Shown: positions 1 through 30,061 of the stretch, one piece after another
How positions within the stretch are numbered: the stretch's first letter is position 1
Layout of the letters: each line of letters opens with the position of its first letter
IMG/VR virus record: IMGVR_UViG_3300014914_000026
Span: 1-30,061 of that record
Strand: one strand, 5' to 3'
Length of the DNA stretch: 30,061 nt
Notes under the pieces: generated by a model
Seen by the model: the letters and a program-made list of their open reading frames with translations, nothing else
Database searches by the model: none
What the model was told of the DNA's origin: nothing
Program-made: the position numbers and the translations under genes

Positions 1-123
1 AGCGGATCAGAATGCCTCAAAATACTCGGAGCCATAGACAGAATACTAAGCCTTTTTCCCACAAAGCCATAAGCACCCAACACCAAAAGGCTTAAATACA
101 CCAAACAACACAAAATTTTTTCG
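1..123. repeat. Left inverted terminal repeat (123 bp)
   Basis: Bases 1-123 are the exact reverse complement of 29939-30061; identity ends after ...caaaattttttcg. Confidence 0.97.
83..102 (+). promoter_or_regulatory. Archaeal BRE/TATA promoter inside the left ITR
   Basis: ccaaaaggCTTAAATAcacc with TATA at 92-98, about 37 nt before the ATG at 135; near-identical copy at 18493-18512. Confidence 0.7.
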
Positions 124-134
124 AGGGAAGGGTC

Positions 135-605
135 ATGGAGACGAGTGTGGAGGTAGTAGTTCGAGTGAAGATCAAGGATAAGGTGATGGAGCTTACACTA
201 AGCGAGGCTAAGAAGCTCAGAGATGAGCTATTGAAGATTATACCCCTCGAAGGGGAAAAAATAACCAGAATACCAAGAGCATTTCCAAGAGCGAGTCAAA
301 GTTGTGCTAATAAGCTCTTGGAGGTCATGGAGCCTGACAAGGAATACACGGCTGATGAACTAAAGGAGAAGGTGGGATACTGTAGAAGCGTAGTATATGC
401 TACTTTAAGGATGCTGACAAGCGAAGGTAAGATTAAGATAAGGCGTAAGGGGAATAGATTTTTGTATTCTTTGAGAACCCTTATTTTTTCTCCTGAGCAT
501 AATCTTGATAAGATAGGCTCCATAAATATGGAAGAGATGAGAAGTAAATATGAGGCTCTTAGGAGAGAGAAGGAGAAGGAGAGAATATTGAGGAGGGAGT
601 GGTGA
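135..605 (+). CDS. Winged-helix DNA-binding protein
   Basis: YTADELKEKVGYCRSVVYATLRMLTSEGKIKIRRKGNRFLYSL is an HTH-plus-wing pattern. Confidence 0.75.
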   Translation: METSVEVVVRVKIKDKVMELTLSEAKKLRDELLKIIPLEGEKITRIPRAFPRASQSCANKLLEVMEPDKEYTADELKEKVGYCRSVVYATLRMLTSEGKIKIRRKGNRFLYSLRTLIFSPEHNLDKIGSINMEEMRSKYEALRREKEKERILRREW

Positions 606-606
606 G

Positions 607-825
607 ATGGCTAAGCCTCTGAGGTTTGATGGTAGTGAGCCTGAGTGTTTTGGGTGTTGTGATTTGATGTCTATGGAGGAGTATAAGGCTAAGTGTGAGA
701 AGTGTCCTTATAGAGAGGACTGTGAGAGATGGTCTAATATACTTAGTGGTTCTATGATGCTTAATTTTGATGATGATTATACAGAGGAGGATGATGAATG
801 GTGGGACTGGGATGATGAAATATGA
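607..825 (+). CDS. Small Cys-rich protein with acidic C-terminus
   Basis: CFGCC...CEKC...C motif and D/E/W-rich tail; GGAG/GGTGA RBS; ATGA overlap with the next gene. Confidence 0.7.
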   Translation: MAKPLRFDGSEPECFGCCDLMSMEEYKAKCEKCPYREDCERWSNILSGSMMLNFDDDYTEEDDEWWDWDDEI

Positions 826-1193
826 AGGCTGAAATATATCTCGGTAAGTATCTCAGAGAGAATTGTTTAGGAGCATCTATGGATTTGAATCAGAGCAAGC
901 TGTTTGTTGTTTATCCTTATATAGGTTATTCAACTGATGAAAAAGTCGTGGAAAAAGGAGAAGACTACATAATATTGAGAATCAAAAGTATAGATAGCGT
1001 AGAGCCTGATAAAATTGTTTTAGGTATTGAGGATGATAATTTCTGGCCAGTAATCATTAGACTTAACCAAGATGAGGTTAAGAAGTTAATTAAGGCTTTA
1101 AATGATTGTCTTAAAGCTTTAGAGAAAGGAATAGAAAAATTAGAAGGTCAAATATATGTCAGAATAGGAGATAGTGGAGGTAATAAGGTATGA
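822..1193 (+). CDS. Hypothetical protein
   Basis: 123-aa ORF coupled by ATGA overlaps at both ends. Confidence 0.7.
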   Translation: MKAEIYLGKYLRENCLGASMDLNQSKLFVVYPYIGYSTDEKVVEKGEDYIILRIKSIDSVEPDKIVLGIEDDNFWPVIIRLNQDEVKKLIKALNDCLKALEKGIEKLEGQIYVRIGDSGGNKV

Positions 1194-1729
1194 TTAGAAA
1201 TTTAAAGAAGACTGTAAAGGATAAGTTATCTTCTATTATAATTTTCGTTAGGGGTGAAGAGGAAAAGAAAGGAGAGATTATTTTGAGGAAGGGGACTAAG
1301 ATAACATGCCCAAATTGTAGTGTTGTAATTGCTGTTGCTAAGAGAGATATAAGAAGTGGTGAAACTATTGATTCTGAGAATGTAAAATGGTTAATAAAGC
1401 AATTTAGAAGAGGTGATGAGTTGAGTTGTCCTTTGTGTTCTGCTCCAGTTGGATTAGATTTGGGATTTAAGAGTAAAGAAGGTGAGAAGGTATATGTTGG
1501 GTCTATTATACACACTTCTGAGGGATGGGTTCCAAAGCCTGTTTATGAATTGATGAAGAGTAAGGTTGATTCTGCTGTTAGGAGAAATATAAGAATATCG
1601 AGGAGGCATAGACCTCTTAGTAGTTTTAAGGGTAAGGGTTTGAGAAAGTTGGCAAGTAGAAGTAAGAGGACGAGGGTTTATGAGAGGAGGGCGGGTTTTG
1701 ATTGGAGGAAGAGGATTGAGGAGGATTAG
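1190..1729 (+). CDS. Zn-finger protein with basic C-terminal tail
   Basis: CPNC...CPLC pair; R/K-rich C-terminus. Confidence 0.7.
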   Translation: MIRNLKKTVKDKLSSIIIFVRGEEEKKGEIILRKGTKITCPNCSVVIAVAKRDIRSGETIDSENVKWLIKQFRRGDELSCPLCSAPVGLDLGFKSKEGEKVYVGSIIHTSEGWVPKPVYELMKSKVDSAVRRNIRISRRHRPLSSFKGKGLRKLASRSKRTRVYERRAGFDWRKRIEED

Positions 1730-1730
1730 C

Positions 1731-1807
1731 GGGTCAGTAGCTCAGTCAGGTAGAGCGTCGGGCTTTTAACCCGAAGGGCGGGGGTTCAAATCCCCCCTGA
1801 CCCGCCA
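1731..1807 (+). tRNA. trnK: tRNA-Lys (anticodon UUU), intron-less, CCA encoded
   Basis: Acceptor GGGTCAG/CTGACCC; D arm GCTC/GAGC; anticodon arm TCGGG-CTTTTAA-CCCGA (TTT at 1765-1767); T arm GGGGG-TTCAAAT-CCCCC; discriminator G then CCA. Confidence 0.95.
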
Positions 1808-1818
1808 AGGTGGTGGTA

Positions 1819-1959
1819 ATGGGTTGGGTTATACCCTTTATGTTCTTGAGTTTTGGTTTGTATGGCTTTTTATATGTTGTTTTTAAGTGTCTTTTTTCTC
1901 CTGAGAGTTGTGAGGAGATAGGTAATCATTCTTGGTTTCTTGAGAAGTGTTCTGAATGA
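1819..1959 (+). CDS. Small single-TM membrane protein (46 aa, not in ORF track)
   Basis: Manual translation MGWVIPFMFLSFGLYGFLYVVFKCLFSPESCEEIGNHSWFLEKCSE; GGTGGTGG RBS right after the tRNA; overlaps the convergent 1883-2086 ORF. Confidence 0.45.
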   Translation: MGWVIPFMFLSFGLYGFLYVVFKCLFSPESCEEIGNHSWFLEKCSE

Positions 1960-2086
1960 GGGTCTGCTGTTTTATTGGTTTAGGGTTTTTTATAATGGAG
2001 CCACAGCATATACATTGGTATCCTTTTACATTGTCATAGTATATGAGGGTTCTTGGTTTTTTACATATTGGACAGTAGGCGATCAT
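1883..2086 (-). CDS. Zn-ribbon protein
   Basis: CPIC...CICC; ATGA-coupled to the upstream wHTH gene. Confidence 0.65.
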   Translation of the reverse strand: MIAYCPICKKPRTLIYYDNVKGYQCICCGSIIKNPKPIKQQTLIQNTSQETKNDYLSPHNSQEKKDT

Positions 2087-2343
2087 AGTAGGTCTGCGTT
2101 TTTGAGTAGTTGTTTTGCTATGTCTGATAGTTTATACATTCCATGTCCTCCTTTCTTTAGAAGACCAAGATGATACATTTTTAGCATCATGTTTCTTACT
2201 GTATTTATGTTTTTGTTTAATGTGCTTGCCACTCTGCTGGGAGTAGCATATCCCAAGGGAGAGTCTAAAGATATTTGATGAATTGTGAGGAGGTATTCGG
2301 CTCTCTCAGGTGTAAGGAGACTTTGAGGGATGGTTTGGCTCAT
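2083..2343 (-). CDS. Winged-helix DNA-binding protein
   Basis: ATPSRVASTLNKNINTVRNMMLKMYHLGLLKKGGHGMYKLS; TATA-like TTTATAAA about 35 nt upstream. Confidence 0.75.
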   Translation of the reverse strand: MSQTIPQSLLTPERAEYLLTIHQISLDSPLGYATPSRVASTLNKNINTVRNMMLKMYHLGLLKKGGHGMYKLSDIAKQLLKNADLL

Positions 2344-2432
2344 GGCTCATCGACCCAAATCTATTTTAGTTTATGGGAATTTATAAATGTTGTGTAAAGT
2401 TTATTAAGGGCTATAGGCATCTTACAGATGAG

Positions 2433-2630
2433 ATGGAGGCGAGAGATTATATAGCTTTGATGATTCTTGGGGGGTGCTTCGTCTTAGTGGGGTTGAGTAA
2501 GGTCGGTTGGGATGATGTGATCCCTGTCATCTCGGTGATTATGGGCTATTACTTTGGGTATGTTGTGGGCTTAGTTAAGGGCTTTTTATTGAAAAGGGGC
2601 ATAAAAGAGGAGGATTTTGAGGAGGACTAG
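2433..2630 (+). CDS. Small two-TM membrane protein with charged tail (holin-like topology)
   Basis: Start reassigned to MEARDY (ATG 2433) downstream of TATA-like aagtttattaa; two hydrophobic segments then KRGIKEEDFEED. Confidence 0.6.
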   Translation: MEARDYIALMILGGCFVLVGLSKVGWDDVIPVISVIMGYYFGYVVGLVKGFLLKRGIKEEDFEED

Positions 2631-2837
2631 TCCCACTATAACTCCGCTACAGAACTCCGCTATGTCTCCGCTTGTCTCTTCGTAGGCTTCTCCATTCATT
2701 AGGTCTAAGATTTGCTTTAGGATGAAGAGAGCCGAGAGGAGAATAGTGTAGCCTAAACCTCCAAAGATTGTTGATAGCAGTCCAAGTAGGAAGTGGCATA
2801 TACTACCGATGTCAAGACCTACCTTTGTCGCCTTCAT
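2586..2837 (-). CDS. Small multi-TM membrane protein
   Basis: Probable start MKATKVGLD; hydrophobic helices around H-F-L-L-G and E-E-T-S-G-D motifs; directly follows the protease gene. Confidence 0.6.
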   Translation of the reverse strand: MKATKVGLDIGSICHFLLGLLSTIFGGLGYTILLSALFILKQILDLMNGEAYEETSGDIAEFCSGVIVGLVLLKILLFYAPFQ

Positions 2838-3603
2838 ATTTCCATCTAAGTCTTTCAAGTATTCCCATCCTACTTAAAGGTTTAACCCTCTTTCTCCAAG
2901 CTCTCCTTATAGCTTCATATTTTTCTCTTGTTTCTTTGAGCTTCCTCCCCAATTTTAGGTATTCTTTTATACCCATAGATTCACTTCCTCCTATCCATTC
3001 ATAGTAATGTGTATTATTGAATTTGACCCATGCGTGATATCTTAGTTCATTCATGTTCCACCAGTTGGTTTCTGGGTCTATTTCTGGATATTCCTCTGGG
3101 ACTTCATCAAGGGTGCTTTCCACCAGATACCACTTGTCTGATTCTGGGTCGTGAACTATAGGCCATGCGTGTCCGCCTAATATTTTGTCTCCTTTGTATA
3201 GGTATCCGAGACATTGATAGGCTTCTACTCCTATTATTAGGCATCCTCCTACTATGGCTATACTTGAGCCGTCGCAATCTCCTACTAATGTTGCTACTAC
3301 TTCACTTACTTTGTCCCAGTAGTCCGCTGTTAGAGTCCAGCATCTCTTATATTTTCCGAAGTATGCGTTATATGTATGTTTATCATCTGGAAGACCCATT
3401 CTGAAAGGATATTCTACCCTTTCTATGACTTTACGTGCTACTTGTCTCCATGTGGTTAATCCACCGAAGAACTCTTGACATATTTCTGAGTCTATATCAA
3501 GAAGTTCATTTAATTTGAATTTCCAGAATCTTTTAGCCTCTACTTTATCACCAACTTCTTTAGCACCTTTGAAAATTGGAAATTCAGTTTCTTTCCAAGT
3601 CAT
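2812..3603 (-). CDS. Transglutaminase-like (papain-fold) cysteine protease
   Basis: GDCDG (Cys), GGHAW (His) and WYLVEST (acidic residue) in the order typical of transglutaminase-like/BTLCP proteins; GGTGA RBS. Confidence 0.75.
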   Translation of the reverse strand: MTWKETEFPIFKGAKEVGDKVEAKRFWKFKLNELLDIDSEICQEFFGGLTTWRQVARKVIERVEYPFRMGLPDDKHTYNAYFGKYKRCWTLTADYWDKVSEVVATLVGDCDGSSIAIVGGCLIIGVEAYQCLGYLYKGDKILGGHAWPIVHDPESDKWYLVESTLDEVPEEYPEIDPETNWWNMNELRYHAWVKFNNTHYYEWIGGSESMGIKEYLKLGRKLKETREKYEAIRRAWRKRVKPLSRMGILERLRWKYEGDKGRS

Positions 3604-3619
3604 ATACCATCACCACTTA

Positions 3620-4327
3620 TTACATGCTTGTATAGTAGATTATATATACAGCTCCATCTCCTCCTTTCCCTCCATCACCACCACCTGCGTATAGGCTACC
3701 TCCTCCACCTCCACCTCCTGCTCCTGGAGATGAACCAGGTTCTCCTGATTCGCCTTTATCTCCTGTAACAGTCGATCCTCCATCTCCTCCAGATGCTATA
3801 TTGTTGGGTGTGTCAGCTCCTTTTCCTCCCTTGGTGTTCCCTGTTTCTCCTGAACTTCCAGATAGCATCGATATTTCTGAGTTTATAGCATATCCTGAAG
3901 GTGATCCTCCACCACCACCTGCTCCTGCTCCACCACTATTTGCTTTACCTCCTCCACCTCCTGAGCCTCCTCCTGCTGTAAGCCCAAAAGCAGTTGTATC
4001 TCCCCCTGCTGAACCTGGAGAGCCATTTTCATCTACAGCTCCTCCACTTCCTCCACTACCTCCTGCTCCTACTGTTATTGAATATGAAGAACCTGGAGTT
4101 ACTGGAATTCCTCTCGCTATTATAACCGCTCCTGAACCTCCTCCTCCACCACTACTTCCCGCAGATGAAGAACCTCCTCCACCTCCACCTCCTCCACCGC
4201 CTCCTCCAACTATTATTACATCGATTACATGAACGTCTTGTGGTGCTACCCATGTGTATGTTCCAGGTGTTGTAAAGGCATCTACCTTCTTTTTTATTGT
4301 AAACTTGATTGGATGTATTAGGCTCAT
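3620..4327 (-). CDS. Glycine-rich virion/tail-fibre-type protein
   Basis: FTTPGTYTWVAP...VIIVGGGGGGG...VTPGSSYSITVGAGG...GGDGAVYI matches the glycine-rich domain of phage tail proteins. Confidence 0.8.
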   Translation of the reverse strand: MSLIHPIKFTIKKKVDAFTTPGTYTWVAPQDVHVIDVIIVGGGGGGGGGGGGSSSAGSSGGGGGSGAVIIARGIPVTPGSSYSITVGAGGSGGSGGAVDENGSPGSAGGDTTAFGLTAGGGSGGGGGKANSGGAGAGGGGGSPSGYAINSEISMLSGSSGETGNTKGGKGADTPNNIASGGDGGSTVTGDKGESGEPGSSPGAGGGGGGGSLYAGGGDGGKGGDGAVYIIYYTSM

Positions 4328-4331
4328 ATTT

Positions 4332-4700
4332 TTATATCACCTCCATTACTTGTAGTATGAATAAGTATGGGAATGACCTTGGAGTTCCTGCTGTTTGAGT
4401 TATTGTTACTCTGAATTTTGCGTCGTAGGAGCATGTTATAGCAGGAATTCTGACTATAGGTATAGTTTGAGAGCCAGTAAATTTGAGTTCATCTGTTTTT
4501 CTTTGATTTGTTCCATCGACAGCAATATAGGTTCTTATTATAACTTCGTCTCCCTCTGCCATATTGCTTAGGTCTATTTGCCCCTCTATAATGTAGTCAT
4601 CAGACTGGTCTTCTAAGTTAATTATGTCTGTCTCCGTGTTAAGAGATTCTAAAGTAAGTGTTCCCTTGTATCTCTCTTTTCGTGCTATTCTAACTGGCAT
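4332..4700 (-). CDS. Putative beta-sandwich structural protein
   Basis: 122 aa with alternating beta-strand pattern; co-transcribed with fibre-type genes; GGTGG RBS. Confidence 0.55.
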   Translation of the reverse strand: MPVRIARKERYKGTLTLESLNTETDIINLEDQSDDYIIEGQIDLSNMAEGDEVIIRTYIAVDGTNQRKTDELKFTGSQTIPIVRIPAITCSYDAKFRVTITQTAGTPRSFPYLFILQVMEVI

Positions 4701-4710
4701 ATTTGTCCAC

Positions 4711-5292
4711 CTATCTTGTGAACTGGATGTAGTATCTTATTGTGAGAGTGTCTCCAGCGTCCCAGTCTATTGGGACTGCTGAGAATACTTTTCTTGCGAG
4801 TAGGTCTCCTCCTGCTGATGCGTTGAATACTCCTGCTTCTGATATGTTCATTGTTCCTGAGAGTCCATCTGCTGAAGAGAATGTTGCTTCAAGTTTAGCT
4901 GTGTCTCCTGATACTGATGTGGTCTCCTGTGATACAGTAGCGGATTTTCTTATGATTTCAGCCTCCAATTCAGTATCAGTTACCGCTTCGGATGTGGTTC
5001 CTGAGCCTATGCCAAGGTATCCGAATTTATCTTCTGTCAATCCAGCGAAGACTAGTCTTACTATACATGCTAGACCTACATTTGTGATTACGTTTTTCCT
5101 CCAGTATTCTAAGTCTATAAGTTTGGCTGGGAAGCTTGAGAAGGGACAGTCTCCAGCATCATCATCGATTAGTGGATTGGGTCTTAGGATTCTTCTTGGG
5201 GGTGCTCCTATGTGGTATTTAACTTTTCCATCTTTATCTTTGACTATGATTTCCACATATCCACTTATCTTACCGAAGTCCTTTGCGGACAT
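4711..5292 (-). CDS. Phage tail-fibre/collar N-terminal-domain-like protein
   Basis: Start reassigned to MSAKDF (GGAGGT RBS). NVITNVG...LGIGSGTT...DTELEAE..RK...EAGVFNA...LLARKVF...DTLTIRY resembles the tail-fibre anchoring domain of tailed phages (P2 gpH N-terminus/DUF3751-like). Confidence 0.65.
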   Translation of the reverse strand: MSAKDFGKISGYVEIIVKDKDGKVKYHIGAPPRRILRPNPLIDDDAGDCPFSSFPAKLIDLEYWRKNVITNVGLACIVRLVFAGLTEDKFGYLGIGSGTTSEAVTDTELEAEIIRKSATVSQETTSVSGDTAKLEATFSSADGLSGTMNISEAGVFNASAGGDLLARKVFSAVPIDWDAGDTLTIRYYIQFTR

Positions 5293-5367
5293 ACCTCCTC
5301 TATAAATGTGAGGAGAGGAGGGATTATTTATAAGTTTTGGAATTGATTTAATGGGGTTGGAAGAACT

Positions 5368-8300
5368 GTGGGTTGGCTTAGTGGATGGCAATATAGAAAA
5401 AGCCATGAAATAGAAGGCTCTACTGCTGGTGCGGTTACAGATTATCAGATAGGTATTAAAGTTTATAGAAGCACAGGGACAGATGGAACTGAAACAGAGA
5501 GTCTAATAACATGGGGTGTTGTATATGTTGGAACTAAATGTAGAGAAGATTTTGGAGACATAAGATTCACAGCAGATGATGGTGAAACCCTCTTAGACTA
5601 TTACATGGAGGAATATGAGTATGGTTCTTGGGCTAAATTCTGGGTGAAGATACCTTCTATACCTGCTAGTCCTGACTCTGTTACTATATATGTTTATTAT
5701 GGAAACTCTGATGCGACATATTCAGGAAGTGGAGAAGATACTTTCCAATTCTATGAAGATTTTGAAGATGGAACTTTGGGTTCTACACCTCCAGGCTGGA
5801 CTGTAGAAGGAAGTAGTGGAGACTATTTCCATGTGGATGACACTCATGTAAAGCAGGGTAGCAAAAGCGGTAAGTTACATGAAGATGGTGATGGAGAAGA
5901 ACTATCAGTTAAAGCTCATAAACATGAGACATCTACTGGTGGAGGAGCGGTTGTCCATGCCTGGATGATATTCAGCGGAGATAGGTCTGCCATAGCAGGA
6001 CTGGAACCTGGAGGATCAACCTCAGATTACTATGCCTCATACCTCCTATGTAGAGATGACAAAGACGACTGGAGACGTAACTCTGGTGGAACATTTTACA
6101 CGATTACAGAGTTCTCGGCTCCTTCAGACTTGGTGTGGTATAGACTGGAGATTTATCATCGCCCATCAGATGGTAAAGTTAAATATGTAAAGGATAGAAC
6201 CGAGGAATCAGATTGGGTTGATCCAAGAAGCTCTTGGAGTGAGATAGATGGAGTCCTTTTAAAAAGCCACTATAGGTATCCTGCTGACTCATGGTGGGAT
6301 CAAATCTATATTAGAAAGTATATAGACCCTGAGCCTAGTCATGGTTCCTGGGGAAGTGAGGAAACCTCTGGAGTATCTTATGTTCAGGAAATAACTGATG
6401 TAGGAAAAGTAGGAGATGCGTTATCAAGGGGAATAATTGATGTGGAAAAAGATTCGGGAAAGAGTGTAGATAGCTTAGTTCGTATTGTTGCTTTTCATAA
6501 AAGTGTTGTTGATATTGGTAAAGGTGTTGATAGTTTGAGTAAGTTTGTGGAATATTATAGAAGTTATATGGATGTGGGGAAAGGTTTAGATTCACTTAGT
6601 CTTACTGTTAATTATGTTAGGAGTTTTATTGATGTGAGTAAAGGATTAGATTACATTAGTATGTTTAGAGAAGTGTATAGAGATGTTATGGATAGAGTTT
6701 ATGGTGAGTTTTGGTTATCGACTTTTAGAGGAAAATCATTTTATGAAACTGTGAAAAGTGTTGATTTCATATCTAAGGATTATGATGGAAGACTAAGAGA
6801 TTCTGTTTTAGGTATAGATACTATTGGAAGAGATTTTGAGAAAGTCTATATTGATTATGGAATGGTCGCTGATTTTATCTCTAAAAGACCTCTTAAAAGT
6901 TTGGTTGATAGCTCTTTAGCTGTTGATTATTTTGAGAAGGTTGTAGAGTTTGTTAGAACGCTTTTTGATACTGGGGTTTCATCAGATTATCTTAAGAAGG
7001 AAATTGGAAAGTTAGCTAAAGATGTTGGAAAGACTGTTGATTATGTGGAGAAAACTCCAGCTAAGGTGTTAGTTGATACAAGTAGGATAATTGATTGGTA
7101 TAGTAAGTTTGCCTCTAAAATATTTTTCGATACATTTATTTCATTAGATTATCTTAGGAAAACTCCTGCTAAAAAGGTTGTTGATGTTGGGAAGGTTTCA
7201 GATTGGTATTGTAAGCTGGTTTCAGAATCCTTAATTGACACTTGTAAAGGTGTTGATTGGTATAGTAAAACTTCAACATTCTACAGAAGCTTTACAGATA
7301 TAGGCAAAACTGTAGATTACATAGAAAAAATGTCCATGAAGGCTCTCCTTGATATTGTTAAAAACATTGATTGGTTTACTAAGACTGCTATATTCTACAG
7401 GAACTTGTATGAGTTTGTAAATACCTCTGATTATTTAGCTAAAGATGTGCTTAGAAGTTTCCTTGATTATGCTGTTGGTGAGTTTTTGATTTCAAGTCTT
7501 CGTGGTAAGACCTTCAGGGAGACAATTAGAACTTTTGATTATCTATATAGAAACATTCTAAAAGTTTATGTTGATATTGGTAGAGCTTCTGATTACTTGA
7601 GAAAAGATAGAACCAAACCCATAAGTGATGTCTTTAAGGTTTTGGATTATGTTAAAAAGGAATCATTAAAATGTTTTGTTGATATAGGGAGGTCAGTTGA
7701 TTTCTTGTATAAAGAGTTCTTGAAAAGGACTTTTGATTCTGTGAGCGTTACTGATTGGTTTTTAAAGTTTGCTGTGAAGTTGTTTAGGGATGTTGTTTTA
7801 GGAAGGGATTGGTCTCTTAGAGATTCGCTTAAAGTCTTGTTGGAATTATGTAAAGGTTTAGACTATTTGAGTAGAGACACCACTAAGAGCTATTTGGATT
7901 ATAGTATATGTTCAGATTTTGTTTTGTTAGATATTGTGAAGTCCTTAGTTGAAGTTAGTAGAAGCTTTGACTATACCAGTAAAAGTATTCTTAGGAATTT
8001 CATTGATTATGCTTATGGTGAGCATTTCTTATCGACATTAAAGGGAAAGGAACTTAAAGATTATGTGAAAGTTTTTGATATTCTAAGTAGGGATTACTTG
8101 AAACTATTTTTTGACTTAATGAAGGGTGTTGATTTTATATATAAAGATTATGGCAAGAGGTTTGAGGAGTCCATTATAGGTGTAGATTTTGTTGAGAAAG
8201 GTTTTGGAATAAGACTTGAAGAGACAACAAAAGTGTATGAAAAAATTAATAGAGATATTTTGAAGAGCCTAATAGATTTGGGTAGGTCTCTTGAGCTATT

Positions 8301-8952
8301 TTACAAGGATGTGATTAAGAGTGTAATTGAGTATGTTAGTATATCAGATTACCTTAGTAAGGGTATTTCTAGAATTTTTGAGTTTGAAGCTCCTGTAGTT
8401 GGATATGTCTATCATATAAGAGGTAAGGGTTTCTATGAGACTGTAGGTGTTTCGGATAGAAGTATGATAGATGTAAACAAAAGATTTGTGGAATCTTTGA
8501 AACTTATTGAGAAAATGGCTAAGGATTATTCAACTTTGATAGATTTGGAAGTTTTGGGGAAAGGATTTACATCTAAGGATGTTACAAGTTCAATTATTGA
8601 GTTTGGAAGGGTATTAGAGCCTATTTTTAGTAGAGATATTTTAAGAGCTTTTAAGGAGTGGATTATTGTAAGAGATAAATACTGGAGAAAGATCATTGTT
8701 ACACTTGTAGATTATATACTGGATACTGGTGGAGTGGCAAGAGGTGTATCGAGACCTCTTAGGGATAAGGGTAAGGGAGTAGATGTTTTGACTAAAGTGG
8801 CTTATACGCTTGCTGGTCAAGATGTTAGAAGAGTTTACTGGCATAAGGTTTGGGGGGATATTATAGAGCCATCTGACCATAACTTAAATATAGAGGCTTG
8901 TAAAGTTATTCTTGAGGCGATGAAAAGAGTTAAAGATAAGTTGGGTGAATAG
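5368..8952 (+). CDS. Large adhesin/fibre protein: N-terminal DUF2341, lectin-like beta domain, long 18-20-aa repeat stalk
   Basis: WLSGWQYRK...DFGDIRFT..DG.TLLDY..E...FWVKIPSIPA...IYVYYGN is the DUF2341 pattern; aa ~335-1150 are D-x-G-K-x-x-D-(Y/W/F)-x-x-K repeats. Confidence 0.75.
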   Translation: MGWLSGWQYRKSHEIEGSTAGAVTDYQIGIKVYRSTGTDGTETESLITWGVVYVGTKCREDFGDIRFTADDGETLLDYYMEEYEYGSWAKFWVKIPSIPASPDSVTIYVYYGNSDATYSGSGEDTFQFYEDFEDGTLGSTPPGWTVEGSSGDYFHVDDTHVKQGSKSGKLHEDGDGEELSVKAHKHETSTGGGAVVHAWMIFSGDRSAIAGLEPGGSTSDYYASYLLCRDDKDDWRRNSGGTFYTITEFSAPSDLVWYRLEIYHRPSDGKVKYVKDRTEESDWVDPRSSWSEIDGVLLKSHYRYPADSWWDQIYIRKYIDPEPSHGSWGSEETSGVSYVQEITDVGKVGDALSRGIIDVEKDSGKSVDSLVRIVAFHKSVVDIGKGVDSLSKFVEYYRSYMDVGKGLDSLSLTVNYVRSFIDVSKGLDYISMFREVYRDVMDRVYGEFWLSTFRGKSFYETVKSVDFISKDYDGRLRDSVLGIDTIGRDFEKVYIDYGMVADFISKRPLKSLVDSSLAVDYFEKVVEFVRTLFDTGVSSDYLKKEIGKLAKDVGKTVDYVEKTPAKVLVDTSRIIDWYSKFASKIFFDTFISLDYLRKTPAKKVVDVGKVSDWYCKLVSESLIDTCKGVDWYSKTSTFYRSFTDIGKTVDYIEKMSMKALLDIVKNIDWFTKTAIFYRNLYEFVNTSDYLAKDVLRSFLDYAVGEFLISSLRGKTFRETIRTFDYLYRNILKVYVDIGRASDYLRKDRTKPISDVFKVLDYVKKESLKCFVDIGRSVDFLYKEFLKRTFDSVSVTDWFLKFAVKLFRDVVLGRDWSLRDSLKVLLELCKGLDYLSRDTTKSYLDYSICSDFVLLDIVKSLVEVSRSFDYTSKSILRNFIDYAYGEHFLSTLKGKELKDYVKVFDILSRDYLKLFFDLMKGVDFIYKDYGKRFEESIIGVDFVEKGFGIRLEETTKVYEKINRDILKSLIDLGRSLELFYKDVIKSVIEYVSISDYLSKGISRIFEFEAPVVGYVYHIRGKGFYETVGVSDRSMIDVNKRFVESLKLIEKMAKDYSTLIDLEVLGKGFTSKDVTSSIIEFGRVLEPIFSRDILRAFKEWIIVRDKYWRKIIVTLVDYILDTGGVARGVSRPLRDKGKGVDVLTKVAYTLAGQDVRRVYWHKVWGDIIEPSDHNLNIEACKVILEAMKRVKDKLGE

Positions 8953-8954
8953 GG

Positions 8955-9089
8955 ATGAAGGATTTAATTGCTAAGTTGATGTTGCTATATTTATATGCTA
9001 AACCAGAGGGAAGTCGAAGTTGGCTTCATTTAAAGTTTGGTGTTAAGAAGATATTAGAGGTGTTAGAGAAGGATGGGAAGCTTGAGTGA
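8955..9089 (+). CDS. Small hypothetical protein (44 aa, not in ORF track)
   Basis: MKDLIAKLMLLYLYAKPEGSRSWLHLKFGVKKILEVLEKDGKLE fills the gap between co-oriented genes; GGGTGA RBS. Confidence 0.5.
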   Translation: MKDLIAKLMLLYLYAKPEGSRSWLHLKFGVKKILEVLEKDGKLE

Positions 9090-9414
9090 AAAGATAAGCA
9101 ATCTGGAGGATTTGATTTCAAAGATGGAGTATGTAGAGGAAGGAGACTATGTATTTGCCAAGCATATTAATAATTTAAATGAAGCAAGTAAAATTGTTTT
9201 AGATTTCTGTAAGGAGGCTTATGATAAGTATAAGGAGAAGACTGGGGAGACTTTAGATGATGTAGAATTATGGCTTTATTTAGCTGAGAATAGAATTAAT
9301 ATGATGCGTTCTGTTAAGTATGGTGATATTGTTTTGACTAAAGATCATAACTTGATTATTGATAGTTTAAAGCCTTTGGAATTGGTTTTGAGAAGGCTTG
9401 AACAAAAACTTTAG
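9073..9414 (+). CDS. Helical protein with two GDxVxxxxxN motifs (putative fibre adaptor)
   Basis: EGDYVFAKHINNL and YGDIVLTKDHNLI resemble WGDIIEPSDHNLN at the end of the 1194-aa protein. Confidence 0.6.
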   Translation: MGSLSEKISNLEDLISKMEYVEEGDYVFAKHINNLNEASKIVLDFCKEAYDKYKEKTGETLDDVELWLYLAENRINMMRSVKYGDIVLTKDHNLIIDSLKPLELVLRRLEQKL

Positions 9415-10493
9415 AGGTATATTTTGACTACATCTCTTAATTTTTCACCTATTTTGTCCCAAGTTAAGTTGGGTCTTATGAATTTTTCTATGTGTTCCTT
9501 TACTTTTGCTTTGTATTCTTCATAATTGTTGAAGATTTCTATAGTTCTATCTACTGCTTTATCAATTATCATTTCAACCCCATATCCTATATGAATTGGA
9601 TTTGATGGTAAGACTTTATCGCTCTTTTTTGAGGGAATTAATGACCATTCAGGCATGTATTCCTCCCATGCTCCACCTTTTGCTCCTATTACTGGAACCC
9701 CTCTTGTTAGTGCTTCCATAGGTGGATGTTCCCACCCTCCTCCTCTTGATGTTAATGCGTATAGATCGCATAGATCGAAGAGTTCCATTTTTTGTTGTTC
9801 TGTAAGCCATCCAGATAATACTCTTCCTTCCATTTGGTATTTGGGTTTTCCTTTTTTGTATTCGATTGTTTCTGGGAAGTATCCTACAGCGTTTGCTGAT
9901 TTTACTACAAGTAGAACATTATTGTATTCTTTAAGTAGAGCTTGATAGTATCTTAGTAGTATGTCAAGTCCTTTCCTATATGGGCTATGAACTATGAAGC
10001 TTAGTATTAGTTTTAGGTTTCTTCGTTCCTTGAGTTTTGCTAAATGTTCAAATAGATTTGGAGGTTGTTTAGGGGCATCTATCCATTGTTCATCTATTCC
10101 ATGAGGTATTACATGAACTGGTTTTTTAACTCCTGATTTTATGTATGTTTCCTTAGATTTTTTGGATGGAACTATGAAGGCTTTTGCGTATTTAGTTAAT
10201 TTTACTGCGTATGGTGATAGTCTATCTGTATCTGCTACATCTACTCCTATTAATCCTGATGACCGACTAACTTTCTGTGCTAGTCTTTTTTCTAATTTTT
10301 GGAATAGGTAGAAGTATGGTTGTATTATTATTAGAGGTCTTGTGGTCATTGATATGTAAGGAAATGCTAGTTCATCTATTAGTTCTATTCTATAGTATTT
10401 TTTGAGTTGTTCATAATGTTTCATTCCAATTACATTAAAGCTAACTTTGTGATAAAAGGGAAACACATACCAAATTGATGTCGCTCTCATCAT
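9411..10493 (-). CDS. GT-B (GT4-like) glycosyltransferase
   Basis: IVPS..S, VIPHGID, RKGLDILL, SRGGGWEHPPMEALTRGVPVI. Confidence 0.9.
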   Translation of the reverse strand: MMRATSIWYVFPFYHKVSFNVIGMKHYEQLKKYYRIELIDELAFPYISMTTRPLIIIQPYFYLFQKLEKRLAQKVSRSSGLIGVDVADTDRLSPYAVKLTKYAKAFIVPSKKSKETYIKSGVKKPVHVIPHGIDEQWIDAPKQPPNLFEHLAKLKERRNLKLILSFIVHSPYRKGLDILLRYYQALLKEYNNVLLVVKSANAVGYFPETIEYKKGKPKYQMEGRVLSGWLTEQQKMELFDLCDLYALTSRGGGWEHPPMEALTRGVPVIGAKGGAWEEYMPEWSLIPSKKSDKVLPSNPIHIGYGVEMIIDKAVDRTIEIFNNYEEYKAKVKEHIEKFIRPNLTWDKIGEKLRDVVKIYL

Positions 10494-10828
10494 AGTCTTA
10501 TGGCATACCAGTATATTTTAACGTTATCGCTTCCAGATGGAGGAGGCGATGAATAATGAACTATTATCTCTGTGTCGGTTACTTCGTAATGGCTATATCC
10601 TGAAGCGTCTTGACTTCCAGCCCCAATTATAGCGATAGTGGGTTTGGCTGATAAGCCGTGTGGAATATGAAACTCTGTTTTGGCTCCATCTCCTGAGAAT
10701 ACTGCTAATCCACCATTTCTCTCTATTGGTGCTCTCTTATCAAGCTCCTCTAAAGCATCTACTACTGCGTTCCATTCCTCTGGTGTCAATATTTCAGTTC
10801 CTTTATATGTTAGACCCCACTTACTCAT
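10490..10828 (-). CDS. Small fibre-tip/H-lectin-like structural protein
   Basis: N-terminal GTEILTPEEWNAVVDAL; C-terminal SGDG..TEF.IPHGL...P...IYWYA beta domain typical of fibre tips. Confidence 0.6.
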   Translation of the reverse strand: MSKWGLTYKGTEILTPEEWNAVVDALEELDKRAPIERNGGLAVFSGDGAKTEFHIPHGLSAKPTIAIIGAGSQDASGYSHYEVTDTEIIVHYSSPPPSGSDNVKIYWYAIRL

Positions 10829-10833
10829 ATTTT

Positions 10834-10986
10834 CTACCTCCTCCTAAGTGGTCTTGGAGTTAAAGGTTGAGGTGATGATGTTCCTCCTACTTGTTGAGGT
10901 TGTATTTTTATATTTTGTGAGATTGATTTCTCTATCTCTTTTAGGGTTTGTATGAAGTTTTCAATGTGTTTATCCTTCTGGGACAT
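10834..10986 (-). CDS. Small hypothetical protein (50 aa, not in ORF track)
   Basis: MSQKDKHIENFIQTLKEIEKSISQNIKIQPQQVGGTSSPQPLTPRPLRRR fills the operon gap exactly. Confidence 0.55.
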   Translation of the reverse strand: MSQKDKHIENFIQTLKEIEKSISQNIKIQPQQVGGTSSPQPLTPRPLRRR

Positions 10987-10989
10987 TCT

Positions 10990-13900
10990 CTACATCCCCC
11001 TTTGTCTTCTTGCTAAGTATCTTGCTCTTCTCATTCCTCCTATGGCTTTATAGAACATTATCTCATAATCATCAAGACCCCATTCTTTAAGTGCTTCAAG
11101 TTCTTTGACAAACTCTTCTTCTGTTATTATTCCACTTGCGAAGTCTGATAGTAGCTCAGTTATGTATCTTCTGACTTCATCCATTATTGGTTTGAGCCTT
11201 ATGAACTGCTCCCACATTGCCTTCAGGACATTCTTTGTTTCTTCATCTACTGGTAGAGCGTCAATCATCTTGTATAATTGTCCGAGGGCGTATGACCTTG
11301 CTTGTGGTGAATACTCTGATAGCATCACCATTCTATCTACATCGCCTACCAGTTCTCTAAAGGCTCTATAGTGTCTTTCGTATCTTGAGGATGTCAGCAT
11401 TAGTTCTAGTTCTTTGTCTGTGTATCCGAAGTTCTTTAGCTGGTTTAGTATCTTTTTGTAGTCGTCTTCTGTTATTATGAAGTAAACATATAGGTCTTCT
11501 GCTCTTGAAATCATCTTCTTTACTTCGTCCATTATGGGTCTGAGGTCTATGTATTCAGCCCATATTGGTTGCCACTTCTCAGGTATCCTTTTAGCTTTGA
11601 CTACATCATCAAAGTATTCTCTTGCTTTTGGTATGTATTCTGATATTGTTGCGAGCATAGATGGTGTGGGTATGTATTCTCTCATTGATTGTCTTGCTTG
11701 AAGTATCATTTCTTCGAGTTCTACTCTTAGTTTCAGTATCTCCATTTCTTTATCTGTGAAGTTTATCATTTCCATGTATTCCTTAATCTTGCTTTCTATG
11801 TCCTCTGGTATCTTTATGTAGATTAAGGCTCTTCTGTAGGTGGTTAGAAGGCTCTTAATATCGTCAGCAATCGGCCTTATTTCGATATATTGCTTCCAAA
11901 TGGGCTTCCATTCATCTGGGACTAGTCTCTCGGTTAGGGCTTTGTCGATTAGGTCTTCCTTGATTACAAGGTATTCAGAGAGGGTGGCAAGCTGAGTTGG
12001 GGTGGGGATGTATTCCCTTATCGCTATGTTTACCATTCGGTCTAGAACTCCCTTTATGAACTCCTTTTCATAGTCTGTTAGTTTGGCTTTTTCTCCAACA
12101 TAATCTGCGAGTGCTTCTACATCCTCCCTTTTTACTACTCCAGTTGTAACTCTATACATCACATATCCAAGCCATCTTTGTGTCCAATACCTGACTCTTC
12201 TTATTGTGTAGATGTCTCTCCAGATGTTTAAGGAGTTTATGTATGCTGAGTAGTATTCCTCCACGAAGGCAAGTTTAAGTTCATCTGGTAGTTTTACTCC
12301 TGTTATTTTTTCATAATCCTTTGCGAAGAACTCATTTATTTTTTCGATTATGCCTGTTAGCTTCTCTTTGAACTCTTCATAGTTTTGTATGATGAATTCT
12401 GAATAGCCTCTGCTAAGGTCTCTTACTGTGTCTCTTAGTATGTCTAATGCTCTATCCATTAAGGCTCTAAGTTCAAGTAGTTTCCTTTCTGGAGGTAGAT
12501 ACATAACTGGATAGTTTACCCATCCAGTAACCCATTTGTTTTCTGAGGTGTCGAAGTATGAAACTTTGAAGCTTGCTGTTATGAAACCTGCGAGTAGTTT
12601 TTCAAGAGCGTTTATATTCCAAAAGCCTTCTTTGAATAGGTTGATGAATCCAGTCCTTAGTAGTGTTCTTTCATCTACTAAGGTGTTTATAGTTTCTGCT
12701 ACTGCTGTTAGAGGAACCCAATCTGGATGGAGACCTGTTGCCTGTAGGGTTCTTGAGAATAGTGATAGGTCGAGCTTTATTTCTGAGCTTGCTGATGGCT
12801 CTATTAGTTTCTCTCTAAAGGCTGATACTGGGGAAGTTATCTTGACTCCCCTTTCAGATAATATATTGTAGAGACCCCATCGGGTCATCCATCGCTGATC
12901 AATCTTTGTGGGTATGTCTGCGAGGGTATCTATCACTATAAGGTTGTCCGATGTGAAGCCTTTAATCCATGAGAATCTGGCATAGTCATGCCATTTCATG
13001 TAGGTCTTAAGAGCATCAAATAGCTTTGAGTATTTGAAGTTAAGTTCTATTGGTGCTATTGGTGTGAAGGCTCCTATTGTTTGTGCTACTTTCTCTAATG
13101 CTCTTCTCTCAGAGTCGGATATTGAGACCCATAGCATACCGCTTATACCTCTTGATATGAAGCTCCAGAGTCTTTCTGGGGAGGCGTATCTGAAGTGTAG
13201 GAGGTAGTAGAGATAGGCTATGTCTGGAATCATGCCTTGGGTTTGTATTGCCTTAGTAAAGTCTTCAAGTGAGTAGAATAGGTCTCTAACCATCATTCTA
13301 CATAGCTCTGAGGATGTGGGGAGCTTATGGACTAGACTCAAGGGTATGTTTCTGAATGTTCCGAATCTGTCTTTGACTTTGATCCACATATCTGGTGTGT
13401 ATTTGAAGAACCAGTCTAAAGTTACATCAGAATGTCCATAGATTGATAGGAAGAATTTTGCGATTTTGAGGATTTCCTTATACCTTTCTGTTGGTTTAAC
13501 TTCTCTGATTACACCTGTTGTTGGGTCTTTCTGTATTATGTAAGCCATGTTCCTTCTCAGGAACTCTATTATCTCATCATCTCTGGGAGCTATTATTGGG
13601 AGAACATTTCTCAACCAGTAGTTTATGAGCCTTCCAATAGGTCTTGTCAGCCATATAGCATATCCATATATCATACCTCGCCCTAGTTCATCCATCCATC
13701 TTCCAATATTAGTTGCGAATGTGTATAGTGAAGCCCCTATAATCTTTGATATGTCGATTTCAGTCTCATAGCCTATACCGAGAGGCTTTAGACTGATTTT
13801 ATGTTTCCATCCAAGTTCACCTATAGACCTTGCTACACCTCTCATTACCCATTGAGCCATTCTGAGGGGTATTTGAGCATAGAAGGGTATCCATGATACA

Positions 13901-15564
13901 GTCATGGCGTATATGCTACCTGTTGTAATAGCTTTCTTAACATAGTCTATTTTGAAGTATTCTGGGGTAGCCATTTGTTCTGCCTTAAGTATTTCCTCAT
14001 ATTTCTGTATTAGAAATTCATGTGTTTGTGATGCTATGGATTCTGGTAGTGGTTTAAGATAGTGCTCTGCTAATGGCTGTATAGCTTTACCTGACTTTTC
14101 CATTACTTGTATTGTTGAGTCCCAAAATTCCTTTGTTATTTCTGATATTATATTTGCCACACCTTTTTGTATATTTTGAAGTGAATCCCAGAAGAACTTG
14201 AGGAGATTCTGAAGACCTGATACTAATGCCTCTGACAGAGTTTTTATTTCTCCCCAGAATATATTGAATATTGATTTAAGGTTCACTCTTATCTCAGCAA
14301 ATATTTGGGGACTCATCCAAATTGATGGTAGAGAAGTTAGGGGAGTTGTAATGTATTCATTGAACCATTCTGGGAACCACGTTGGGAAGTTCATTATTGC
14401 GTTTACGAATCCTTGTGTGGTTTGGGCTAGTGAGTTAAAGCCTTTTGTTACATTGTCGATTATTTCTTTGAGTCCCTCCTGGAAGGGCTTTATTATACCT
14501 TCATTTATTGAATCAAATAATGGCTGTATTGTTGTAGCCCATGCTTTTTCTATTATATTGCTGTATATTGCTGGTGCTTCTTCTTTAAGGTTTACTAAGT
14601 ATTGAATGAATCCTGTTATGGTCTCTCCTATTTGTGATATTCCCATAATGGCTGTTACTATTCCTTCTGTTATTTGTGGGATACTTTCTAACCATCCTCT
14701 AAAGGTTTCAGTTATTGGTTCCATAAGGCTTTGTAATGTTGTGAATATTTGAGTTATTCCATTTATTATTGTGTCTGGTATTGTCGTTATTAGATTTATG
14801 ATGGGCTGTATTGCTTCGATTATAGAGTCAGGTATTGTTGATAGAAAATCTGTAACATTTGATATTAGTGATTCTATGCCAGATATACCTTTTTGTATCA
14901 TATCTGTAAGAGATTTTCCAAGTTTTTCTGTTAATGATTCGAGACTGCTGAATACTCCACTTATTGCTTCACCTATGTTGGTAATATAGTCAGATATTGA
15001 TGAAATAGCCTTTTGAATAACATTATTTAAGCTTTCTCCTAATGCCTGGAGATTATCTATAAGTCCTTGAGCAAGTTTACTTAAGCTATCAAATACACTA
15101 TTTAGACTGTCAAGAAGACTTGATGCGAGGTCTTTTAGTCCTTCAAATTGTTCTGAAACCCATTTAATGGCATCATATATAGGGTCTAGAACTACTGGTG
15201 CTATTTTTTGGACTTCACTCCAGATGTTTGTTATTGTAGAGTTTATAGTGTTTAAGATTGGTTTTATTGCTGTTTCAATGAAGGTTTCTATGCCAGATAT
15301 TATCCATGAGGCTATTGAACTAAGAATATCTGCGAACCAGTCTTTTAGTTGTCCAATTGGATCAACTATTCCTCCTACACCTGAAACTATTAGGTCTAAA
15401 TCTATTTCTTCTATTGTATATATGTCGGTTACTGTGATTGATAACGATTCCTTTTTTGGGAGATTAAGAGTAATCTGAGGTGGATTTGAGATGAGTATGT
15501 CGGATAGGATTTGGGCTGTTTTCTTTATCTCCTTGGGGTCTAACTCCTCCCTGATGGAGGACAT
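10990..15564 (-). CDS. Large minor virion protein (rudivirus terminal-fibre-like) with amphipathic helical N-terminal repeats
   Basis: 1524 aa, all-helical; C-terminal repeats REYIPTP..LAT.SEY...W..Y...RPI.D; size and position in the structural operon match the largest rudiviral virion protein. Confidence 0.6.
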   Translation of the reverse strand: MSSIREELDPKEIKKTAQILSDILISNPPQITLNLPKKESLSITVTDIYTIEEIDLDLIVSGVGGIVDPIGQLKDWFADILSSIASWIISGIETFIETAIKPILNTINSTITNIWSEVQKIAPVVLDPIYDAIKWVSEQFEGLKDLASSLLDSLNSVFDSLSKLAQGLIDNLQALGESLNNVIQKAISSISDYITNIGEAISGVFSSLESLTEKLGKSLTDMIQKGISGIESLISNVTDFLSTIPDSIIEAIQPIINLITTIPDTIINGITQIFTTLQSLMEPITETFRGWLESIPQITEGIVTAIMGISQIGETITGFIQYLVNLKEEAPAIYSNIIEKAWATTIQPLFDSINEGIIKPFQEGLKEIIDNVTKGFNSLAQTTQGFVNAIMNFPTWFPEWFNEYITTPLTSLPSIWMSPQIFAEIRVNLKSIFNIFWGEIKTLSEALVSGLQNLLKFFWDSLQNIQKGVANIISEITKEFWDSTIQVMEKSGKAIQPLAEHYLKPLPESIASQTHEFLIQKYEEILKAEQMATPEYFKIDYVKKAITTGSIYAMTVSWIPFYAQIPLRMAQWVMRGVARSIGELGWKHKISLKPLGIGYETEIDISKIIGASLYTFATNIGRWMDELGRGMIYGYAIWLTRPIGRLINYWLRNVLPIIAPRDDEIIEFLRRNMAYIIQKDPTTGVIREVKPTERYKEILKIAKFFLSIYGHSDVTLDWFFKYTPDMWIKVKDRFGTFRNIPLSLVHKLPTSSELCRMMVRDLFYSLEDFTKAIQTQGMIPDIAYLYYLLHFRYASPERLWSFISRGISGMLWVSISDSERRALEKVAQTIGAFTPIAPIELNFKYSKLFDALKTYMKWHDYARFSWIKGFTSDNLIVIDTLADIPTKIDQRWMTRWGLYNILSERGVKITSPVSAFREKLIEPSASSEIKLDLSLFSRTLQATGLHPDWVPLTAVAETINTLVDERTLLRTGFINLFKEGFWNINALEKLLAGFITASFKVSYFDTSENKWVTGWVNYPVMYLPPERKLLELRALMDRALDILRDTVRDLSRGYSEFIIQNYEEFKEKLTGIIEKINEFFAKDYEKITGVKLPDELKLAFVEEYYSAYINSLNIWRDIYTIRRVRYWTQRWLGYVMYRVTTGVVKREDVEALADYVGEKAKLTDYEKEFIKGVLDRMVNIAIREYIPTPTQLATLSEYLVIKEDLIDKALTERLVPDEWKPIWKQYIEIRPIADDIKSLLTTYRRALIYIKIPEDIESKIKEYMEMINFTDKEMEILKLRVELEEMILQARQSMREYIPTPSMLATISEYIPKAREYFDDVVKAKRIPEKWQPIWAEYIDLRPIMDEVKKMISRAEDLYVYFIITEDDYKKILNQLKNFGYTDKELELMLTSSRYERHYRAFRELVGDVDRMVMLSEYSPQARSYALGQLYKMIDALPVDEETKNVLKAMWEQFIRLKPIMDEVRRYITELLSDFASGIITEEEFVKELEALKEWGLDDYEIMFYKAIGGMRRARYLARRQRGM

Positions 15565-15839
15565 TAGGTTATCAGCCTCCTTACTTCCTCTATGCCATAA
15601 GCGAATTCTATCATTTTAAGTTTTGTTATTTCTATTTTAAGTTTGTTTTCAAGCTCTTTGAGACTTCTAACTGAGAGGGAATATGGTTTTCCTCTCATGC
15701 CTCTGTAGTGGATGGATACTACAACGTGATACCATTCCTCACCTGTTATAAGTCTAGATTTTAAAATCTCTAAAACTTCTACCAGTTCTCCGTCTATCTT
15801 TAAGAAAAATGGGGGTATTTGAAGAGTTGCCTTGGACAT
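15564..15839 (-). CDS. Hypothetical protein
   Basis: 91-aa ORF; TAATG coupling to the large virion gene. Confidence 0.7.
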   Translation of the reverse strand: MSKATLQIPPFFLKIDGELVEVLEILKSRLITGEEWYHVVVSIHYRGMRGKPYSLSVRSLKELENKLKIEITKLKMIEFAYGIEEVRRLIT

Positions 15840-15852
15840 GGCCTTCTACCCT

Positions 15853-16155
15853 TCACTCAATATAGCTTGTTGATCTCTCCTGAGATAACTTTTCCATGAC
15901 CTGTCTTAATTTCTTTACGGTCTTGAATAGCTCCTTGCTCTTGAGGGCGAGAGGACACTTCATTATCTTGGAGCAGTCGCAGGTGGAATACTCGAAGCTT
16001 AACTCATGGGTCTTCAGCAATAGCTCTTGAATTATTGTGGTTAGTTGCTCTCTGACATCTTCAGGTATCTCTATAGGGATAGTGCCAGGCGTAGGCGTCG
16101 GAGCTTCACCCTCTTCCCTAACCTTACTTTTTCTTCTTGAAGTCTTTGGAGCCAT
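15853..16155 (-). CDS. Hypothetical helical protein with CxC-x4-C motif
   Basis: 100 aa; own TATA (AAGGTTTAAATA at 16193-16204, minus strand). Confidence 0.7.
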   Translation of the reverse strand: MAPKTSRRKSKVREEGEAPTPTPGTIPIEIPEDVREQLTTIIQELLLKTHELSFEYSTCDCSKIMKCPLALKSKELFKTVKKLRQVMEKLSQERSTSYIE

Positions 16156-17387
16156 AATCTCATACCCCCATATAGGTTTAGGAGCGTTTGTCTATTTAAA
16201 CCTTGAGCTTCCCAATGGTTGAGCCACCATTCTTTGAATTGATCCTCGGTCATCGTTTTCCAGGCTTTGAATCCCCATCTGTGTCTTTTAGCTCTCCATG
16301 AGATTAATTGTAGAACTGCGTTTTTGTATTGTCTTATCCTTATTGGGTTGGATTCCTCTGGAGGTATTCTTGTTTCAACCCATTTCTCAACTATTCTTCT
16401 TTGTTGATGTAAAAGAGCATATTGATTTGTTCTATCACTTTTGTGAGGGTTTATCATTTCCTCTGGTTTATTATAGTTTGAATATGCGAAGGTTGTTAAT
16501 ATTAGTGAGTTTTTTATTATGTTCATCTTTTCTATTAGTGCTTTTAGGAATGGTGGATTCTTTTTGTCATCGATTAATTTATAGATTGATTTCTTAGGTA
16601 GAAGAAGACCATATCCCAGAGGAGTTACACCGAGAATGAATCCAAATTGTAGATGATCAAGGGTGCTAAATTTGATGTCAAGTATATTTCTCTGAGCATC
16701 CATGAAGGGTATTTTAGCAAGGTCGCCTTCAACATCTGATAGTCTGCTTTTACCTAATACTCCCAAACCAAGAACGAAGGCTTGAGATTGTGCTGAAAAT
16801 AGCATCATTAATCTATTGAATATGTTGTCGTCGGTTACTTCTATCATTTCAAGGTAATCCGCTATTTGCTCCATTGTCTTGATCCAGCTTTCATCTGGTT
16901 TTCTTAAAAGTCTAAGTCTGTGGAAAGTTGCTCTTAGGAATTCTCTTGCCACTATAGGGTCATATAGCCCTCTTGCGTATGGAGTAATACCGTAGATGGC
17001 TTTTTCTCCTCTTCCTATGAGTAAATCTTCTTGGAATTCTTCCTTGAAGTTTTCTATAATGTATTCTTTGAAGTCTGTCATCCACATATACAATCTCTCG
17101 AAGTGTATTGGTTTGAATTTTCCCCATATACCCTGGAGTAATTCATCAAAGTTGGGGAGTTCAAATTCAAAACCAATATTGTATGGTTCATAGTCTATTG
17201 GAAGAATGTTGTAGAGTAGTCCAAGTCCAAGTTGCGATAAGTCAAAGGGTGAAAGATATAACCATACATATTCTGCGAAGTATGGGTCAATGTCAAGTAG
17301 TCTTTGAAAGGTTAGAGAGATAGCACTATCTGATAGAGTTTTGGCGTGATACTTCTTTTTTATGTCTGAAATTCTCCTTTCTCTCAT
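16071..17387 (-). CDS. Putative minor virion protein
   Basis: 438-aa ORF in the capsid/GT operon; repeated G(I/V)TP(Y/L) motifs; role inferred from context only. Confidence 0.5.
   Translation of the reverse strand: MRERRISDIKKKYHAKTLSDSAISLTFQRLLDIDPYFAEYVWLYLSPFDLSQLGLGLLYNILPIDYEPYNIGFEFELPNFDELLQGIWGKFKPIHFERLYMWMTDFKEYIIENFKEEFQEDLLIGRGEKAIYGITPYARGLYDPIVAREFLRATFHRLRLLRKPDESWIKTMEQIADYLEMIEVTDDNIFNRLMMLFSAQSQAFVLGLGVLGKSRLSDVEGDLAKIPFMDAQRNILDIKFSTLDHLQFGFILGVTPLGYGLLLPKKSIYKLIDDKKNPPFLKALIEKMNIIKNSLILTTFAYSNYNKPEEMINPHKSDRTNQYALLHQQRRIVEKWVETRIPPEESNPIRIRQYKNAVLQLISWRAKRHRWGFKAWKTMTEDQFKEWWLNHWEAQGLNRQTLLNLYGGMRLWLQRLQEEKVRLGKRVKLRRLRLALSL
16193..16204 (-). promoter_or_regulatory. BRE/TATA promoter for 15853-16155
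   Basis: AAGGTTTAAATA 38 nt upstream of the ATG; identical 12-mer at 22110-22121. Confidence 0.6.
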
Positions 17388-17388
17388 G

Positions 17389-18435
17389 TTAATCTCTCCA
17401 GAATTTAAGGAATTGGAGGTATATTTTCTTTACGTCGAAGCTTTCAGCATGTTTTATAAGTTCTTTTTTTCTGGCTTCGTATTCTTGTCTGTTTTTGGTG
17501 TATAATTCGTAGGCATTTAAAATTTGATCAGCCATTTCTTTTGGATTGTATTCGTGAATGAGGTATAGTATTCCATCTCCAAGGTCTTTATATTGTTCAT
17601 CTTGGATTGATACTGGATAGTTTAGTTTGGGGTGAGCTATCTCTGTTAGGGGTTCATATTTTGGGTATATTACTGGAATTCCGAAGGCTTGGGCTTCAAG
17701 GACTGGTAAGCCAAATCCCTCGCATAGACTGGGCTGGATATAGAAGTCTAATGCTCCTATAAGTGAGAGTATTTCTTCTCTTGCCAGTTTTCCGAATCTT
17801 GTTAGAATTAGGGTGTTTTCAACATCAAAGAAGGCGTTTTTACCTGTTGCGTTTGTGAAGATGACGAATCCTATGTCTTTAGTTTTGCTATTAACTATTT
17901 CTATTGCCTGTGAAAGTCTATCAAGCCCTTTTCTTGGATGACCTGATGCTACTGTTCCGAATATCACTTTTTTATTGAGTTTATCTTTAATCATTTGTTT
18001 TTGGTCTGGTATTAGCTTCTTTGAGAATTCTATCATATCCATGTTTACTCCATGTGGAACCATGCCTATTACTTTTAGTCCTACTCTCTTAAGCATTTTT
18101 GTTGTGAATTTACTATTGGATATGAAGTAGCATCCTTGTTTTATCCATTTTGAGATTAGATGTTGTTTGGGTTCTCCCTCTACAGTTGTGTATATTAGTG
18201 TTGGTATGTTTAGGAGGTTGTATTCTCTTGCGAGTAGGAACCAGCTATGTGCGTATAATGGGTCGCATGTTATGAATATTATTGCTCTTTGAAATAGGTT
18301 TGGTGCTTCATGTTCTGATACCATGTAGTCTTTGAAGTATATTTTGAGTCCTGCTTTTTTAAATGCGTATGCTATATCTTGACCTACTGTTTTTAGAGAT
18401 GGGGCATAACTTGTTATAATTCCATAGCGAGTCAT
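17389..18435 (-). CDS. GT4 glycosyltransferase
   Basis: NSKFT, VPHGVN, RKGLD, PSLCEGFGLPVLEAQAFGIPVI (E-x7-E). Confidence 0.93.
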   Translation of the reverse strand: MTRYGIITSYAPSLKTVGQDIAYAFKKAGLKIYFKDYMVSEHEAPNLFQRAIIFITCDPLYAHSWFLLAREYNLLNIPTLIYTTVEGEPKQHLISKWIKQGCYFISNSKFTTKMLKRVGLKVIGMVPHGVNMDMIEFSKKLIPDQKQMIKDKLNKKVIFGTVASGHPRKGLDRLSQAIEIVNSKTKDIGFVIFTNATGKNAFFDVENTLILTRFGKLAREEILSLIGALDFYIQPSLCEGFGLPVLEAQAFGIPVIYPKYEPLTEIAHPKLNYPVSIQDEQYKDLGDGILYLIHEYNPKEMADQILNAYELYTKNRQEYEARKKELIKHAESFDVKKIYLQFLKFWRD

Positions 18436-18492
18436 GGCTATATGGAGTTAGGGTAATAAGGAAATTTAAGGGTTTCAGGTTGGAGGACTAGT

Positions 18493-18512
18493 CCAAAAGG
18501 CTTATATAGACC
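18493..18512 (+). promoter_or_regulatory. BRE/TATA promoter of the TopoVIA-like gene
   Basis: ccaaaaggcttatatagacc, 18/20 identical to the ITR promoter; preceded by the palindrome GGACTAGTCC. Confidence 0.7.
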
Positions 18513-18543
18513 TTTGTGTATTGTTATAGATGGAGGTGGATGG

Positions 18544-19536
18544 ATGAGGGGGAATAGGGAAGCTATCCTAACGGAGGTCGATAATGCTATAAGGCTCTTT
18601 GGTGCTCAGGGTGTAAAGCCTACATTGAGAACTTTGTTCTACTATCTGGTTAGCAAGAATATCATACCTAACACCAGATCAGCATATAAGAGGCTGTCAA
18701 GGATTCTGGTTAAGGCGAGAAAGGAGGGGAGATATGCCTGGGATTTCCTTGAGGATAAGACAAGGGTGGTTCTCGGATACCGATCAGACCATAGATTTAG
18801 CGATGATGTCTTAGAAGACTTTGAGGAGAGATTAAAGTATAAGCTTGAGAGCATAGACATAAGTGAGATACTTAGTGAGCTATTTGACTGGATGATGCCT
18901 ACAATAGATGTTGAAATGTGGGCGGAGCAACCTATTATACCAGAGATATGGATAGAGAAGGAGGCTTTGTCTTCGACGATATATAATTGGACAAGAGACT
19001 TGAAGGTGAGAATAAGAGTCAATCGTGGTTACAGTAGTTGGACATTCATATACAACAATGTTGAAGACTTGAAGACTACACTATTGAGGCATGACAAGGT
19101 GGTTATACTATATCTTGGAGACTTAGACCCAAGCGGAGTGGATATTCAGAGATTTCTTGAGGAAGCCTTAGAATACTTTGGACTTGACAGAGAGAAGGTT
19201 GAGTTAAGGAGGGTTGCTGTTACACCAGAGCAAGTTGAGGAGTTTGATCTACCTCCAAGACCAGAGGATGCGGAGACTTTAGCTAAGTTACAGAGAGATA
19301 CAAGAAGTAAGAGCTATACTTATGACTATATAGTAGAGCTTGATAGCTTAGTTGCCTATGTTCCAGAGGAGTTTAGAAACATAGTTAGAAGTGCTATCTA
19401 TGACTGCTGGGATAAAGATATATACAACAAACTTAAAGACAGAGCTAAGGAGCTAAGCAATAAAGCTTTCAAGCTTTTAGTAGATTATAAGGAGAAGGCG
19501 AGAGAAAAGATATTGAATATGTTAAGAGAGGAGTGA
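18544..19536 (+). CDS. Stand-alone Spo11/TopoVI-A-like protein (5Y-CAP + TOPRIM; Mini-A-like)
   Basis: TLRTLFYYL (candidate catalytic Tyr), EIWIEK, RGYSS, YLGDLDPSGVDI (DxD), ELDSL; start reassigned to MRGNRE after a GGAGGTGG RBS. Confidence 0.8.
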   Translation: MRGNREAILTEVDNAIRLFGAQGVKPTLRTLFYYLVSKNIIPNTRSAYKRLSRILVKARKEGRYAWDFLEDKTRVVLGYRSDHRFSDDVLEDFEERLKYKLESIDISEILSELFDWMMPTIDVEMWAEQPIIPEIWIEKEALSSTIYNWTRDLKVRIRVNRGYSSWTFIYNNVEDLKTTLLRHDKVVILYLGDLDPSGVDIQRFLEEALEYFGLDREKVELRRVAVTPEQVEEFDLPPRPEDAETLAKLQRDTRSKSYTYDYIVELDSLVAYVPEEFRNIVRSAIYDCWDKDIYNKLKDRAKELSNKAFKLLVDYKEKAREKILNMLREE

Positions 19537-19547
19537 AAAACCAATTA

Positions 19548-19565
19548 TTTTTTTATATAAAAAAA
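19548..19565. terminator. Bidirectional oligo-T terminator
   Basis: TTTTTTT-ATAT-AAAAAAA perfect palindrome between two convergent genes. Confidence 0.7.
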
Positions 19566-19587
19566 CTGGGTTCTCTAAGGGTTTTTC

Positions 19588-19612
19588 TATGTGGAAGAGG
19601 TATCAGGCAAAG
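19588..19612. repeat. 25-bp inverted-repeat arm in the capsid 3'UTR (partner at 19942-19966)
   Basis: tatgtggaagaggtatcaggcaaag versus reverse complement of ctttgcctgatacttcttccacata: 24/25. Confidence 0.92.
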
Positions 19613-19617
19613 GATGT

Positions 19618-19992
19618 TTAGTATGGCATCACCCAGCCTGCGATGACCTGTATAATCTCATCGCAGACTGAGGGATCGAGGCCATAGGCGTTCACATAGT
19701 AGCTCTTGAGACCAGAGCTGATCTTCTTGCCAGCATCACCCTTCTGGCGGACTATATGCCTCAGAAGGGCGAGGCCGAAGGCGAGGTAGGTCGCCCTCAT
19801 ACCACCAGTAATGCCATACTCATCGAGGATCGGCCTCACCAAGTCCCTGGCGGTGGCAACCATGTTTAGACCTTCCTGTGCTCTATCGACGGCGATGCTC
19901 TGGACATCCGTGAACCTAGTCCCTATGACGGTGGGGTTGAACTTTGCCTGATACTTCTTCCACATATCCAGACCAGTCTTATAGAGTGGCAT
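19618..19992 (-). CDS. Major capsid protein, SIRV2/Adnaviria fold
   Basis: KYQAKFNPTV...ILDEYGITGGMRATYLAFGL...GLKSYYVNAYGLDPSV..II.VI.G aligns by eye with rudivirus MCP (KWQAKF..NPTV...LTQYGITGPNRAIYQGFGL...GLKGYYISAFNANPQV); GGAGGTGA RBS. Confidence 0.92.
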   Translation of the reverse strand: MPLYKTGLDMWKKYQAKFNPTVIGTRFTDVQSIAVDRAQEGLNMVATARDLVRPILDEYGITGGMRATYLAFGLALLRHIVRQKGDAGKKISSGLKSYYVNAYGLDPSVCDEIIQVIAGWVMPY

Positions 19993-20070
19993 CTCTCATC
20001 TTCACCTCCAAATCCTATTCTGTGAAATGAAGGATGCTCTTTAAATATAAGGAATTTACTTAAAATAAAT

Positions 20071-20670
20071 TTGAGGAGTGTGATGATGAAGCCTGAGGAT
20101 GAAATGGTTAAAATGAATGAATCTTCAAATACGCTTGAAACTCCAGATAAAGTTAGATTTGACAATATTAACATTCATAGTCTTGAAGATTGGATTGATT
20201 ACAGTATAAAGTGGAGGGCTTATAGGGATGTAGTGGATTATATACAGAGAGTTCTTGAGATTACTAATAGGTATTTTGAGTGGAGGATTCGTGAGGTTAT
20301 AAAGAATGGGATTATTGTTGATTATAATAGGTATGTGAAAGTTGATAGCTATAAGGTTACTTTAACTATTGAGGTCTGTATCCATGAGGATACTGTTGAG
20401 GAGTTGGCTAAGTTCTATAAGTTCCTTAAAAGTAGGATTGAAAGTCAGAGAAGACTTAAGAGAGGTAGGCTTAGAGGCTCTGAGTTCAAGTTTGTAGCTG
20501 ATGAGGAGATAGAGTCGCCTGTGGAGAGGGCTTTGAGGGAGAGTGAAGAGGAGCTTGATAGGGTGGAGGAGGAGGCTGAGGAAAAAACAGATAAGGGAAA
20601 TTGGTATAAGTTAATCCCAGTAGGGGAGTCTCATGGAGAGGAGAGAGACGCTTCCGAGGATGATGGTTAA
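20071..20670 (+). CDS. Hypothetical protein with acidic C-terminus
   Basis: About 195-aa ORF divergent from the MCP; start probably at one of the ATGs near 20083-20104. Confidence 0.65.
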   Translation: MRSVMMKPEDEMVKMNESSNTLETPDKVRFDNINIHSLEDWIDYSIKWRAYRDVVDYIQRVLEITNRYFEWRIREVIKNGIIVDYNRYVKVDSYKVTLTIEVCIHEDTVEELAKFYKFLKSRIESQRRLKRGRLRGSEFKFVADEEIESPVERALRESEEELDRVEEEAEEKTDKGNWYKLIPVGESHGEERDASEDDG

Positions 20671-20800
20671 TAGGCTTGAGATTGTTATTCCCAGTAGAAT
20701 CTGGGAGCGGTTAGAGAAGATTGAAAAGAAGGCTGGGATTAGGAAGGAAGATATTTTAATGAGGGCTTTAATCAAGGTTATAGAGGAGTTTGAGGGTTAG
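20633..20800 (+). CDS. Ribbon-helix-helix protein (55 aa, not in ORF track)
   Basis: RLEIVIPSRIWERLEKIEKKAGIRKEDILMRALIKVIEE is an RHH pattern. Confidence 0.7.
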   Translation: MERRETLPRMMVNRLEIVIPSRIWERLEKIEKKAGIRKEDILMRALIKVIEEFEG

Positions 20801-20802
20801 CC

Positions 20803-21114
20803 ATGAGCCTCCAGAGGAAGATTATGACTCTTATCGCTCCTATACCTGATCCGACTACAAGAATGGATGTAGCTTCCACTATAAATTATCTGTTTAGCGT
20901 CTATAATACTGGGGTAGTTAATGATGATGAAGTCAAGGATGCTTTATTTGAGGTTTGTAGGGATGTCTTGGAGGCTACTAATCCTGATTTAGGGATGGAG
21001 GAGATTAGGAAGAGAGCGGAGACTTTGGCTAAGGAATTTATGAGTGCTTTTAAGTTGGAGAGTTCTGTGCGGAGGATGATGAGTAGATTTAGGGGTAGAT
21101 TTATGCCTCTTTAG
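20803..21114 (+). CDS. Helical hypothetical protein
   Basis: 103-aa ORF 2 nt after the RHH stop. Confidence 0.7.
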   Translation: MSLQRKIMTLIAPIPDPTTRMDVASTINYLFSVYNTGVVNDDEVKDALFEVCRDVLEATNPDLGMEEIRKRAETLAKEFMSAFKLESSVRRMMSRFRGRFMPL

Positions 21115-21292
21115 ATTTCTTTAGTTTTACTATTGCCTTTATGATTATGTAGAGTAGGATGGATAATATAGTTGGGACTATGATTAGACCTATGATGGGG
21201 AGGAGAACTAGTCCAAACCATCCGAGTTTTATGAGTGGGTATATGAATAGTAGGTAGAGGATGGCGTATATGATGTTTGGGATGTTTATCAT
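21101..21292 (-). CDS. Small two-TM membrane protein
   Basis: Almost entirely hydrophobic with a basic tail; GAGGTG RBS. Confidence 0.6.
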   Translation of the reverse strand: MINIPNIIYAILYLLFIYPLIKLGWFGLVLLPIIGLIIVPTILSILLYIIIKAIVKLKKSKEA

Positions 21293-21296
21293 TTTG

Positions 21297-21608
21297 TTAC
21301 ACCTCTATGAAGGTGTATCTTCCTTTTCTCTTTATAAATACTTTGGTTTTTACTGTGTATTGTCCCTTGAATTGGGCTAAGTCTTTGAATTTTTCTTTTA
21401 GTTTTGAGAGGTCTCTTGGAGCTTCCCTATAGCCCTTAACTTGGACTAACCAGATTTCTTTTGTATCTGGAAAGAAGGCAATGAGGTCTGCTGGGGTTCG
21501 ACTTCTTGAGCTTCTTATGACAAGGTTTGCTCCAAGTTTTTTAAGGTCGTCTTTGGCTCTTAGTTCTATTATGTATCCTTTTTGGTATGATGTTCTTTTT
21601 GGTGTCAT
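21297..21608 (-). CDS. hjc: Archaeal Holliday-junction resolvase (PD-(D/E)xK)
   Basis: KGY..E......L...G..VIRS..S..PADLIA......LVQVK. Confidence 0.85.
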   Translation of the reverse strand: MTPKRTSYQKGYIIELRAKDDLKKLGANLVIRSSRSRTPADLIAFFPDTKEIWLVQVKGYREAPRDLSKLKEKFKDLAQFKGQYTVKTKVFIKRKGRYTFIEV

Positions 21609-21609
21609 T

Positions 21610-22077
21610 TTATCTTCCCTCTGTTCTTACGTATTTTACTGTGGCTATTCCAAGTGCTCCGAGGGTTCTCATTAGTATGTAGTATGCTAACTTTTGCTTG
21701 GTTTTGAGGTAGTATTTTGAGATGTAGATTTTTTGGTTGTGTAGGTCAAACCATATTGGTATTCTTCCTTTTGTTCTTGAGTATTTACATTTTCCGTGTT
21801 TGTCGTAGCGTGGTTGGGTTAGTATGTAGAGGATTTTGTTGCCTACTTTCTTTTTGCCTATGTAGAATTGTCTGTTGGGGAATCGCTTGTTTAGATTGTT
21901 TGCGTAGTTTATGAGGTCTTGGAGGGTTATTCTTTTGGAGTTTGGCTTGGGGACTAGTCTGAATATTTGGGTGTATCTACCCATTTGACCCTTTCCCTTG
22001 ATCTCTGGGGTGAAGTCAGCCCAGAGTTCGAGGAGGGTGATGCTTCGGTTCTTGCCGTAGGGGATTATCAGCACCAT
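21610..22077 (-). CDS. Basic hypothetical protein (possible nucleic-acid binding)
   Basis: 155 aa, K/R/Y-rich, own TATA at 22110-22121. Confidence 0.65.
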   Translation of the reverse strand: MVLIIPYGKNRSITLLELWADFTPEIKGKGQMGRYTQIFRLVPKPNSKRITLQDLINYANNLNKRFPNRQFYIGKKKVGNKILYILTQPRYDKHGKCKYSRTKGRIPIWFDLHNQKIYISKYYLKTKQKLAYYILMRTLGALGIATVKYVRTEGR

Positions 22078-22109
22078 TGTAGTCCCATGTAGATTTTTGT
22101 AGATGGGGA

Positions 22110-22121
22110 TATTTAAACCTT
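22110..22121 (-). promoter_or_regulatory. BRE/TATA promoter
   Basis: AAGGTTTAAATA 33 nt upstream of the ATG at 22077. Confidence 0.6.
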
Positions 22122-22135
22122 ATGGTGCTATGGAA

Positions 22136-22981
22136 CTAAAATGAGGGAATTAACTCAATCCACTCTGGCTCCTTATCGATGTAGTCTGGGAGAGCTTTGT
22201 AGAAGTCGAGGAGGGAGCATCCCCACCACCAGTTGTGGAATAGACCCTGATACCAGGGTCTTCCCTGTTTTATGTTGTTTAGGCAGAAGTAAAACCAATG
22301 GGTGGCTACTTGTTCTTTGAATTGCCTTAATGATATGGTTTTTGGGATGTATAACCAATGTGGTTCTGATAGAGCAAGCATGTAGTAATCTTTTGCCAGA
22401 TAGCTTTGGATTCTCTGTCTTGAGCCTTTTATTGGGAATCCTCTTTCTTCGTGATGTTCTATTACCATGATTGGTTTACATTTTTGGATTAGACCGTATG
22501 CTCCATATATGACGTTCTCTTCATGTCCTTCAACATCTATTTTTATTACATGACATTCGTCTATTAGGTCATCTAACCTCCAGACTGGGACTTCTATGGC
22601 TTCTTCTTTTTGGTCTGTTTTTACAAGGTGGCTTTGTGCTCCTTGTTGTATTAGGTAACCTGTTCCTGTGAAGTTTGATACTGCTGTTTCCATTATTTCT
22701 ATGTTTTCAATTTCATTTAGGGCTATGTTTAGTTTTAATACTGCTATGTTTGATGGGTCTGGTTCTATGGCTATGACTTCTTTATAGTATTTTGCCATTC
22801 TAATGGCATACATTCCATCACATGCTCCTACATCTACAAAGATTTTGTTTGGTGAGGCTACTTGTTTTAGTGTTTCTATTACTGTGAGTTCATGCGGTCT
22901 TAGGGGGTCGAGGTCTGAGGGGGTGGGATTATCTGTGGGTATAGCCCATTTAAATCCATCCCAGCTTTTACGGATTTTCAT
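22136..22981 (-). CDS. FkbM-family SAM methyltransferase
   Basis: FVDVGACDG, VIAIEPDP, RLDD, IKIDVEGHE..V..G, IEHH. Confidence 0.9.
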   Translation of the reverse strand: MKIRKSWDGFKWAIPTDNPTPSDLDPLRPHELTVIETLKQVASPNKIFVDVGACDGMYAIRMAKYYKEVIAIEPDPSNIAVLKLNIALNEIENIEIMETAVSNFTGTGYLIQQGAQSHLVKTDQKEEAIEVPVWRLDDLIDECHVIKIDVEGHEENVIYGAYGLIQKCKPIMVIEHHEERGFPIKGSRQRIQSYLAKDYYMLALSEPHWLYIPKTISLRQFKEQVATHWFYFCLNNIKQGRPWYQGLFHNWWWGCSLLDFYKALPDYIDKEPEWIELIPSF

Positions 22982-23677
22982 CTATATCTCCACCACAGTA
23001 TAGGGTATGAGTCTTACTTCATATTCGTTGCGGTTGGGTGGGTGAGAGAAGATAGGTGGGTCTTGGGGTCTAAGTGGCTCTCCTAAGCCTTCTCCGTGAT
23101 CCGAGGTGATTATGACTTTACCCTTGAGAAGTGGGAGTATTTGTTTTACGTGGCTTAATACCAGTTTTAGGTTGTCTTCGTAGGCTTTTAGTAGTATGCC
23201 TTTTTTCTTTGCTTCTTTCATTTTCATTATTTTCCATTCGTCTGATGTCATTTTCTTTGGTTTGTCTCTGTAGTATATTGGGATGTCGAGTTTTGTTTTT
23301 CCTATGTAGGGATGGTGTGGTTGTAGGAACCATAGTATTTTTGTTTTGAAGGGTTTTAGTCGGTGTCTATGGTTTTTGATGTAGTTTGTTATGTATTGTG
23401 GGGGTGAAGTTGATAGGTAATAGTCGAATCCTACATCTATTGTTTTTGTGAATTTGTCTTTTCTTAGGAGTGGGAAGGGGTGTCCTGTTACTATTGCTGA
23501 CATGGGGAATTTAGGCATTTTATTGAGGGTTCCTAATGTATTTGATGCGAGGCTTATTCTTGGCTCTACAGGGGATAAGTCCCAGAGTTTTTTGAAGTAA
23601 TCATATCTACAGGCGTCTAAGATTATAAGCCAGTCGCATGGTTCTGAATAGTTTATTGTTGGGATTTGAGAGTTCAT
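22982..23677 (-). CDS. Alkaline-phosphatase/sulfatase-superfamily enzyme
   Basis: IILDACRYD, SNT (candidate Thr nucleophile), QPHHPY, AYEDNL, ITSDHGE, SHP. Confidence 0.8.
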   Translation of the reverse strand: MNSQIPTINYSEPCDWLIILDACRYDYFKKLWDLSPVEPRISLASNTLGTLNKMPKFPMSAIVTGHPFPLLRKDKFTKTIDVGFDYYLSTSPPQYITNYIKNHRHRLKPFKTKILWFLQPHHPYIGKTKLDIPIYYRDKPKKMTSDEWKIMKMKEAKKKGILLKAYEDNLKLVLSHVKQILPLLKGKVIITSDHGEGLGEPLRPQDPPIFSHPPNRNEYEVRLIPYTVVEI

Positions 23678-23686
23678 TTTTGCTTG

Positions 23687-23965
23687 TTATAGTTTTTCTG
23701 TTCTCTTGAGTAGGATGAGTATGCCTTCGTTTGCCCTTTTTACGCCGTCGCTGACTTCACTTAGATGGTTTCTCATTTCATCTATTCCTTTTTTGATCTT
23801 TTCTAAACATTCGGTTGTTTGATTTAGTCTATCTACCATCATTGAAAGAAGTAGGATGTCGAGACCTTTTGGATCATTCTTTTTTATCTCTAAATAGCTT
23901 TTGACAATTTGTGCTACGCTTGGGGCTACATTCCCCAATATTTCGGCTATACCCTCAAGGCTCAT
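23687..23965 (-). CDS. Coiled-coil hypothetical protein
   Basis: 92 aa, helical/heptad pattern. Confidence 0.6.
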   Translation of the reverse strand: MSLEGIAEILGNVAPSVAQIVKSYLEIKKNDPKGLDILLLSMMVDRLNQTTECLEKIKKGIDEMRNHLSEVSDGVKRANEGILILLKRTEKL

Positions 23966-23984
23966 GGTCTCAGCCCTATGCTCA

Positions 23985-24533
23985 TTATTTAGAAGCCCTT
24001 TTAAAGCTTTTATCCATGCTGGATAGAAGGGTGGGTTGTTGTGGTTTTAGGGAGGTGGGGAAGAATAAACCTCTTTTGGGGCTGAAGATTAGTCCTTGCT
24101 CTTTAAGTTTTCTTACGGCTCTGGTTATGGTTTCTGTTTTTGCCTCTACTGGATACATGGTTCTGAAGCCTTTAACTATTTGTTCATAGCTTATTGGGTG
24201 TCCCCATCTTTTACATAGTGTTATTATGGTTTTATAGACTAGTTTTTCTATTCCTTTTAGGTGTTTTGATAGTTCTTGGTAGTCTATCATTGAGGTGTCT
24301 ATTTTTTCTCTTAGGGTGTCTTCGAGTAGTTGTATTCTTTGTCTTTGTTTGTCTATTATTTTCATGTATTGTGCTACTTGGTTTTGGAGGAATCGTATGA
24401 ATTCGTCTTTGCTATGGGGTATGTTGGGGGGTTGTTTGTCGAAGGGTATTAATAGGTATTTTTGATGGCATTTTGGACATATCAGGAAGTTCTGGGTTTG
24501 GGCTAATGGTTCTTTACAGTTTGGACAGCTCAT
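23985..24533 (-). CDS. Zn-ribbon + coiled-coil + wHTH protein
   Basis: CPNC...CPKC; ETITRAVRKLKEQGLIFSPKRGLF. Confidence 0.75.
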   Translation of the reverse strand: MSCPNCKEPLAQTQNFLICPKCHQKYLLIPFDKQPPNIPHSKDEFIRFLQNQVAQYMKIIDKQRQRIQLLEDTLREKIDTSMIDYQELSKHLKGIEKLVYKTIITLCKRWGHPISYEQIVKGFRTMYPVEAKTETITRAVRKLKEQGLIFSPKRGLFFPTSLKPQQPTLLSSMDKSFKRASK

Positions 24534-24685
24534 ATTTCTTCACCGTTTAGACATATATTGGAGTTTAGCATGGGGCATTTTTTCCCTGTTATGTCGTTTT
24601 GCTCTAAGCATATTATTTTGTTGTCTTTTATTGCTACTTTAACGTATCTCTCTTTATATTTACACCACATATAGATGTCTCTCAT
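24530..24685 (-). CDS. Small Cys-containing protein (51 aa, not in ORF track)
   Basis: MRDIYMWCKYKERYVKVAIKDNKIICLEQNDITGKKCPMLNSNICLNGEEI; GAGG RBS; ATGA overlap with the next gene. Confidence 0.55.
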   Translation of the reverse strand: MRDIYMWCKYKERYVKVAIKDNKIICLEQNDITGKKCPMLNSNICLNGEEI

Positions 24686-24691
24686 GCTTTT

Positions 24692-24952
24692 CTATTCCTC
24701 CTTTGATTTTATTCCTTTTTTGAGGCAATGGTATTCTTGTAGTAGTCTGTTGTATCTTTTGTTCCAGTAGTCGAGTGTTTCATTTATCTCTCTTATTAGG
24801 CTCTCTATGTCATCTATGCTTATAAAGTGAGTGTTTACTTCTCCGTATGTTATAAGGTATTCGTTTAGACATTCGTCGCAGAGGGGGTCTATGTGAGTTA
24901 TGTCGAGAACTAACCATTTTGCTTGTTTTTGATGACAGTTTGAGCATAGCAT
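24692..24952 (-). CDS. Zn-finger + coiled-coil protein
   Basis: CSNC...CDEC followed by heptads; GGAGG RBS. Confidence 0.7.
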   Translation of the reverse strand: MLCSNCHQKQAKWLVLDITHIDPLCDECLNEYLITYGEVNTHFISIDDIESLIREINETLDYWNKRYNRLLQEYHCLKKGIKSKEE

Positions 24953-24955
24953 TTT

Positions 24956-25126
24956 TTATTCCTCCAGTTCATCTTTATGCCTCTCAAGGTATTCTTTTAG
25001 AGCCTCTGTTATAACGATGTGTAGCTTCTTTGTTGGTGATATATATCGCTTTTTGATGAGTTCCCATAGCTTAACGTAGATGTCGTAGGGGATGGGGACA
25101 TGGATTTTAATCTTCCTTTCTTTCAT
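24956..25126 (-). CDS. Ribbon-helix-helix protein (56 aa, not in ORF track)
   Basis: KIHVPIPYDIYVKLWELIKKR...LHIVITEALKEYLE; promoter taaggcttataaa at 25158-25170. Confidence 0.7.
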   Translation of the reverse strand: MKERKIKIHVPIPYDIYVKLWELIKKRYISPTKKLHIVITEALKEYLERHKDELEE

Positions 25127-25153
25127 CTCGCATCGTTGTATTATAGTGGTTTT

Positions 25154-25170
25154 GGGGTTTATAAGCCTTA
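25154..25170 (-). promoter_or_regulatory. BRE/TATA promoter
   Basis: taaggCTTATAAAcccc, same AAGGCTTA core as the ITR promoter, about 30 nt upstream of ATG 25126. Confidence 0.6.
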
Positions 25171-25237
25171 TGTTGATGGGGGCTTTTGAGCTTGGGGGGG
25201 AAAAGCCATATATTGGAGTCCGCCTAAGAAATTATCG

Positions 25238-25816
25238 ATGAGCATAGAGAAGGCGAAGATGGATGTCATTGACTTCCTCATATCAGCTCTTAGGGATTCT
25301 ATTGAAGAGTTAAATAACGCTATAGGGAGACTCGAAGATATGATAGAGAAAACCAAACCCCAAAATAGGACTAGTCCTTCTCCCGAAACTCCTCAGCCGA
25401 TGTCTGGGCGTAATATCGAAGAGAAGATGACTGAGACCAGAACCGAGGAGGCTGAGGAGCGGGAAGAGATCATCCCTCCCGAAACCTCCCAACCAAGGAT
25501 TAGTCCTCTTGCGGAGGAGCCTATGACTGAGACAAGGCATTATGAGGTTGGGGGGCGGGAGAGGGATTATTGGGAGTGTGAGGAGAAGATGATCCTGTTT
25601 AGAGTTTTGGATTACATTAATAAGAACCAGTTTGCTTCTATCTCTGATATAACAAGAAACTTCTTTGATTTGAATAGGAATTGGTTGGCTGGTTTTTTGA
25701 GTGGTTTGTATGCTTGTGGGCTTGTTGCTTTGAGAGGGACTGCCACTCATAAGTTGTATTCTTTGACTTTGGAGGGAATTGATTATTTAAAGAGGATGAA
25801 GGGGGTGGAAGATTGA
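25238..25816 (+). CDS. Coiled-coil + repeated linker + C-terminal wHTH protein
   Basis: N-terminal heptads; two PET.QP...MTETR units; ASISDITR...WLAGFLSGL...GLV......KLYSLT.EG. Confidence 0.7.
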   Translation: MSIEKAKMDVIDFLISALRDSIEELNNAIGRLEDMIEKTKPQNRTSPSPETPQPMSGRNIEEKMTETRTEEAEEREEIIPPETSQPRISPLAEEPMTETRHYEVGGRERDYWECEEKMILFRVLDYINKNQFASISDITRNFFDLNRNWLAGFLSGLYACGLVALRGTATHKLYSLTLEGIDYLKRMKGVED

Positions 25817-25923
25817 GAGGAGTCTTATTTTGGCTTTTTTTGGATGCCATTTTGATTTTGCTTATGATTTATTTAATTTGTAGCTTATTTAGAAGAGGTA
25901 AGTTTAAGTAAGGGTGGTTTTTT

Positions 25924-26178
25924 ATGGGTAGCATGTATTTTAATGTTAAAAGGAGGAGTATCTTGATTTTTGATGAGAAGACTGGGCGTTTACAATTTTT
26001 AAGGGGTGTTTTAAAGAGTGCTGAGAGGGATGAGTGTATAATTAGGGTTGTTTTGGAGCTTTATTTTATTGATGAGGAAGCAAGTAAGAAGGCTCTTGAA
26101 TATTTGAAGAGGAATCTTGAGAAGTGGTGTGGGGTTTCCCTAAGACCTCCTGAAGCCACCTCTCATAATTCTGAATGA
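25924..26178 (+). CDS. Hypothetical protein
   Basis: 84-aa ORF with GGGTGG RBS. Confidence 0.55.
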   Translation: MGSMYFNVKRRSILIFDEKTGRLQFLRGVLKSAERDECIIRVVLELYFIDEEASKKALEYLKRNLEKWCGVSLRPPEATSHNSE

Positions 26179-26344
26179 CTTTATCCGCTTCTTTTAGTAG
26201 GTCTATGTATAGGGGGTTGGGTGCTTTACATTGAGGACACTTTATTAGTCTTCTGGAATAGACAGCCCTACATCTGGGACATGCTATGAGGTAGAGTAGT
26301 TCCCATGCGGTTTTGAACTCCTCGTTGTCTGAAATCGTCTTCAT
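26066..26344 (-). CDS. Zn-ribbon protein
   Basis: CPRC...CPQC; TATATATA upstream; overlaps the convergent ORF. Confidence 0.6.
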   Translation of the reverse strand: MKTISDNEEFKTAWELLYLIACPRCRAVYSRRLIKCPQCKAPNPLYIDLLKEADKVIQNYERWLQEVLGKPHTTSQDSSSNIQEPSYLLPHQ

Positions 26345-26390
26345 TTTTCCATGTCTGGTTAATGATCACTTTGTATATATATGTTTCTAT

Positions 26391-27008
26391 TTAGAGTTGA
26401 AAGGGTGCTAAGGCGTATATTCTGGTTCTTCTCCCACCCTTATGGGAGCTTGGTTTTGTTCTGACCAGTCGGACTAATTTCTTTTCGATTAGTTGATGAA
26501 TGATTCGATGGGCTGTTGAGTAGGGAATTCCAGTTTTATTGGAAATGTCCTCAATTGAGGCTTCTTTAAGCTCTATGAGGGTTTTTATAACTTTTCTAAT
26601 GTTTGGCCTGAAGAGGAGTTTGAAGACATAGGCTATGTCGCTTGGAGAGTATTTTTCAAAAATTAATAATAGGGTTGAGATTAGAGTTGGGTCGATTGGA
26701 CTGTATATGACATAGTTTTGTGGTTGCTCTCTGACATTTTTTATTGTCAGTTCAGTTGGGTAGTATTTATACTTCTCTCTATGACCAATTATGATTTTTT
26801 CTCTCCATAGTTCACCTTTCTCAACAAGGTAGTTTAGGACTCCTGAAAGTGTTGATTTGGTTACTCTGATTTTATTAATTTTTAATGCTGTCAGTATTTC
26901 GTTGAAGGTGCGTCCTTCCTTTCCCCAGTCTGAGGTCATTAAAGTTCTTATGGCATCTGATACTGTATTATTTGGAGAAATAATGGGGTATATGTTTTGT
27001 TCCTCCAT
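26391..27008 (-). CDS. Tandem double-wHTH transcription regulator
   Basis: RTFNEI...KSTLSGVLNYLVEKGEL and ASIEDISNKTGIPYSTAHRIIHQLIEKKLV...GGRRTRIY. Confidence 0.8.
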   Translation of the reverse strand: MEEQNIYPIISPNNTVSDAIRTLMTSDWGKEGRTFNEILTALKINKIRVTKSTLSGVLNYLVEKGELWREKIIIGHREKYKYYPTELTIKNVREQPQNYVIYSPIDPTLISTLLLIFEKYSPSDIAYVFKLLFRPNIRKVIKTLIELKEASIEDISNKTGIPYSTAHRIIHQLIEKKLVRLVRTKPSSHKGGRRTRIYALAPFQL

Positions 27009-27011
27009 GTT

Positions 27012-27221
27012 TTACACCTTGTAGAATTTTCCGTCTTTCTCTTCTACTAAGCCAGCTAATCTGAATTGCTTTATGTATTCTTTGACTCTCCTTGGAGACA
27101 GCCCTATCTTCCATCCTGCGAGTGCTTCCAGTTTCTCCAGGGTGATTCCGTCTTTAGGTATGAGGTCTAAGAGCATCCGCATATACACCTGTCTTATCCG
27201 TGCTCCTCCCTTGGCGGACAT
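27012..27221 (-). CDS. Small wHTH protein
   Basis: Start reassigned to MSAKGG; GLSPRRVKEYIKQFRLAGLVEEKDGKFY; TATA-like TTTATATA about 30 nt upstream. Confidence 0.7.
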   Translation of the reverse strand: MSAKGGARIRQVYMRMLLDLIPKDGITLEKLEALAGWKIGLSPRRVKEYIKQFRLAGLVEEKDGKFYKV

Positions 27222-27285
27222 CCCATGAGTTGTGGGGGAGTGAGAGTATATAAATGTAACTGTGAGTGTGTGTAAGAGTCCCCTG

Positions 27286-27346
27286 TATAATATATTATAT
27301 ACCCAAGTTTTGTAATACAATAAAAGGTTATTGTAATACAAAACTT
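27286..27346. promoter_or_regulatory. AT-rich palindromic element (operator or replication-site candidate)
   Basis: Palindrome TATAATATATTATA (27286-27299); 18-bp inverted repeat 27305-27322/27329-27346 (17/18) containing two TTGTAATACAA boxes 21 bp apart. Confidence 0.6.
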
Positions 27347-27391
27347 CGTTCATTCAAATTTATGGGGGGACACTTATACACATATTCATAC

Positions 27392-27856
27392 TTATACACA
27401 CTTTCTCGCAATTCTGTAGGTCTCCAAGTCGTCGATTATAAGCTTCACACCATGATTGTTTAACCATTTGACAACTCTTAAAGATACTTCATGGGTGAGT
27501 TTCTTATCTTTTATTTCTTTATTCACTTCGTGAACTATTGTAGTCCATCTTACTCTCTTTTCAGGTATTCCTCTCCAATATGTAACTTTGACTTTCTTTA
27601 ATAATCTCTTCCCAATTTGAGCTATAAGGACTCTTAAGCCTCTCCTGTTCCAATCAATATATTCAACTAAAGATGTCTGCTCCTTAAACAACCCATGATT
27701 CTTTAGAAATTCTCTTATGGCTTTTAGAATTACATCTGTTCTACTGGTTTTATTAAGTTCAGCATAGTAATCCAAAGCAGAGATAAGATACAATTCTTCC
27801 AAAGGGACTTTAAATGTTATAACTCTCCAGCTATCATATTTCCTTGGGCGAGGCAT
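27392..27856 (-). CDS. RHH-domain regulator with extra C-terminal domain
   Basis: VITFKVPLEELYLISALDYYAELNKTSRTDVILKAIREFL; GAGGTGA RBS. Confidence 0.8.
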   Translation of the reverse strand: MPRPRKYDSWRVITFKVPLEELYLISALDYYAELNKTSRTDVILKAIREFLKNHGLFKEQTSLVEYIDWNRRGLRVLIAQIGKRLLKKVKVTYWRGIPEKRVRWTTIVHEVNKEIKDKKLTHEVSLRVVKWLNNHGVKLIIDDLETYRIARKCV

Positions 27857-27861
27857 CTATT

Positions 27862-27978
27862 CCTCACCTCTTCCTCCACTAAGCTAATCAGAACAAAGCC
27901 CTTATAAAAGTTTAGAGGGGCTAGGGAGGAAGAGGTGAGGGAGATCGGATTTCCTATACTTTTACTAGCCCCTCTAAA
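27862..27978. repeat. Two interleaved perfect inverted repeats (16 bp and 14 bp)
   Basis: cctcacctcttcctcc 27862-27877 / ggaggaagaggtgagg 27925-27940; tttagaggggctag 27911-27924 / ctagcccctctaaa 27965-27978. Confidence 0.9.
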
Positions 27979-28080
27979 TTGACATCTGTAGTGATGAATA
28001 TAAATGTTACTCAAAGAAGGTGTCATAAGCCTTAAATACATCCTATCGGGAGAATAGAACGAATGGAGGTGTAGAGATAT

Positions 28081-28251
28081 ATGCCATGCCCCTTCATGCT
28101 TATCTGTAAACAAAAGGTGGATTTTGAGAAATACCGCAAATATTGTAGCTCTATGACAGGAAAATATAGATTATGCCCCGAATATGAAAAACTATCATCT
28201 GAATATAAAACACCAAGGGAATGGAATGAGCTAATCAGCGGGAGGGAGTAA
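28081..28251 (+). CDS. Small 4-Cys protein (56 aa, not in ORF track)
   Basis: MPCPFMLICKQKVDFEKYRKYCSSMTGKYRLCPEYEKLSSEYKTPREWNELISGRE; GGAGGTG RBS; cttaaata TATA at ~28031; T-run after the stop. Confidence 0.7.
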   Translation: MPCPFMLICKQKVDFEKYRKYCSSMTGKYRLCPEYEKLSSEYKTPREWNELISGRE

Positions 28252-28343
28252 CCCGCCACTTCCCTTTTTTTAGAGAGGTGTTAGGGGCTATAGGCGTAAG
28301 ACTTATATATGTGCTGTTCCCTAACACCTATTGGGTGATAAAA

Positions 28344-28766
28344 GTGGAAGAAGTGGTTGAGGCTCTTCCCCGACATTATGCTGTTTTGAGGAATAGGGTA
28401 ATAGAATCCCTAAATGAGGCCATAGAATCCCTAACACAGATAGACGCAGAGATGGAAAAGATAAACAAGCAAATTGAGGACTTGTCCTCCAACATCCGCT
28501 ACGGCTACCTCGAATACAAGTGGGTTCTAAACAAGATAAAGCAGAAGTATTGGTATTGGTATCTCAGAAAGAGGGAAAACGGAAAGCTAAGGAGCATCTA
28601 TATCGGCAAACACATCCCAAAACACCTAATAGAAGGAATAAACAACAGGAGACAACTAGAATCACTAGCAAAAAGGCTTGAAGAACTCGACGAAGAAAAA
28701 GAAAGAAAAATCCAGCATATATACAACGCTATAAGGGAGCTTCAAAAAGCTTCCATCACCCTCTAA
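28344..28766 (+). CDS. Coiled-coil protein with a three-stranded DNA-binding-like module
   Basis: GYLEYKWV...YWYWYLRKRENGKLRSIYIGK flanked by heptads; start reassigned to GTG 28344 (GGGTGA RBS, TATA at ~28303). Confidence 0.65.
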   Translation: MEEVVEALPRHYAVLRNRVIESLNEAIESLTQIDAEMEKINKQIEDLSSNIRYGYLEYKWVLNKIKQKYWYWYLRKRENGKLRSIYIGKHIPKHLIEGINNRRQLESLAKRLEELDEEKERKIQHIYNAIRELQKASITL

Positions 28767-28842
28767 TTTTTTAAACTCTCTTCTCTCAACCACAAAAAAT
28801 ATAAATAATTTCTCAAAAAACATTCAAGGGGTGGAAAAGGGG

Positions 28843-29085
28843 ATGTCCTATAACCTGGTTCCCGTAGATGGAATACCCAAGAGAAGAGTTCAGCGGAGAA
28901 GCAAGTATGACGACATCATCGACGACTTCCTAAACCAGAACCTAAAGTATGCCAGACTTGACATCGATGCCACCAACCTTGATTATATCAGAACACAGAT
29001 ATACAAGCGAATCAAGGCGAGAGGTCTAACCGACCACATTAAGATAGTTAGGAGAGGTAGTAACCTCTATCTGGTAAGACTTTAA
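28843..29085 (+). CDS. Small basic hypothetical protein (possible DNA binding)
   Basis: RSKYDDIIDDFL...YIRTQIYKRIKARGL...LYLVR; followed by a T-run. Confidence 0.65.
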   Translation: MSYNLVPVDGIPKRRVQRRSKYDDIIDDFLNQNLKYARLDIDATNLDYIRTQIYKRIKARGLTDHIKIVRRGSNLYLVRL

Positions 29086-29100
29086 AATCCCCAATTTTTT

Positions 29101-29412
29101 TTATGAAAAGAAGGGAAGTATATCTTCAGATAAATCTATCTCCAGGATTTTAATTAGCGGTATTATCATCCCCTCTCTTCTACCGAATTCATAGGCTGTT
29201 TTGATGATCCTGCCAGCATTAGCCTCCCCTATCACAGACAGCAACACTCCCTTATCAGTCTCTATGAATACCCAGCAACTAAGAATTCTCTGAGACAATA
29301 TAAATCTCTCATTCTCCTCGCTAAAGACTTTCTCGCCATCACTATGCCTAAAAGCCAAAATATACTCAACCAACTCTCTTACCTTCTCCTTTAAACTCTC
29401 TTCTGACATCAA
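29101..29412 (-). CDS. Hypothetical protein
   Basis: 103 aa; GGAGGTG RBS; coupled to the upstream gene. Confidence 0.65.
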   Translation of the reverse strand: MMSEESLKEKVRELVEYILAFRHSDGEKVFSEENERFILSQRILSCWVFIETDKGVLLSVIGEANAGRIIKTAYEFGRREGMIIPLIKILEIDLSEDILPFFS

Positions 29413-29774
29413 AGCACCTCCGCTAGTTCATCCACTATCCAGTATCCCTCAAACACTTTGAAATCCTCCTTTTTCAGTTTTTCTACAATATTCTCAAACA
29501 ATGATTTGATCTCATTCTGCTTCTTCTCGTCTGAATCGATAAAAATTCTTTGACCTAAATCTCTTTTCCACATTACTATGCTATCAGGAAAACCATCGTA
29601 TGTAGTATCCATAATTCCTGTAACTATCAGGAACTTATGTCCAATATAATGTCTATGTTCACCCTCTCCGTATGGAACACCCATGTTTATTATGCTTACA
29701 CCTACTGGATAGAACTTCTTAGCCAGCTTTATGAAATCCTCAAGTTTAAGAACTCTAAATACTGGCTGAATCAT
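29409..29774 (-). CDS. Hypothetical protein
   Basis: 121 aa; GAGGTGGGAGG RBS. Confidence 0.7.
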   Translation of the reverse strand: MIQPVFRVLKLEDFIKLAKKFYPVGVSIINMGVPYGEGEHRHYIGHKFLIVTGIMDTTYDGFPDSIVMWKRDLGQRIFIDSDEKKQNEIKSLFENIVEKLKKEDFKVFEGYWIVDELAEVL

Positions 29775-29929
29775 CCTCCCACCTCTTCACAGCCTTCAAT
29801 TAAATAATGGTAGTATATTGTTATATCATTTTTCTTCTCATCTTTCAGCATCTTCATTAAAGTTTTTACGATCCTACGGTATGGTAGTGGTCTATCGCTA
29901 GTTATATTAATTTCAAGCCTATATGCCAT
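29771..29929 (-). CDS. Small hypothetical protein (52 aa, not in ORF track), first gene from the right ITR promoter
   Basis: MAYRLEINITSDRPLPYRRIVKTLMKMLKDEKKNDITIYYHYLIEGCEEVGG; ATG 133 nt from the right end; ATGA overlap with the next gene. Confidence 0.65.
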   Translation of the reverse strand: MAYRLEINITSDRPLPYRRIVKTLMKMLKDEKKNDITIYYHYLIEGCEEVGG

Positions 29930-29938
29930 GTCTATCCC

Positions 29939-30061
29939 CGAAAAAATTTTGTGTTGTTTGGTGTATTTAAGCCTTTTGGTGTTGGGTGCTTATGGCTTTG
30001 TGGGAAAAAGGCTTAGTATTCTGTCTATGGCTCCGAGTATTTTGAGGCATTCTGATCCGCT
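29939..30061. repeat. Right inverted terminal repeat (123 bp)
   Basis: Exact reverse complement of 1-123. Confidence 0.97.

What the first reader, a model, noticed from the sequence alone, without database searches (positions are those of the whole stretch)
1..30061. Complete linear genome of a probably new lineage of rudivirus-like virus lacking recognisable replication genes
Seen: 123-bp ITRs, a single SIRV2-type MCP, two GT4s and Hjc. Known: rudiviruses have one MCP, whereas enveloped lipothrixviruses and tristromaviruses have two paralogues; SIRV2-like rudiviruses also carry an HUH Rep, an ssDNA-binding/ATPase/Cas4-like cluster and a pyramid egress protein. I recognise none of these here, and no polymerase, primase or helicase. 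Inference: a non-enveloped rod from a divergent family with a different replication and egress kit, probably on a non-Sulfolobales host. ORFs 28843-29085 and the N-terminus of 25238-25816 remind me of Bathyarchaeia proteins, which is tentative.
Basis: partly seen in the sequence, partly recalled or inferred. Interest (0 to 1): 0.8.

Follow-up and report, generated by a model that had tools for sequence, protein, structure and literature searches.

The report
Chiyouvirus-like archaeal rod virus genome
This is a nearly complete linear genome of a rod-shaped archaeal virus from Guaymas Basin sediment. It belongs to an already named but barely studied group (Chiyouviridae), so it is a new member rather than a new kind of virus, with two extras: a topoisomerase-like gene and a tRNA.

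Summary
The inverted terminal repeats (ITRs) are real: 123 nt exact here, and at least 141 nt in an independent assembly that adds 18 nt at each end. There is one SIRV2-type major capsid protein (MCP, 19618-19992 -) and two GT4 glycosyltransferases. A divergent Hjc-like resolvase (21297-21608 -) appears only with profile methods. No Rep, SSB/ATPase/Cas4 cluster, pyramid protein, polymerase, primase or helicase was found.

The "new family" reading is not supported. The MCP is 78% identical to that of Chiyouvirus 1 (Chiyouviridae, ICTV 2025) and 35-39% to Rudiviridae. Fourteen genes, including the whole structural module, are syntenic with Chiyouvirus at about 48% identity. The clade is large: at least 254 MCP clusters and 193 metagenome contigs. 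It overlaps a preprint's "Demeterviridae".

The window differs from Chiyouvirus:
- It keeps only the jelly-roll half of the second MCP-like gene.
- It has no Cas2 and no mini-CRISPR arrays.
- It carries a Mini-A (Topo VI-A/Spo11-like) gene between the MCP and GT4 genes.
- It carries a tRNA-Lys(UUU).

The arms are mostly orphan genes. The host is unresolved, and the Bathyarchaeia hint found no support. Verdict: probably a new genus within a known family; modest interest.

The parts
1..126 (.). Left inverted terminal repeat (123 nt exact; at least 18 nt more are missing from the window)
29936..30061 (.). Right inverted terminal repeat
1731..1807 (+). tRNA-Lys(UUU) with encoded CCA; found only in the window among the clade loci scanned
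   Evidence: ARAGORN; Rfam RF00005 78.9 bits; sequence
3620..4327 (-). Glycine-rich domain protein, tail-fibre-like; putative terminal or adhesion protein
   Evidence: PF21722 E 5.9e-18; tail-protein PHROGs E 1e-16
4332..4700 (-). Homologue of only the C-terminal domain of Chiyouvirus gene 23, which is an MCP-like N-terminal domain fused to a jelly-roll domain; the MCP-like half is absent here
   Evidence: 40% identity to residues 169-245 of gene 23; gene 23 N-terminus is MCP-like by hhalign, 96%; domain naming from PMC13700489
4711..5406 (-). Tail-fibre-like protein (homologue of Chiyouvirus gene 21)
   Evidence: phrog_5417 E 5e-20, phrog_4176 tail fibre
5368..8952 (+). 1194-aa DUF2341 protein with internal ~54-aa repeats; counterpart of SIRV2 ORF564
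   Evidence: PF10102 E 3.7e-21; SIRV2 ORF564 annotated as DUF2341; repeats
9073..9414 (+). 113-aa ORF; fused to the DUF2341 protein in relatives; weak match to SIRV2 ORF176
9411..10493 (-). GT4 glycosyltransferase (like SIRV2 ORF356/gp44)
10490..10828 (-). Clade-conserved 112-aa protein, function unknown
10990..15564 (-). 1524-aa terminal-fibre protein, homologue of SIRV2 P1070
   Evidence: E 7e-13 / 4e-12 to SIRV2 ORF1070; 41% to Chiyouvirus gene 18
15564..15839 (-). Clade-conserved 91-aa protein (homologue of Chiyouvirus gene 17)
16071..17387 (-). 438-aa conserved minor structural protein (homologue of Chiyouvirus gene 16; weakly like SIRV2 ORF488 and an SRV 464-aa protein)
17389..18435 (-). 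GT4 glycosyltransferase (like SIRV2 ORF335)
18514..19536 (+). Mini-A type IIB topoisomerase-like protein (5Y-CAP + Toprim; probable start at 18544). It sits on the opposite strand between the MCP and GT4 genes, which are adjacent in the Chiyouvirus-type contigs and in every relative whose coordinates were checked
   Evidence: phrog_6247 E 1.3e-49; phage 'DNA topoisomerase' genes and HCIV-1; invariant RxxFY, E, DxDxxG, VELDAL; fold matches Topo VI-A, prob 1.00
19618..19992 (-). Major capsid protein, SIRV2 type
20071..20670 (+). 199-aa acidic protein at the position where some relatives carry a second MCP paralogue; not MCP-like itself
20633..20800 (+). Small clade-universal protein (Chiyouvirus gene 12, annotated there as RHH)
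20803..21114 (+). Clade-universal 103-aa protein, function unknown
21297..21608 (-). Hjc-like PD-(D/E)xK nuclease (Holliday junction resolvase family) with an E15...D41...Q56-x-K58 motif
21610..22077 (-). Clade-conserved basic 155-aa protein, function unknown
22136..22981 (-). FkbM-type SAM methyltransferase (homologue of Chiyouvirus gene 9)
   Evidence: PF05050 E 1.2e-21
26391..27008 (-). Winged-helix (TrmB/MarR-type) DNA-binding protein
27392..27856 (-). Protein with an N-terminal ribbon-helix-helix domain (like SIRV2 ORF59b)

Best explanation
The window is the near-complete linear dsDNA genome of an uncultivated rod-shaped archaeal virus (realm Adnaviria, order Ligamenvirales). It belongs to the Chiyouvirus clade (family Chiyouviridae) and is probably a new genus. 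It was recovered from Guaymas Basin hydrothermal sediment. Shown: ITR termini; a central structural module collinear with Chiyouvirus (MCP, GT4, 438-aa minor structural protein, P1070-like fibre, second GT4); fibre-like and DUF2341 proteins; an Hjc-like nuclease; an FkbM methyltransferase; several RHH, wHTH and zinc-finger regulators; and arms made of orphan genes. Inferred mechanism: MCP homodimers wrap the DNA into a rod. The two glycosyltransferases glycosylate virion proteins. The P1070-like, DUF2341 and fibre-like proteins form terminal fibres that bind the host. With no polymerase, primase, helicase or HUH Rep, the genome must be copied by the host replisome, probably starting from hairpin or ITR ends as in rudiviruses. 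The Hjc-like nuclease would then cut the branched or head-to-head intermediates. Mini-A, which has a Spo11/Topo VI-A-type tyrosine and Toprim cleavage centre, is an accessory DNA-cleaving or topology enzyme; its patchy distribution argues against a core replication role. The tRNA-Lys(UUU) plausibly supports translation of this AAA-rich, 38% GC genome.
For: Identity and source: the window is IMGVR_UViG_3300014914_000026, deposited in GenBank as QMZE01000005.1, from a Guaymas Basin sample. Termini. Clade membership: MCP 78% to Chiyouvirus P0020 and 35-39% to Rudiviridae, with a 100/100 split in the tree. Fourteen of 49 ORFs are shared with Chiyouvirus at 33-78% identity, mean about 48%, in the same order. 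Only 5 ORFs match SIRV2 by BLASTP, at 26-36%. Clade size: at least 254 MCP clusters and 193 metagenome contigs. Core genes are defined across 93 loci. Hjc-like. Mini-A. No replication proteins. Mini-A occurs in only 2 other clade contigs. tRNA; AAA 495 codons against AAG 312.
Against: Only about 29% of ORFs are shared with Chiyouvirus, and no relative shares more than 17 of 49, so family-level placement rests mainly on the MCP and the structural module. The Chiyouvirus features stressed by its authors are missing here: a second MCP-like protein, Cas2 and mini-CRISPR arrays. The true termini, virion shape, replication mode and host are all inferred. About 25 ORFs have no detectable function, so a cryptic replication protein cannot be excluded. 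Only two structures could be predicted.
Confidence: 0.85

Rival explanations
1. The window represents a separate, new family of Ligamenvirales, sister to Chiyouviridae rather than a member of it.
For: Shared genes with Chiyouvirus are few (14 of 49) and average about 48% identity. Duan et al. used below 50% AAI between homologues as part of their argument for a separate family. It lacks the second MCP-like gene, Cas2 and the mini-arrays.
Against: MCP identity is 78% against 35-39% to the next family, and the two fall in one tight, strongly supported clade. The whole structural module is collinear. Variable arms are normal within archaeal virus families.
Confidence: 0.12
2. It is an enveloped, lipothrixvirus-like filament built from a heterodimer of two MCPs, the second being too divergent to detect by sequence.
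For: Duan et al. suggested an envelope for Chiyouvirus from two MCP-like genes and eight membrane proteins. Some clade members carry a true adjacent MCP2 paralogue. A few small ORFs have hydrophobic segments.
Against: No second MCP was found by HMM or profile-profile search. The ORF at the MCP2 position is unrelated. Only the jelly-roll half of the Chiyouvirus MCP-like gene is present. The 438-aa protein's model gave no MCP match.
Confidence: 0.08
3. It is not a virus genome but a chromosomal fragment, provirus or plasmid of the Archaeoglobales MAG in which GenBank files it.
For: It is deposited as QMZE01000005.1, 'MAG: Archaeoglobales archaeon B35_G2'.
Against: The ITRs sit exactly at both contig ends in two assemblies. 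It has a capsid and fibre module and no cellular genes. The same MAG holds three different viral contigs of this clade, and other clade contigs are binned into five or more unrelated archaeal lineages, which is typical of mis-binning.
Confidence: 0.02

Closest known systems
Chiyouvirus 1 (Wargodvirus xiongnu, Chiyouviridae; PP467602 = IMGVR_UViG_3300022544_000008)
   Same: Linear genome with terminal repeats, 27-30 kb. MCP 78% identical. Same gene order: methyltransferase, conserved small genes, MCP, GT4, 437-aa minor structural protein, 91-aa protein, about 1530-aa P1070-like fibre, 112-aa protein, GT4, fibre-like protein. Neither has Rep, polymerase or helicase.
   Different: The window has no Cas2 and no mini-CRISPR arrays. 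It has only the jelly-roll part of MCP-like gene 23. It has an Hjc-like gene for which BLASTP finds no counterpart in Chiyouvirus, a Mini-A gene inserted between MCP and GT4, and a tRNA-Lys. It comes from marine hydrothermal sediment rather than a hot spring. Both arms are unrelated.
"Demeterviridae" (bioRxiv 10.1101/2025.08.23.671958), e.g. IMGVR_UViG_3300008000_000001
   Same: That contig (L041) has an MCP 77% identical to the window's and 80% to Chiyouvirus's, and shares 12 core genes with the window.
   Different: It is assigned to Caldarchaeales by spacers. The family is described with multiple MCP copies, UbiG-like and ArsR-like genes, none of which were seen here. The proposed family appears to overlap Chiyouviridae.
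Rudiviridae (SIRV2)
   Same: SIRV2-type MCP, two GT4s, P1070 fibre, DUF2341 protein, Hjc-family resolvase, RHH regulators, ITRs.
   Different: MCP only 35-39% identical. No HUH Rep, ORF131b/ORF436/Cas4-like cluster, pyramid protein P98 or dUTPase. ITR at least 141 nt.
Mini-A type IIB topoisomerase-like proteins of phages and archaeal viruses (Takahashi et al. 2020, PMC7671362)
   Same: About 330 aa, 5Y-CAP + Toprim, RxxFY catalytic tyrosine, E + DxDxxG, ELDAL box, no B subunit nearby, virus-encoded.
   Different: The box reads VELDAL rather than WELDAL. I found no report of Mini-A in an adnavirus in the library searched.

Membership tests
Adnaviria / Ligamenvirales | SIRV2-type alpha-helical MCP | tested here: met
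   PF12193 E 2.4e-21; 35-40% identical to all Rudiviridae MCPs
Adnaviria / Ligamenvirales | Linear dsDNA genome with inverted terminal repeats | tested here: met
   (two independent assemblies)
Chiyouviridae | MCP groups with the exemplar Chiyouvirus 1 to the exclusion of other families | tested here: met
   78% identity; clade 100/100 against Rudiviridae 100/100. Ahmunviridae, Ungulaviridae and Lipothrixviridae MCPs were not in the tree
Chiyouviridae | Shared, collinear gene content with the exemplar | tested here: met
   14 ORFs, same order, 33-78% identity
Chiyouviridae | Second MCP-like protein (N-terminal MCP-like domain + C-terminal jelly-roll) | tested here: not met
   Only the C-terminal domain is present, at 4332-4700. 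The feature was described for the exemplar and is not a formal criterion
Chiyouviridae | Cas2-like gene and mini-CRISPR arrays | tested here: not met
   No arrays; no homologue of the Cas2 ORF by BLASTP. This is an accessory feature of the exemplar
Chiyouviridae | Bathyarchaeia host | tested here: inconclusive
   The one exemplar protospacer that could be compared, which lies in the MCP gene, has 12 of 35 mismatches in the window. ORF 25238-25816 has no named homologues. Bins are inconsistent
Rudiviridae | MCP within the Rudiviridae clade | tested here: not met
Rudiviridae | HUH Rep, ORF131b/ORF436/Cas4-like cluster, pyramid protein | tested here: not met
   phmmer with the SIRV2 proteins gives nothing below E 0.005 and no credible alignment; Pfam and PHROGs negative
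Lipothrixviridae / Tristromaviridae | Two paralogous MCPs | tested here: not met
"Samediviridae" | Core SSB, PCNA, MCM-like and AEP primase genes | tested here: not met
   None found in Pfam, PHROGs or NCBIfam; family description
Ahmunviridae | Relatedness to PBV300 (OP413840) | not testable with these tools
   The record is not in the collections
Mini-A (type IIB topoisomerase A-like) | Catalytic tyrosine in RxxY/FY | tested here: met
   R29, F32 (nearly invariant) and Y33 in the RTLFY motif across 33 homologues; R29 and Y33 are invariant
Mini-A (type IIB topoisomerase A-like) | Toprim metal site: E followed by DxDxxG | tested here: met
   E138, D193, D195 and G198 invariant
Mini-A (type IIB topoisomerase A-like) | C-terminal xWELDAL box | tested here: met
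   IVELDAL; V264, E265 and D267 invariant; V replaces W
Mini-A (type IIB topoisomerase A-like) | Topo VI-A fold, about 300 aa, no B subunit | tested here: met
   The top six PDB matches are all Topo VI-A, prob 1.00, 310-337 columns. No GHKL ATPase in the window
Archaeal Hjc (PF01870) | Significant match to the family | tested here: met
   The direct Pfam scan is negative. hhalign gives 95.4%, E 1.8e-8; the Hjc HMM hits it at E 1.2e-5; the best PDB hit is 1gef; 38 of 76 homologues match PF01870
Archaeal Hjc (PF01870) | Catalytic E...D...E-x-K | tested here: inconclusive
   E15, D41 and K58 are conserved, but the third acidic residue is Q56, invariant in the family. I recall a similar E/D/QxK site in TnsA; activity was not tested

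The most novel reading that the evidence does not exclude
In this virus and its sister contig, Mini-A (a Spo11/Topo VI-A-type tyrosine + Toprim enzyme) replaces the rudiviral HUH Rep. It would nick or cut the ITR or hairpin termini, or concatemer junctions, through a 5'-phosphotyrosyl link, working with the Q-variant Hjc-like nuclease. That would be a previously unseen way of starting or resolving replication of a linear hairpin genome, and a first assigned function for Mini-A.
Probability: 0.08. Interest if true: 0.7.

Novelty: new member of a known kind. Interest (0 to 1): 0.33.

Why it matters
The window adds a near-complete, ITR-bounded genome to Chiyouviridae, a family with a single classified species. 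It shows that the family sits within a large, diverse clade that dominates rod-virus signals in Guaymas-type hydrothermal sediments. It also shows that a preprint family name ("Demeterviridae") overlaps the ICTV family, and that GenBank carries this virus as part of an Archaeoglobales MAG. The clade as a whole lacks known replication initiators, so how these linear genomes replicate is an open question. The Mini-A and Hjc-like proteins are easy to test in vitro.

Tried and rejected
- Megablast of 25 kb against phage and archaeal virus genomes found no match.
- Chiyouvirus PP467602 and PBV300 OP413840 are not in the annotated collection. Chiyouvirus was instead recovered from metagenome contigs.
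- Second MCP: the ORF at the MCP2 position (20071-20670) is unrelated to MCPs. All ORFs tested by hhalign against the MCP profile were negative. The Chiyouvirus 433-aa gene 22 is not MCP-like (0.24%).
- The model of the 438-aa protein (pLDDT 74) gave no PDB match and only a weak match to an SRV protein. The MCP-like domain reported for its relatives could not be shown here.
- Hjc: a motif regex found nothing, SIRV2 ORF121 alone found nothing, and hhalign against that single sequence was weak. Detection needed a family profile.
- Profile or single-sequence searches of the PDB found nothing for Mini-A by sequence, ORFs 22982-23677, 2812-3603 and 21610-22077, or families A5 and A6.
- CRISPR mini-arrays: none.
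- "Samediviridae" membership was rejected on gene content.
- The gap between 5368-8952 and 9073-9414 holds many stops in that frame, so the two are not one ORF interrupted by a single stop.
- The ITR is not shared with any other fetched locus.
- Host inference from MAG bins was rejected as inconsistent.

Full report
**Observation**

The two ends of the window are inverted repeats: arms 1-126 and 29936-30061 are 99% complementary, and the first 123 nt are exact. The window is IMG/VR contig IMGVR_UViG_3300014914_000026. It comes from a Guaymas Basin subseafloor sediment metagenome (sample description in the supplement read).

An independent ENA/MEGAHIT assembly of 30,097 nt carries the same genes. 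Over the terminal 1.6 kb fetched at each end it is identical to the window, apart from 18 extra nt at each end. Those extra bases are also mutually inverted. The ITR is therefore real and at least 141 nt long. The window is near-complete rather than complete.

**Gene content**

A greedy ORF set gives 49 ORFs.
- The MCP is at 19618-19992(-): PF12193 E 2.4e-21 and 35-40% identity to every Rudiviridae MCP.
- The two GT4 glycosyltransferases are at 9411-10493(-) and 17389-18435(-). They correspond to SIRV2 ORF356 and ORF335.
- Other rudivirus-type structural genes are a 1524-aa P1070 homologue, a 1194-aa DUF2341 protein like SIRV2 ORF564, and a 438-aa conserved protein weakly like SIRV2 ORF488 and an SRV 464-aa protein.
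- Fibre-like proteins lie at 3620-4327 and 4711-5406.
- There is also an FkbM methyltransferase, several RHH, wHTH and zinc-finger proteins, and a tRNA-Lys(UUU) with encoded CCA.

**Hjc**

No library search found an Hjc, and neither did a motif regex. Aligning the clade homologues of ORF 21297-21608(-) exposed an Hjc-like pattern.
- The family profile's best PDB hit is P. furiosus Hjc (1gef), aligned over its full length, E 0.016.
- An Hjc profile was built from SIRV2 ORF121 plus five bona fide Hjc genes found in other clade contigs. It matches the family at 95.4%, E 1.8e-8, and picks only this ORF in the window, E 1.2e-5.
- The family profile finds 1,581 representatives in 1.84 billion proteins. 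Of 76 sampled, 38 match PF01870.
- The catalytic pattern is E15...D41...Q56-x-K58, with Q nearly invariant. From memory, TnsA has a comparable QxK site. Activity is untested.

**One MCP**

An MCP HMM hits only ORF 19618-19992 in the window. hhalign of every ORF or ORF family against the MCP alignment gives 5% or less for all others.

Chiyouvirus gene 23 does have an MCP-like N-terminal half (hhalign 96%, E 3.9e-9) fused to a C-terminal domain described elsewhere as a jelly-roll. The window's ORF 4332-4700 matches only that C-terminal domain. Some relatives (L009, L007) carry a true second MCP next to the first, but the window's ORF at that position is unrelated. The predicted structure of the 438-aa protein gave no MCP match.

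**Replication genes**

SIRV2 Rep, ORF131b, ORF436, Cas4-like ORF207, dUTPase and pyramid protein P98 have no homologue here. No polymerase, primase or helicase family was detected.

ORF 18514-19536(+) matches phrog_6247 'DNA topoisomerase' at E 1.3e-49. It also matches phage genes annotated as DNA topoisomerase and one in the archaeal virus HCIV-1. In an alignment of 33 homologues the Mini-A hallmarks are conserved: RxxFY, E, DxDxxG and an ELDAL box (features as defined in PMC7671362). Its model (pLDDT 82.8) matches only Topo VI-A structures at the top, prob 1.00.

This gene lies on the opposite strand between the MCP and GT4 genes. Those two genes are adjacent in the Chiyouvirus-type contigs and in the relatives whose coordinates were inspected. 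Among the clade loci it recurs only in the sister contig from the same sample (68% identity, at a different position) and distantly in one other. It is therefore an accessory gene.

**Relatives and classification**

The MCP has at least 254 clusters of 67-85% identical, 124-aa homologues and 193 metagenome contigs, largely from hydrothermal samples. One of them, P0020 (78% identical), is the MCP of Chiyouvirus 1. That virus is the exemplar of Chiyouviridae, proposed by Duan et al. 2024 and ratified by ICTV in 2025.

Fourteen window ORFs have Chiyouvirus homologues at 33-78% identity (mean about 48%) in the same order. Only five match SIRV2, at 26-36%. In an MCP tree, Rudiviridae (100/100) and the clade holding the window and Chiyouvirus (100/100) are cleanly separated.

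No fetched relative shares more than 17 of 49 ORFs with the window, and both arms are almost entirely orphan. I therefore place it as a new, probably genus-level lineage of a known family.

A contig that a 2025 preprint assigns to a new family 'Demeterviridae' (Caldarchaeales host) has an MCP 80% identical to Chiyouvirus's and 77% to the window's, so the two names overlap. 'Samediviridae' is excluded by its PCNA/MCM/primase core. Ahmunviridae could not be tested.

**Host**

GenBank holds the window as a contig of an Archaeoglobales MAG. That MAG contains three different viral contigs of this clade, and other clade contigs sit in Desulfurococcales, Aenigmatarchaeota, Thermoprotei, Culexarchaeia and other bins.

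The Chiyouvirus protospacer that lies in the MCP gene has 12 of 35 mismatches in the window. The host is unresolved. Published spacer-based hosts for clade members are Bathyarchaeia and Caldarchaeales.

**How it probably works**

What is shown is the gene complement and the termini. The rest is inferred from rudivirus biology.
- A rod is built from MCP homodimers around A-form DNA.
- The two GT4s glycosylate virion proteins.
- Terminal fibres are built from the P1070-like, DUF2341 and fibre-like proteins.
- Replication is done by the host replisome from ITR or hairpin ends.
- The Hjc-like nuclease resolves the intermediates.
- Mini-A acts as an optional DNA-cleavage or topology factor.
- The tRNA-Lys(UUU) matches the AAA-rich coding (495 AAA against 312 AAG codons).
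- The egress mechanism is unknown.

**Verdict**

Interest is modest. The Mini-A insertion, the Q-variant Hjc and the size of the unexplored hydrothermal clade are the points worth following.

Noticed in passing
window 1731-1807: A high-scoring tRNA-Lys(UUU) (Rfam 78.9 bits, 62% GC in a 38% GC genome) with an encoded CCA. None of the roughly 95 clade loci scanned has any tRNA, although their arms are only partly covered.
   Followed up: partly
window 18514-19536: The Mini-A topoisomerase-like gene sits on the opposite strand inside the conserved MCP-GT4 pair. The sister contig from the same sample carries a 68% identical copy at a contig end instead. I found no report of Mini-A in Adnaviria in the paper library.
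   Followed up: yes
window 21297-21608 and alignments A7, A8: The Hjc-like family has Q in place of the third catalytic acidic residue (E...D...QxK), conserved in at least 90% of 76 diverse homologues. Clade loci with a canonical Hjc (for example L052, L079, L069, L090) are not among the 17 loci holding long matches to this variant. A fuller comparison of the two distributions was not made.
   Followed up: partly
L041 (IMGVR_UViG_3300008000_000001): This contig is assigned to the proposed 'Demeterviridae' (Caldarchaeales) in a 2025 preprint, yet its MCP is 80% identical to that of Chiyouvirus 1. The proposed family appears to overlap ICTV Chiyouviridae, which did not turn up in that preprint in my full-text search.
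   Followed up: partly
L102, L103, L105 (GenBank QMZE01): The MAG 'Archaeoglobales archaeon B35_G2' contains at least three distinct viral contigs of this clade, including the window itself. This is probably mis-binning of viral contigs into a public MAG.
   Followed up: no
L103 / L111 (contig Ga0164311_10000589, 16.3 kb): One contig carries two MCP genes, 82% and 53% identical to the window's, about 13 kb apart. It is either a two-MCP virus or a chimeric assembly.
   Followed up: no
L009:6623-7207(-), L007:5033-5542(-): Some clade members have a true second MCP paralogue transcribed divergently next to MCP1 (E 1e-23 and 1e-16 to the MCP profile). The window, Chiyouvirus and the sister contig have an unrelated gene at that position.
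   Followed up: yes
window 5368-8952 and 9073-9414: The DUF2341 protein has internal repeats of about 162 nt (6962-7712). Its downstream 113-aa ORF is part of the same ORF in relatives L008 and L009, but here it is separated by many stops.
   Followed up: partly
Supplementary table of PMC10848311 (Chiyouvirus genes 22/23; Chiyouvirus2 genes 4/5): The 'SIRV2-like MCP' label sits on the 249-aa gene in one genome and on the 433-aa gene in the other. hhalign supports the 249-aa protein (96%) and not the 433-aa one (0.24%).
   Followed up: yes

What the first reader, a model, noticed from the sequence alone, without database searches (positions are those of the whole stretch)
1727..1821. tRNA-Lys(UUU) wedged inside an early mRNA operon of a filamentous virus
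Seen: an intact tRNA with encoded CCA begins 1 nt after the stop codon of ORF 1190-1729 and is followed at once by an RBS and ATG, with no promoter of its own, so it must be excised from the polycistron. The leader GC can extend the acceptor stem to 9 bp (GCGGGTCAG/CTGACCCGC). There is no integrase, so it is not an obvious att site. Known: tRNAs are common in tailed viruses but I do not know them as a feature of rudiviruses; tRNA-Lys(UUU) is the target of the bacterial anticodon nucleases PrrC and PARIS/AriB, and phage tRNA variants can rescue infection. Inference: counter-defence against an archaeal anticodon nuclease, or supply for AAA codons, with tRNA processing also punctuating the mRNA.
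Basis: partly seen in the sequence, partly recalled or inferred. Interest (0 to 1): 0.7.

Follow-up and report, generated by a model that had tools for sequence, protein, structure and literature searches.

The report
Lysine tRNA gene inside a rod-virus operon
A complete 30-kb rod-shaped archaeal virus genome from Guaymas Basin carries one intact lysine tRNA gene squeezed between two protein genes of its left-end operon, which is rare among its relatives but not a first for filamentous archaeal viruses, and it most likely helps the virus read its very frequent AAA codons.

Summary
ARAGORN and Rfam (78.9 bits, E 5e-16) find one tRNA-Lys(UUU) at 1731-1807 with encoded CCA. It starts 1 nt after the stop of ORF 1190-1729 and ends 11 nt before an SD-led ATG. 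All 21 stem pairs are Watson-Crick.

The window is a complete linear genome with 126-nt inverted terminal repeats and a rudivirus-type capsid protein. It is deposited as IMG/VR 3300014914_000026 and as QMZE01000005.1, binned in an Archaeoglobales MAG. Two other assemblies reproduce the junctions.

No TATA-like box or T-run separates the tRNA from the promoter in the terminal repeat, so co-transcription followed by excision is the likely route. This is inferred, not shown.

The tRNA is rare: 0 tRNAs in 23 related contigs (387 kb) and in 5 cultured rudiviruses. It is not unprecedented: lipothrixvirus AFV2, of the same order, carries a tRNA-Lys(CUU).

Codon supply is the best-supported role. AAA is the second most used codon, whereas the capsid gene uses only AAG and G/C-ending codons, which suggests a host that prefers AAG.

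Counter-defence has no positive evidence. The anticodon arm is identical to cellular archaeal tRNA-Lys genes, and the host is unknown.

Verdict: a new member of a known kind, of moderate interest.

The parts
1..126 (.). Left inverted terminal repeat; its partner is 29936-30061.
   Evidence: The arms are 126 nt long and 99% complementary. An ENA assembly extends the end by 18 nt.
91..98 (+). TATA-like box CTTAAATA preceded by AAAAGG. It is the likely promoter of the left-end operon, and the same element in the right repeat faces inward.
   Evidence: TATA scan; sequence of both ends. That it acts as a promoter is inferred.
135..605 (+). First operon gene, 156 aa, weak winged-helix (TrmB-like) match.
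607..825 (+). Second operon gene, 72 aa, Cys-rich, no family match.
   Evidence: Its start follows the previous stop by 1 nt.
822..1193 (+). Third operon gene, 123 aa. Its start overlaps the previous stop by 4 nt.
   Evidence: A homologue lies in L003/L004 in a different gene order.
1190..1729 (+). Fourth operon gene, 179 aa: zinc ribbon (CPNC...CPLC) plus a basic C-terminal tail. Its TAG stop is at 1727-1729.
   Evidence: Only one homologue was found (P0122, 115 aa), and it lacks the tail.
1729..1730 (+). Leader bases G and C that can pair with G1804-C1805 to extend the acceptor stem to 9 bp.
   Evidence: Fold. Judged to be within chance; not seen at cellular homologues.
1731..1807 (+). tRNA-Lys(UUU) gene. 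Anticodon 1765-1767, discriminator G1804, encoded CCA 1805-1807.
   Evidence: ARAGORN; Rfam 78.9 bits; 21 of 21 stem pairs Watson-Crick.
1808..1816 (+). Shine-Dalgarno-like AGGTGGTGG, ending 2 nt before the ATG at 1819.
   Evidence: Sequence. The homologous gene in L053 is preceded by GGAGGTGA.
1819..1959 (+). Small gene, 46 aa, with one predicted membrane helix and a conserved ESCEEIG motif. It is the last + strand gene before the convergent - strand genes.
   Evidence: Translation. Two full-length homologues, E 2e-5 and 4e-4, with 15 invariant columns.
1867..1897 (+). Three runs of 5-6 T, the first on the + strand after position 489. They are candidate archaeal terminators, and they lie inside the small gene.
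   Evidence: That they terminate transcription is inferred.
19618..19992 (-). Major capsid protein gene (context). Its codon bias indicates which codons the host reads best.
   Evidence: PF12193, E 2e-21. AAG 8 against AAA 0, and GC3 0.67 against 0.34.

Best explanation
This is a functional, virus-borne elongator tRNA-Lys(UUU) gene of archaeal type. It was captured into the recombination-prone left terminal region of a rudivirus-like virus of order Ligamenvirales. It is probably transcribed as part of the left-end polycistron that starts at the TATA-like box in the terminal repeat. Host RNase P (5' side) and a 3' processing activity would then cut it out, which would also split the message into an upstream four-gene mRNA and a downstream small-gene mRNA. 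Its most likely benefit is extra decoding capacity for AAA. AAA is the virus's second most frequent codon, and the host appears to favour AAG. Shown here: the gene, its intactness, its context, its rarity in relatives and the codon statistics. Inferred: transcription, processing, charging and the fitness benefit.
For: Intact tRNA. Selection for structure: the closest cellular tRNA found (L028, 87.8% identical) differs at 9 positions. Six of these form three fully compensated stem pairs and three lie in variable loop positions; none breaks a pair. No own promoter and no terminator upstream: no TATA-like 8-mer between 1209 and 1866, and no T5+ run between 490 and 1866. The operon genes abut or overlap. 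The downstream ORF is a real gene with an SD. Codon demand: AAA has 488 codons, 52.5 per 1000, rank 2. It makes up 73.5% of Lys codons in - strand genes. Host preference: the capsid gene uses AAG 8 against AAA 0 (Fisher p = 2e-5 against other - strand genes), with GC3 0.67 against 0.34, CAG 5:0 and CTC 6:0. Accessory, recently acquired gene: 0 tRNAs in 23 related contigs covering 387 kb (Rfam). A relative with homologues of the flanking genes has them in a different order and has no tRNA. Another contig has the small-gene homologue directly after an ORF, with no tRNA. Reproducible in independent assemblies.
Against: There are no expression, processing or charging data. The host is unknown, so the mismatch between viral AAA use and the host tRNA pool rests on only 8 Lys codons plus the overall GC3 of one gene. 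Relatives with equal or higher AAA use (L014 at 53.8 and L009 at 58.2 per 1000; SIRV1 and SIRV2 at 73 per 1000) show no tRNA in the sequence covered (85% and 70% of the L014 and L009 contigs; SIRV1 and SIRV2 genomes complete). The most used codon, ATA, has no viral tRNA. T-runs inside the small gene may end most transcripts soon after the tRNA. The AFV2 precedent carries the CUU isoacceptor although AAG is only its 11th most used codon. So codon supply does not obviously explain both cases.
Confidence: 0.5

Rival explanations
1. Counter-defence. The host, or a competing element, carries a nuclease that cuts host tRNA-Lys on infection, as PrrC and PARIS/AriB do in bacteria, and the viral copy replaces or outlasts it.
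For: Phage T5 tRNA-Lys neutralises PARIS (PMC11464382), and phage tRNAs evade retron and other effectors (PMC11555353). PrrC targets tRNA-Lys (PMC1484252). The gene lies in the terminal accessory region and would be made from the first transcripts. Two Ligamenvirales viruses acquired Lys tRNAs of different anticodons, apparently independently. For AFV2 the codon-supply explanation is weak.
Against: The 17-nt anticodon stem-loop, which is what T5 alters to escape AriB, is identical to cellular tRNA-Lys(UUU) genes from at least two distant archaeal lineages. All differences from those genes lie in the acceptor stem, the T stem, the D loop and the variable loop. No host and no host nuclease could be examined. 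I found no report of a tRNA-Lys-directed defence nuclease in archaea, although that literature was only skimmed.
Confidence: 0.15
2. A recently captured passenger with no selected function: a host tRNA gene picked up by illegitimate recombination in the shuffled terminal region and not yet decayed.
For: It is unique to this genome among 23 related contigs. The neighbouring genes are near-orphans and are shuffled in relatives. There is no promoter of its own.
Against: The exact 74-nt sequence occurs in no other genome of 185,579 species representatives; the only hit is this contig itself. The best cellular match found is only 87.8% identical, yet all 21 pairs and all conserved tertiary positions are intact, with three compensated pairs. 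That fits divergence under constraint better than a fresh copy or a decaying one. An unsampled donor with exactly this sequence cannot be excluded.
Confidence: 0.2
3. The tRNA acts mainly as an RNA-processing signal. Cleavage by RNase P and RNase Z punctuates the polycistron, fixing the 3' end of the upstream mRNA 1 nt after its stop and freeing the small-gene mRNA, as in tRNA-punctuated mitochondrial transcripts.
For: The packing is extremely tight, with 1 nt on the 5' side and an SD directly on the 3' side. There is no promoter or terminator in between.
Against: A tRNA-like fold would be enough for processing. Here the anticodon loop, the discriminator and the encoded CCA are all those of a working tRNA-Lys. 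In another contig the small-gene homologue follows an ORF directly, without any tRNA, so punctuation is not needed for that gene. Punctuation is better seen as a side effect.
Confidence: 0.08
4. It is an attachment or recombination site: a target for integration into a host tRNA-Lys gene, or a landing site or decoy for tRNA-targeting integrative elements.
For: Archaeal integrative viruses use tRNA genes as att sites. The 3' 41 nt of the AFV2 tRNA-Lys match, at 95%, the integrase-gene attP region of an Acidianus fusellovirus.
Against: No integrase or recombinase domain is present in any ORF. The genome is linear with terminal repeats. The window holds a full-length tRNA rather than a 3' fragment, and neither half occurs a second time. 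No cellular tRNA with this acceptor stem was found.
Confidence: 0.04

Closest known systems
tRNA-Lys gene of Acidianus filamentous virus 2 (AFV2, Deltalipothrixvirus, Lipothrixviridae; NC_009884 17152-17237; Haring et al. 2005, PMID 15901711)
   Same: It is a single tRNA gene, also for lysine, in a roughly 30-kb linear filamentous archaeal virus of the same order (Ligamenvirales, Adnaviria). It is of archaeal type, and the genome has no integrase.
   Different: In AFV2 the anticodon is CUU, there is a 12-nt intron and no encoded CCA. The gene stands alone on the opposite strand between + strand genes, in mid-genome, with an ATATATAAA box about 25 nt upstream. Here the anticodon is UUU, there is no intron, CCA is encoded, no promoter is visible, and the gene is wedged into a terminal operon. 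The two sequences are not close, so the acquisitions were independent.
tRNA genes of tailed viruses, read as codon-usage compensation (for example haloarchaeal HGTV-1 with 34 tRNA genes, PMC13532342; many bacteriophages)
   Same: A virus-borne tRNA matches a codon that the virus uses heavily and the host seems to disfavour. The viral tRNA has a lower stem G+C than its cellular counterparts (17 against 18-19 G-C pairs of 21), and a similar trend is reported for HGTV-1.
   Different: Those are large head-tailed genomes, often with tRNA clusters. This is a 30-kb rod-shaped virus with one tRNA embedded between protein genes.
Phage T5 tRNA-Lys that neutralises PARIS/AriB (PMC11464382)
   Same: The same amino acid, with the UUU anticodon here. 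It is carried by a virus and could be made early.
   Different: The T5 tRNA differs from the host tRNA in the anticodon stem-loop, which is what confers resistance. Here that arm is identical to cellular archaeal versions. No archaeal counterpart of the nuclease is known for this system.
tRNA-mRNA co-transcripts and tRNA punctuation (mitochondrial polycistrons; the bacterial tufB operon; tRNA-like elements in Haloferax mRNAs). Named from my own knowledge, not checked here.
   Same: A tRNA is flanked by co-oriented coding regions with no promoter or terminator between them, so excising it would also cut the mRNA.
   Different: This is not documented for archaeal viruses as far as I could find, and processing was not shown here.

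Membership tests
tRNA (Rfam RF00005), elongator tRNA-Lys(UUU) of archaeal type | Covariance-model score above the curated threshold over the full model. | tested here: met
   78.9 bits against a gathering score of 29, model positions 1-71 of 71. ARAGORN agrees.
tRNA (Rfam RF00005), elongator tRNA-Lys(UUU) of archaeal type | A cloverleaf with all four stems paired and the conserved tertiary nucleotides (U8, A14, G15:C48, G18 G19, U33, T54 T55 C56, A58). | tested here: met
   21 of 21 pairs are Watson-Crick. The conserved positions were read from the sequence and the Rfam alignment.
tRNA (Rfam RF00005), elongator tRNA-Lys(UUU) of archaeal type | The body matches cellular archaeal tRNA-Lys(UUU) genes, including the G73 discriminator and the TTCAAAT T-loop. 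| tested here: met
   84-88% identity to tRNA-Lys(UUU) genes of a Njordarchaeales-like contig (L028), a Thermoprotei contig (L032) and L030, with an identical anticodon arm. G73 is present in L028 and L032.
tRNA (Rfam RF00005), elongator tRNA-Lys(UUU) of archaeal type | It is transcribed, processed, modified and charged with lysine. | not testable with these tools
   This needs small-RNA or tRNA sequencing, or in vitro assays.
Ligamenvirales / rudivirus-like viruses (Adnaviria) | A SIRV2-type alpha-helical major capsid protein. | tested here: met
   PF12193, E 2.4e-21. It is 32-40% identical to the capsid proteins of cultured Rudiviridae. That level suggests a lineage outside the cultured genera.
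Ligamenvirales / rudivirus-like viruses (Adnaviria) | A linear dsDNA genome with inverted terminal repeats and the conserved structural and glycosyltransferase gene block. | tested here: met
   126-nt repeats. The genome has a DUF2341 protein, a 1524-aa protein, two GT4 glycosyltransferases and a methyltransferase. SIRV1 and SIRV2 carry a comparable set: a DUF2341 protein, a large minor structural protein (ORF1070), two glycosyltransferases and a methyltransferase. The same block is found in all related contigs.
Ligamenvirales / rudivirus-like viruses (Adnaviria) | A rod-shaped virion with A-form DNA. | not testable with these tools
   The genome comes from a metagenome only.
Anti-defence viral tRNA (T5 tRNA-Lys / PARIS type) | The viral tRNA differs from the host isoacceptor in the region that the nuclease recognises. 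| tested here: inconclusive
   The anticodon arm is identical to cellular archaeal tRNA-Lys(UUU) genes. The true host tRNA is unknown, and my metagenome search required that arm to match, so hosts with a different arm were not sampled.
Anti-defence viral tRNA (T5 tRNA-Lys / PARIS type) | The host encodes a tRNA-Lys-directed nuclease that infection activates. | not testable with these tools
   The host is not identified. The contig is binned with an Archaeoglobales MAG, while relatives are binned with Ignisphaera, Bathyarchaeia and Archaeoglobales.
tRNA-derived att site of an integrative element | An integrase or recombinase in the element. | tested here: not met
   A Pfam scan of 40 ORFs found none.
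tRNA-derived att site of an integrative element | Only a 3' tRNA fragment is carried, or it is duplicated at the element's borders. | tested here: not met
   The window holds a full-length gene, and neither half occurs again with up to 3 mismatches allowed.
tRNA-punctuated polycistron | The tRNA is flanked by co-oriented genes with no promoter or terminator in between. | tested here: met
   The downstream gene is supported by homologues.
tRNA-punctuated polycistron | Endonucleolytic release of the tRNA creates the mature mRNA ends. | not testable with these tools
   This needs 5'/3' end mapping.

The most novel reading that the evidence does not exclude
Filamentous archaeal viruses of the order Ligamenvirales have at least twice independently captured a lysine tRNA: AFV2 with CUU and this virus with UUU. 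The reason would be that some archaeal hosts, or rival mobile elements, deploy a tRNA-Lys-directed anticodon nuclease. The promoterless copy in the first transcript made from the genome end would then be an immediate-early antidote. That would make it the first sign of tRNA-targeting immunity, and of a viral tRNA countermeasure, in archaea.
Probability: 0.12. Interest if true: 0.75.

Novelty: new member of a known kind. Interest (0 to 1): 0.35.

Why it matters
Virus-encoded tRNAs are almost a hallmark of large tailed viruses, and their function in archaeal viruses has not been studied experimentally (PMC13532342). A single tRNA in a small rod-shaped virus, absent from all sampled relatives, is a clean natural case for asking why a virus keeps one tRNA. 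The candidate answers are codon supply against a host with opposite codon preference, or protection against tRNA cleavage. That the only other known case in this order is also a lysine tRNA makes the second answer worth a direct test. The operon-embedded, promoterless layout would also be a simple system for studying how RNase P and RNase Z processing of a tRNA shapes archaeal viral mRNAs. Finally, the record shows that a complete viral genome is deposited as part of an Archaeoglobales MAG. This matters for anyone who uses that MAG's tRNA set or gene content.

Tried and rejected
1. I spent the only genome-contig scan on the exact 74-nt tRNA, hoping for an identical host gene. It returned only the viral contig itself, deposited in an Archaeoglobales MAG. 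That gave the provenance but no host tRNA, and it blocked a broader scan.
2. The exact 37-nt anticodon-plus-T-arm found only the window itself in IMG/VR. The 18-nt anticodon arm found only two unrelated large multi-tRNA viral contigs.
3. The metagenome scan required an identical anticodon arm, so it cannot show hosts whose arm differs. This limits the test of the counter-defence idea.
4. Taxonomic naming of the cellular contigs worked for L032 (Thermoprotei) and L028 (Njordarchaeales-like, by PolD). It failed for L030.
5. The upstream gene ORF179 is nearly an orphan, so synteny around the tRNA could be compared only with one 2.5-kb contig.
6. The minimum-energy fold of 1720-1825 gave z = -1.09, which is not significant, and it did not return the anticodon arm. 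A single-sequence fold is a poor tRNA detector, so I relied on the covariance model instead.
7. The sigma-70 promoter scan does not apply to an archaeal virus. I replaced it with a simple TATA-box and T-run scan.
8. I half-remembered a tRNA-Lys in STSV2. The literature search did not confirm it, and the memory turned out to belong to AFV2. The AFV2 paper itself is not in the library.
9. The plasmid search with the tRNA gave only bacterial tRNAs at about 81% identity, which is uninformative.
10. I rejected the att-site reading (no integrase, full-length gene) and assembly chimerism (three assemblies agree).
Full report
**What is there.**

ARAGORN finds exactly one tRNA in the 30,061-base window: tRNA-Lys, anticodon TTT, at 1731-1807 on the + strand. 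Rfam's tRNA model matches 1731-1804 over its full length at 78.9 bits, against a gathering score of 29, with E 5.4e-16. It is the only Rfam hit in the window.

The sequence shows the following:
- The TAG stop of ORF 1190-1729 is at 1727-1729.
- C1730 is the only spacer before the tRNA.
- The discriminator is G1804, and CCA is encoded at 1805-1807.
- AGGTGGTGG lies at 1808-1816, and an ATG at 1819 opens a 46-codon ORF.

All 21 stem pairs are Watson-Crick, 17 of them G-C. The usual tertiary positions are present: U8, A14, G15:C48, G18 G19, U33, the T-loop TTCAAAT and A58. The finding's coordinates and description are correct.

G1729-C1730 can pair with G1804-C1805, and the minimum-energy fold shows this 9-bp stem. 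Two extra pairs arise by chance about once in 16, and cellular homologues lack them. I give this no weight.

**What the window is.**

- Terminal repeats: positions 1-126 and 29936-30061 are 99% complementary inverted repeats.
- Capsid protein: ORF 19618-19992 (-) matches the Sulfolobus virus coat protein family PF12193 at E 2e-21. It is 32-40% identical to the capsid proteins of cultured Rudiviridae.
- Other shared genes: a DUF2341 protein, a 1524-aa protein, two GT4 glycosyltransferases and a methyltransferase. SIRV1 and SIRV2 carry a comparable set.

So this is a complete linear genome of a rudivirus-like member of Ligamenvirales. It is IMG/VR UViG 3300014914_000026. It is also GenBank QMZE01000005.1, deposited as a scaffold of 'Archaeoglobales archaeon isolate B35_G2' from Guaymas Basin.

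Binning is weak evidence for the host. Relatives of this virus sit in MAGs labelled Ignisphaera, Bathyarchaeia and Archaeoglobales.

An ENA assembly (30,097 bp) and a Logan assembly both contain the same tRNA in the same context at 100% identity. The junctions are therefore not an assembly artefact.

**Context of the tRNA.**

A TATA-like CTTAAATA preceded by AAAAGG lies at 91-98 inside the terminal repeat, 37 nt before the first ATG at 135. The right repeat carries the same element facing inward.

ORFs 135-605, 607-825, 822-1193 and 1190-1729 abut or overlap by 4 nt. Three observations on the + strand come:
- No TATA-like 8-mer (at least 7 of 8 matches to TTTAWATA) lies between 1209 and 1866.
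- The -45..-15 region of the tRNA is 45% A+T, against 74% at the operon promoter.
- No run of five or more T lies between 490 and 1866.

The tRNA is therefore most simply read as part of the left-end polycistron. This is an inference from sequence.

The downstream ORF is probably real. A search of 1.84 billion representative proteins found two full-length small homologues (51 and 46 aa; E 2e-5 and 4e-4). They share 15 invariant columns, including an ESCEE(I/L)G motif.

Three T5-6 runs at 1867-1897 lie inside that ORF and may end many transcripts shortly after the tRNA. 'Early' rests only on analogy with rudiviruses that start transcription at their termini. That analogy is my own knowledge and was not tested here.

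**Is it an att site or a passenger?**

No ORF has an integrase or recombinase domain; 40 ORFs were scanned. Neither half of the tRNA recurs in the window with up to three mismatches allowed. The att-site reading is therefore rejected.

The exact 74-nt sequence occurs in no other genome among 185,579 species representatives. In JGI metagenomes I searched for tRNAs with the same anticodon arm and T-loop. This gave four other hits:
- L028 is a cellular contig with both Lys tRNAs in tandem and CCA encoded. Its PolD large subunit is 66% identical to Njordarchaeales.
- L030 is cellular and carries HisRS.
- L032 comes from a 262-kb contig of a Thermoprotei archaeon.
- The fourth hit, L031, is a fragment.

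The best match, L028, is 87.8% identical to the viral tRNA. Its 9 differences comprise three fully compensated stem pairs (4:69, 6:67 and 50:64) and three variable loop positions. None breaks a pair.

This pattern fits a tRNA kept under structural constraint. It does not look like a decaying passenger, although an unsampled donor with exactly this sequence cannot be excluded.

**Are tRNAs common in relatives?** No.

The capsid protein has more than 250 homologues at 65-85% identity in metagenomes. I fetched 23 related contigs totalling 387 kb. They include near-complete genomes of 26-32 kb, two of them from the same Guaymas sample (tally).

ARAGORN found no tRNA in any of them. Rfam found none in 260 kb of 14 loci. 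Five cultured rudiviruses (SIRV1, SIRV2, ARV1, SMRV1, MRV1) have none annotated and none by ARAGORN.

Caveat: in several contigs the terminal 1-7 kb were not covered.

Two further contigs show that the neighbourhood is shuffled. The only contig with a homologue of the upstream gene has it followed directly by a homologue of ORF 822-1193. Its gene order therefore differs, and it has no tRNA. A contig with the small-gene homologue has it 3 nt after another ORF, again with no tRNA. The tRNA is an insertion into a recombination-prone accessory region.

**Is it unprecedented?** No.

Acidianus filamentous virus 2 (Lipothrixviridae) belongs to the same order. It has an annotated two-piece tRNA-Lys at 17152-17237. 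ARAGORN reads its anticodon as CTT.

That gene has a 12-nt intron and no encoded CCA. It stands alone on the opposite strand, with an ATATATAAA box about 25 nt upstream. It is not close in sequence to the tRNA here, so the two acquisitions were independent.

The papers I could search on Adnaviria do not discuss tRNA genes. The original AFV2 paper (PMID 15901711) is not in the library.

**What it most likely does.**

*Codon supply has positive support.*
- AAA is the second most used codon: 488 codons, 52.5 per 1000. Only ATA is used more.
- Use depends on strand. AAA makes up 73.5% of Lys codons in - strand genes, which include most structural genes, but 37% in + strand genes. The operon that carries the tRNA mostly uses AAG.
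- The capsid gene, presumably the most highly expressed, lies on the - strand but uses AAG 8 times and AAA never. Fisher p = 2e-5 against the other - strand genes.
- The capsid gene's GC3 is 0.67 against 0.34, with CAG 5:0 and CTC 6:0.

That pattern is what one expects if the host reads G/C-ending codons best while mutational bias drives the rest of the genome to AAA.

*Weaknesses.*
- The host is unknown.
- Relatives and Sulfolobus rudiviruses with equal or higher AAA use show no tRNA in the sequence covered.
- AFV2 carries the CUU isoacceptor although AAG is only its 11th most used codon.

**Counter-defence.**

Phage T5 tRNA-Lys escapes PARIS/AriB through changes in the anticodon stem-loop (PMC11464382). 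Phage tRNAs also evade retron effectors (PMC11555353), and PrrC targets tRNA-Lys (PMC1484252).

Here the 17-nt anticodon arm is identical to cellular genes from distant archaeal lineages. It therefore carries no obvious escape feature.

My metagenome search required that arm to match, and the host is unknown. The idea is untested rather than refuted. The recurrence of lysine in two Ligamenvirales viruses keeps it alive at low probability.

**Processing.**

If the tRNA is co-transcribed, RNase P would leave the upstream mRNA ending at 1730, 1 nt after its stop. 3' processing would free an RNA that begins at or just before the SD of the small gene. This punctuation is a plausible side effect rather than the main role. 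The tRNA keeps every feature of a decoding tRNA, and the small-gene homologue elsewhere needs no tRNA.

**Verdict.**

This is a new member of a known kind: a virus-encoded tRNA, with a precedent in a filamentous archaeal virus. Its layout is unusual, being operon-embedded and promoterless with CCA encoded. Interest is moderate.

Noticed in passing
window 19618-19992 (-): The capsid gene has GC3 of 0.67 against 0.34 for the other - strand genes, and it uses only G/C-ending codons for Lys, Gln and Leu. This is a strong expression-linked codon bias that could be used to infer the host's codon preference. Several relatives show the same bias (L033 GC3 0.85, L035 0.71).
   Followed up: partly
window, whole length: GC skew is positive in most 1-kb windows on the + strand whichever strand is coding (cumulative skew reaches +4.8, ending at +4.4). 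As a result, + strand genes use AAG, GAG and AGG while - strand genes use AAA, GAA and AGA. This looks like a replication- or repair-linked strand asymmetry across a linear genome.
   Followed up: partly
window 19588-19612 and 19942-19966: A 25-nt inverted repeat, 96% complementary, brackets most of the capsid gene. One arm lies just downstream of its stop and the other inside its 5' coding part. Its purpose is unknown.
   Followed up: no
L046 (AFV2 NC_009884) 17151-17237; NC_013585 3968-4008: The 3' 41 nt of the AFV2 tRNA-Lys match, at 95%, a stretch inside the integrase gene of Betafusellovirus yellowstonense (host Acidianus brierleyi). This is presumably that virus's attP. A filamentous virus thus carries a copy of another virus's integration target.
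   Followed up: no
GenBank QMZE01000005.1 = the window: A complete viral genome with terminal repeats is deposited as a scaffold of an Archaeoglobales MAG. A related 21.8-kb viral contig from the same sample (L033) encodes a capsid protein (P0028) that carries an Archaeoglobales MAG label. This is either mis-binning or a hint about the host.
   Followed up: partly
L028 3629-3924: A Njordarchaeales-like cellular contig has tRNA-Lys(CUU) and tRNA-Lys(UUU) in tandem, 141 nt apart, both with encoded CCA and with identical acceptor and T arms.
   Followed up: no
L035 and L036, 1-306 (-): A related 32-kb virus encodes a Csx3-family protein (PF09620) near one end. It is a candidate viral ring nuclease or anti-CRISPR.
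   Followed up: no
L003 1826-2497 compared with window 822-1572: Homologues of two left-end genes occur in the opposite order in a related contig. The ORF179 homologue there lacks the basic C-terminal tail. This is module shuffling in the terminal region.
   Followed up: partly
window 22136-22981 (-): An FkbM-family methyltransferase with weaker TRM5/TYW2 and tRNA-methyltransferase matches. It is conserved in relatives that lack the tRNA, so it is probably unrelated to it. SIRV1 and SIRV2 carry an annotated tRNA-guanine transglycosylase homologue.
   Followed up: no
window 1883-2086 (-) and 1819-1959 (+): A zinc-ribbon ORF on the - strand overlaps the 3' half of the small + strand gene by 77 nt, in antisense. 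Its low-complexity tail may not be real coding sequence. Alternatively the two convergent transcripts overlap, and - strand read-through would run antisense to the tRNA.
   Followed up: no

What the first reader, a model, noticed from the sequence alone, without database searches (positions are those of the whole stretch)
2433..3603. Transglutaminase-like protease plus two tail-to-tail overlapping membrane proteins: a holin/endolysin-like cassette in a rod virus
Seen: a Cys-His-acid protease with no signal peptide, directly followed by a small multi-TM gene whose 3' end overlaps by 45 bp a convergent two-TM gene with its own promoter. The block ends the fibre operon. Known: archaeal tailed-virus endolysins PeiW/PeiP have a transglutaminase-like fold; rudiviruses normally exit through pyramids, and I see no clear pyramid gene. 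Inference: an envelope/S-layer-degrading lysis or entry module, possibly with antisense holin/antiholin control. A virion maturation or cross-linking enzyme is an alternative.
Basis: partly seen in the sequence, partly recalled or inferred. Interest (0 to 1): 0.65.

Follow-up and report, generated by a model that had tools for sequence, protein, structure and literature searches.

The report
Viral transglutaminase-fold enzyme with membrane partners
A complete rod-shaped archaeal virus genome from sediment, with no recognisable pyramid exit gene, carries a cysteine enzyme of the transglutaminase fold next to two small membrane proteins, a gene set that recurs in other uncultivated viruses and may be a new way for such viruses to leave the cell; no function has been tested.

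Summary
Window 2812-3603(-) encodes a 263-aa transglutaminase-fold protein with an invariant Cys110-His145-Glu162/Asp166 set and no signal peptide. It overlaps a co-directional two-TM gene (2586-2837/2858), whose 3' end overlaps by 45 bp a convergent two-TM gene (2433-2630). The window is a complete linear genome (126-bp inverted terminal repeats) with a SIRV2-type capsid protein, so "rod virus" holds. Neither known pyramid protein has a detectable homologue.

The enzyme belongs to an undescribed family (51 cluster representatives at E<1e-30). Its nearest sequence relative among solved structures is LapG, not PeiW/PeiP. It has a family-specific polycationic C-terminal tail.

In about half of the distinct genomic contexts the next gene is a small membrane protein, from at least eight unrelated families and usually translationally coupled. 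Three relatives are fused to TM segments. Both window membrane genes have relatives beside homologous enzymes elsewhere. The convergent overlap is not conserved, and the nearest related virus lacks the whole block.

Best reading (confidence 0.4): a mobile late egress cassette analogous to holin-endolysin. A protease working on the cytoplasmic face of the membrane is a serious rival. Homologues carry inteins at four catalytic-motif sites.

The parts
2812..3603 (-). 263-aa transglutaminase-fold Cys-His-Glu/Asp enzyme. Catalytic codons are Cys110 (3274-3276), His145 (3169-3171), Glu162 (3118-3120) and Asp166 (3106-3108). It has a second invariant motif YP..G.PDD.H (residues 65-76) and no signal peptide.
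2815..2964 (-). Family-specific polycationic C-terminal tail of the enzyme (last 50 residues). Net charge is +11 against -11 for the rest of the protein, and it is partly amphipathic. It is not covered by the nearest structural clusters, which align to residues 1-217.
3609..3614 (-). Shine-Dalgarno-like GGTGAT, 5 nt before the enzyme's ATG. A TATA-like TATATATAA lies about 45 nt upstream, inside the 3' end of the glycine-rich gene.
   Evidence: motifs only
2586..2858 (-). Small membrane protein, 90 aa from TTG 2858 or 83 aa from ATG 2837. It has two hydrophobic segments around an acidic loop. It overlaps the enzyme's 3' end by 26-47 nt. It belongs to 'family A', found directly downstream of enzyme homologues in L004/L005, L013/L014 and L043.
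2433..2630 (+). Convergent 65-aa two-TM protein (the ORF is open from 2373, 85 aa). It has a short N-terminus, a basic stretch after TM2 and then an acidic tail, a holin-like architecture. Homologues lie upstream of the enzyme gene in L038 and L039.
2586..2630 (.). 45-bp tail-to-tail overlap of the two membrane ORFs. No T-run or hairpin terminator is seen on either strand, so convergent transcripts probably overlap further (inference).
2381..2407 (+). Promoter-like elements for the convergent gene: a palindromic TTTATAAA (2381-2388), shared with the divergent wHTH gene 2083-2343(-), and TTTATTAA (2400-2407), about 30 nt before ATG 2433. The latter would give a leaderless mRNA.
   Evidence: motif inspection only; the sigma-70 scan does not apply to archaea
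3620..4327 (-). Glycine-rich protein of the tail-fibre type (Pfam Gly_rich_2, E 6e-18; PHROG tail families), directly upstream in the same gene string.
4332..4700 (-). 122-aa protein conserved in related rod-virus contigs (C10, 70% identity; L025, 47%). In L025 it again precedes fibre genes and an enzyme homologue.
4711..5406 (-). First gene of the string: a gp80-like fibre protein (phrog_5417, E 5e-20; tail fibre phrog_4176). Its true start is probably near 5295.

Best explanation
The block is a mobile, late-expressed membrane/envelope module of a rudivirus-like virus, most likely used for egress.

Shown:
- The 263-aa protein is an intact member of a previously undescribed viral family of transglutaminase-fold cysteine enzymes. 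Its active-site signature (DYW...E...GDC[E/D][D/G]) is closest to the calcium-dependent surface-protein protease LapG.
- It ends in a strongly cationic tail.
- It is encoded after the fibre genes.
- It is coupled to a two-TM protein, and a second, holin-like two-TM protein lies beside it.

Inferred mechanism:
1. The enzyme accumulates without a signal peptide. Its tail, its partner protein, or both hold it at the inner face of the membrane.
2. The small membrane proteins permeabilise or remodel the membrane late in infection.
3. The enzyme then reaches and cleaves a protein or isopeptide link of the cell envelope (S-layer or its anchor).

Exposure to outside calcium may switch the enzyme on, as in LapG-type enzymes; this step is weak for the window's own copy. 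In this virus the module would stand in for the pyramid protein of Sulfolobales rudiviruses.
For: - Fold and invariant triad.
- A LapG-like motif is the only sequence-level match among solved structures (E 0.004; NCBIfam LapG at 16-17 bits). GDCED is near-universal in the family. Calcium activation of secreted enzymes of this superfamily, with LapG D139 as a ligand, is described in PMC4866520.
- Strong selection on the motifs: inteins sit at four different catalytic-motif sites in homologues.
- The next gene downstream is a small TM protein in 17 of 31 readable loci, with 3 more loci carrying one C-terminal fusion (P0015). These come from at least eight unrelated TM families, mostly with start/stop overlaps of -16 to +1 nt. 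The pattern resembles the positional, non-homologous conservation of holins.
- The window's downstream gene is recognised by a profile built from foreign downstream genes. The convergent gene has enzyme-linked homologues.
- TM segments are fused to the enzyme in P0015, P0042 and P0046.
- The tail carries +9 to +14 on an otherwise acidic protein.
- These are two of only three credible membrane ORFs in the genome, and there is no PVAP homologue.
- The position after fibre genes recurs in L025 and L038.
Against: - No experiment exists, no RNA data are available, and the host is unknown.
- Enrichment of a downstream TM gene is modest: about 10 of 18-19 distinct contexts against a 33% background, p about 0.04-0.06 by my estimate.
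- About eight contexts have a zinc-ribbon, wHTH or no gene downstream instead.
- The fused relatives and the positive-inside rule place the catalytic domain on the cytoplasmic side. That suits an intracellular enzyme at least as well as a lysin.
- The window's copy reads GDCDG and so lacks one of the presumed calcium ligands.
- The closest related virus, C10, has no enzyme at this position.
- Protease, isopeptidase, amidase and cross-linking activity cannot be told apart from sequence.
Confidence: 0.4

Rival explanations
1. The enzyme works inside the cell, on the cytoplasmic face of the membrane. It would be held there by its cationic tail and a small TM partner. It would cleave or deamidate a host or viral protein there, for example a membrane-protein tail, a pilus or secretion component (superinfection exclusion), a ubiquitin-like conjugate or a defence protein. 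It would not act as a lysin.
For: There is no signal peptide. Three independent TM fusions (N-terminal hairpin in P0042, C-terminal hairpin in P0015, C-terminal anchor in P0046) predict a cytoplasmic catalytic domain by the positive-inside rule. The cationic tail lies directly before the fused TM segments. Many enzymes of this fold are intracellular, such as PNGase, arylamine N-acetyltransferases and deubiquitinase-like enzymes.
Against: The LapG-like GDCED signature is typical of extracytoplasmic, calcium-activated enzymes. The position after fibre genes and the coupling to diverse, non-homologous small TM proteins resemble lysis cassettes. No candidate substrate is evident.
Confidence: 0.27
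2. The enzyme is virion-associated, or an entry or receptor-destroying enzyme delivered with the terminal fibres. It would clear surface protein at adsorption, or cleave receptors at release.
For: It is the fourth of five genes in the fibre string. The same order, fibre genes followed by the enzyme, occurs in L025 and L038. The relative C10 carries a beta-helix (depolymerase-like) protein near this module. LapG itself releases a surface adhesin.
Against: It is a small stand-alone protein with no recognisable virion-attachment domain. It is coupled or fused to TM segments, although rudivirus-type virions have no membrane. The same enzyme occurs in contigs that share no other gene with this virus.
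Confidence: 0.15
3. It is a true transglutaminase or maturation protease that cross-links or trims fibre or capsid proteins during assembly.
For: The fold is shared with cross-linking transglutaminases (TG2, TG3 and FXIII at Z about 7). The neighbours are structural genes, and the upstream glycine-rich protein hits a PHROG named tail fibre assembly.
Against: The closest sequence and structure relatives are hydrolases (LapG, 3isr, CPR-C4), not cross-linkers. The linkage to membrane proteins is left unexplained. The closest related virus keeps the same fibre genes without the enzyme.
Confidence: 0.1
4. The gene arrangement has no joint function. The enzyme would be an accessory gene, the small ORFs unrelated or partly spurious, and the 45-bp overlap incidental.
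For: Both membrane ORFs are orphans by word search. Codon usage of the convergent ORF is ambiguous. The overlap is seen in this genome only. One third of small ORFs in such contigs score as TM anyway.
Against: Both ORFs have relatives detected beside enzyme homologues. There are three gene fusions, and start/stop coupling is seen in many loci.
Confidence: 0.08

Closest known systems
LapG / BTLCP (bacterial transglutaminase-like cysteine proteinases, Peptidase C93)
   Same: Same fold (4fgo: Z 8.2, rmsd 4.4 over 138 residues; best target coverage in Foldseek, TM 0.48-0.52). It gives the only sequence-level match among solved structures, across the DYW..E..GDCED active-site segment. The catalytic set is Cys-His-acid. 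LapG is held at the membrane by a membrane protein (LapD) and cleaves a surface protein.
   Different: The match is far below family thresholds (NF045674 at 16-17 bits against 320; no Peptidase_C93 hit in 16 members). The window protein has no signal peptide and sits in an archaeal virus. It has extra N-terminal elements, a PDD.H motif and a cationic C-terminal tail. Its partner is a small TM protein, not a c-di-GMP receptor. The window copy reads GDCDG.
PeiW / PeiP pseudomurein endoisopeptidases of methanogen tailed viruses
   Same: A transglutaminase-fold cysteine enzyme encoded by an archaeal virus, without a signal peptide, and used (in PeiW/PeiP) for lysis from within.
   Different: The resemblance is at superfamily level only (8z4f Z 6.7, 8jx4 Z 6.5, about 12% identity). 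There are no pseudomurein-binding repeats and no Peptidase_C71 hit. The virus is rod-shaped, comes from sediment and its host is unknown. The bin has no mcrA.
Holin-endolysin cassettes of tailed phages
   Same: A cytoplasmically made enzyme gene sits next to small, diverse, non-homologous membrane protein genes, often translationally coupled, placed after tail-fibre genes and exchangeable between viruses. The 65-aa protein has a class-II-holin-like layout: two TM segments, both ends inside, and a charged C-terminus.
   Different: There is no murein target. The order is mostly enzyme first. The enzyme is sometimes fused to TM segments in an orientation that keeps it inside. No holin family is matched and no function has been tested.
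Virus-associated pyramids (PVAP: SIRV2 P98, STIV C92, SIFV gp43)
   Same: This is the egress device of the nearest classified viruses, built from one protein of about 10 kDa with an N-terminal TM segment.
   Different: No sequence match is found in the window or in the related contigs of the bin (best E 0.17-0.28, in unrelated frames). No ORF has an N-terminal TM segment followed by a helical body of about 60 residues.
Stand-alone transglutaminase-like / DUF553 proteins (about 220 aa) of tailed viruses and Methanobacteriota (ESM Atlas clusters)
   Same: These are the nearest predicted structures (TM 0.58-0.70 over residues 1-217) and are of similar size. Many come from viruses.
   Different: They have no assigned function. 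They lack the cationic C-terminal 45 residues. Kinship is below Pfam thresholds for the window protein.

Membership tests
Transglutaminase-like / papain-clan (CA) superfamily | Core fold: the nucleophile Cys at the N-terminus of a helix, packed on a beta-sheet that carries the His and the acid | tested here: met
   The model has pLDDT 87. All top matches in three structural searches are superfamily members, Z up to 9.9.
Transglutaminase-like / papain-clan (CA) superfamily | Conserved Cys-His-Asp/Glu catalytic set | tested here: met
   C110, H145 and E162 are invariant and D166 is at least 90% conserved in 16 homologues. The motifs are kept across 164 retrieved relatives.
Transglutaminase-like / papain-clan (CA) superfamily | Pfam Transglut_core (PF01841) above the gathering score | tested here: not met
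   16.7 bits against a cut-off of 23 for the window protein. 7 of 16 family members match at E<0.1.
LapG / BTLCP (Peptidase C93) | Family HMM match (PF06035 / NF045674) | tested here: not met
   No PF06035 hit in 16 members. NF045674 scores 16-17 bits against a cut-off of 320, and only in two relatives.
LapG / BTLCP (Peptidase C93) | Active-site signature with acidic calcium ligands flanking the Cys (GDCED) | tested here: inconclusive
   The family consensus GDCED aligns with LapG. The window copy reads GDCDG. Only ligand D139 could be documented. Metal binding cannot be tested here.
LapG / BTLCP (Peptidase C93) | Sec signal peptide and periplasmic location | tested here: not met
   The N-terminus is hydrophilic and has no TM segment.
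PeiW/PeiP pseudomurein endoisopeptidases (Peptidase C71) | N-terminal pseudomurein-binding repeats plus a C71 catalytic domain | tested here: not met
   There are no such Pfam hits. Structural similarity is at superfamily level only, Z 6.5-6.7.
PeiW/PeiP pseudomurein endoisopeptidases (Peptidase C71) | Host with a pseudomurein wall | not testable with these tools
   The host is unknown. The bin has no mcrA and no 16S, but it is 72% complete and mixed.
Holins | Small protein with at least one TM segment and a charged C-terminus, encoded beside the lytic enzyme | tested here: met
   The 65-aa protein has two TM segments, then a basic and an acidic tail. Its homologue lies upstream of the enzyme gene in L038. 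The 83/90-aa protein has two TM segments but no charged tail.
Holins | Homology to a described holin family | tested here: not met
   No Pfam, PHROG or NCBIfam match below E 0.001.
Holins | Timed membrane permeabilisation | not testable with these tools
   This needs expression experiments.
PVAP (pyramid proteins) | Sequence similarity to SIRV2 P98 / STIV C92 or to SIFV gp43 | tested here: not met
   tblastn best E is 0.28 and 0.17, in unrelated frames. Nothing is found in the other contigs of the bin.
PVAP (pyramid proteins) | About 90-100 aa with an N-terminal TM segment followed by a helical body | tested here: not met
   The only non-shadow TM ORFs are the two of this block and a 63-aa two-TM ORF at 21101-21292. 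This used a hydropathy predictor only.
Rudivirus-like viruses (Adnaviria, Ligamenvirales-like) - for the genome | SIRV2-type major capsid protein, a linear genome with inverted terminal repeats, and the conserved structural and glycosyltransferase genes | tested here: met
   Sulf_coat_C at E 2e-21, 36-40% identical to Rudiviridae capsid proteins. ITRs of 126 bp, 99% complementary. Homologues of ORF335, ORF356, ORF488, ORF1070, ORF564 and ORF176.

The most novel reading that the evidence does not exclude
This would be the first non-pyramid egress system of the realm Adnaviria, and one instance of a widespread, so far unrecognised lysis cassette of uncultivated archaeal viruses. The cassette would consist of a LapG-like cysteine protease with a cationic membrane-seeking tail, released or activated by interchangeable small membrane proteins that would be the long-sought archaeal holins.
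Probability: 0.3. Interest if true: 0.85.

Novelty: new variant of a known kind. Interest (0 to 1): 0.62.

Why it matters
How archaeal viruses leave cells that have no murein wall is largely unknown outside a few models. The 2024 review read here states that holin genes in archaeal virus genomes remain elusive, and that egress cannot be predicted from sequence (PMC10791045).

This work offers a recurrent, mobile enzyme-plus-membrane-protein module in uncultivated archaeal viruses. It includes a rudivirus-like genome that lacks any known pyramid protein. That gives concrete candidates to express and assay.

The enzyme family is well defined: about 50 clusters at E<1e-30, invariant motifs, and inteins at four catalytic-motif sites. 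No paper in the searched library links transglutaminase-like proteins with Adnaviria.

If the intracellular-protease rival is right, the module is instead a new membrane-tethered host-manipulation device.

Tried and rejected
- Complex prediction of the enzyme with the 83-aa protein gave no verdict (score 0.00, controls not run). It is not evidence either way.
- Megablast of the window and tblastn of the enzyme against the phage collection found nothing.
- IMG/VR returned only the window itself.
- The species-genome collection returned only remote hits, in Bathyarchaeota and Nezhaarchaeota MAGs and two bacterial MAGs.
- Word searches for both membrane proteins found only themselves.
- A PHROG scan of ten neighbours in foreign loci found nothing. 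A Pfam scan of C10, L038 and L004 neighbours was mostly empty.
- Host identification failed. The bin has no 16S or mcrA, no spacer-like match to the window, and contig GC from 0.36 to 0.60 with several related virus contigs, so binning gives no host.
- The sigma-70 promoter and hairpin terminator scan is at background and does not apply to archaea.
- Codon statistics could not settle the convergent ORF; homology did.
- No RNA runs hold the sequence, so expression and antisense overlap could not be examined.
- LapG calcium-ligand details could not be read because the structural paper is not held.
- Model coordinates are not exposed, so triad geometry was not measured.
It was rerun from a genome reference.
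- Single-linkage clustering of enzymes at 60% identity merged contexts with different neighbours, so I did not use it for the tally.
Full report
**What is in the sequence**

The ORF list and the DNA itself confirm the finding's anatomy.
- A 263-aa ORF lies at 2812-3603(-).
- A co-directional ORF lies at 2586-2858(-). It is 90 aa from TTG, or 83 aa from ATG 2837, and overlaps the 3' end of the first ORF by 26-47 nt.
- A convergent ORF lies at 2373-2630(+). The public gene call for it starts at ATG 2433 (65 aa), which is the finding's start coordinate.
- The two small ORFs overlap tail to tail over 2586-2630, 45 bp.
- Together with 3620-4327, 4332-4700 and 4711-5406, the minus-strand genes form one string with gaps of 16 nt or less.

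The sequence is not an assembly artefact. Logan contigs of the source run reproduce 2000-5000 without a difference. A 486-nt contig from a second sediment study covers 2411-2896 identically.

**The virus**

The window is a whole linear genome. Arms 1-126 and 29936-30061 are 99% complementary, and the same 30,061-bp record exists in IMG/VR.

ORF 19618-19992(-) matches Pfam Sulf_coat_C at E 2e-21. It is 36-40% identical to the capsid proteins of all Rudiviridae in the phage collection. SIRV2 ORF335, ORF356, ORF488, ORF1070, ORF564 and ORF176 also have homologues. "Rod virus" is therefore right.

The source is sediment and the host is unknown. The bin that holds the contig has contig GC from 0.36 to 0.60. 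It contains at least four more related rod-virus contigs (C10, C7, C14, C23). It has no 16S or mcrA.

**The enzyme**

Pfam gives only a sub-threshold Transglut_core hit. The fold is nevertheless clear.
- The AlphaFold2 model has mean pLDDT 87.
- Every leading match in Foldseek and in two VIA-align runs belongs to the transglutaminase-like superfamily. These include axonemal DRC7-type domains (Z 9.4-9.9), TglA (8.6), the putative protease 3isr (8.2), LapG (8.2), CPR-C4, PNGase, arylamine N-acetyltransferases, TG2, TG3 and FXIII (about 7), and PeiP and PeiW (6.7 and 6.5).
- Sixteen homologues at 36-46% identity keep D109-C110, H145 and E162 invariant, and D166 nearly so. They also keep a second block, Y65-P66 ... 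G70-x-P72-D73-D74-x-H76.
- At the sequence level, the only solved relative is LapG. It matches across the segment that carries the nucleophile (E 0.004). NCBIfam's LapG model gives 16-17 bits in two relatives against a cut-off of 320.

So this is a separate family whose nearest characterised kin is the calcium-dependent surface-protein protease LapG, not PeiW/PeiP.

A profile search of 1.8 billion representatives finds 51 clusters at E<1e-30, 123 at E<1e-10 and 879 at E<0.001. GDCED is near-universal in the family, while the window copy reads GDCDG.

Atlas neighbours are transglutaminase-like/DUF553 proteins of about 220 aa from tailed viruses and Methanobacteriota. They cover only residues 1-217. 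The last 50 residues are family-specific. They carry a net charge of +9 to +14 on an otherwise acidic protein, are partly amphipathic, and end in a conserved W/R-rich motif.

**Inteins**

Several relatives of 556-660 aa are interrupted by inteins. Pfam confirms Intein_splicing, Hint and LAGLIDADG_3 domains. There are four insertion sites:
- immediately before the catalytic Cys (P0018, P0030, P0038);
- two residues upstream of it (P0070);
- at the acid motif (P0066);
- after the PDD.H motif (P0051).

Inteins settle in sites that cannot change. This argues that the enzyme is active and important to its viruses, and that PDD.H is a functional site. I found no paper that mentions both inteins and transglutaminase-like proteins.

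**Linkage to membrane proteins**

Contexts were recovered by exact look-up and by a metagenome scan. Apart from L025, L038 and L039, these contigs share no gene other than the enzyme with the window at tblastn level, except for weak glycosyltransferase matches in L012 and L027. The enzyme therefore travels between different viruses.

Of 31 loci with readable downstream sequence, the next co-directional gene encodes a small TM protein in 17. Three more loci carry the enzyme fused to a C-terminal hydrophobic hairpin (P0015). Eight have a non-TM gene (zinc-ribbon, Cys-rich, wHTH or a helical 84-aa protein) and three have none.

The TM proteins fall into at least eight unrelated families. They mostly start within -16 to +1 nt of the enzyme's stop codon.

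Counted as distinct contexts, this is about 10 of 18-19, against a background of 33% TM among small ORFs of the same loci. That is a modest enrichment (p about 0.04-0.06, my estimate).

Two further relatives are fused to TM segments: P0042 has an N-terminal two-TM hairpin and P0046 a C-terminal anchor.

The window's own downstream gene belongs to one of these families. A profile built only from L013, L004 and L043 downstream genes ranks it first of 451 window ORFs (E 0.0025), and its codon usage is coding-like.

The convergent gene is also real and also linked to the enzyme. It has homologues (E 3e-7) in L038 and L039. In L038 the order on one strand is:
1. the 62-aa two-TM homologue;
2. a 78-aa coiled-coil protein with a C-terminal TM segment;
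3. the enzyme;
4. an 86-aa two-TM protein.

So the association with the enzyme is conserved, but the tail-to-tail overlap is not.

**Position in the genome**

The enzyme follows fibre-type genes in the window (Gly_rich_2 and a gp80-like protein). It does so again in L025, a fragment of a related rod virus. L025 has a 47%-identical copy of the 122-aa protein and a fibre with Phage_fiber, gp53-like and H-lectin domains. It does so in L038 too.

The closest relative in the bin, C10, keeps the first two genes of the string at 70-77% identity. It then carries an unrelated 254-aa protein and an unrelated 89-aa TM protein. The block is therefore an exchangeable accessory cassette.

**Pyramids**

Neither SIRV2 P98 nor SIFV gp43 finds anything in the window or in the rest of the bin. 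Pfam has no model for them.

By hydropathy, the genome's only non-shadow TM ORFs are the two of this block and a 63-aa ORF at 21101-21292. The 2024 review notes that pyramid proteins are too diverse to exclude by sequence, and that archaeal holins have not been identified (PMC10791045).

**Interpretation**

Shown:
- an intact, strongly constrained transglutaminase-fold cysteine enzyme without an export signal and with a polycationic tail;
- its recurrent coupling or fusion to small membrane proteins;
- two such proteins beside it here, one with a holin-like layout;
- a rudivirus-like genome without a known egress gene.

Inferred: these genes form a late egress module that works like a holin-endolysin pair. 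The enzyme would wait at the inner face of the membrane. The membrane proteins would breach or remodel the membrane. The enzyme would then cut a proteinaceous envelope link, possibly switched on by external calcium, as proposed for secreted enzymes of this superfamily (PMC4866520). I give this 0.4.

The main rival (0.27) takes the predicted topology of the fused relatives at face value. In that reading the catalytic domain stays on the cytoplasmic side and cleaves a host or viral protein there. A fibre-associated entry or receptor-destroying enzyme (0.15) and a cross-linking or maturation enzyme (0.1) explain the gene position but not the membrane partners.

Antisense control between the two membrane genes cannot be excluded for this genome. 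It has no comparative support and could not be tested, because no RNA run holds the sequence. Promoter statements rest on TATA-like motifs only.

**Novelty**

No paper in the searched library mentions transglutaminase together with Adnaviria. None of the archaeal-virus papers I opened or ranked mentions such an enzyme.

The enzyme is a new family within a known superfamily. If the cassette is functional, it is a new variant of the enzyme-plus-holin theme in a virus group known so far to exit through pyramids.

Noticed in passing
P0018, P0030, P0038, P0070, P0066, P0051 (homologues of window 2812-3603); also L002 4811-6380: Inteins with LAGLIDADG or Hint domains interrupt enzyme homologues at four sites, all inside the most conserved motifs: before the catalytic Cys, two residues upstream of it, at the ESTLD acid motif, and after PDD.H. 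In L002 the gene is called as two ORFs with a LAGLIDADG_3 hit, probably for the same reason.
   Followed up: partly
window 1-126 and 29936-30061: 126-bp inverted terminal repeats, 99% complementary. The contig is a complete linear genome, identical in length to IMGVR_UViG_3300014914_000026.
   Followed up: yes
window 1731-1807: The virus carries a tRNA-Lys (anticodon UUU). It is 88% identical over 58 nt to a tRNA on bin contig C36, a possible but weak host clue.
   Followed up: partly
genome G000 contigs C10, C7, C14, C23 (also C116, C287): The 'genome' that holds the window is a bin with several different rudivirus-like contigs. Core genes are 30-80% identical and GC ranges from 0.38 to 0.60. 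C10 has two capsid-protein paralogues (C10 14813-15184 and 1522-1872). The bin should not be used for host assignment.
   Followed up: partly
window 3620-5406: A rod-shaped virus carries fibre-module domains typical of tailed phages: Gly_rich_2, a podophage gp80-like domain, and PHROG tail fibre families. L025 adds Phage_fiber repeats, a gp53-like C-terminus and an H-type lectin. This suggests exchange of adsorption modules between Caudoviricetes-type and Adnaviria-type viruses.
   Followed up: partly
L038 3598-5031: A four-gene same-strand set: a 62-aa two-TM protein, a 78-aa coiled-coil protein with a C-terminal TM segment (weak FlaC-like hit), the enzyme, and an 86-aa two-TM protein. All are abutting or overlapping. 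It looks like a fuller version of the cassette.
   Followed up: partly
window 5368-8952: The 1194-aa DUF2341 protein (SIRV2 ORF564 homologue) contains many degenerate internal repeats of roughly 18 residues (DNA repeat families D2 and D4 at 6494-7712). Its GTG start overlaps the annotated start of the divergent fibre gene, whose true start is probably near 5295.
   Followed up: no
window 18514-19536: A 340-aa protein matches phrog_6247 ('DNA topoisomerase') at E 1e-49 but has no Pfam family. It is a possible replication-initiation protein of this virus group.
   Followed up: no
window 21101-21292: A 63-aa ORF with two strong TM segments and coding-like codon usage. It is the only other credible membrane protein in the genome, and so an alternative egress or exclusion candidate.
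   Followed up: no
G000:C10 1-1330 and 2785-3825 (L057): In the closest relative, the enzyme's place is taken by an unrelated 254-aa protein plus an 89-aa glycine-zipper-like TM protein. A right-handed beta-helix (depolymerase-like) protein lies at the contig end.
   Followed up: partly
window 19588-19612 and 19942-19966: A 25-nt inverted repeat, 96% complementary, with one arm just downstream of the capsid gene's stop and the other inside its 5' coding end, 329 nt apart.
   Followed up: no

What the first reader, a model, noticed from the sequence alone, without database searches (positions are those of the whole stretch)
3620..10828. Tailed-phage-type adsorption module grafted onto an Adnaviria virion
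Seen: a divergently transcribed block with a glycine-rich tail-type protein, a beta-sandwich protein, a stand-alone domain resembling the tail-fibre anchoring domain of myoviruses, a 1194-aa DUF2341 + lectin + repeat-stalk protein and a small fibre-tip protein, in addition to the native 1524-aa helical fibre. Known: these domains are typical of Caudoviricetes tails and cell-surface proteins, while rudivirus ends carry three simple fibres. No HK97 capsid, portal or terminase is present. Inference: a cross-realm chimera with an elaborate, possibly branched terminal structure.
Basis: partly seen in the sequence, partly recalled or inferred. Interest (0 to 1): 0.8.

Follow-up and report, generated by a model that had tools for sequence, protein, structure and literature searches.

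The report
Shared fibre-gene module in rod-shaped archaeal virus
A complete genome of a rod-shaped archaeal virus carries a probable host-attachment gene cluster, some parts of which are shared with head-tailed archaeal viruses; the cluster is a conserved trait of a large uncultured group of such viruses, not a one-off graft or an assembly error.

Summary
The window is a complete 30,061-bp linear genome with 126-nt inverted terminal repeats and a rudivirus-type backbone. Its gene order matches genes 14-20 of the published Chiyouvirus (Chiyouviridae, Ligamenvirales).

The "grafted" block is not peculiar to this genome. Its core is found with the same backbone in seven further independent contigs:
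- a 193-aa tail-fibre-adaptor-like protein;
- a 122-aa jelly-roll protein;
- an 18-residue-repeat stalk protein;
- a 113-aa C-terminal-domain protein.

Only the Gly_rich_2 protein is unique here; it sits in a variable slot whose genes share an MS[LF]WH N-terminus. The transglutaminase-like protein next to it has one weak match, in L026. The DUF2341 head is fused to the stalk only here and in L026.

Sharing with tailed viruses is real. In a tree of the 193-aa family, eight rod-virus copies form one clade beside copies from contigs with terminase, portal or HK97 genes. A second type, 40% identical to Kunpengvirus gene 13, sits in another rod contig.

However, DUF2341 also occurs in the classical rudiviral P564 proteins, the adaptor fold occurs in lipothrixviruses, and Chiyouvirus gene 21 is already annotated "potential terminal fiber protein". 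Verdict: interpretation partly supported; a new variant of a known kind.

The parts
1..126 (.). Left inverted terminal repeat. It pairs with 29936-30061.
   Evidence: The 126-nt arms are 99% complementary. This marks a complete linear genome.
29936..30061 (.). Right inverted terminal repeat.
2812..3603 (-). 263-aa transglutaminase-like (papain-type Cys-His) protein, the last gene of the leftward operon. It may belong to the module.
   Evidence: Pfam Transglut_core is weak (E 0.009). The GDCD...GHA core aligns with the 261-aa protein at the same position in L026 (E 8e-7). No other relative was found.
3620..4327 (-). 235-aa Gly_rich_2 protein occupying the variable slot. Candidate receptor-binding protein.
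   Evidence: PF21722 scores 66.1 bits. A weak match to the cyanophage Pam3 tail fibre has E 0.0014. There is no close homologue anywhere; the best hit is 72 bits. The N-terminus MSLIHP matches the conserved MS[LF]WH start (mostly MS[LF]WHP) of the non-homologous genes at this position in L003, L008, L009, L010 and L026.
4332..4700 (-). 122-aa jelly-roll protein, the conserved partner of the adaptor.
   Evidence: The AF2 model has pLDDT 98.1 and 8 strands. PDB matches are generic jelly rolls: Ena3A TM 0.65, IBDV VP2, lambda tail tip. It is 52-65% identical in seven relatives and always lies beside the 193-aa gene. The family has 254 representative clusters, some as C-terminal or tandem domains.
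4711..5292 (-). 193-aa tail-fibre-adaptor-like protein. The ORF is open up to 5406; the likely start is ATG at 5292.
   Evidence: PHROG tail-fibre families. tblastn of its C-terminal 130 aa hits Caudoviricetes 'tail fiber' and 'tail collar fiber' genes. The AF2 model has pTM 0.71. Foldseek matches the HFTV1 tail at E 3e-6, GP4 fiber I, BFVD tail-collar fibres and lipothrixvirus proteins. It is 26% identical to Kunpengvirus gene 13 (E 3e-7). Tree.
5293..5367 (.). Divergent intergenic region holding TATA-like elements and the Shine-Dalgarno sequence of the leftward operon.
   Evidence: The sequence was read. TTTATAA lies at about 5327-5333, and AGGAGG (minus strand) at 5294-5299. Promoter function is inferred.
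5368..6360 (+). N-terminal DUF2341 domain plus a following roughly 190-aa domain (LamG-like in homologues). This is the 'head' of the 1194-aa protein.
   Evidence: DUF2341 covers aa 61-146 at 75.8 bits. There are 238 homologues, mostly archaeal, in both viral-size and cellular-size contigs. The head is fused to the stalk only here and in L026; stalk proteins of other relatives lack it.
6400..8952 (+). 18-residue-repeat stalk (about 37 units) plus the C-terminal region of the 1194-aa protein.
   Evidence: Autocorrelation peaks at 18, 36 and 54, and the D[YWF]xxK motif is spaced by 18. The region is homologous to the 500-740-aa stalk proteins of L003, L005, L008, L010 and L112.
9073..9414 (+). 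113-aa protein, the free form of the stalk protein's C-terminal domain.
   Evidence: It is 42-47% identical to separate ORFs in L026 and L005. It is 29-47% identical to the last roughly 110 aa of the stalk proteins of L008, L003, L112 and L115 and of a 217-aa ORF in L009. Its last 31 aa resemble the C-terminus of the 1194-aa protein (E 2e-4).
9411..10493 (-). GT4 glycosyltransferase (SIRV2 gp44 type). Backbone gene, not part of an insert.
   Evidence: It is 34% identical to SSRV1 ORF27-343 (E 8e-51) and matches phrog_2170 at E 4e-47. It occupies the same position as Chiyouvirus gene 20.
10490..10828 (-). 112-aa conserved protein between the large fibre gene and the GT. Backbone gene.
   Evidence: It is 38-64% identical in six relatives. 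Chiyouvirus gene 19 has the same length and position.
10990..15564 (-). 1524-aa P1070-like terminal-fibre protein.
   Evidence: Residues 1183-1399 match the rudiviral minor structural proteins. The N-terminal part resembles tape-measure proteins. Full-length homologues occur in relatives (E 1e-146).
19618..19992 (-). SIRV2-type major capsid protein, 124 aa.
   Evidence: PF12193 scores 76.7 bits. It is 37% identical to the SSRV1 MCP.

Best explanation
The region 2.8-9.4 kb is the host-recognition gene cluster of a Chiyouviridae-like filamentous virus (Ligamenvirales, Adnaviria). It acts together with the adjacent P1070-like fibre gene.

It has two divergent units:
- Leftward unit: a conserved 193-aa protein with the fold of the small adaptor / N-terminal anchoring domain of tailed-virus fibres, then a conserved 122-aa jelly-roll partner, then a variable gene. 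The variable gene's product keeps a short conserved N-terminus (MS[LF]WH, mostly MS[LF]WHP) and carries a different distal domain in each virus. Here that domain is a Gly_rich_2 domain.
- Rightward unit: a long 18-residue-repeat stalk protein. Its C-terminal domain is either fused or, as here, encoded separately as the 113-aa ORF. In this genome the stalk has acquired an N-terminal DUF2341/LamG-type, probably glycan-binding, head.

Inferred mechanism: the adaptor and jelly-roll proteins sit at the virion end and dock interchangeable receptor-binding proteins through their conserved N-terminal peptide. The stalk protein forms a second fibre.

Shown here: homology, folds, synteny, conservation, cross-realm distribution.
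Inferred: virion location, docking, receptor binding.

The adaptor gene family has been exchanged between tailed and rod-shaped archaeal viruses at least twice, and the ancestor of this rod clade already had it.
For: Backbone and completeness:
- ITRs.
- MCP PF12193.
- GTs and the P1070-like protein match SSRV1 and SIRV7.
- Gene order and gene lengths match Chiyouvirus genes 14-20.

Conservation of the module:
- The 193-aa, 122-aa, stalk and 113-aa genes occur with the backbone in L003, L005, L008/L111, L009, L010, L026 and L112.
- The 193- and 122-aa proteins are as conserved as the MCP or more so: 64-67% and 52-65% identity, against 52-67% for the MCP and 26-41% for the large fibre.

Variable slot:
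- The genes downstream of the 122-aa gene are non-homologous but share the MS[LF]WH start. Three carry the tail-fibre-like IKNLGA..(D)P.DA motif.

Folds.

Stalk:
- 18-residue repeats.
- The head is present only in the window and L026.
- The 113-aa domain is fused in some relatives and free in others.

Cross-realm sharing:
- Kunpengvirus genes 13 and 15 are adjacent homologues.
- A K13-type gene in the rod contig L115 is 40% identical to Kunpengvirus gene 13 (E 4e-33).
- TerL, portal or HK97 genes lie in loci that carry adaptor homologues.
- In the tree the rod clade has 100/100 support and lies inside an 88/95 clade with tailed-virus copies. The label 'rod' needs 2 changes.
Against: - No experimental or proteomic evidence places any of these proteins in a virion.
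- The jelly-roll fold is generic and gives no functional clue.
- The adaptor model is only moderately confident (pLDDT 73.7), and residues 33-65 are unmodelled.
- Pfam Gp80 is below its cut-off and PF12571 was not hit.
- Three backbone-positive contigs (L110, L113, L114) show no module in the part covered.
- The tree is midpoint-rooted, so the direction of transfer is not established.
- Lipothrixvirus structural matches leave room for old vertical inheritance within Ligamenvirales.
Confidence: 0.62

Rival explanations
1. Old vertical inheritance. The adaptor-like protein and the DUF2341 protein are ancestral Ligamenvirales terminal proteins, and the tailed-virus copies were acquired from filamentous viruses or from hosts. 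On this reading nothing was grafted onto the Adnaviria virion.
For: - The adaptor fold matches AFV9 B2CRN3 (E 5.7e-10) and proteins of SIFV, SIFV2, SBFV2 and AFV2.
- DUF2341 passes Pfam's cut-off in SSRV1 ORF22-595 and SIRV7 ORF38, the conserved rudiviral structural protein. A profile-profile comparison gives E 1.4e-4.
- HHblits annotation of tailed-virus DUF2341 proteins as 'SIRV1 gp562 homolog' at 99.4-99.8%.
- In L115 the DUF2341 gene lies downstream of the large fibre gene, as P564 does in SIRV7.
Against: - Sequence-level relatives of the 193-aa protein in the reference phage collection are all Caudoviricetes, with none from Ligamenvirales.
- The rod clade is one tight clade among diverse tailed-virus copies, and a second, unrelated type occurs in L115.
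- Identity to tailed-virus copies reaches 46-56%, although the two kinds of virus share no other gene of the backbone.
- The rudiviral match is limited to 72 columns of DUF2341.
Confidence: 0.22
2. The DUF2341/LamG head and the Gly_rich_2 domain were captured from cellular archaeal surface proteins rather than from tailed viruses. The 'tailed-phage type' label would then be a database bias.
For: - Named DUF2341 homologues come from MAGs of Heimdall-, Hod-, Bathy- and Aenigmarchaeota, Thermoplasmatota and Archaeoglobus. Several lie on contigs over 100 kb and carry cell-surface domains.
- Gly_rich_2 relatives include cellular records, for example Streptoalloteichus and a Nanoarchaeota MAG.
Against: - 78 distinct IMG/VR viral contigs carry the DUF2341 head. 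More than 35 of the fetched loci have terminase, portal or HK97 genes.
- In at least ten of the DUF2341 loci (about a dozen counting the adaptor-anchored loci) the DUF2341 gene lies within a few kb of an adaptor-family gene, often directly beside it.
- MAG contigs can themselves be viruses, as this window is.
Confidence: 0.12
3. The block is an assembly chimera that joins a tailed-virus fragment to a rudivirus-like contig.
For: - GC content falls to 0.32-0.35 between 7 and 10 kb, against 0.36-0.44 elsewhere.
- Transcription is divergent at 5.3 kb.
Against: - ITRs at both ends.
- The same order and orientation occur in L026 from another sample, with backbone genes on both sides, and in six further contigs.
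- The low-GC stretch coincides with the K/D/Y/F-rich repeats inside one uninterrupted ORF.
- The variable gene keeps the clade's N-terminal motif.
Confidence: 0.02
4. The module is real but not for adsorption. It could, for example, modify the host surface, exclude superinfection, or act in egress.
For: - None of the proteins has been shown to be in a virion.
- The transglutaminase-like protein could act on host proteins.
- The neighbours are glycosyltransferases.
Against: - Every recognisable domain belongs to families of fibre or tail proteins.
- The pattern of conserved anchor plus hypervariable distal gene is that of receptor-binding modules.
- The module lies beside the P1070-like fibre gene.
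Confidence: 0.1

Closest known systems
[quoted passage not shown] 2024, PMC10848311; ratified by ICTV in 2025, PMC12451623)
   Same: - Same order and near-identical sizes for: MCP (124 aa), GT4, a roughly 437-aa minor structural protein, a roughly 91-aa protein, a roughly 1530-aa P1070-like fibre, a 112-aa protein, and a gp44-type GT.
- FkbM methyltransferase is present.
- A small tail-collar-fibre-type 'potential terminal fiber protein' follows the GT.
   Different: - Chiyouvirus has two mini-CRISPR arrays and a Cas2 homologue. No array is present here.
- Its Table S4 lists no DUF2341 or Gly-rich protein for Chiyouvirus.
- Its fibre protein is 151 aa (PF12571), against 193 aa here.
- The exemplar sequence could not be fetched, so sequence identity was not measured.
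Rudiviridae terminal proteins (SIRV2 P1070 and P564 / SIRV1 ORF562; SSRV1 ORF23-1115 and ORF22-595)
   Same: - P1070-type C-terminal region.
- A DUF2341 domain in the P564-type structural protein.
- Two GT4 genes and a SIRV2-type MCP.
   Different: - In P564 the DUF2341 domain lies at residues 270-375, after an unrelated N-terminal half. Here it is N-terminal and is followed by an 18-residue-repeat stalk that is absent from rudiviruses.
- No rudivirus homologue of the 193-, 122- or 235-aa proteins was found.
Small fibre-adaptor / fibre N-terminal domain of Caudoviricetes (Pfam Gp80 PF23140 of podophage GP4, PDB 8jou; PF12571 tail-collar fibre; P1 gpR type; Kunpengvirus gene 13; HFTV1 tail chain 9h4p_BD)
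   Same: - Same fold: Foldseek probability 1.0 and TM up to 0.86 on the target.
- Detectable sequence similarity.
- Same neighbourhood with a DUF2341 protein in Kunpengvirus and other tailed contigs.
   Different: - Here the gene sits in a genome without tail, portal or terminase genes.
- It has a 60-residue N-terminal extension with a beta-hairpin and a variable Cys-containing loop.
- Pfam scores are below the curated cut-off.
Lipothrixviridae proteins AFV9 B2CRN3, SIFV gp60, SIFV2 gp53-like, SBFV2, AFV2 ORF338
   Same: Structural matches to the adaptor model with E from 5.7e-10 to 1.8e-4. They come from the same viral order.
   Different: - No sequence-level match.
- Their function and virion location are not known to me.
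- Most are about 340 aa, with additional domains.

Membership tests
Adnaviria / Ligamenvirales | SIRV2-type alpha-helical major capsid protein | tested here: met
   PF12193 Sulf_coat_C scores 76.7 bits against a cut-off of 25.2. The protein is 37% identical to the SSRV1 MCP.
Adnaviria / Ligamenvirales | Linear dsDNA genome with inverted terminal repeats | tested here: met
   126-nt ITRs, 99% complementary, at both contig ends.
Adnaviria / Ligamenvirales | Filamentous virion with A-form DNA | not testable with these tools
   This needs a particle; only sequence is available.
Chiyouviridae | Gene content and order of the structural block of the exemplar (genes 14-20) | tested here: met
   Order and lengths match Table S4 of PMC10848311.
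Chiyouviridae | Phylogenomic or AAI clustering with the exemplar PP467602 | not tested
   The exemplar is not in the searchable collections and was not retrieved by four scans.
Caudoviricetes (Duplodnaviria) | HK97-fold capsid protein, portal and large terminase | tested here: not met
   Iterated HMMs for TerL, portal and HK97 MCP hit 22-26 other loci each but no window-derived locus. No such Pfam or PHROG hit appeared.
Pfam Gly_rich_2 (PF21722) | Score above the curated cut-off over the whole domain | tested here: met
   66.1 bits against 24.3, covering profile positions 1-226 of 226.
Pfam DUF2341 (PF10102) | Score above the curated cut-off | tested here: met
   75.8 bits against 23.4, aa 61-146.
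LamG / concanavalin-like lectin domain after DUF2341 | Pfam PF13385 or PF06439 match | tested here: inconclusive
   No hit at E <= 0.1 in the window protein. Homologues with the same head carry PF13385 or PF06439. No structure was predicted for this part.
Fibre adaptor families Gp80 (PF23140) and tail-collar fibre (PF12571) | Score above the curated cut-off | tested here: not met
   Gp80 scores 20.6 bits against 27, and PF12571 is not listed. Homology is nevertheless supported by PHROGs (E 4.9e-20 and 1.5e-12), tblastn and Foldseek. It therefore works like these families but is not a curated member.
Rudiviral P564 / ORF562 structural protein family | Full-length homology to P564 | tested here: inconclusive
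   Only the DUF2341 core aligns: 72 columns, E 1.4e-4, probability 53%. tblastn gives no hit. The published HHblits link (99.4-99.8%) concerns other DUF2341 proteins.

The most novel reading that the evidence does not exclude
A large, globally distributed, uncultured clade of rod-shaped archaeal viruses uses a plug-in adsorption apparatus.
- A highly conserved adaptor, of a type otherwise seen in tailed-virus fibres, and its jelly-roll partner dock interchangeable receptor-binding proteins through a short conserved N-terminal peptide (MS[LF]WH, mostly MS[LF]WHP).
- A repeat stalk accepts swappable heads.
- Parts of this apparatus are traded repeatedly between Adnaviria and Duplodnaviria that share hosts.
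If so, host-recognition cassettes form a common gene pool across viral realms in archaea.
Probability: 0.4. Interest if true: 0.7.

Novelty: new variant of a known kind. Interest (0 to 1): 0.55.

Why it matters
How filamentous archaeal viruses recognise hosts is known only for SIRV2-type fibres. Here a defined five-gene module has a conserved anchor and a hypervariable slot. This gives a testable model for host-range determination in a clade known only from metagenomes, whose contigs are binned with Archaeoglobales, Bathyarchaeia, Thermoproteota and Caldarchaeales MAGs.

The module also gives a concrete, dated-by-identity case of gene exchange between two viral realms that share no structural ancestry. 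The shared proteins are 40-56% identical between rod-shaped and tailed viruses, while nothing else in the genomes is shared.

Practically, the 193-aa protein is a better marker for finding these viruses than their capsid protein.

Tried and rejected
- Megablast of 25 kb against the phage collection found nothing.
- tblastn of the Gly-rich protein against phages found nothing. The 1194-aa protein gave one weak hit.
- Sequence searches of the PDB gave only marginal matches.
- I first looked for a capsid gene in L003 among its small ORFs and found none. It lay outside the fetched part and was found through L024.
- The files hold many records each, and this was resolved.
- hhalign of a messy full-length DUF2341 alignment against one rudiviral sequence gave only 2% probability. 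The comparison was redone with trimmed alignments.
- The contexts of the two best Gly-rich hits were unrelated to this module.
- Kunpengvirus gene 14 and the L115 232-aa ORF are not homologues of the 122-aa protein.
- Attempts to retrieve the Chiyouvirus contig from IMG/VR with capsid, large-fibre and 112-aa queries failed.
- No mini-CRISPR array is present in the window.
- Literature searches for P564/P1070 tail-fibre work and for lipothrixvirus terminal proteins gave nothing usable.
- The identity of HFTV1 chain BD was not resolved.

Full report
**What the window is.**
The window is the whole contig IMGVR_UViG_3300014914_000026. It is also deposited as QMZE01000005.1, binned in an Archaeoglobales MAG from Guaymas Basin. 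It ends in 126-nt inverted repeats that are 99% complementary, so it is a complete linear genome.

Its backbone is of rudivirus type:
- a SIRV2-type capsid protein (PF12193, 76.7 bits; 37% identical to SSRV1);
- two GT4 glycosyltransferases, 30-34% identical to those of SSRV1;
- an FkbM methyltransferase;
- a 1524-aa protein whose residues 1183-1399 match the rudiviral P1070-type minor structural protein.

The order MCP, GT, 438 aa, 100/91 aa, 1524 aa, 112 aa, GT, and the sizes of these genes, reproduce genes 14-20 of Chiyouvirus. Chiyouvirus is the exemplar of Chiyouviridae (Ligamenvirales), described by Duan et al. 2024 and ratified in 2025. The window is not Chiyouvirus itself: it has no mini-CRISPR array, and megablast finds nothing similar among reference phages.

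**The observation.**
- The Gly-rich protein is a full-length Gly_rich_2 domain.
- The 122-aa protein is a confidently predicted 8-strand jelly roll.
- The 231-aa ORF is really a 193-aa protein. Homologues start there, and AGGAGG precedes the ATG at 5292.
- Its C-terminal 130 residues are homologous to small tail-fibre or tail-collar-fibre proteins of tailed viruses.
- The 1194-aa protein has an N-terminal DUF2341 domain and about 37 copies of an 18-residue repeat.
- No terminase, portal or HK97 capsid gene is present.

**The block is a clade trait, not a graft on this genome.**
- The 193-aa protein has 218 metagenomic homologues. The best 120 are 57-81% identical, and many lie on 20-48-kb contigs.
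- I fetched their loci, plus loci anchored on the large fibre protein and on DUF2341, and compared all of them with the window.
- Seven independent contigs from other samples carry the rudivirus-type backbone together with the 193-aa gene, the 122-aa gene, the stalk gene and the 113-aa gene or domain. They are L003, L005, L008/L111, L009, L010, L026 and L112.
- L026 has the same divergent arrangement as the window, down to a weakly related transglutaminase-like gene at the end of the leftward operon.
- This, the ITRs, and the uninterrupted ORFs across the low-GC repeat region exclude an assembly chimera as far as sequence alone can show.
- Three backbone-positive contigs show no module in the part covered (L110, L113, L114).

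**Anatomy and likely mechanism.**

Leftward unit:
- The 193- and 122-aa proteins are the most conserved proteins of the clade. They are 64-67% and 52-65% identical where the large fibre is 26-41% and the capsid 52-67%.
- In L003 a LAGLIDADG homing-endonuclease gene sits between them.
- The gene that follows is different in every virus: 235 aa Gly-rich here, and 238 to 548 aa of unrelated sequence elsewhere.
- All of these genes nevertheless begin MS[LF]WH (mostly MS[LF]WHP), and three continue with an IKNLGA..(D)P.DA motif of the kind seen at the start of phage tail fibres.
- This is the pattern of a conserved adaptor with a docking peptide and exchangeable receptor-binding domains. I propose that reading. 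It is inferred, not shown.

Rightward unit:
- The conserved element is the repeat stalk. Relatives encode 500-740-aa stalk proteins without DUF2341. Only the window and L026 carry the DUF2341 head fused to its N-terminus.
- The 113-aa ORF is the free form of a domain that forms the last roughly 110 residues of the stalk protein in L008, L003, L112 and L115 and of a 217-aa ORF in L009.
- It is therefore a C-terminal cap, anchor or assembly domain rather than an independent 'tip protein'. Which of these it is cannot be told from sequence.

**Sharing with tailed viruses.**
- Duan et al.'s Table S4 annotates Kunpengvirus, a head-tailed Bathyarchaeia virus from the sister sample 3300014911. A 187-aa 'tail fiber protein', a small ORF and a DUF2341 protein lie side by side there.
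- I fetched that contig (L036). Its gene 13 is 26% identical to the window's 193-aa protein over the whole core (E 3e-7). It is 40% identical (E 4e-33) to a 182-aa ORF that follows the DUF2341 gene in the rod-type contig L115.
- Iterated HMMs for terminase, portal and HK97 capsid mark as tailed viruses at least fourteen loci that carry adaptor homologues (L011-L015, L022, L032, L034, L036, L037, L040, L054, L061, L088).
- In a maximum-likelihood tree the eight rod-virus copies form one clade (100/100). That clade lies inside an 88/95 clade whose other members come from tailed or unassigned contigs.
- The L115 copy sits in a separate 100/100 clade with Kunpengvirus. The label 'rod' needs two changes.
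- The family has therefore crossed between realms at least twice. The midpoint root does not fix the direction.

**What weakens the 'tailed-phage module' reading.**
- DUF2341 passes Pfam's cut-off in SSRV1 ORF22-595 and SIRV7 ORF38, the conserved rudiviral P564-type structural protein. Trimmed profiles align over the DUF2341 core with E 1.4e-4.
- The published HHblits annotation calls tailed-virus DUF2341 proteins 'SIRV1 gp562 homolog'.
- The adaptor model matches proteins of five lipothrixviruses.
- Chiyouvirus gene 21 is already labelled 'potential terminal fiber protein'.
- Many DUF2341 and Gly_rich_2 relatives are cellular.
- The parts are thus a mixture. Some have long been present in Ligamenvirales, some are shared with tailed viruses, and at least one (the Gly-rich domain) has no close relative anywhere.

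**Verdict.**
The thing is a conserved, modular, probably terminal host-recognition gene cluster of a Chiyouviridae-like clade. Domain-level mosaicism in this genome consists of the DUF2341 head on the stalk and the Gly_rich_2 domain in the variable slot.

It is a new variant of a known kind. The family and a fibre-like gene are published. The multi-gene module, its variable slot and its cross-realm phylogeny were not described in the papers I could search.

Noticed in passing
window 1-30061: The contig is identical to QMZE01000005.1, binned in the MAG 'Archaeoglobales archaeon B35_G2' from Guaymas Basin. A second contig of the same MAG (QMZE01000010.1, 16.3 kb) carries a 77%-identical copy of the 193-aa gene. 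That MAG therefore contains at least two viral contigs. Binning is not evidence of the host.
   Followed up: partly
L003 10611-11231: A 206-aa LAGLIDADG homing-endonuclease gene is inserted between the 193-aa and 122-aa genes of a relative. In L115 the DUF2341 domain is interrupted by about 340 residues (query 3-77 aligns to 5-71, and 71-136 to 412-478), which looks like an intein. Several DUF2341 homologues carry PF14528.
   Followed up: partly
window 18514-19536 (+): This 340-aa protein matches phrog_6247, annotated 'DNA topoisomerase' (E 1.3e-49). It is conserved in L003 (33% identity) but absent from the SSRV1 comparison. It interrupts the MCP-GT pair, on the opposite strand.
   Followed up: no
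window 3801-4232 (+): A 143-aa proline-rich ORF lies antisense to the Gly-rich gene. It is the mirror image of GGN codons and is almost certainly not a gene.
   Followed up: no
window 10490-10828 (-), and the N-termini of SSRV1 ORF22-595 and Kunpengvirus gene 16: A short 'T/S-x-E/D-E/D-W-N-x-h-h-D' helix motif recurs at the N-terminus of three proteins: the 112-aa protein (LTPEEWNAVVDAL), the rudiviral P564 proteins (SVEDWNNFVNDL) and the Kunpengvirus beta-helix protein (LTATEWNALLDH). It may be a common attachment or trimerisation element.
   Followed up: no
window 22982-23677 (-): This 231-aa protein of unknown function is 53-57% identical in L026 and L114. In L026 it lies next to the module rather than near the methyltransferase, so gene order outside the structural block is fluid.
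   Followed up: no
window 7000-10000: GC content drops to 0.32-0.35 here, against 0.36-0.44 elsewhere. The drop coincides with the K/D/Y/F/V-rich 18-residue repeats and the 113-aa gene.
   Followed up: partly
L005 6640-8259: One relative encodes a D5-type primase-helicase (PF08706, PF19263) just upstream of the module. The window has no counterpart. Replication modules therefore differ within the clade.
   Followed up: no

What the first reader, a model, noticed from the sequence alone, without database searches (positions are those of the whole stretch)
8845..10810. A shared docking-like motif in three different proteins (four copies)
Seen: WGDIIEPSDHNLNIEACKVI (C-end of the 1194-aa adhesin), EGDYVFAKHINNLNEASKIV and YGDIVLTKDHNLIIDSLKPL (113-aa protein), and GTEILTPEEWNAVVDALEEL (N-end of the 112-aa tip protein). 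It resembles the 'GDxITAxxLN' segment that starts many phage tail fibres. Inference: a modular plug by which different adhesins attach to the virion end, with the two-copy protein as adaptor; two copies plus one would complete a heterotrimeric bundle. In the large adhesin it is C-terminal, the reverse of usual fibre polarity.
Basis: partly seen in the sequence, partly recalled or inferred. Interest (0 to 1): 0.6.

Follow-up and report, generated by a model that had tools for sequence, protein, structure and literature searches.

The report
Split three-hairpin connector of rudivirus adhesins
In this uncultured rod-shaped archaeal virus, the tail end of a giant adhesin and the small protein encoded next to it together carry three copies of an undescribed helical-hairpin module that most likely snap into one six-helix bundle, a reusable connector that related viruses attach to many different binding domains.

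Summary
The window is a near-complete 30-kb linear rudivirus-like genome with 126-nt inverted terminal repeats. Three are clearly homologous: the C-end of the 1194-aa protein and the two copies in the 113-aa protein. Each is a roughly 50-aa helix/GD..(D)HN turn/helix module. The fourth, at the N-end of the 112-aa protein, is only a remote half-module (profile-profile P about 1e-4).

The module is an uncatalogued family: 395 representative proteins, with no Pfam, PHROG or PDB relative. It occurs at N-ends or C-ends of DUF2341 and beta-propeller proteins, in one, two or three copies.

- Natural relatives fuse the three modules, in the same order, into one chain.
- Ten of ten loci of 9.9 kb or more carry exactly three copies.
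- The complex model scores ipSAE 0.77, against 0.00 for the best control.
- The fused form folds as a trimer-of-hairpins bundle.

Not supported are the 113-aa protein as adaptor for the 112-aa protein, and the likeness to tailed-phage fibre starts. Attachment to the virion end remains an inference. This is a new variant of a known kind.

The parts
5368..8952 (+). p1194, the large adhesin-like protein. It has an N-terminal DUF2341 domain (aa 61-146), a stalk of about 40 copies of an 18-aa repeat (about aa 370-1140), and a C-terminal module A.
   Evidence: ORF and translation. PF10102 at E 3.7e-21. Repeat period 18 by autocorrelation. SIRV2 ORF564, next to ORF1070, is also annotated as a DUF2341 protein.
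8791..8949 (+).
   Evidence: HMM hits. Conserved in 13 orthologous tails. Residues 1155-1157 and 1165-1194 form the predicted interface with p113.
9073..9414 (+). p113, a small protein made of modules B (about 9079-9237) and C (about 9259-9411), i.e. hairpins 2 and 3 of 3.
   Evidence: Translation. Two HMM domains. 12 database clusters plus C10 and C7 orthologues. AlphaFold2 model with pLDDT 81 and pTM 0.70, a helix/turn/helix unit twice over. It is separated from p1194 by 120 nt that are in frame but hold six stop codons.
10490..10828 (-). p112, a small tip-like protein. Its C-terminal domain is a lectin-like beta domain (aa about 35-112).
   Evidence: Translation. N-end 70-90% identical in 26 clusters. 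P16, W19, N20, D24, A25, L26, L29 and R32 are near-invariant in 117 sequences. Remote likeness to the module. The C-domain is shared with beta-helix proteins of the bin and with phage tail proteins. Atlas leads are H_lectin, Gp53-like_C and K1-lyase_C.
9411..10493 (-). GT4-type glycosyltransferase lying between p113 and p112. It is a conserved neighbour and not part of the module.
   Evidence: PF00534, PF13439 and phrog_2170 at E 4e-47. Same position in C10, C7, L010 and L018.
10990..15564 (-). p1524, a giant minor structural protein, a candidate P1070-like protein. It is a candidate platform for the terminal proteins.
   Evidence: phrog_7334 on the C-terminal part and tape-measure-like N-terminal part. 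Its last 267 aa are 72% identical to C10, against 45% for the rest. Role of P1070 as stated in 10.1101/2023.08.24.554615.
19618..19992 (-). Rudivirus-type major capsid protein, which identifies the replicon.
   Evidence: PF12193 at E 2.4e-21. 33-40% identity to Rudiviridae capsid proteins.
1..126 (.). Left inverted terminal repeat. Its partner is 29936-30061.
   Evidence: 126 nt, 99% complementary. The window is the whole contig C5.

Best explanation
The motif marks a roughly 50-residue helical-hairpin module: helix 1, a G-D-x-[VI] turn, a (D)HN helix cap, then helix 2. Three such hairpins pack into one pseudo-threefold six-helix bundle, a trimer of hairpins. The three second helices form the core and the three GD..HN turns meet at one end.

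In this virus the bundle is split between two polypeptides. The 1194-aa adhesin supplies hairpin A at its extreme C-end. The 113-aa protein encoded immediately downstream supplies hairpins B and C, so the two proteins lock together 1:1.

The completed bundle is a portable connector. In related uncultured rudivirus-like viruses it sits at either end of DUF2341, beta-propeller and other binding domains. It therefore most likely forms the virion-proximal anchor of terminal adhesins, while the variable domain points outward.

The N-end of the 112-aa protein is a distant half-module (turn plus core helix only). It is not part of this bundle. It is a separate conserved docking or oligomerisation segment for the protein encoded after the giant P1070-like gene.

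Shown by computation: the homology of copies 1-3, the family and its architectures, the fusions, the count of three, the predicted interface and the fold. Inferred: that the bundle anchors to the virion terminus, which end is proximal, and the role of p112.
For: 1. Homology. Shuffle tests and HMMs. The profile finds 395 representative proteins at E<=1e-3 and 123 at E<=1e-10 among 1.84 billion.

2. Copy number. The best 150 proteins hold 1, 2 or 3 copies (31, 79 and 40), and none holds more by my recount at i-E<0.01.

3. Rosetta stone. At least 8 representatives carry modules typed A, B, C in that order in one chain. One is P0022, a 512-aa protein with the same repeat stalk. Its tail is collinear with the p1194 C-end plus p113. 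It lies at the same locus with no separate p113 gene.

4. Sum of three. All 10 loci of 9.9 kb or more hold exactly three copies:
   - C5, C10, C7 and L010 as 1+2.
   - L018, L012, L011, L016 and L017 as 3 in one chain.
   - L013 as 2 plus a separate 54-aa ORF carrying 1.

5. Complex model of p1194(1100-1194) with p113. Median ipSAE is 0.77, against 0.00 for the best of 3 controls. That mark was reached by 58 of 80 solved complexes and 2 of 110 mismatched pairs; these counts hold only roughly, because my own alignments were used. Partner pLDDT is at least 78 and the runs agree in at least 65% of contacts. The interface joins the three turns and the three second helices. No solved relative exists, so the pass is not from memory.

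6. Fold. The natural A-B-C tail folds into six helices (pLDDT 77.5, pTM 0.73). Its best PDB match is the single-chain gp41-5 five-helix bundle 3o3x_A, with Z 14.6, rmsd 2.3 A and 139 residues aligned.

7. Connector role. In the long proteins the module sits at an end, opposite DUF2341 (7 of 62), PQQ, Kelch or FG-GAP propellers and similar domains. All seven further contexts read are rudivirus-like, with a giant P1070/tape-measure-like gene and glycosyltransferases, and the capsid gene in one.
Against: - Nothing is experimental. The complex and the folds are models built from shallow alignments of 9-14 rows.
- Z 14.6 is about what helical bundles reach by geometry alone (note).
- Hairpin A's first helix is modelled with low confidence (pLDDT about 60).
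- The loci counted are mostly 10-22 kb windows, not whole genomes. Several were chosen through proteins already known to hold two or three copies.
- Fragmentary contigs show 1 or 2 copies (C147, C329, C50).
- No partner on the virion is identified, and nothing shows which end of p1194 is proximal.
- Cultured SIRV2 and SMRV1 have no detectable module, so the connector is not general to rudiviruses.
Confidence: 0.6

Rival explanations
1. The two-copy 113-aa protein is a general adaptor whose open slot accepts a single copy from either adhesin, the 1194-aa C-end or the 112-aa N-end, so that both attach to the virion through it.
For: The p112 N-end aligns with the turn and core-helix half of the module in one register (P 1.1e-4; reciprocal hits). 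True modules include 'DWN' variants resembling p112's 'EEWN'. The genes are neighbours.
Against: p112 homologues with the same N-end stand beside fused A-B-C units that have no free slot (L018, L012). The p112 family is about ten times larger than the p113 family. p112 lacks helix 1 and the GD turn. The module HMMs do not reach it. Every locus already has three copies without it.
Confidence: 0.1
2. The 113-aa protein is a fibre-assembly chaperone or distal cap, like the Tfa proteins encoded just after tailed-phage fibre genes. It binds the C-terminal, distal tip of the 1194-aa fibre, and the DUF2341 end is the one attached to the virion.
For: The gene lies directly downstream of the fibre gene. 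It is predicted to bind the fibre's C-end.
Against: Permanent covalent fusions of A with B-C argue for a structural unit rather than a transient helper. The module also occurs N-terminally, before beta-propeller and DUF2341 domains that look like the ligand-binding ends. There is no match to any chaperone family in Pfam or PHROGs.
Confidence: 0.2
3. Each single-copy protein homotrimerises through its own hairpin, so three p1194 chains would form a homotrimeric six-helix bundle. On this view the 113-aa protein is an unrelated paralogue that works elsewhere.
For: One-copy proteins exist (31 of 150). Fibre proteins are often trimers (general knowledge).
Against: The single-copy type-A tail is always followed by a type-B-C gene (C5, C10, C7, L010) or fused to B-C. 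The heteromeric model passes its controls. The homotrimer itself was not modelled.
Confidence: 0.08
4. The likeness is chance or generic coiled-coil composition and has no shared origin or function.
For: The segments are short and helical. Copy 4 is near the noise level.
Against: For copies 1-3, z reaches 11 against shuffles. Domain E-values in independent proteins reach 1e-21. G, D and N are invariant across 14 copies. Hundreds of database members exist.
Confidence: 0.02

Closest known systems
N-terminal anchor or adaptor domains of tailed-phage receptor-binding proteins, and their small adaptor proteins (general class, from established knowledge)
   Same: A conserved, portable end-domain is joined to interchangeable binding domains. 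A small separate protein completes the joint. The genes are clustered with other terminal structural genes.
   Different: There is no sequence or fold relation detectable here. The virus is a filamentous archaeal one. The domain can be N- or C-terminal. The joint is one pseudo-trimeric bundle made from three hairpins that may lie in one, two or three chains.
Trimer-of-hairpins six-helix bundle, as in the engineered single-chain gp41-5 (PDB 3o3x)
   Same: The geometry matches: three core helices with outer helices packed in the grooves. An incomplete bundle leaves a groove for the missing hairpin (Z 14.6, rmsd 2.3 A, 139 residues aligned).
   Different: Sequence identity is 10% and there is no homology. 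Here there is no fusion peptide, membrane anchor or conformational-change role. The loops carry a conserved GD..(D)HN turn. The resemblance is geometric only.
SIRV2 minor structural proteins P1070 (ORF1070) and ORF564 (DUF2341 protein)
   Same: The giant protein matches phrog_7334, which I take to be the P1070 family; the PHROG carries no name, so this link is not verified. p1194 shares the DUF2341 domain with ORF564. The genes lie side by side in both viruses. P1070 is thought to form the terminal filaments that recognise the host (10.1101/2023.08.24.554615).
   Different: SIRV2 and SMRV1 have no detectable module and no p113. p1194 is twice as long as ORF564, with an 18-aa repeat stalk.
Tail-fibre assembly proteins (Tfa-type) encoded downstream of phage fibre genes
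   Same: A small gene directly follows the fibre gene, and its product is predicted to bind the fibre's C-end.
   Different: There is no family match. The small protein is a paralogue of the fibre's own C-end, and in relatives it is fused to it permanently.

Membership tests
   p113, p112 and the A-B-C tails give no Pfam or PHROG family over the module. Scanning 62 long module proteins in Pfam yields only the fused domains.
   tblastn of p113 (E<=1) and of a canonical three-copy N-end (E<=10) against 50,697 phage records found no match. The BFVD fold search found nothing at E<=0.001. Short motifs can escape these tools.
   It is N-terminal in p112 and in many module proteins, but C-terminal in p1194 and its relatives.
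Rudiviridae-like virus (Ligamenvirales, Adnaviria) | Rudivirus-type alpha-helical major capsid protein | tested here: met
   PF12193 at E 2.4e-21. tblastn gives 33-40% identity to 42 Rudiviridae records.
Rudiviridae-like virus (Ligamenvirales, Adnaviria) | Linear genome with inverted terminal repeats | tested here: met
   126-nt inverted repeats at both ends of the contig.
Rudiviridae-like virus (Ligamenvirales, Adnaviria) | Large P1070-like minor structural protein and GT4 glycosyltransferases | tested here: inconclusive
   Glycosyltransferases are met: phrog_2170 twice, and a short DNA match to the SIRV glycosyltransferase. The giant protein matches phrog_7334 at 4.6e-25, but that PHROG is unnamed and p1524 was never compared with SIRV2 ORF1070, so its identity with P1070 rests on my recollection.
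Phage tail-fibre assembly chaperone (Tfa-like) | Sequence membership in a known chaperone family | tested here: not met
   No such Pfam or PHROG hit for p113.
Phage tail-fibre assembly chaperone (Tfa-like) | Gene directly downstream of the fibre gene | tested here: met
   p113 starts 120 nt after p1194. The spacing is 0-9 nt in C10, C7 and L010.
Class I fusion-protein six-helix bundle | Trimer-of-hairpins geometry | tested here: met
   Z 14.6 to 3o3x_A. This is borderline for helical bundles according to the tool's own note.
Class I fusion-protein six-helix bundle | Fusion peptide, membrane anchor and homology to fusion proteins | tested here: not met
   Sequence identity is 10% and there are no sequence relatives in the PDB. 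No fusion-protein family was found in Pfam. I do not file it here.
H-type-lectin / gp53-like C-terminal tip domain (for the p112 C-domain) | Fold or sequence match to the family | tested here: inconclusive
   Atlas feature hits are 0.93 to K1-lyase_C and H_lectin clusters. Structure TM by the target is 0.67 to a Gp53-like_C cluster. There is no Pfam hit. tblastn matches phage tail proteins at 35-51% identity.

The most novel reading that the evidence does not exclude
An undescribed domain family forms a 'countable' connector. Exactly three hairpins per virus are distributed over one, two or three genes, and they assemble into one six-helix bundle that plugs interchangeable adhesins onto the termini of a large, uncultured clade of filamentous archaeal viruses. 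Gene fission and fusion of the bundle (3, 2+1, 1+2) would then be the way these viruses swap host-recognition modules. The p112-type N-end would be a second plug derived from the same hairpin.
Probability: 0.4. Interest if true: 0.75.

Novelty: new variant of a known kind. Interest (0 to 1): 0.62.

Why it matters
How filamentous archaeal viruses (Adnaviria) build their terminal structures and attach their host-recognition proteins is largely unknown. I know of no atomic model of a rudivirus terminus, and the paper searches run here turned up none. A defined, sequence-recognisable connector would do three things:

- It would let adhesins be picked out in metagenomic virus genomes, as whatever is fused to the module.
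- It would give a concrete, small, testable protein pair (113 aa plus a roughly 55-95-aa tail) for structural work.

It also adds a protein family of several hundred clusters that Pfam, PHROGs and the PDB do not cover.

Tried and rejected
- Read-through of p1194 into p113. The two are in the same frame, but the 120-nt gap holds six stops. Rejected.
- A metal site made of three histidines on the bundle axis. The His is not column-invariant: type B has H-x-N, and only G, D and N are invariant. Dropped.
- Fold search of p113 alone against the PDB gave nothing at E<=0.001. The Atlas search for p113 gave only unnamed clusters and generic helical proteins.
- PDB sequence searches with the module profile and the p112 profile gave nothing below E 0.04.
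- PHROG phrog_32316 hit p113 at E 0.0019 over residues 44-77, which is the linker helix and not the motif. Not followed.
- A six-frame scan of SIRV2 and SMRV1 with the module HMM gave no credible hit.
- The proteins encoded after the giant gene in L016 and L017 look by eye like an intermediate (GD followed by EEW), but neither HMM supports this. I note it only as an impression.
- The last big word search, with the p112 profile, returned only close p112 relatives. It could not test the link to phage tip proteins.
- Paper searches found no description of the module.
Full report
**What the window is.** The 30,061-base window is the whole contig C5 of a 335-contig bin. It ends in 126-nt inverted terminal repeats.

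- It encodes a rudivirus-type major capsid protein: PF12193 at 19618-19992 on the minus strand, 33-40% identical to cultured Rudiviridae.
- It encodes a 1524-aa giant protein with a tape-measure-like front and a phrog_7334 C-terminal part. I take phrog_7334 to be the P1070 family, but the PHROG is unnamed and I did not check this.
- It also encodes two GT4 glycosyltransferases and a methyltransferase.

It is therefore a near-complete genome of an uncultured, distant rudivirus-like virus. The same bin holds several related viral contigs (C10, C7, C23, C14 and others) with G+C from 36 to 60%. These served as natural comparison material.

**The observation.** The four segments are present as written.

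- Three of them are alike well beyond chance: z 4.5-11 against 2000 shuffles. These are the C-end of the 1194-aa protein (p1194) and the two halves of the 113-aa protein (p113).
- The likeness covers about 50 residues: helix 1, a V-x-[YWF]-G-D-x-[VI] turn, (D)HN, then helix 2.
- An HMM of the three, iterated over all ORFs of the bin, converges on 14 copies in 9 ORFs. G, D and N are invariant.
- The fourth segment, at the N-end of the 112-aa protein (p112), is not reached by these HMMs.
- A profile-profile comparison aligns p112 residues 12-31 with the turn-plus-helix-2 half of the module: P 1.1e-4, probability 56%.
- The p112 N-end HMM hits true modules in the same register. True modules include 'DWN' variants close to p112's 'EEWN'.

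I therefore call copy 4 a probable remote half-module, not a fourth full copy.

**The family.** A profile of the 14 copies, scored against 1.84 billion representative proteins, finds 395 at E<=1e-3 and 123 at E<=1e-10.

- Among the best 150, proteins hold one (31), two (79) or three (40) copies, and never more by my recount. The search itself listed four stretches in one 140-aa protein.
- The copies are N-terminal, C-terminal or make up the whole protein.
- In the long proteins the rest of the chain is DUF2341 (7 of 62), PQQ, Kelch or FG-GAP beta-propellers, and similar binding-type domains.
- No Pfam or PHROG model, PDB sequence or BFVD model covers the module.
- tblastn finds nothing in 50,697 phage and archaeal-virus records.
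- SIRV2 and SMRV1 lack it.
- Seven further genomic contexts were read, and all are rudivirus-like. Each has a giant P1070/tape-measure-like gene, glycosyltransferases and other adhesin-like genes. L012 also has the capsid gene.

**Why the adhesin tail and p113 are one unit.** Four lines of evidence agree.

At least eight representative proteins carry A-B-C in that order in one chain.
   - One of them, P0022, is a 512-aa protein with the same repeat stalk. Its tail is collinear with the p1194 C-end plus p113.
   - It sits at the same locus, followed directly by the methyltransferase and glycosyltransferase genes, with no separate p113 gene.
   - The split is real in C5. The 120-nt gap is in frame but holds six stops. 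The split recurs in C10, C7 and L010 with a conserved start.
2. Every locus of 9.9 kb or more carries exactly three copies.
   - C5, C10, C7 and L010 carry 1+2.
   - L018, L012, L011, L016 and L017 carry three in one chain.
   - L013 carries two at the end of an 844-aa protein plus one in a separate 54-aa ORF.
   - The L013 and L010 cases were not built into how the loci were chosen. Several other loci were found through proteins already known to hold two or three copies, so the count is suggestive and not a census.
3. The complex model of p1194(1100-1194) with p113 scores ipSAE 0.77 (median of three runs), against 0.00 for the best of three controls.
   - That mark was reached by 58 of 80 solved complexes and 2 of 110 mismatched pairs. 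These counts hold only roughly because my own alignments were used.
   - Partner pLDDT is at least 78, and the runs agree in at least 65% of contacts.
   - The interface joins p1194 residues 1155-1157 and 1165-1194 with p113's first helix, both GD..HN turns and both second helices.
4. The natural A-B-C tail folds into six helices (pLDDT 77.5, pTM 0.73).
   - Its best PDB match is the single-chain five-helix gp41-5 bundle: Z 14.6, rmsd 2.3 A, 139 residues aligned.
   - This is trimer-of-hairpins geometry. The tool warns that helical bundles reach such Z values by geometry alone, so I use the match only as a description of shape.
   - p113 alone models as four helices, two hairpins. That is the same bundle with one hairpin missing.

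**How it most likely works.** Three hairpins make a closed six-helix bundle. In this virus one hairpin is the last 53 residues of the adhesin, and the other two are p113, so p113 clamps onto the adhesin's C-end.

The bundle is found at whichever end is opposite the binding-type domain. Examples are DUF2341 at the N-end of p1194, and propellers or DUF2341 after N-terminal triple modules elsewhere. From this I infer that the bundle is the virion-proximal anchor and that the variable domain is distal. This step is inference: no partner on the particle has been identified.

The stalk of p1194 is an 18-residue repeat, about 40 copies long.

**p112.** Its N-terminal 32 residues are the best-conserved part of a family of at least 129 clusters. 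That family is much larger than the p113 family of 12 clusters.

- The same N-end heads a different 333-aa body in C50 (i-E 2.4e-5).
- p112 homologues stand unchanged beside fused A-B-C units.
- The gene follows the giant protein gene in C5, C10 and C7.
- The C-domain recurs at the ends of beta-helix proteins in the bin and in phage tail proteins. Atlas leads point to H-lectin, gp53-like and K1-lyase C-domains.

I conclude that p112 is a small lectin-like tip protein with its own conserved docking or oligomerisation segment. It may have descended from the same hairpin, but it is not the third member of the p113 bundle. Its partner was not tested. One candidate is the very conserved C-terminal 267 residues of p1524.

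**Comparison and novelty.** Functionally this resembles the conserved anchor domains and small adaptor proteins of tailed-phage receptor-binding proteins. Geometrically it resembles a trimer of hairpins. It is a member of neither by any test run here.

The family is not in Pfam, PHROGs or the PDB. The literature searches found no description of it.

I rate it a new variant of a known kind: a modular adhesin connector. Its unusual and testable feature is one fold split over one to three genes with a conserved total of three.

**Limits.** All structural statements rest on models from shallow alignments. No experiment bears on any of this. Most loci are partial genomes.

Noticed in passing
window 1-126 and 29936-30061; whole window: The window is a whole contig with 126-nt inverted terminal repeats, so it is a near-complete linear genome. 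Its capsid protein is only 33-40% identical to cultured Rudiviridae, so it is probably a new genus or family. The bin also holds at least five related viral contigs with G+C from 36 to 60%, which suggests a mixed viral and cellular bin.
   Followed up: partly
window 6476-8787 (+), p1194 aa about 370-1140: The stalk of the large adhesin is an 18-residue repeat, about 40 copies long. The orthologue in C10 has only about 400 residues of it, so stalk length varies greatly between relatives.
   Followed up: partly
window 10490-10723 (-), p112 aa about 35-112: The C-terminal beta domain of p112 also ends three pectate-lyase-like beta-helix proteins in the bin (C243, C293, C292). It occurs 8 times in one 484-kb uncultured phage and in a Bacillus phage tail protein, so it is a domain shared between archaeal filamentous viruses and tailed phages.
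   Followed up: partly
window 2812-5406 (-): A divergently transcribed cluster next to p1194 looks like a second adhesin cassette. It comprises a Gp80-like fibre protein (PF23140, weak hit), a 122-aa protein, a glycine-rich protein (PF21722, E 6e-18) and a weak transglutaminase-core hit. The cassette is conserved in C10, L012 and L018.
   Followed up: no
window 10990-11790 (-), p1524 C-terminal 267 aa: The last 267 residues of the giant protein are 72% identical to C10, against 45% for the rest. This is a strongly constrained end, and it lies next to the p112 gene.
   Followed up: no
L008 (C50) 1178-1740 (-) and 4540-5541 (-): This contig has two adjacent one-copy mini-proteins (47 and 138 aa), plus a 333-aa protein with the p112-type N-end. 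It may be a 1+1(+1) version of the bundle. The contig is only 7.3 kb.
   Followed up: partly
L016 5081-5758 and L017 5484-6431: The proteins encoded right after the giant gene begin with a helix followed by 'GD..EEW'-like residues. By eye this looks intermediate between the module and the p112 N-end. It is followed by a 'D-L-I-P-D-x-D ... L-G' stretch reminiscent of phage fibre motifs. Neither HMM supports the likeness.
   Followed up: partly
L005 (C10) 1522-1872 (-): C10 carries a second capsid-protein paralogue, 53% identical to the window's capsid protein. tblastn finds only one capsid gene in the window.
   Followed up: no
L013 3404-4342 (+): A related viral contig encodes a TFIIB-like protein (PF00382) and a dUTPase.
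   Followed up: no

What the first reader, a model, noticed from the sequence alone, without database searches (positions are those of the whole stretch)
18467..19584. Stand-alone Spo11/TopoVIA-like (Mini-A-like) cassette inserted against the capsid operon
Seen: an intact 5Y-CAP (R..FYY) + TOPRIM (EK, DxD) protein with no B-subunit/GHKL ATPase in the genome. It lies antisense between MCP and GT (adjacent in SIRV2), has a promoter 18/20 identical to the ITR promoter and its own terminator, and is flanked by a 9-bp direct repeat taagggttt (18467-18475, 19576-19584; weak, the 9-mer occurs elsewhere). Known: such enzymes cut dsDNA through 5'-phosphotyrosine links. Inference: in a linear genome lacking Rep or polymerase it could, with Hjc, resolve replication intermediates or create protein-capped ends, recruit host TopoVI-B, or attack host/competitor DNA.
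Basis: partly seen in the sequence, partly recalled or inferred. Interest (0 to 1): 0.75.

Follow-up and report, generated by a model that had tools for sequence, protein, structure and literature searches.

The report
Mobile Mini-A topoisomerase-like gene in rod virus
A deep-sea archaeal rod-shaped virus carries an intact, stand-alone "Mini-A" DNA-cutting enzyme gene (a short relative of topoisomerase VI subunit A / Spo11) that was inserted as an optional cassette between its coat-protein and glycosyltransferase genes; the enzyme family is already known, but its function is not, and here it is clearly dispensable and movable.

Summary
Window 18544-19536 (+) encodes an intact 330-aa Mini-A protein. 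It has RxxFY (Y33), Toprim E138 and D193-x-D195-xxG, and a VELDSL T2BI box. There is no ATPase partner in the genome. The AlphaFold model's best solved-structure match is Top6A. The 18/20 match to the ITR promoter, the T7-ATAT-A7 terminator and the 9-bp direct repeat are all real.

The window is a complete 30,061-bp linear genome (126-nt ITRs) of a rudivirus-like virus. I recovered about 50 relatives of it from metagenomes. In about 35 of them, coat protein (MCP) and glycosyltransferase (GT) lie 24-120 bp apart, so the site is empty. Two empty sites carry one copy of the 9-mer, in the context the window has on each side. That supports an insertion with target duplication.

A sister genome (28,549 bp) carries the same promoter plus Mini-A cassette directly inside its ITR. 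A third complete genome (~29.5 kb) has no Mini-A. A second rod-virus lineage shows the same presence/absence pattern.

Most likely it is a Tyr/Mg2+ DNA breakage-rejoining enzyme that assists viral replication or recombination. This is a new member of a known family in a new viral context.

The parts
18544..19536 (+). Mini-A CDS (330 aa plus stop). Y33 codon 18640-18642; R29 18628-18630; E138 18955-18957; D193 19120-19122; D195 19126-19128; T2BI box VELDSL, E265 19336-19338 and D267 19342-19344
   Evidence: (PHROG 6247, E=1e-49)
18493..18512 (+). BRE/TATA-like promoter 20-mer, 18/20 identical to the ITR promoter; TATA lies 41 nt before the ATG
18531..18538 (+). Shine-Dalgarno-like GGAGGTGG, 5 nt before ATG 18544
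   Evidence: read from sequence
19548..19565 (.). T7-ATAT-A7 palindrome: an oligo-T terminator for Mini-A (+) and, read on the other strand, for the convergent MCP gene
   Evidence: I5
18467..18475 (+). Left copy of the 9-bp direct repeat TAAGGGTTT. On the minus strand it is the BRE/TATA half of the GT promoter (AAACCCTTAAATTTC), the same context as the L045 empty site
19576..19584 (+). Right copy of the 9-bp direct repeat. On the minus strand its upstream context (TAGAAAAACCCTTA) matches the MCP-side context of the L045 empty site
19618..19992 (-). Major capsid protein (SIRV2-type), the upstream neighbour of the insertion site
17389..18435 (-). GT1 glycosyltransferase (SIRV2 ORF335-like), the downstream neighbour of the insertion site
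83..102 (+). ITR-borne promoter copy driving the first gene (135-605); its mirror copy is at 29960-29979 (-)
1..126 (.). Left inverted terminal repeat (the right arm is 29936-30061), showing that the window is a complete linear genome
21297..21608 (-). Hjc-like PD-(D/E)xK nuclease. It is found in 11 clade loci, but tblastn did not detect it in the L024-like complete genome.

Best explanation
Shown:
- The gene encodes a catalytically intact member of the Mini-A subfamily of type IIB topoisomerase A-subunit-like proteins (5Y-CAP plus Toprim, no ATPase partner).
- In this clade of hydrothermal rudivirus-like viruses it is an accessory gene. It travels with its own strong BRE/TATA promoter and oligo-T terminator.
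- In the window lineage it landed in the MCP-GT spacer, inside the GT promoter. That spacer is a recurrent hotspot for gene gain.
- The landing left a 9-bp duplication of the target, TAAGGGTTT.
- In a sister genome the same promoter-gene unit sits immediately inside the ITR.

Inferred mechanism:
- A homodimer uses Tyr33 and a Mg2+ ion held by E138/D193/D195 to break DNA through 5'-phosphotyrosyl links, and possibly reseals it, without ATP-driven strand passage.
- It is expressed together with the ITR-proximal genes.
- It assists viral DNA replication or recombination, for example by making breaks that seed recombination-dependent replication or by processing concatemeric or branched intermediates. 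It gives a fitness benefit but is not required.
For: Identity:
- PHROG 6247 'DNA topoisomerase', E=1e-49.
- 29-33% identity over more than 85% of its length to phage proteins annotated as DNA topoisomerase.
- All family motifs are conserved in essentially all 99 homologues: 99/99 for the Toprim and T2BI residues, 98/99 for R29 and Y33.
- AF2 model pLDDT 82. Best PDB folds are Top6A 1d3y, E=1.3e-4, and the M. mazei topo VI-DNA complexes, aligned over the full length.
- No ATPase in the genome and no conserved neighbour in five archaeal contexts.

Accessory and mobile:
- 54 clade loci share conserved synteny. About 35 have MCP-GT spacers of 24-120 bp.
- The window alone has Mini-A in that spacer.
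- Single-copy 9-mer sites in L043 and L045 match the window's two flanks.
- Genome 000030 is complete (123-nt ITRs). Its homologous promoter plus Mini-A starts at the inner edge of the ITR.
- The L024-like complete genome has no Mini-A.
- L005 has Mini-A in a 3.2-kb block that is missing from L064/L065.
- The same slot holds other inserts: a LAGLIDADG endonuclease, a wHTH protein and extra MCP copies.

Function:
- In Pseudomonas phage PaMx25 the homologue lies between a DNA ligase and a Sak4 annealase, near primase, RNase H, a Cas4-like exonuclease and a helicase.
- The promoter is shared with the ITR-proximal genes.
Against: - No biochemical data exist for any Mini-A (PMC7671362; PMC8185306; PMC11894792).
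- The replication/recombination role rests on gene neighbourhood in distant phages.
- In phage Sano the neighbours are uninformative.
- Dispensability and ITR-proximal, terminal-arm placement also fit host-takeover or anti-competitor genes.
- The 9-bp repeat alone is not significant (P about 0.06-0.09).
- There are no terminal inverted repeats and no recombinase gene, so the insertion mechanism is unknown.
- The 8-mer AAGGGTTT also precedes the cassette in 000030, so microhomology-mediated recombination could mimic a target duplication.
- Only the central ~20 kb of most relatives was held, so Mini-A may sit in unsampled arms of some of them.
Confidence: 0.5

Rival explanations
1. Essential replication or terminus enzyme. 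Mini-A would replace the missing Rep: it nicks or cuts at the ITRs, caps the ends with protein, or resolves replication intermediates together with the Hjc-like nuclease.
For: - No Rep or polymerase was detectable.
- In 000030 the gene abuts the ITR.
- The promoter is shared with the ITR.
- Skuldviruses, which also lack Rep, carry Mini-A and prompted the same idea (bioRxiv 10.1101/2021.07.29.453957).
Against: - A complete sibling genome with ITRs lacks Mini-A.
- No Mini-A was found in about 50 clade loci apart from the window and 000030.
- L064/L065 lack it at the position where L005 has it.
- The ITRs of the three genomes are unrelated in sequence, whereas the Mini-A proteins are 68% identical.
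Confidence: 0.08
2. Weapon against host or rival DNA. An early-expressed nuclease would break the host chromosome or co-infecting elements, with the viral genome protected by its coat, by modification or by lack of target sites.
For: - The gene is accessory and sits in variable or terminal regions, where rudiviruses keep host-interaction genes.
- It has a strong early-type promoter.
- It acts alone without an ATPase.
Against: - The T2BI box, which the family's describers propose restrains uncontrolled cleavage (PMC7671362), has its ELD core invariant in 99/99 sequences. Such restraint fits a controlled enzyme rather than a degradative nuclease.
- Phage homologues sit in replication modules.
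- There is no PADLOC or defence-model hit.
Confidence: 0.2
3. Selfish homing-type cassette. Mini-A itself would cut TAAGGGTTT-like sites in Mini-A-less genomes during co-infection, and repair would copy the gene in.
For: - It is a free-standing gene with its own promoter and terminator, flanked by a 9-bp repeat.
- A sibling genome has a genuine LAGLIDADG homing endonuclease in the same spacer.
- An imperfect repeat of the motif also brackets the gene in 000030.
- Distribution is patchy, and Mini-A identity does not track MCP identity: L005 versus L011 is 70% for Mini-A but 31% for MCP.
Against: - Topo VI/Spo11-type cuts have a 2-nt stagger, not 9 nt (established knowledge of the family).
- In L001, L003 and L005 the gene is embedded in operons without such repeats.
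- Phage lineages keep it stably in replication modules.
- The motif is a common word in this genome.
Confidence: 0.1
4. Bona fide type IIB topoisomerase that borrows the host Top6B ATPase.
For: The full A-subunit fold is shared with Top6A. Archaeal hosts encode Topo VI (PMC8185306).
Against: - Only 28 residues precede R29.
- The family lacks the N-terminal 5Y-CAP part that binds Top6B (PMC7671362).
- Most Mini-A proteins are in phages of bacteria that lack Topo VI.
Confidence: 0.05

Closest known systems
Mini-A subfamily of type IIB topoisomerase A-like proteins (Takahashi et al. 2020, PMC7671362); PHROG 6247
   Same: About 300-330 aa. RxxFY tyrosine, Toprim E and DxDxxG, and a C-terminal T2BI box. 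No B subunit. Virus-encoded. Direct sequence homology to the phage members.
   Different: The T2BI box reads VELDSL rather than xWELDAL. In my 99-sequence set, V occurs in 72 and W in 27. There is an extra helical insert of about 30 aa between 5Y-CAP and Toprim, and a 7-aa insert, both specific to the hydrothermal archaeal clade. The host element is a rudivirus-like rod virus (realm Adnaviria); I found no report of Mini-A in such viruses.
Topoisomerase VI subunit A / Spo11
   Same: Best structural match over the full length is Top6A: 1d3y E=1.3e-4, then 9o8p and 9o0g. The catalytic residues are the same.
   Different: No sequence-level match to the PDB or to Pfam. It lacks the N-terminal Top6B-binding segment. 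It has no B subunit or TopoVIBL-like partner.
Topo mini-A of Asgard skuldviruses and wyrdvirus WyrdV4 (bioRxiv 10.1101/2021.07.29.453957)
   Same: Mini-A in archaeal viruses that lack recognisable replication proteins. Patchy distribution and apparent exchange between viruses and other mobile elements.
   Different: Those are tailless icosahedral or spindle-type viruses with circular genomes, for which rolling-circle initiation was proposed. Here the genome is linear with ITRs and the gene is demonstrably dispensable within the clade.
Free-standing homing endonuclease genes in viral intergenic regions (for example the LAGLIDADG gene in sibling locus L019)
   Same: Solitary gene in the same MCP-GT spacer. 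Presence/absence polymorphism between close relatives. An enzyme that breaks DNA.
   Different: The fold and chemistry are unrelated (Tyr transesterase plus Toprim). No homing has been demonstrated. In other viruses the gene is embedded in operons.
JetD/MksG nuclease of Wadjet
   Same: A Toprim domain combined with a winged-helix/CAP-like domain, and derived from the topo VI-A lineage (my knowledge, not tested beyond model scans).
   Different: No PADLOC hit, no JetABC neighbours, and no JetD structures among the top 50 Foldseek matches. The catalytic tyrosine is strictly conserved here.

Membership tests
Mini-A (type IIB topoisomerase A-like, Takahashi 2020) | Short (~300 aa) A-subunit homologue that lacks the N-terminal part of 5Y-CAP | tested here: met
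   330 aa. The catalytic Tyr is at position 33, with only one helix before R29. The fold aligns to Top6A over its full length.
Mini-A (type IIB topoisomerase A-like, Takahashi 2020) | RxxY/FY with a conserved catalytic tyrosine | tested here: met
   R29-T-L-F-Y33. R and Y are each present in 98/99 homologues.
Mini-A (type IIB topoisomerase A-like, Takahashi 2020) | Toprim metal-binding residues E and DxDxxG | tested here: met
   E138 and D193-L-D195-P-S-G198, each in 99/99.
Mini-A (type IIB topoisomerase A-like, Takahashi 2020) | C-terminal T2BI box xWELDAL, which discriminates Mini-A from Topo VI and Topo VIII | tested here: met
   The window has I-V-E-L-D-S-L. E265 and D267 are in 99/99 and L266 in 97/99. 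W is replaced by V in 72/99 sequences, including the whole archaeal clade; the phage members keep W. This is a variant of the motif, not a loss.
Mini-A (type IIB topoisomerase A-like, Takahashi 2020) | No B subunit or GHKL ATPase in the element; encoded by a virus or provirus | tested here: met
   Pfam scans of 30 ORFs found nothing, and the only large ORFs are structural. There is no conserved neighbour in other contexts. The genome has a rudiviral MCP and ITRs.
Mini-A (type IIB topoisomerase A-like, Takahashi 2020) | Monophyly with Mini-A, separate from Topo VI-A and Topo VIII, in a supported phylogeny | not tested
A neighbour-joining tree without support values shows only that the archaeal clade is a distinct branch among Mini-A homologues.
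Topo VI subunit A / Spo11 | 5Y-CAP plus Toprim fold | tested here: met
   Foldseek top hits are 1d3y_B, 9o8p_A and 9o0g, probability 1.00, TM 0.41-0.49.
Topo VI subunit A / Spo11 | Sequence membership (Pfam TP6A_N/Toprim models) and the N-terminal B-subunit-binding segment | tested here: not met
   No Pfam or NCBIfam hit. No PDB sequence hit, even with a profile. The N-terminus is truncated.
Topo VI subunit A / Spo11 | Works with a GHKL B subunit (Top6B / TopoVIBL) | tested here: not met
   None is encoded in the virus. Use of a host subunit cannot be tested with these tools.
JetD (Wadjet) nuclease | Match to JetD models and linkage to JetA, JetB and JetC | tested here: not met
   PADLOC returned 0 families. 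There are no SMC-like neighbours.
Transposable or homing cassette | Target-site duplication, with an empty site in relatives | tested here: met
   A 9-bp direct repeat flanks the insert. One copy is present in the L043 and L045 spacers, in matching left and right contexts. Caveat: the repeat alone has P about 0.06-0.09.
Transposable or homing cassette | Terminal inverted repeats, or its own recombinase or transposase | tested here: not met
   No inverted repeat pairs the two cassette ends. Mini-A is the only gene in the insert.
Rudiviridae-like rod virus (genome context) | SIRV2-type MCP, GT next to MCP, terminal-fibre and large structural proteins, linear genome with ITRs | tested here: met
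   The replication module of Sulfolobales rudiviruses (Rep ORF119c, gp17-19) was not detected.

The most novel reading that the evidence does not exclude
Mini-A would be a self-propagating DNA-breaking gene. The enzyme cuts TAAGGGTTT-like sites, which are promoter or ITR-junction sequences, in co-infecting rod viruses that lack it. Recombinational repair then copies the promoter-gene-terminator unit into the break. This would explain the 9-bp flanking repeat, the two different locations in sister genomes, the shared slot with a LAGLIDADG homing endonuclease, and the mismatch between Mini-A and capsid divergence. It would be the first homing-type mobile element driven by a Spo11/topo VI-A-like tyrosine enzyme.
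Probability: 0.1. Interest if true: 0.8.

Novelty: new member of a known kind. Interest (0 to 1): 0.45.

Why it matters
Mini-A is a large family: 4,949 clusters at 50% identity score E<=1e-3. It is found in viruses of both bacteria and archaea, and its function has been an open question since 2020.

This locus adds a natural experiment. Three complete sibling genomes carry the gene at the MCP-GT spacer, at the ITR edge, or not at all, and a second lineage shows the same polymorphism. That rules out a universally essential replication role in these viruses. It also shows that the gene moves as a promoter-gene-terminator unit.

The work also uncovers a clade of at least 50 rudivirus-like genomes from metagenomes (the sample type was not looked up), with a defined hotspot for gene gain between MCP and GT. 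I found no description of this clade in the papers searched.

If Mini-A were shown to drive its own mobility, or to seed recombination-dependent replication, it would link Spo11-type DNA breakage to virus biology.

Tried and rejected
- Pfam, NCBIfam and PADLOC scans of the protein gave nothing.
- PDB sequence searches with the single protein and with a 47-sequence profile gave only noise.
- The BFVD fold search gave only Toprim primases.
- Megablast of 20 kb of the window against phage records found no match.
- IMG/VR scans with the MCP found only the window and one relative. The metagenome scan was needed to find the clade.
- I tested whether the Mini-A promoter of 000030 lies inside its ITR. 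It does not; the ITR is 123 nt and ends just before the cassette.
- I looked for a conserved partner gene ('Mini-B') within 4 kb of Mini-A in seven contexts and found none.
- I looked for terminal inverted repeats at the cassette ends and found none.
- The upstream regions of four other archaeal Mini-A genes are not homologous to the window's promoter.
- The 7-mer GAAGGGT next to the window's left ITR looked suggestive, but it is a frequent word (10 occurrences against 4 expected), so I dropped it.
- Maximum-likelihood tree building failed twice for technical reasons. An unsupported neighbour-joining tree was used only descriptively.
- One literature query was wasted on 'minia', which matched 'miniature'.
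- Two 'mini-A plus Rudiviridae' paper hits were false matches to 'mini-array'.
Full report
**1. What the window is**

The window has 126-nt inverted terminal repeats at its two ends. It is identical to IMG/VR contig UViG_3300014914_000026, which is 30,061 bp. It is therefore a complete linear genome.

Several genes tie it to the rudiviruses:
- ORF 19618-19992 (-) is a SIRV2-type major capsid protein. It hits Pfam PF12193 at E=2e-21 and is 36-39% identical to rudiviral MCPs.
- ORFs 17389-18435 and 9411-10493 are GT1 glycosyltransferases like SIRV2 ORF335 and ORF356.
- The 1524-aa protein shares its C-terminus with SIRV2 ORF1070.

There is no nucleotide-level match to any deposited phage or archaeal virus record. 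None of the Sulfolobales rudivirus replication genes (Rep ORF119c, gp17-19, Hjc ORF121) is detectable by tblastn. Pfam scans of 30 ORFs show no Rep, polymerase or GHKL ATPase.

**2. The observation**

- The ORF runs 18544-19536 and encodes 330 aa; the public gene call has the same length.
- It reads R29-T-L-F-Y33, E138 in IEKEAL, D193-L-D195-P-S-G198, and V-E265-L-D267-S-L near the C-terminus.
- In 99 homologues R29 and Y33 are present in 98, and E138, D193, D195, G198, E265 and D267 in all 99.
- The 20-mer CCAAAAGGCTTAWATASACC occurs only in the two ITRs and 31 nt upstream of the Mini-A ATG. Expected by chance is 0.03. The TATA-to-ATG spacing is 42 versus 41 nt.
- Looser versions of the same BRE/TATA word lie upstream of several other genes: 13 matches against 3.9 expected. 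It is therefore the virus's promoter consensus, and the ITR and Mini-A copies are the best examples of it.
- A T7-ATAT-A7 palindrome at 19548-19565 sits between the convergent Mini-A and MCP genes.
- TAAGGGTTT flanks the unit at 18467-18475 and 19576-19584.
- On its own, a 9-bp repeat between these two short flanks arises in 6-9% of shuffled or genome-sampled controls.

**3. What the protein is**

- It matches PHROG 6247 ('DNA topoisomerase') at E=1e-49 over its full length.
- It matches 78 phage genomes at 29-33% identity, including Pseudomonas NP1/PaMx25-like, Xylella Sano/Salvo, Flavobacterium and Brevundimonas phages.
- These belong to the Mini-A subfamily defined by Takahashi et al. (PMC7671362). 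Its features are about 300 aa, no N-terminal Top6B-binding part of 5Y-CAP, RxxY/FY, E plus DxDxxG, the T2BI box xWELDAL, and no B subunit.
- The window protein meets each of these. One variation is that W is V in the T2BI box, as in 72 of 99 sequences in my set.
- An AlphaFold2 model built from 47 homologues (pLDDT 82, pTM 0.70) finds Top6A as its best solved match over the full length. The hits are 1d3y at E=1.3e-4 and the 2026 M. mazei topo VI-DNA complexes, followed only by Toprim domains of primases.
- Sequence searches of the PDB find nothing. JetD and other defence models do not match.
- The family is large: 4,949 clusters at 50% identity score E<=1e-3.
- Close homologues at 50-68% identity are numerous in metagenomes. 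The few that carry names are labelled Thermoprotei or Archaeoglobus.

**4. Relatives and the insertion**

A degenerate-pattern scan of metagenomes with an MCP alignment returned 54 loci of the same clade, most with MCP identity of 64-82%.

They share the synteny p155 - Hjc-like p103b - p103a - MCP - GT - p438 - p1524 - GT. In about 35 loci the MCP stop and the GT start are 24-120 bp apart, so the site is empty. Only the window has Mini-A there.

Two empty sites carry a single copy of the 9-mer (written here on the MCP strand):
- L045 has CTAGAAAACCCTTAAATTTC.
- L043 (= 000030) has CCTAAACCCTTAATACCC.

The window's MCP-side flank, ATAGAAAAACCCTTA, matches the left context of L045. Its GT-side flank, AAACCCTTAAATTTC, matches the right context of L045 exactly. 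This is the pattern expected of an insertion that duplicated 9 bp of the GT promoter.

The spacer is also a general hotspot for gene gain:
- L019 carries a LAGLIDADG homing endonuclease there (Pfam E=1.7e-17). L020 has the same spacer empty.
- L026 carries a wHTH protein.
- L035 and L052 carry extra MCP-like genes.
- L046, L048 and L036 carry other small genes.

**5. Three complete genomes, three states**

Contig 000030 (28,549 bp) has perfect 123-nt ITRs, with core genes 43-67% identical to the window's (MCP 67%, p438 60%, GT 43%) and unrelated arms.
- Its Mini-A is 68% identical to the window's.
- It is the first gene inside one ITR. The ITR ends ...GAGAAGG and the unique sequence continues GTTTGG..., so the 8-mer AAGGGTTT spans the junction.
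- The following ~45 nt, which include the BRE/TATA, are homologous to window 18467-18512.
- Downstream of that gene lies TTAAGGGTA, an imperfect second copy of the motif.

The L024-like virus was reconstructed as two overlapping loci that reach both ends. It is about 29.5 kb with 123-nt ITRs.
- Its MCP is 77% identical to the window's.
- It has no Mini-A at all.

In a second, more distant lineage with two MCP paralogues, L005 has Mini-A inside a 3.2-kb block. That block is absent at the same position in L064 and L065, whose MCPs are 89% identical to L005's.

Mini-A identity does not track MCP identity. L005 versus 000030 is 70% for Mini-A but 31% for MCP. No neighbouring gene is shared among five archaeal contexts.

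**6. Interpretation**

Shown:
- This is an intact Mini-A enzyme gene.
- It is accessory in this virus clade.
- It moves together with its promoter and terminator.

Inferred:
- By homology with Top6A and Spo11, a dimer attacks DNA with Tyr33 and Toprim-bound Mg2+ to form 5'-phosphotyrosyl breaks. Without an ATPase it cannot drive strand passage.
- In phage PaMx25 the homologue lies between an ATP-dependent DNA ligase and a Sak4 annealase, next to primase, RNase H, a Cas4-like exonuclease and a helicase.
- I therefore favour a helper role in replication or recombination, either by making breaks that seed recombination-dependent replication or by processing concatemers. My confidence in that specific mechanism is only about 0.35.
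- Rival readings remain open: an anti-host or anti-competitor nuclease, or a selfish homing-type cassette.
- Borrowing the host's Top6B is unlikely, because the binding segment is missing (PMC7671362) and most family members are in phages of bacteria.

Reviews up to December 2024 state that Mini-A function is unexplored (PMC8185306; PMC11894792). I found no paper linking Mini-A to rod-shaped viruses of the realm Adnaviria.

**7. Limits**

- Most relatives were held only for about 20 kb around the MCP, so Mini-A could lie in unsampled arms of some of them.
- The Hjc-like assignment of ORF 21297-21608 rests on marginal scores: PDB 1gef at E=0.049, and the Pfam Hjc model in 3 of 8 homologues, best E=2.8e-4.
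- The tree is neighbour-joining without support values.
- The promoter and terminator are sequence inferences.
- The insertion mechanism is unknown. There are no terminal inverted repeats and no recombinase gene, and microhomology-mediated recombination could mimic a target duplication.

Noticed in passing
L013-L066 (metagenome loci); window 9411-22077: A clade of at least 50 rudivirus-like genomes recovered from JGI metagenomes, for which I found no description in the papers searched. It has a conserved structural and glycosylation core, variable arms, and ITRs of about 123-126 nt that are unrelated in sequence between siblings.
   Followed up: partly
L019:823-1770 versus L020 spacer 7564-7625: A LAGLIDADG homing endonuclease (Pfam E=1.7e-17) sits between MCP and GT in L019. 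The whole L020-type spacer and a repeat of the last MCP codons (TACTAA) are retained on the GT side.
   Followed up: partly
L035:10511-10792; L052:477-974: Extra short MCP-like ORFs (weak PF12193 hits) lie between MCP and GT in some relatives. These may be tandem capsid-gene duplications.
   Followed up: no
L005:7379-7741 and 9408-9965: This Mini-A-bearing virus has two MCP paralogues (HMM E=1e-44 and 3e-7), as lipothrixvirus-like viruses do. Its Mini-A lies in a 3.2-kb block (2376-5485) that is absent from L064 and L065.
   Followed up: partly
L011:1225-1245: A perfect 12-nt palindrome ACCCTTAAGGGT lies just downstream of a BRE/TATA-like promoter after the 000030 Mini-A gene. It contains the AAGGGT core of the window's flanking repeat in both orientations.
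   Followed up: no
window 21297-21608 (-): A small PD-(D/E)xK protein with the Hjc signature (E15, R32-S33, D41), except that Q56-V-K58 replaces E-x-K. It is found in 11 clade loci, but tblastn does not detect it in the L024-like genome.
   Followed up: partly
window 18642-19022 (-): A 126-aa antisense ORF lies inside the Mini-A gene. Its apparent 'homologues' in L003 and L005 are just the opposite strand of conserved Mini-A codons, so it is probably not a gene.
   Followed up: partly
L117:631-3605: The Mini-A-less sibling genome carries an AAA_5 (MoxR-like) ATPase of 481 aa and a 509-aa protein in its terminal arm. Neither has a counterpart in the window.
   Followed up: no
window 29775-29929 (-): A short ORF starts about 8 nt inside the right ITR and is driven by the ITR promoter copy. 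The ORF listing at 70 aa did not show it, and it mirrors gene 135-605 at the left end.
   Followed up: no
window 22136-22981 (-); 3620-4327 (-); 5368-8952 (+): An FkbM-type methyltransferase (E=1e-21), a glycine-rich-domain protein (PF21722, E=6e-18) and a 1194-aa DUF2341 protein. These are probably virion-modification and terminal-fibre components.
   Followed up: no

What the first reader, a model, noticed from the sequence alone, without database searches (positions are those of the whole stretch)
19588..19966. Capsid mRNA carries a 25-nt antisense copy of its own 5' coding region in the 3'UTR
Seen: 5 nt after the MCP stop the transcript reads CUUUGCCUGAUACCUCUUCCACAUA, complementary (24/25) to codons 9-17 (UAUGUGGAAGAAGUAUCAGGCAAAG), followed about 22 nt later by the U7 terminator. 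One arm is non-coding, so the match is not protein-driven and is far beyond chance. Inference: the most highly expressed mRNA closes into a ~330-nt loop just downstream of its start. Possible roles are end protection, ribosome recycling, a translational timer, masking from type III CRISPR, or a processed cis-antisense RNA. The mismatch is A-C in the mRNA but G-U/G-T on the opposite strand, so antisense RNA or ssDNA (packaging/nucleation signal) could be the functional form. I know no described equivalent in archaeal viruses.
Basis: partly seen in the sequence, partly recalled or inferred. Interest (0 to 1): 0.85.

Follow-up and report, generated by a model that had tools for sequence, protein, structure and literature searches.

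The report
Capsid mRNA pairs with its own tail
In an uncultured rod-shaped archaeal virus, the stretch just after the capsid gene's stop codon is a near-perfect reverse complement of codons 9-17 of the same gene. Several distant relatives keep the same pairing with matching changes on both sides, so it looks like a maintained long-range RNA helix rather than an accident.

Summary
Arms 19588-19612 and 19942-19966 are complementary at 24 of 25 positions, 329 nt apart, with 0 matches expected by chance. It is the only near-perfect short-range inverted repeat in this complete 30-kb linear genome.

The gene is a SIRV2-type major capsid protein (MCP) of an unclassified member of the order Ligamenvirales from Guaymas Basin.

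The repeat is not a one-off. Among 86 unique relatives, five to six lineages (L114, L115, L116, L017, L037, perhaps L018) have their best helix between the 3'UTR and the coding sequence at the same place, CDS nt 27-60. In each lineage the untranslated arm matches its own codons, including lineage-specific substitutions. The rest of the spacer is scrambled, so the complementarity is actively maintained.

Another six loci instead pair the same untranslated position with the last codons. Most relatives, and the four cultured rudiviruses tested, have neither helix.

Whole-mRNA folds keep the long-range helix from 37 to 85 C.

The U7 terminator downstream of the arm arrived with a 1.1-kb topoisomerase-like gene cassette found only in this genome.

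The best reading is a selected long-range RNA helix that closes the capsid reading frame, probably as a decay barrier or translation modulator. No transcript data exist. Maintenance by gene conversion without any RNA function remains a serious rival.

The parts
19618..19992 (-). Major capsid protein gene (124 aa, SIRV2-type four-helix-bundle MCP)
   Evidence: ORF. Pfam PF12193 Sulf_coat_C, E 2.4e-21. It is 35-40% identical to MCPs of Sulfolobales rudiviruses. More than 250 homologues of 124 aa exist.
19942..19966 (-). 5' arm: CDS nt 27-51 (third base of codon 9 to codon 17, D-MWKKYQAK)
19588..19612 (-). 3' arm: non-coding, starts 5 nt after the stop codon, 24/25 complementary to the 5' arm
   Evidence: It pairs with the 5' arm in the MFE and centroid folds of the mRNA.
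19559..19565 (-). U7 run, the likely archaeal oligo-U terminator of the MCP transcript. It is one half of the T7-ATATA-A7 palindrome shared with the convergent gene.
   Evidence: Sequence. Nearly all relatives have a T6-8 run 25-65 nt after the stop. Here it lies inside the inserted cassette. Its terminator function is inferred.
20002..20009 (-). Shine-Dalgarno-like GGAGGUGA, 9 nt upstream of the MCP AUG. It is not part of the helix.
   Evidence: read; inferred
20040..20051 (-). TATA-like box (CTTATATTTAAA) about 50-60 nt upstream of the AUG; putative MCP promoter
   Evidence: read; inferred only
18476..19573 (+). Lineage-specific 1.1-kb cassette between the MCP and glycosyltransferase genes. 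It carries its own promoter-like motif (18493-18512), a 330/340-aa topoisomerase-like gene (18514-19536) and a T-run terminator.
   Evidence: Absent from about 100 related loci, where MCP, glycosyltransferase and the 438-aa gene are adjacent and co-directional. PHROG 6247 'DNA topoisomerase', E 1e-49. Homologues sit in unrelated mobile-element contexts.
18465..18475 (+). Direct repeat TTTAAGGGTTT at one edge of the cassette
   Evidence: TYTAAGGGTTT occurs exactly twice in the window, at the two edges of the cassette, against 0.1 expected.
19574..19584 (+). Direct repeat TCTAAGGGTTT at the other edge of the cassette, 3 nt from the 3' arm
17389..18435 (-). Glycosyltransferase gene, which in relatives directly follows the MCP gene
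   Evidence: Pfam Glycos_transf_1; synteny

Best explanation
The two arms form a selected long-range RNA helix within the capsid (MCP) transcript. The first roughly 30 nt after the stop codon base-pair with codons 9-18, closing almost the whole reading frame into a loop of about 330 nt.

Shown:
- The complementarity exists.
- It is thermodynamically dominant in folds of the whole mRNA.
- It recurs at the same CDS position in several diverged lineages.
- The non-coding arm tracks lineage-specific changes of its own coding arm, while the surrounding spacer is scrambled.

Inferred:
- It acts as RNA. Its most likely job is to place a stable duplex directly after the stop codon. That duplex would protect the capsid cistron from 3'-to-5' decay or from processing of a longer MCP-glycosyltransferase transcript, letting capsid mRNA accumulate far above its downstream neighbours.
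- Because its partner is the start of the reading frame, the helix may also damp or time translation when ribosome traffic is low, in cis or through 3' fragments acting in trans.
- The sister solution in other lineages, where the same UTR position pairs with the last codons, points to the duplex after the stop as the common denominator.
- The arm probably arose by a template-switch inverted copy.
For: - The repeat is real and non-random and unique in the genome.
- The helix is in the MFE and centroid fold (z -4.9). Base-pair probability is 0.77-0.93 from 37 to 85 C. The same holds for L114, L115, L116, L017 and L037.
- Homologous helices are the top helix of their locus. L114: UTR 8-20 with CDS 41-53, 13/13, plus CACATG. 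L115: UTR 18-30 with CDS 31-43. L116: UTR 7-18 with CDS 31-42. L017: UTR 6-15 with CDS 27-36. L037: UTR 2-19 with CDS 43-60.
- Shuffle p is 0.001-0.013 anywhere in the CDS and at most 0.002 for this region.
- Family census: 13 of 86 unique loci have a significant UTR-CDS helix against 1.2 expected. Six lie at CDS 27-60, six at 346-371, one elsewhere. Exact matches of 10 nt or more occur only in those two regions.
- Mirrored differences: position 34 A-U versus C-G (the K12Q change of L017); position 42 U-A versus C-G; position 43 C-G versus U-A; position 48 A-U, G-C or U-A; positions 32-33 G-C versus U-A in L018.
- A locus's own coding arm is the best partner of its own UTR among 83 distinct arms for the window, L017, L018 and L037.
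- The lineages are 60-75% identical in CDS nucleotides, with tree paths of about 0.6 substitutions per site. Their spacers outside the arm barely align, so neutral retention is excluded.
- No shared sequence core exists among the retained sub-helices, which fits pairing itself rather than a protein-binding motif.
Against: - There is no transcript, structure-probing or expression evidence. The host and virus are uncultured.
- Most relatives, including the closest one (L099, 85% aa), and the four cultured rudiviruses tested lack any such helix. It is therefore dispensable.
- A local 3' stem is not general in the family.
- Ribosomes must melt the 5' arm on every pass, so the helix can exist only on poorly translated or untranslated molecules.
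- G-U versus A-C counts give no evidence that the mRNA strand is the selected one.
- Covariation would also arise from gene conversion between the arms.
- The L018 match overlaps the TATA box of the next gene and a UTR motif conserved regardless of the CDS.
- RNAalifold on an automatic alignment did not recover the helix, because UTR offsets differ. My pair table is therefore fitted by hand.
Confidence: 0.5

Rival explanations
1. Functionless inverted duplicate kept similar by DNA-level processes. An ancestral template-switch copy of codons 9-20 landed after the stop codon. Short-tract gene conversion, or repeated template switching, between the inverted arms keeps the non-coding arm matched to the coding arm, while deletions slowly erode it.
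For: - The block ends sharply and is near-perfect in the window.
- Different lineages retain different fragments, with deletions: an 8-nt gap in L114 and 15 nt missing in L017.
- Most relatives have lost it.
- No strand bias is seen in wobble versus A-C mismatches.
- Local quasi-palindromes over the stop codon in other clades look like products of the same mutational mechanism.
Against: - An inverted repeat inside an essential gene invites lethal inversions and should be purged unless it is useful.
- Arms of only 10-13 bp (L017, L115, L116) are poor substrates for conversion, yet they are perfect.
- G-U pairs sit inside otherwise perfect helices (L114, L115, the L037 clade).
- The strong helices concentrate on just two CDS regions, both with the UTR arm starting 1-8 nt after the stop. 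That argues for selection on position rather than random copying.
Confidence: 0.27
2. The non-coding arm yields a small antisense RNA, a stable 3' fragment of the capsid mRNA. It acts in trans on other capsid mRNAs at codons 9-17, giving negative feedback on capsid synthesis.
For: The complementarity is the same as for the cis model. A 25-bp duplex just downstream of the start would hinder early elongation. RNAs derived from 3'UTRs are known in bacteria and archaea (general knowledge).
Against: Nothing marks a processing site or an independent promoter, and there is no Rfam match. The cis partner is always present at a higher local concentration. The variant that pairs with the last codons does not fit this model.
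Confidence: 0.08
3. A DNA-level element: paired binding sites for a regulator, a recombination or inversion site, or a stem in single-stranded replication intermediates.
For: The arms are about the size of the sites of invertible segments (general knowledge). In the window, the neighbouring gene encodes a topoisomerase-like DNA enzyme. Relatives of these viruses replicate through single-stranded intermediates (general knowledge of rudiviruses).
Against: - The topoisomerase-like cassette is absent from every other lineage that carries the helix.
- Inversion between the arms would leave a 19-codon stump (MPLYKTGLDMWKKYQAK-DV-stop, read) and no alternative product.
- The retained sub-helices of different lineages share no common core. 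For example, L017 keeps 27-36 and L114 keeps 41-53, so no fixed protein-binding site is conserved.
Confidence: 0.08
4. A one-off accident of this genome: a scar of the cassette insertion, a single recent template switch, or an assembly artefact, with no counterpart elsewhere.
For: The 3' arm lies 3 nt from the cassette's flanking repeat. No other locus has the full 25-nt arm.
Against: Relatives without the insertion (L114-L116, L017), from independent metagenomes, carry the helix at the same place. Homologues of the cassette gene are not adjacent to MCP genes elsewhere. A 25-nt repeat is too short to mislead an assembler.
Confidence: 0.03

Closest known systems
hok/Sok-type fold-back: the tac/fbi stem of full-length hok mRNA (PMC9841398)
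   Same: A long-distance helix between the 5' part and the 3' end of one mRNA closes the molecule and stabilises it. The paired state is thought to limit translation until the 3' end is trimmed.
   Different: In hok the 5' partner is in the 5'UTR, and the closed form hides a Shine-Dalgarno sequence through a second box. Here the partner is codons 9-17 and the Shine-Dalgarno sequence is free. There is no toxin and no antisense RNA gene, 3' processing is unknown, and the host is an archaeon.
Flavivirus genome cyclisation (5'CS inside the capsid coding region pairing with 3'CS in the 3'UTR; from my own knowledge, not checked here)
   Same: The 5' partner lies a few codons into the capsid reading frame and the 3' partner lies in the 3'UTR. 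Covarying complementary sequences circularise the RNA.
   Different: That is an RNA genome, and the pairing serves replication by the viral polymerase. Here the molecule is an mRNA of a double-stranded DNA virus, so any role concerns mRNA fate only.
Functional interplay of 5' and 3' UTRs in haloarchaeal translation control (Brenneis and Soppa 2009, PMC2636863)
   Same: It is an archaeal precedent that the two ends of an mRNA must cooperate for translational regulation.
   Different: No base pairing between the ends was demonstrated there. Those are cellular genes, and the 5' element is a UTR stem-loop rather than coding sequence.
3' stem-loops and intercistronic stems that block 3'-to-5' exonucleases in polycistronic mRNAs (bacterial REP and puf-type elements; general knowledge)
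   Same: A stable duplex directly after an abundant cistron would explain both the long-range class and the class that pairs locally with the last codons. It would also explain why helix-bearing relatives lack a terminator before the next gene.
   Different: Known examples are local hairpins. A partner 330 nt upstream inside the reading frame is not the usual design. The protective effect against archaeal exosome or aCPSF-type nucleases is inferred.
Rudiviridae and other Ligamenvirales (SIRV2-type rod-shaped viruses)
   Same: The capsid fold family (PF12193), a linear genome with inverted terminal repeats, and a conserved glycosyltransferase next to the capsid gene.
   Different: MCP identity to cultured rudiviruses is only 35-40%. 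SIRV2, SMRV1, SRV and ARV2 show no UTR-CDS complementarity.

Membership tests
Ligamenvirales rod-shaped viruses (SIRV2-type MCP) | Major capsid protein of the Sulf_coat_C / SIRV2 fold family | tested here: met
   Pfam PF12193, E 2.4e-21, above the gathering score. tblastn hits only rudivirus coat proteins.
Ligamenvirales rod-shaped viruses (SIRV2-type MCP) | Linear double-stranded DNA genome with inverted terminal repeats | tested here: met
   126-nt terminal inverted repeats at 1-126 and 29936-30061, 99% complementary.
hok-type tac/fbi fold-back mRNA | Long-distance helix joining the 5' part and 3' end of the full-length mRNA | tested here: met
   24/25 helix present in the MFE and centroid folds. 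In silico only.
hok-type tac/fbi fold-back mRNA | The closed form sequesters the Shine-Dalgarno or start region | tested here: not met
   The helix covers nt +27 to +51. GGAGGUGA and the AUG stay outside it in the fold.
hok-type tac/fbi fold-back mRNA | Slow 3' trimming removes the 3' arm and triggers refolding; an antisense RNA partner exists | not testable with these tools
   No transcript data. No antisense gene is evident, and there is no Rfam hit.
Archaeal bulge-helix-bulge processing stems (rRNA or tRNA type, leading to circular RNA) | Two 3-nt bulges separated by a 4-bp helix within a long-range stem | tested here: not met
   The helix has one A-C mismatch and no bulges. L114 has a single 8-nt one-sided loop.
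Site-specific invertible DNA segment (Hin/Gin/Cin type) | Inverted sites flanking a segment that gives alternative products, with a recombinase encoded nearby | tested here: not met
   Inversion would truncate the MCP to 19 codons. No recombinase lies next to the arms in L114-L116 or L017. The topoisomerase-like gene is unique to the window.
Intrinsic-terminator hairpin | Short G+C-rich stem-loop immediately followed by a U-run | tested here: not met
   The loop is 329 nt and 22 nt separate the arm from U7. The terminator scan finds nothing there. L114-L116 have no T-run at all.
Any curated RNA family (Rfam 15) | Match at or above the gathering score | tested here: not met
   Only sub-threshold chance hits in 19300-20300.

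The most novel reading that the evidence does not exclude
A clade of uncultured hyperthermophile rod-shaped viruses has evolved, and maintains by compensatory change, a helix that circularises the capsid mRNA by pairing the first nucleotides after the stop codon with codons 9-18. In one lineage group the same UTR element can choose between this 5' partner and the last codons, which would make it a two-state switch. If so, it would be the first cis-acting long-range RNA structure known to control an archaeal virus gene, and a prokaryotic closed-loop mRNA made purely of RNA-RNA pairing. It would couple capsid mRNA stability and translation to ribosome traffic.
Probability: 0.35. Interest if true: 0.78.

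Novelty: new variant of a known kind. Interest (0 to 1): 0.62.

Why it matters
Almost nothing is known about post-transcriptional control in archaeal viruses, and little about mRNA 3' ends and decay in hyperthermophilic archaea. This is a short, sharply defined element in the most highly expressed gene, with natural compensatory variants in hand. It therefore gives a directly testable case. If pairing matters, it would show that prokaryotic mRNAs can be closed end-to-start by RNA pairing alone, with the coding sequence itself as one partner. It would also give a simple handle for tuning expression in thermophile vectors. If pairing does not matter, the case documents concerted evolution of a 10-25-bp inverted repeat inside an essential viral gene, which is informative about recombination in these genomes.

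Tried and rejected
- Donor-remnant idea. On the plus strand the 3' arm reads as an in-frame MWKRYQAKDV mini-ORF, so I asked whether it came in with the cassette from a virus where that gene sits beside an MCP. Rejected: two contexts of cassette-gene homologues show no MCP, and relatives without the cassette have the arm.\n- One-off template switch. Rejected by the relatives.\n- '3' stems are universal in this family.' Rejected: median z is about 0 and only 12% of loci have z below -2.\n- Strand of action from wobble pairs. Counting helix-flanking positions gives about 5 G-U against 4 A-C, so there is no signal.\n- Synonymous-site constraint on codons 9-18. The same-codon fraction is 0.61 against 0.43, p 6e-4. 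This is confounded by two-fold-degenerate Lys, Tyr, Phe and Asp codons and by codon bias, so it is inconclusive.\n- RNAalifold on a MAFFT alignment of six mRNAs. The UTR arms sit at different offsets and were misaligned, so the long-range helix was not recovered. I did not type a hand alignment into the tools. Pair tallies come from my scripts.\n- L018. Its 18/23 match overlaps the next gene's TATA box and a motif (TAGCGGATAAC) that is conserved whatever the CDS. Yet its own arm is its best partner by a wide margin. I treat it as a possible sixth case only.\n- Bulge-helix-bulge motif, invertible segment, terminator hairpin and Rfam families: see the membership tests.\n- An anti-Shine-Dalgarno reading of the one mismatch (ACCUC). 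It allows only a 7-bp alternative pairing and is absent from relatives, so I dropped it.\n- More relatives. IMG/VR holds only this contig with the arm sequence. Only PHROG 6247 matched.

Full report
**What the window is.** The 30,061-bp window is one whole contig. It is held as IMGVR_UViG_3300014914_000026, Ga0164311_10000106 and QMZE01000005.1, the last binned into a Guaymas Basin 'Archaeoglobales' MAG. It carries 126-nt inverted terminal repeats, so it is probably a complete linear genome.

The gene at 19618-19992 (minus strand, 124 aa) matches Pfam PF12193, the SIRV2/rudivirus coat protein family (E 2.4e-21). It is 35-40% identical to the coat proteins of cultured Sulfolobales rudiviruses. 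The virus is an unclassified member of the order Ligamenvirales. More than 250 close homologues of exactly 124 aa exist in hydrothermal and hot-spring metagenomes.

**The observation.**
- The stop codon is at 19620-19618.
- Five nt later comes the 25-nt arm at 19612-19588.
- It is complementary at 24 of 25 positions to CDS nt 27-51 (19966-19942), with 329 nt between the arms.
- There is one A-C mismatch in the mRNA sense.
- A U7 run follows 22 nt further on.

The 25-mer occurs nowhere else with up to three mismatches, and no shuffle of the window produced a second copy. Apart from the terminal repeats, no other inverted repeat in the genome comes close. The similarity ends abruptly on both sides.

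**Surroundings.** In about 100 related loci the order is MCP, glycosyltransferase, then a 438-aa protein. All three are co-directional, with 45-120 nt between the first two. The window is the only locus with a 1.1-kb insert there.

The insert carries an opposite-strand gene (18514-19536) that matches PHROG 6247 'DNA topoisomerase' (E 1e-49). It also has its own promoter-like motif, resembling one in the terminal repeat, and the T7-ATATA-A7 palindrome. The 11-mer TYTAAGGGTTT occurs exactly twice in the genome, at the two edges of this insert. This looks like a target duplication.

The U7 'terminator' therefore came in with the cassette. The 3' arm lies just outside it, 3 nt from the repeat. Homologues of the cassette gene sit in unrelated mobile-element contexts.

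**Is the repeat a private accident?** No. I extracted the MCP gene and its downstream spacer from 120 fetched loci and scanned each spacer against its own coding sequence.

A first strict scan found the long repeat only in the window. A helix scan that allows G-U pairs, followed by targeted retrieval of more relatives, found the same feature elsewhere:

| Locus | MCP identity to window | UTR nt | CDS nt | Note |
|---|---|---|---|---|
| L114 | 81% | 8-20 | 41-53 | exact complement, followed by CACATG, as in the window but with 8 nt missing |
| L115 | 78% | 18-30 | 31-43 | |
| L116 | 77% | 7-18 | 31-42 | |
| L017 | 78% | 6-15 | 27-36 | |
| L037 | 73% | 2-19 | 43-60 | |

L018 is a weaker candidate (18 of 23 positions, CDS 27-49).

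Each of these is the top-scoring helix of its locus. With 1000 shuffles the chance of an equal helix anywhere in the CDS is 0.001-0.013 (0.042 for L018). For one in this region it is at most 0.002.

In a census of 86 unique loci, 13 have a significant helix where 1.2 are expected. Six fall at CDS 27-60. Six fall at CDS 346-371, forming a local hairpin across the stop codon in the L012 and L021 clades. One lies elsewhere. Exact complementary runs of 10 nt or more occur only in those two CDS regions.

Cultured rudiviruses (SIRV2, SMRV1, SRV, ARV2) have nothing comparable.

**Maintenance.** The lineages that carry the helix are scattered on an MCP tree built without the arm columns. Only L114, L115 and L116 form a clade. 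Their coding sequences are 60-75% identical at the nucleotide level, and their spacers outside the arm are barely alignable (z 0.7-2.3).

A neutral copy would be unrecognisable at that distance. Yet each non-coding arm matches its own coding arm, including lineage-specific states:

| CDS position | Observed pairs |
|---|---|
| 34 | A-U in most lineages, C-G in L017, where Lys12 became Gln |
| 42 | U-A in the window and L114, C-G in L115 and L116 |
| 43 | C-G, or U-A in L115 (Ser15) |
| 48 | A-U in the window, G-C in L114 |

When each spacer is offered all 83 distinct coding arms of the family, its own arm is the best partner for the window, L017, L018 and L037, and second best for L116. In all, 12.9% of loci rank in the top 5%. 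Complementarity is therefore actively kept, either by selection or by gene conversion.

**RNA plausibility.** Both arms lie on the predicted MCP transcript in every lineage. In the window that transcript runs from a TATA-like box and a GGAGGUGA Shine-Dalgarno sequence upstream to the U7 run downstream.

The 460-nt RNA folds to -179.4 kcal/mol (z -4.9 against dinucleotide shuffles), with the long-range helix in both the MFE and centroid structures. In ViennaRNA runs at 37, 60, 75 and 85 C the helix stays in the MFE for the window, L114, L115, L116, L017 and L037. Mean pair probabilities are 0.4-1.0. L021 prefers its local hairpin. No Rfam family matches.

**Mechanism.** The feature common to both classes is a strong duplex whose 3' strand starts 1-8 nt after the stop codon.
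- L114-L116 have no T-run before the glycosyltransferase gene.
- The 'empty-site' spacer of the window, made by joining the two flanks of the cassette, has none either.

The arm is therefore likely intercistronic in a longer transcript. I consider a decay or processing barrier the most likely role: it would let the capsid cistron outlive its downstream neighbours.

Because the partner is codons 9-18, the duplex can exist only when ribosomes are not crossing that site, and it must affect early elongation when it forms. A modulating or timing effect on translation is thus possible, in the manner of the hok tac/fbi fold-back (PMC9841398) or of the 5'/3'UTR interplay in haloarchaea (PMC2636863). 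These steps are inference, and no transcript data exist.

The main rival is an inverted duplicate kept homogeneous by gene conversion, with no RNA role. Arguments against the rival:
- An inverted repeat inside an essential gene is a hazard.
- The surviving helices are perfect although only 10-13 bp long.
- G-U pairs occur inside them.
- They are confined to two positions.

In favour of the rival are the patchy distribution, the deletions within arms, and the lack of any strand bias in wobble against A-C mismatches.

DNA-level readings fit poorly. Inversion would leave a 19-codon stump. The neighbouring DNA enzyme is unique to this genome. The sub-helices retained in different lineages share no common core.

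**Verdict.** The specific roles proposed remain open, and the terminator context turns out to be secondary.

This is a new variant of a known kind of element (long-range 5'-3' mRNA pairing) in a setting where none has been described. Full-text searches of the held library for 3'UTR or terminator features of rudivirus capsid genes, and for the related Ligamenvirales viruses, turned up no described equivalent.

Noticed in passing
window 1-126 and 29936-30061: 126-nt inverted terminal repeats, 99% complementary. The contig is probably a complete linear Ligamenvirales genome.
   Followed up: partly
window 18465-19584: A 1.1-kb cassette flanked by an 11-bp direct repeat (TYTAAGGGTTT, found only at these two sites). 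It carries a 330/340-aa gene matching PHROG 6247 'DNA topoisomerase' and is inserted between the MCP and glycosyltransferase genes in this genome alone. More than 460 homologues exist in other mobile-element contexts. One homologue has a TopoVI-A/Spo11 Toprim Pfam hit and another is named RNase M5. There is no PDB or Pfam hit for this copy. By eye the RTLFYY and DLDPSG motifs resemble a Topo VI-A 'mini-A', which I did not verify.
   Followed up: partly
window 83-102, 18493-18512, 28023-28042 (and inverted at 29960-29979): A repeated 20-nt motif, CCAAAAGGCTTA(A/T)ATA(C/G)ACC, containing a TATA-like box. One copy lies in each terminal repeat and one directly upstream of the cassette gene. It is probably a shared promoter type.
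   Followed up: no
L012, L015, L016, L021, L024, L029, L035, L036 (UTR nt 2-26 against CDS nt 346-371): In two other clades, the first nucleotides after the stop codon pair with the last codons of the MCP gene (the Gly-Trp codons GGCTGG against UTR CTAGCC), forming a 14-25-bp hairpin with the stop codon in the loop. In the L021/L037 clade the same UTR element can also pair with CDS 43-60, giving two mutually exclusive helices.
   Followed up: partly
L070 (UTR 2-22 against CDS 191-211): A significant helix (0 of 300 shuffles) between the UTR and the middle of the CDS, which fits neither of the two main classes.
   Followed up: no
relatives' MCP-glycosyltransferase spacers: The spacer after the MCP gene usually holds a TTTAAA-type box about 27 nt before the glycosyltransferase ATG, with the T-run in between. 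The next gene's promoter therefore appears to overlap the MCP 3'UTR, and that gene may be leaderless. The spacer is also an insertion hot spot, with 0.3-2.3 kb extra in L020, L026, L028, L029, L035, L049, L058 and L061.
   Followed up: no
L005, L007, L008, L098: More distant relatives carry a second, divergent MCP paralogue (25-31% identity) upstream on the opposite strand, as in two-capsid-protein lipothrixviruses. L058 has a partial paralogue downstream.
   Followed up: no
window 19500-20100: The MCP gene is much richer in G+C (about 0.48-0.49 in 400-nt windows) than its neighbourhood (0.34-0.42). I did not resolve whether this reflects codon bias of a highly expressed gene or a foreign origin.
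   Followed up: no
window 3620-4327 (-) and 5368-8952 (+): The 3620-4327 ORF is built of CCTCC-type repeats, which make it glycine-rich on its coding strand. The 1194-aa ORF contains several families of degenerate internal repeats of about 40-60 nt.
   Followed up: no
QMZE01 MAG (L089, L090, L092, L098): Three different rod-virus contigs (30.1, 16.3 and 21.8 kb) are binned into one 'Archaeoglobales' MAG, so the bin gives no reliable host assignment. Homologous MCPs are also binned with Desulfurococcales, Bathyarchaeia, Thermoprotei and Aenigmarchaeota MAGs.
   Followed up: no
window 19628-19646 and 19658-19676: A local 19-nt imperfect hairpin (84% complementary) inside the 3' end of the MCP coding sequence. 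It involves the same Gly-Trp codons that pair with the UTR in other clades.
   Followed up: no
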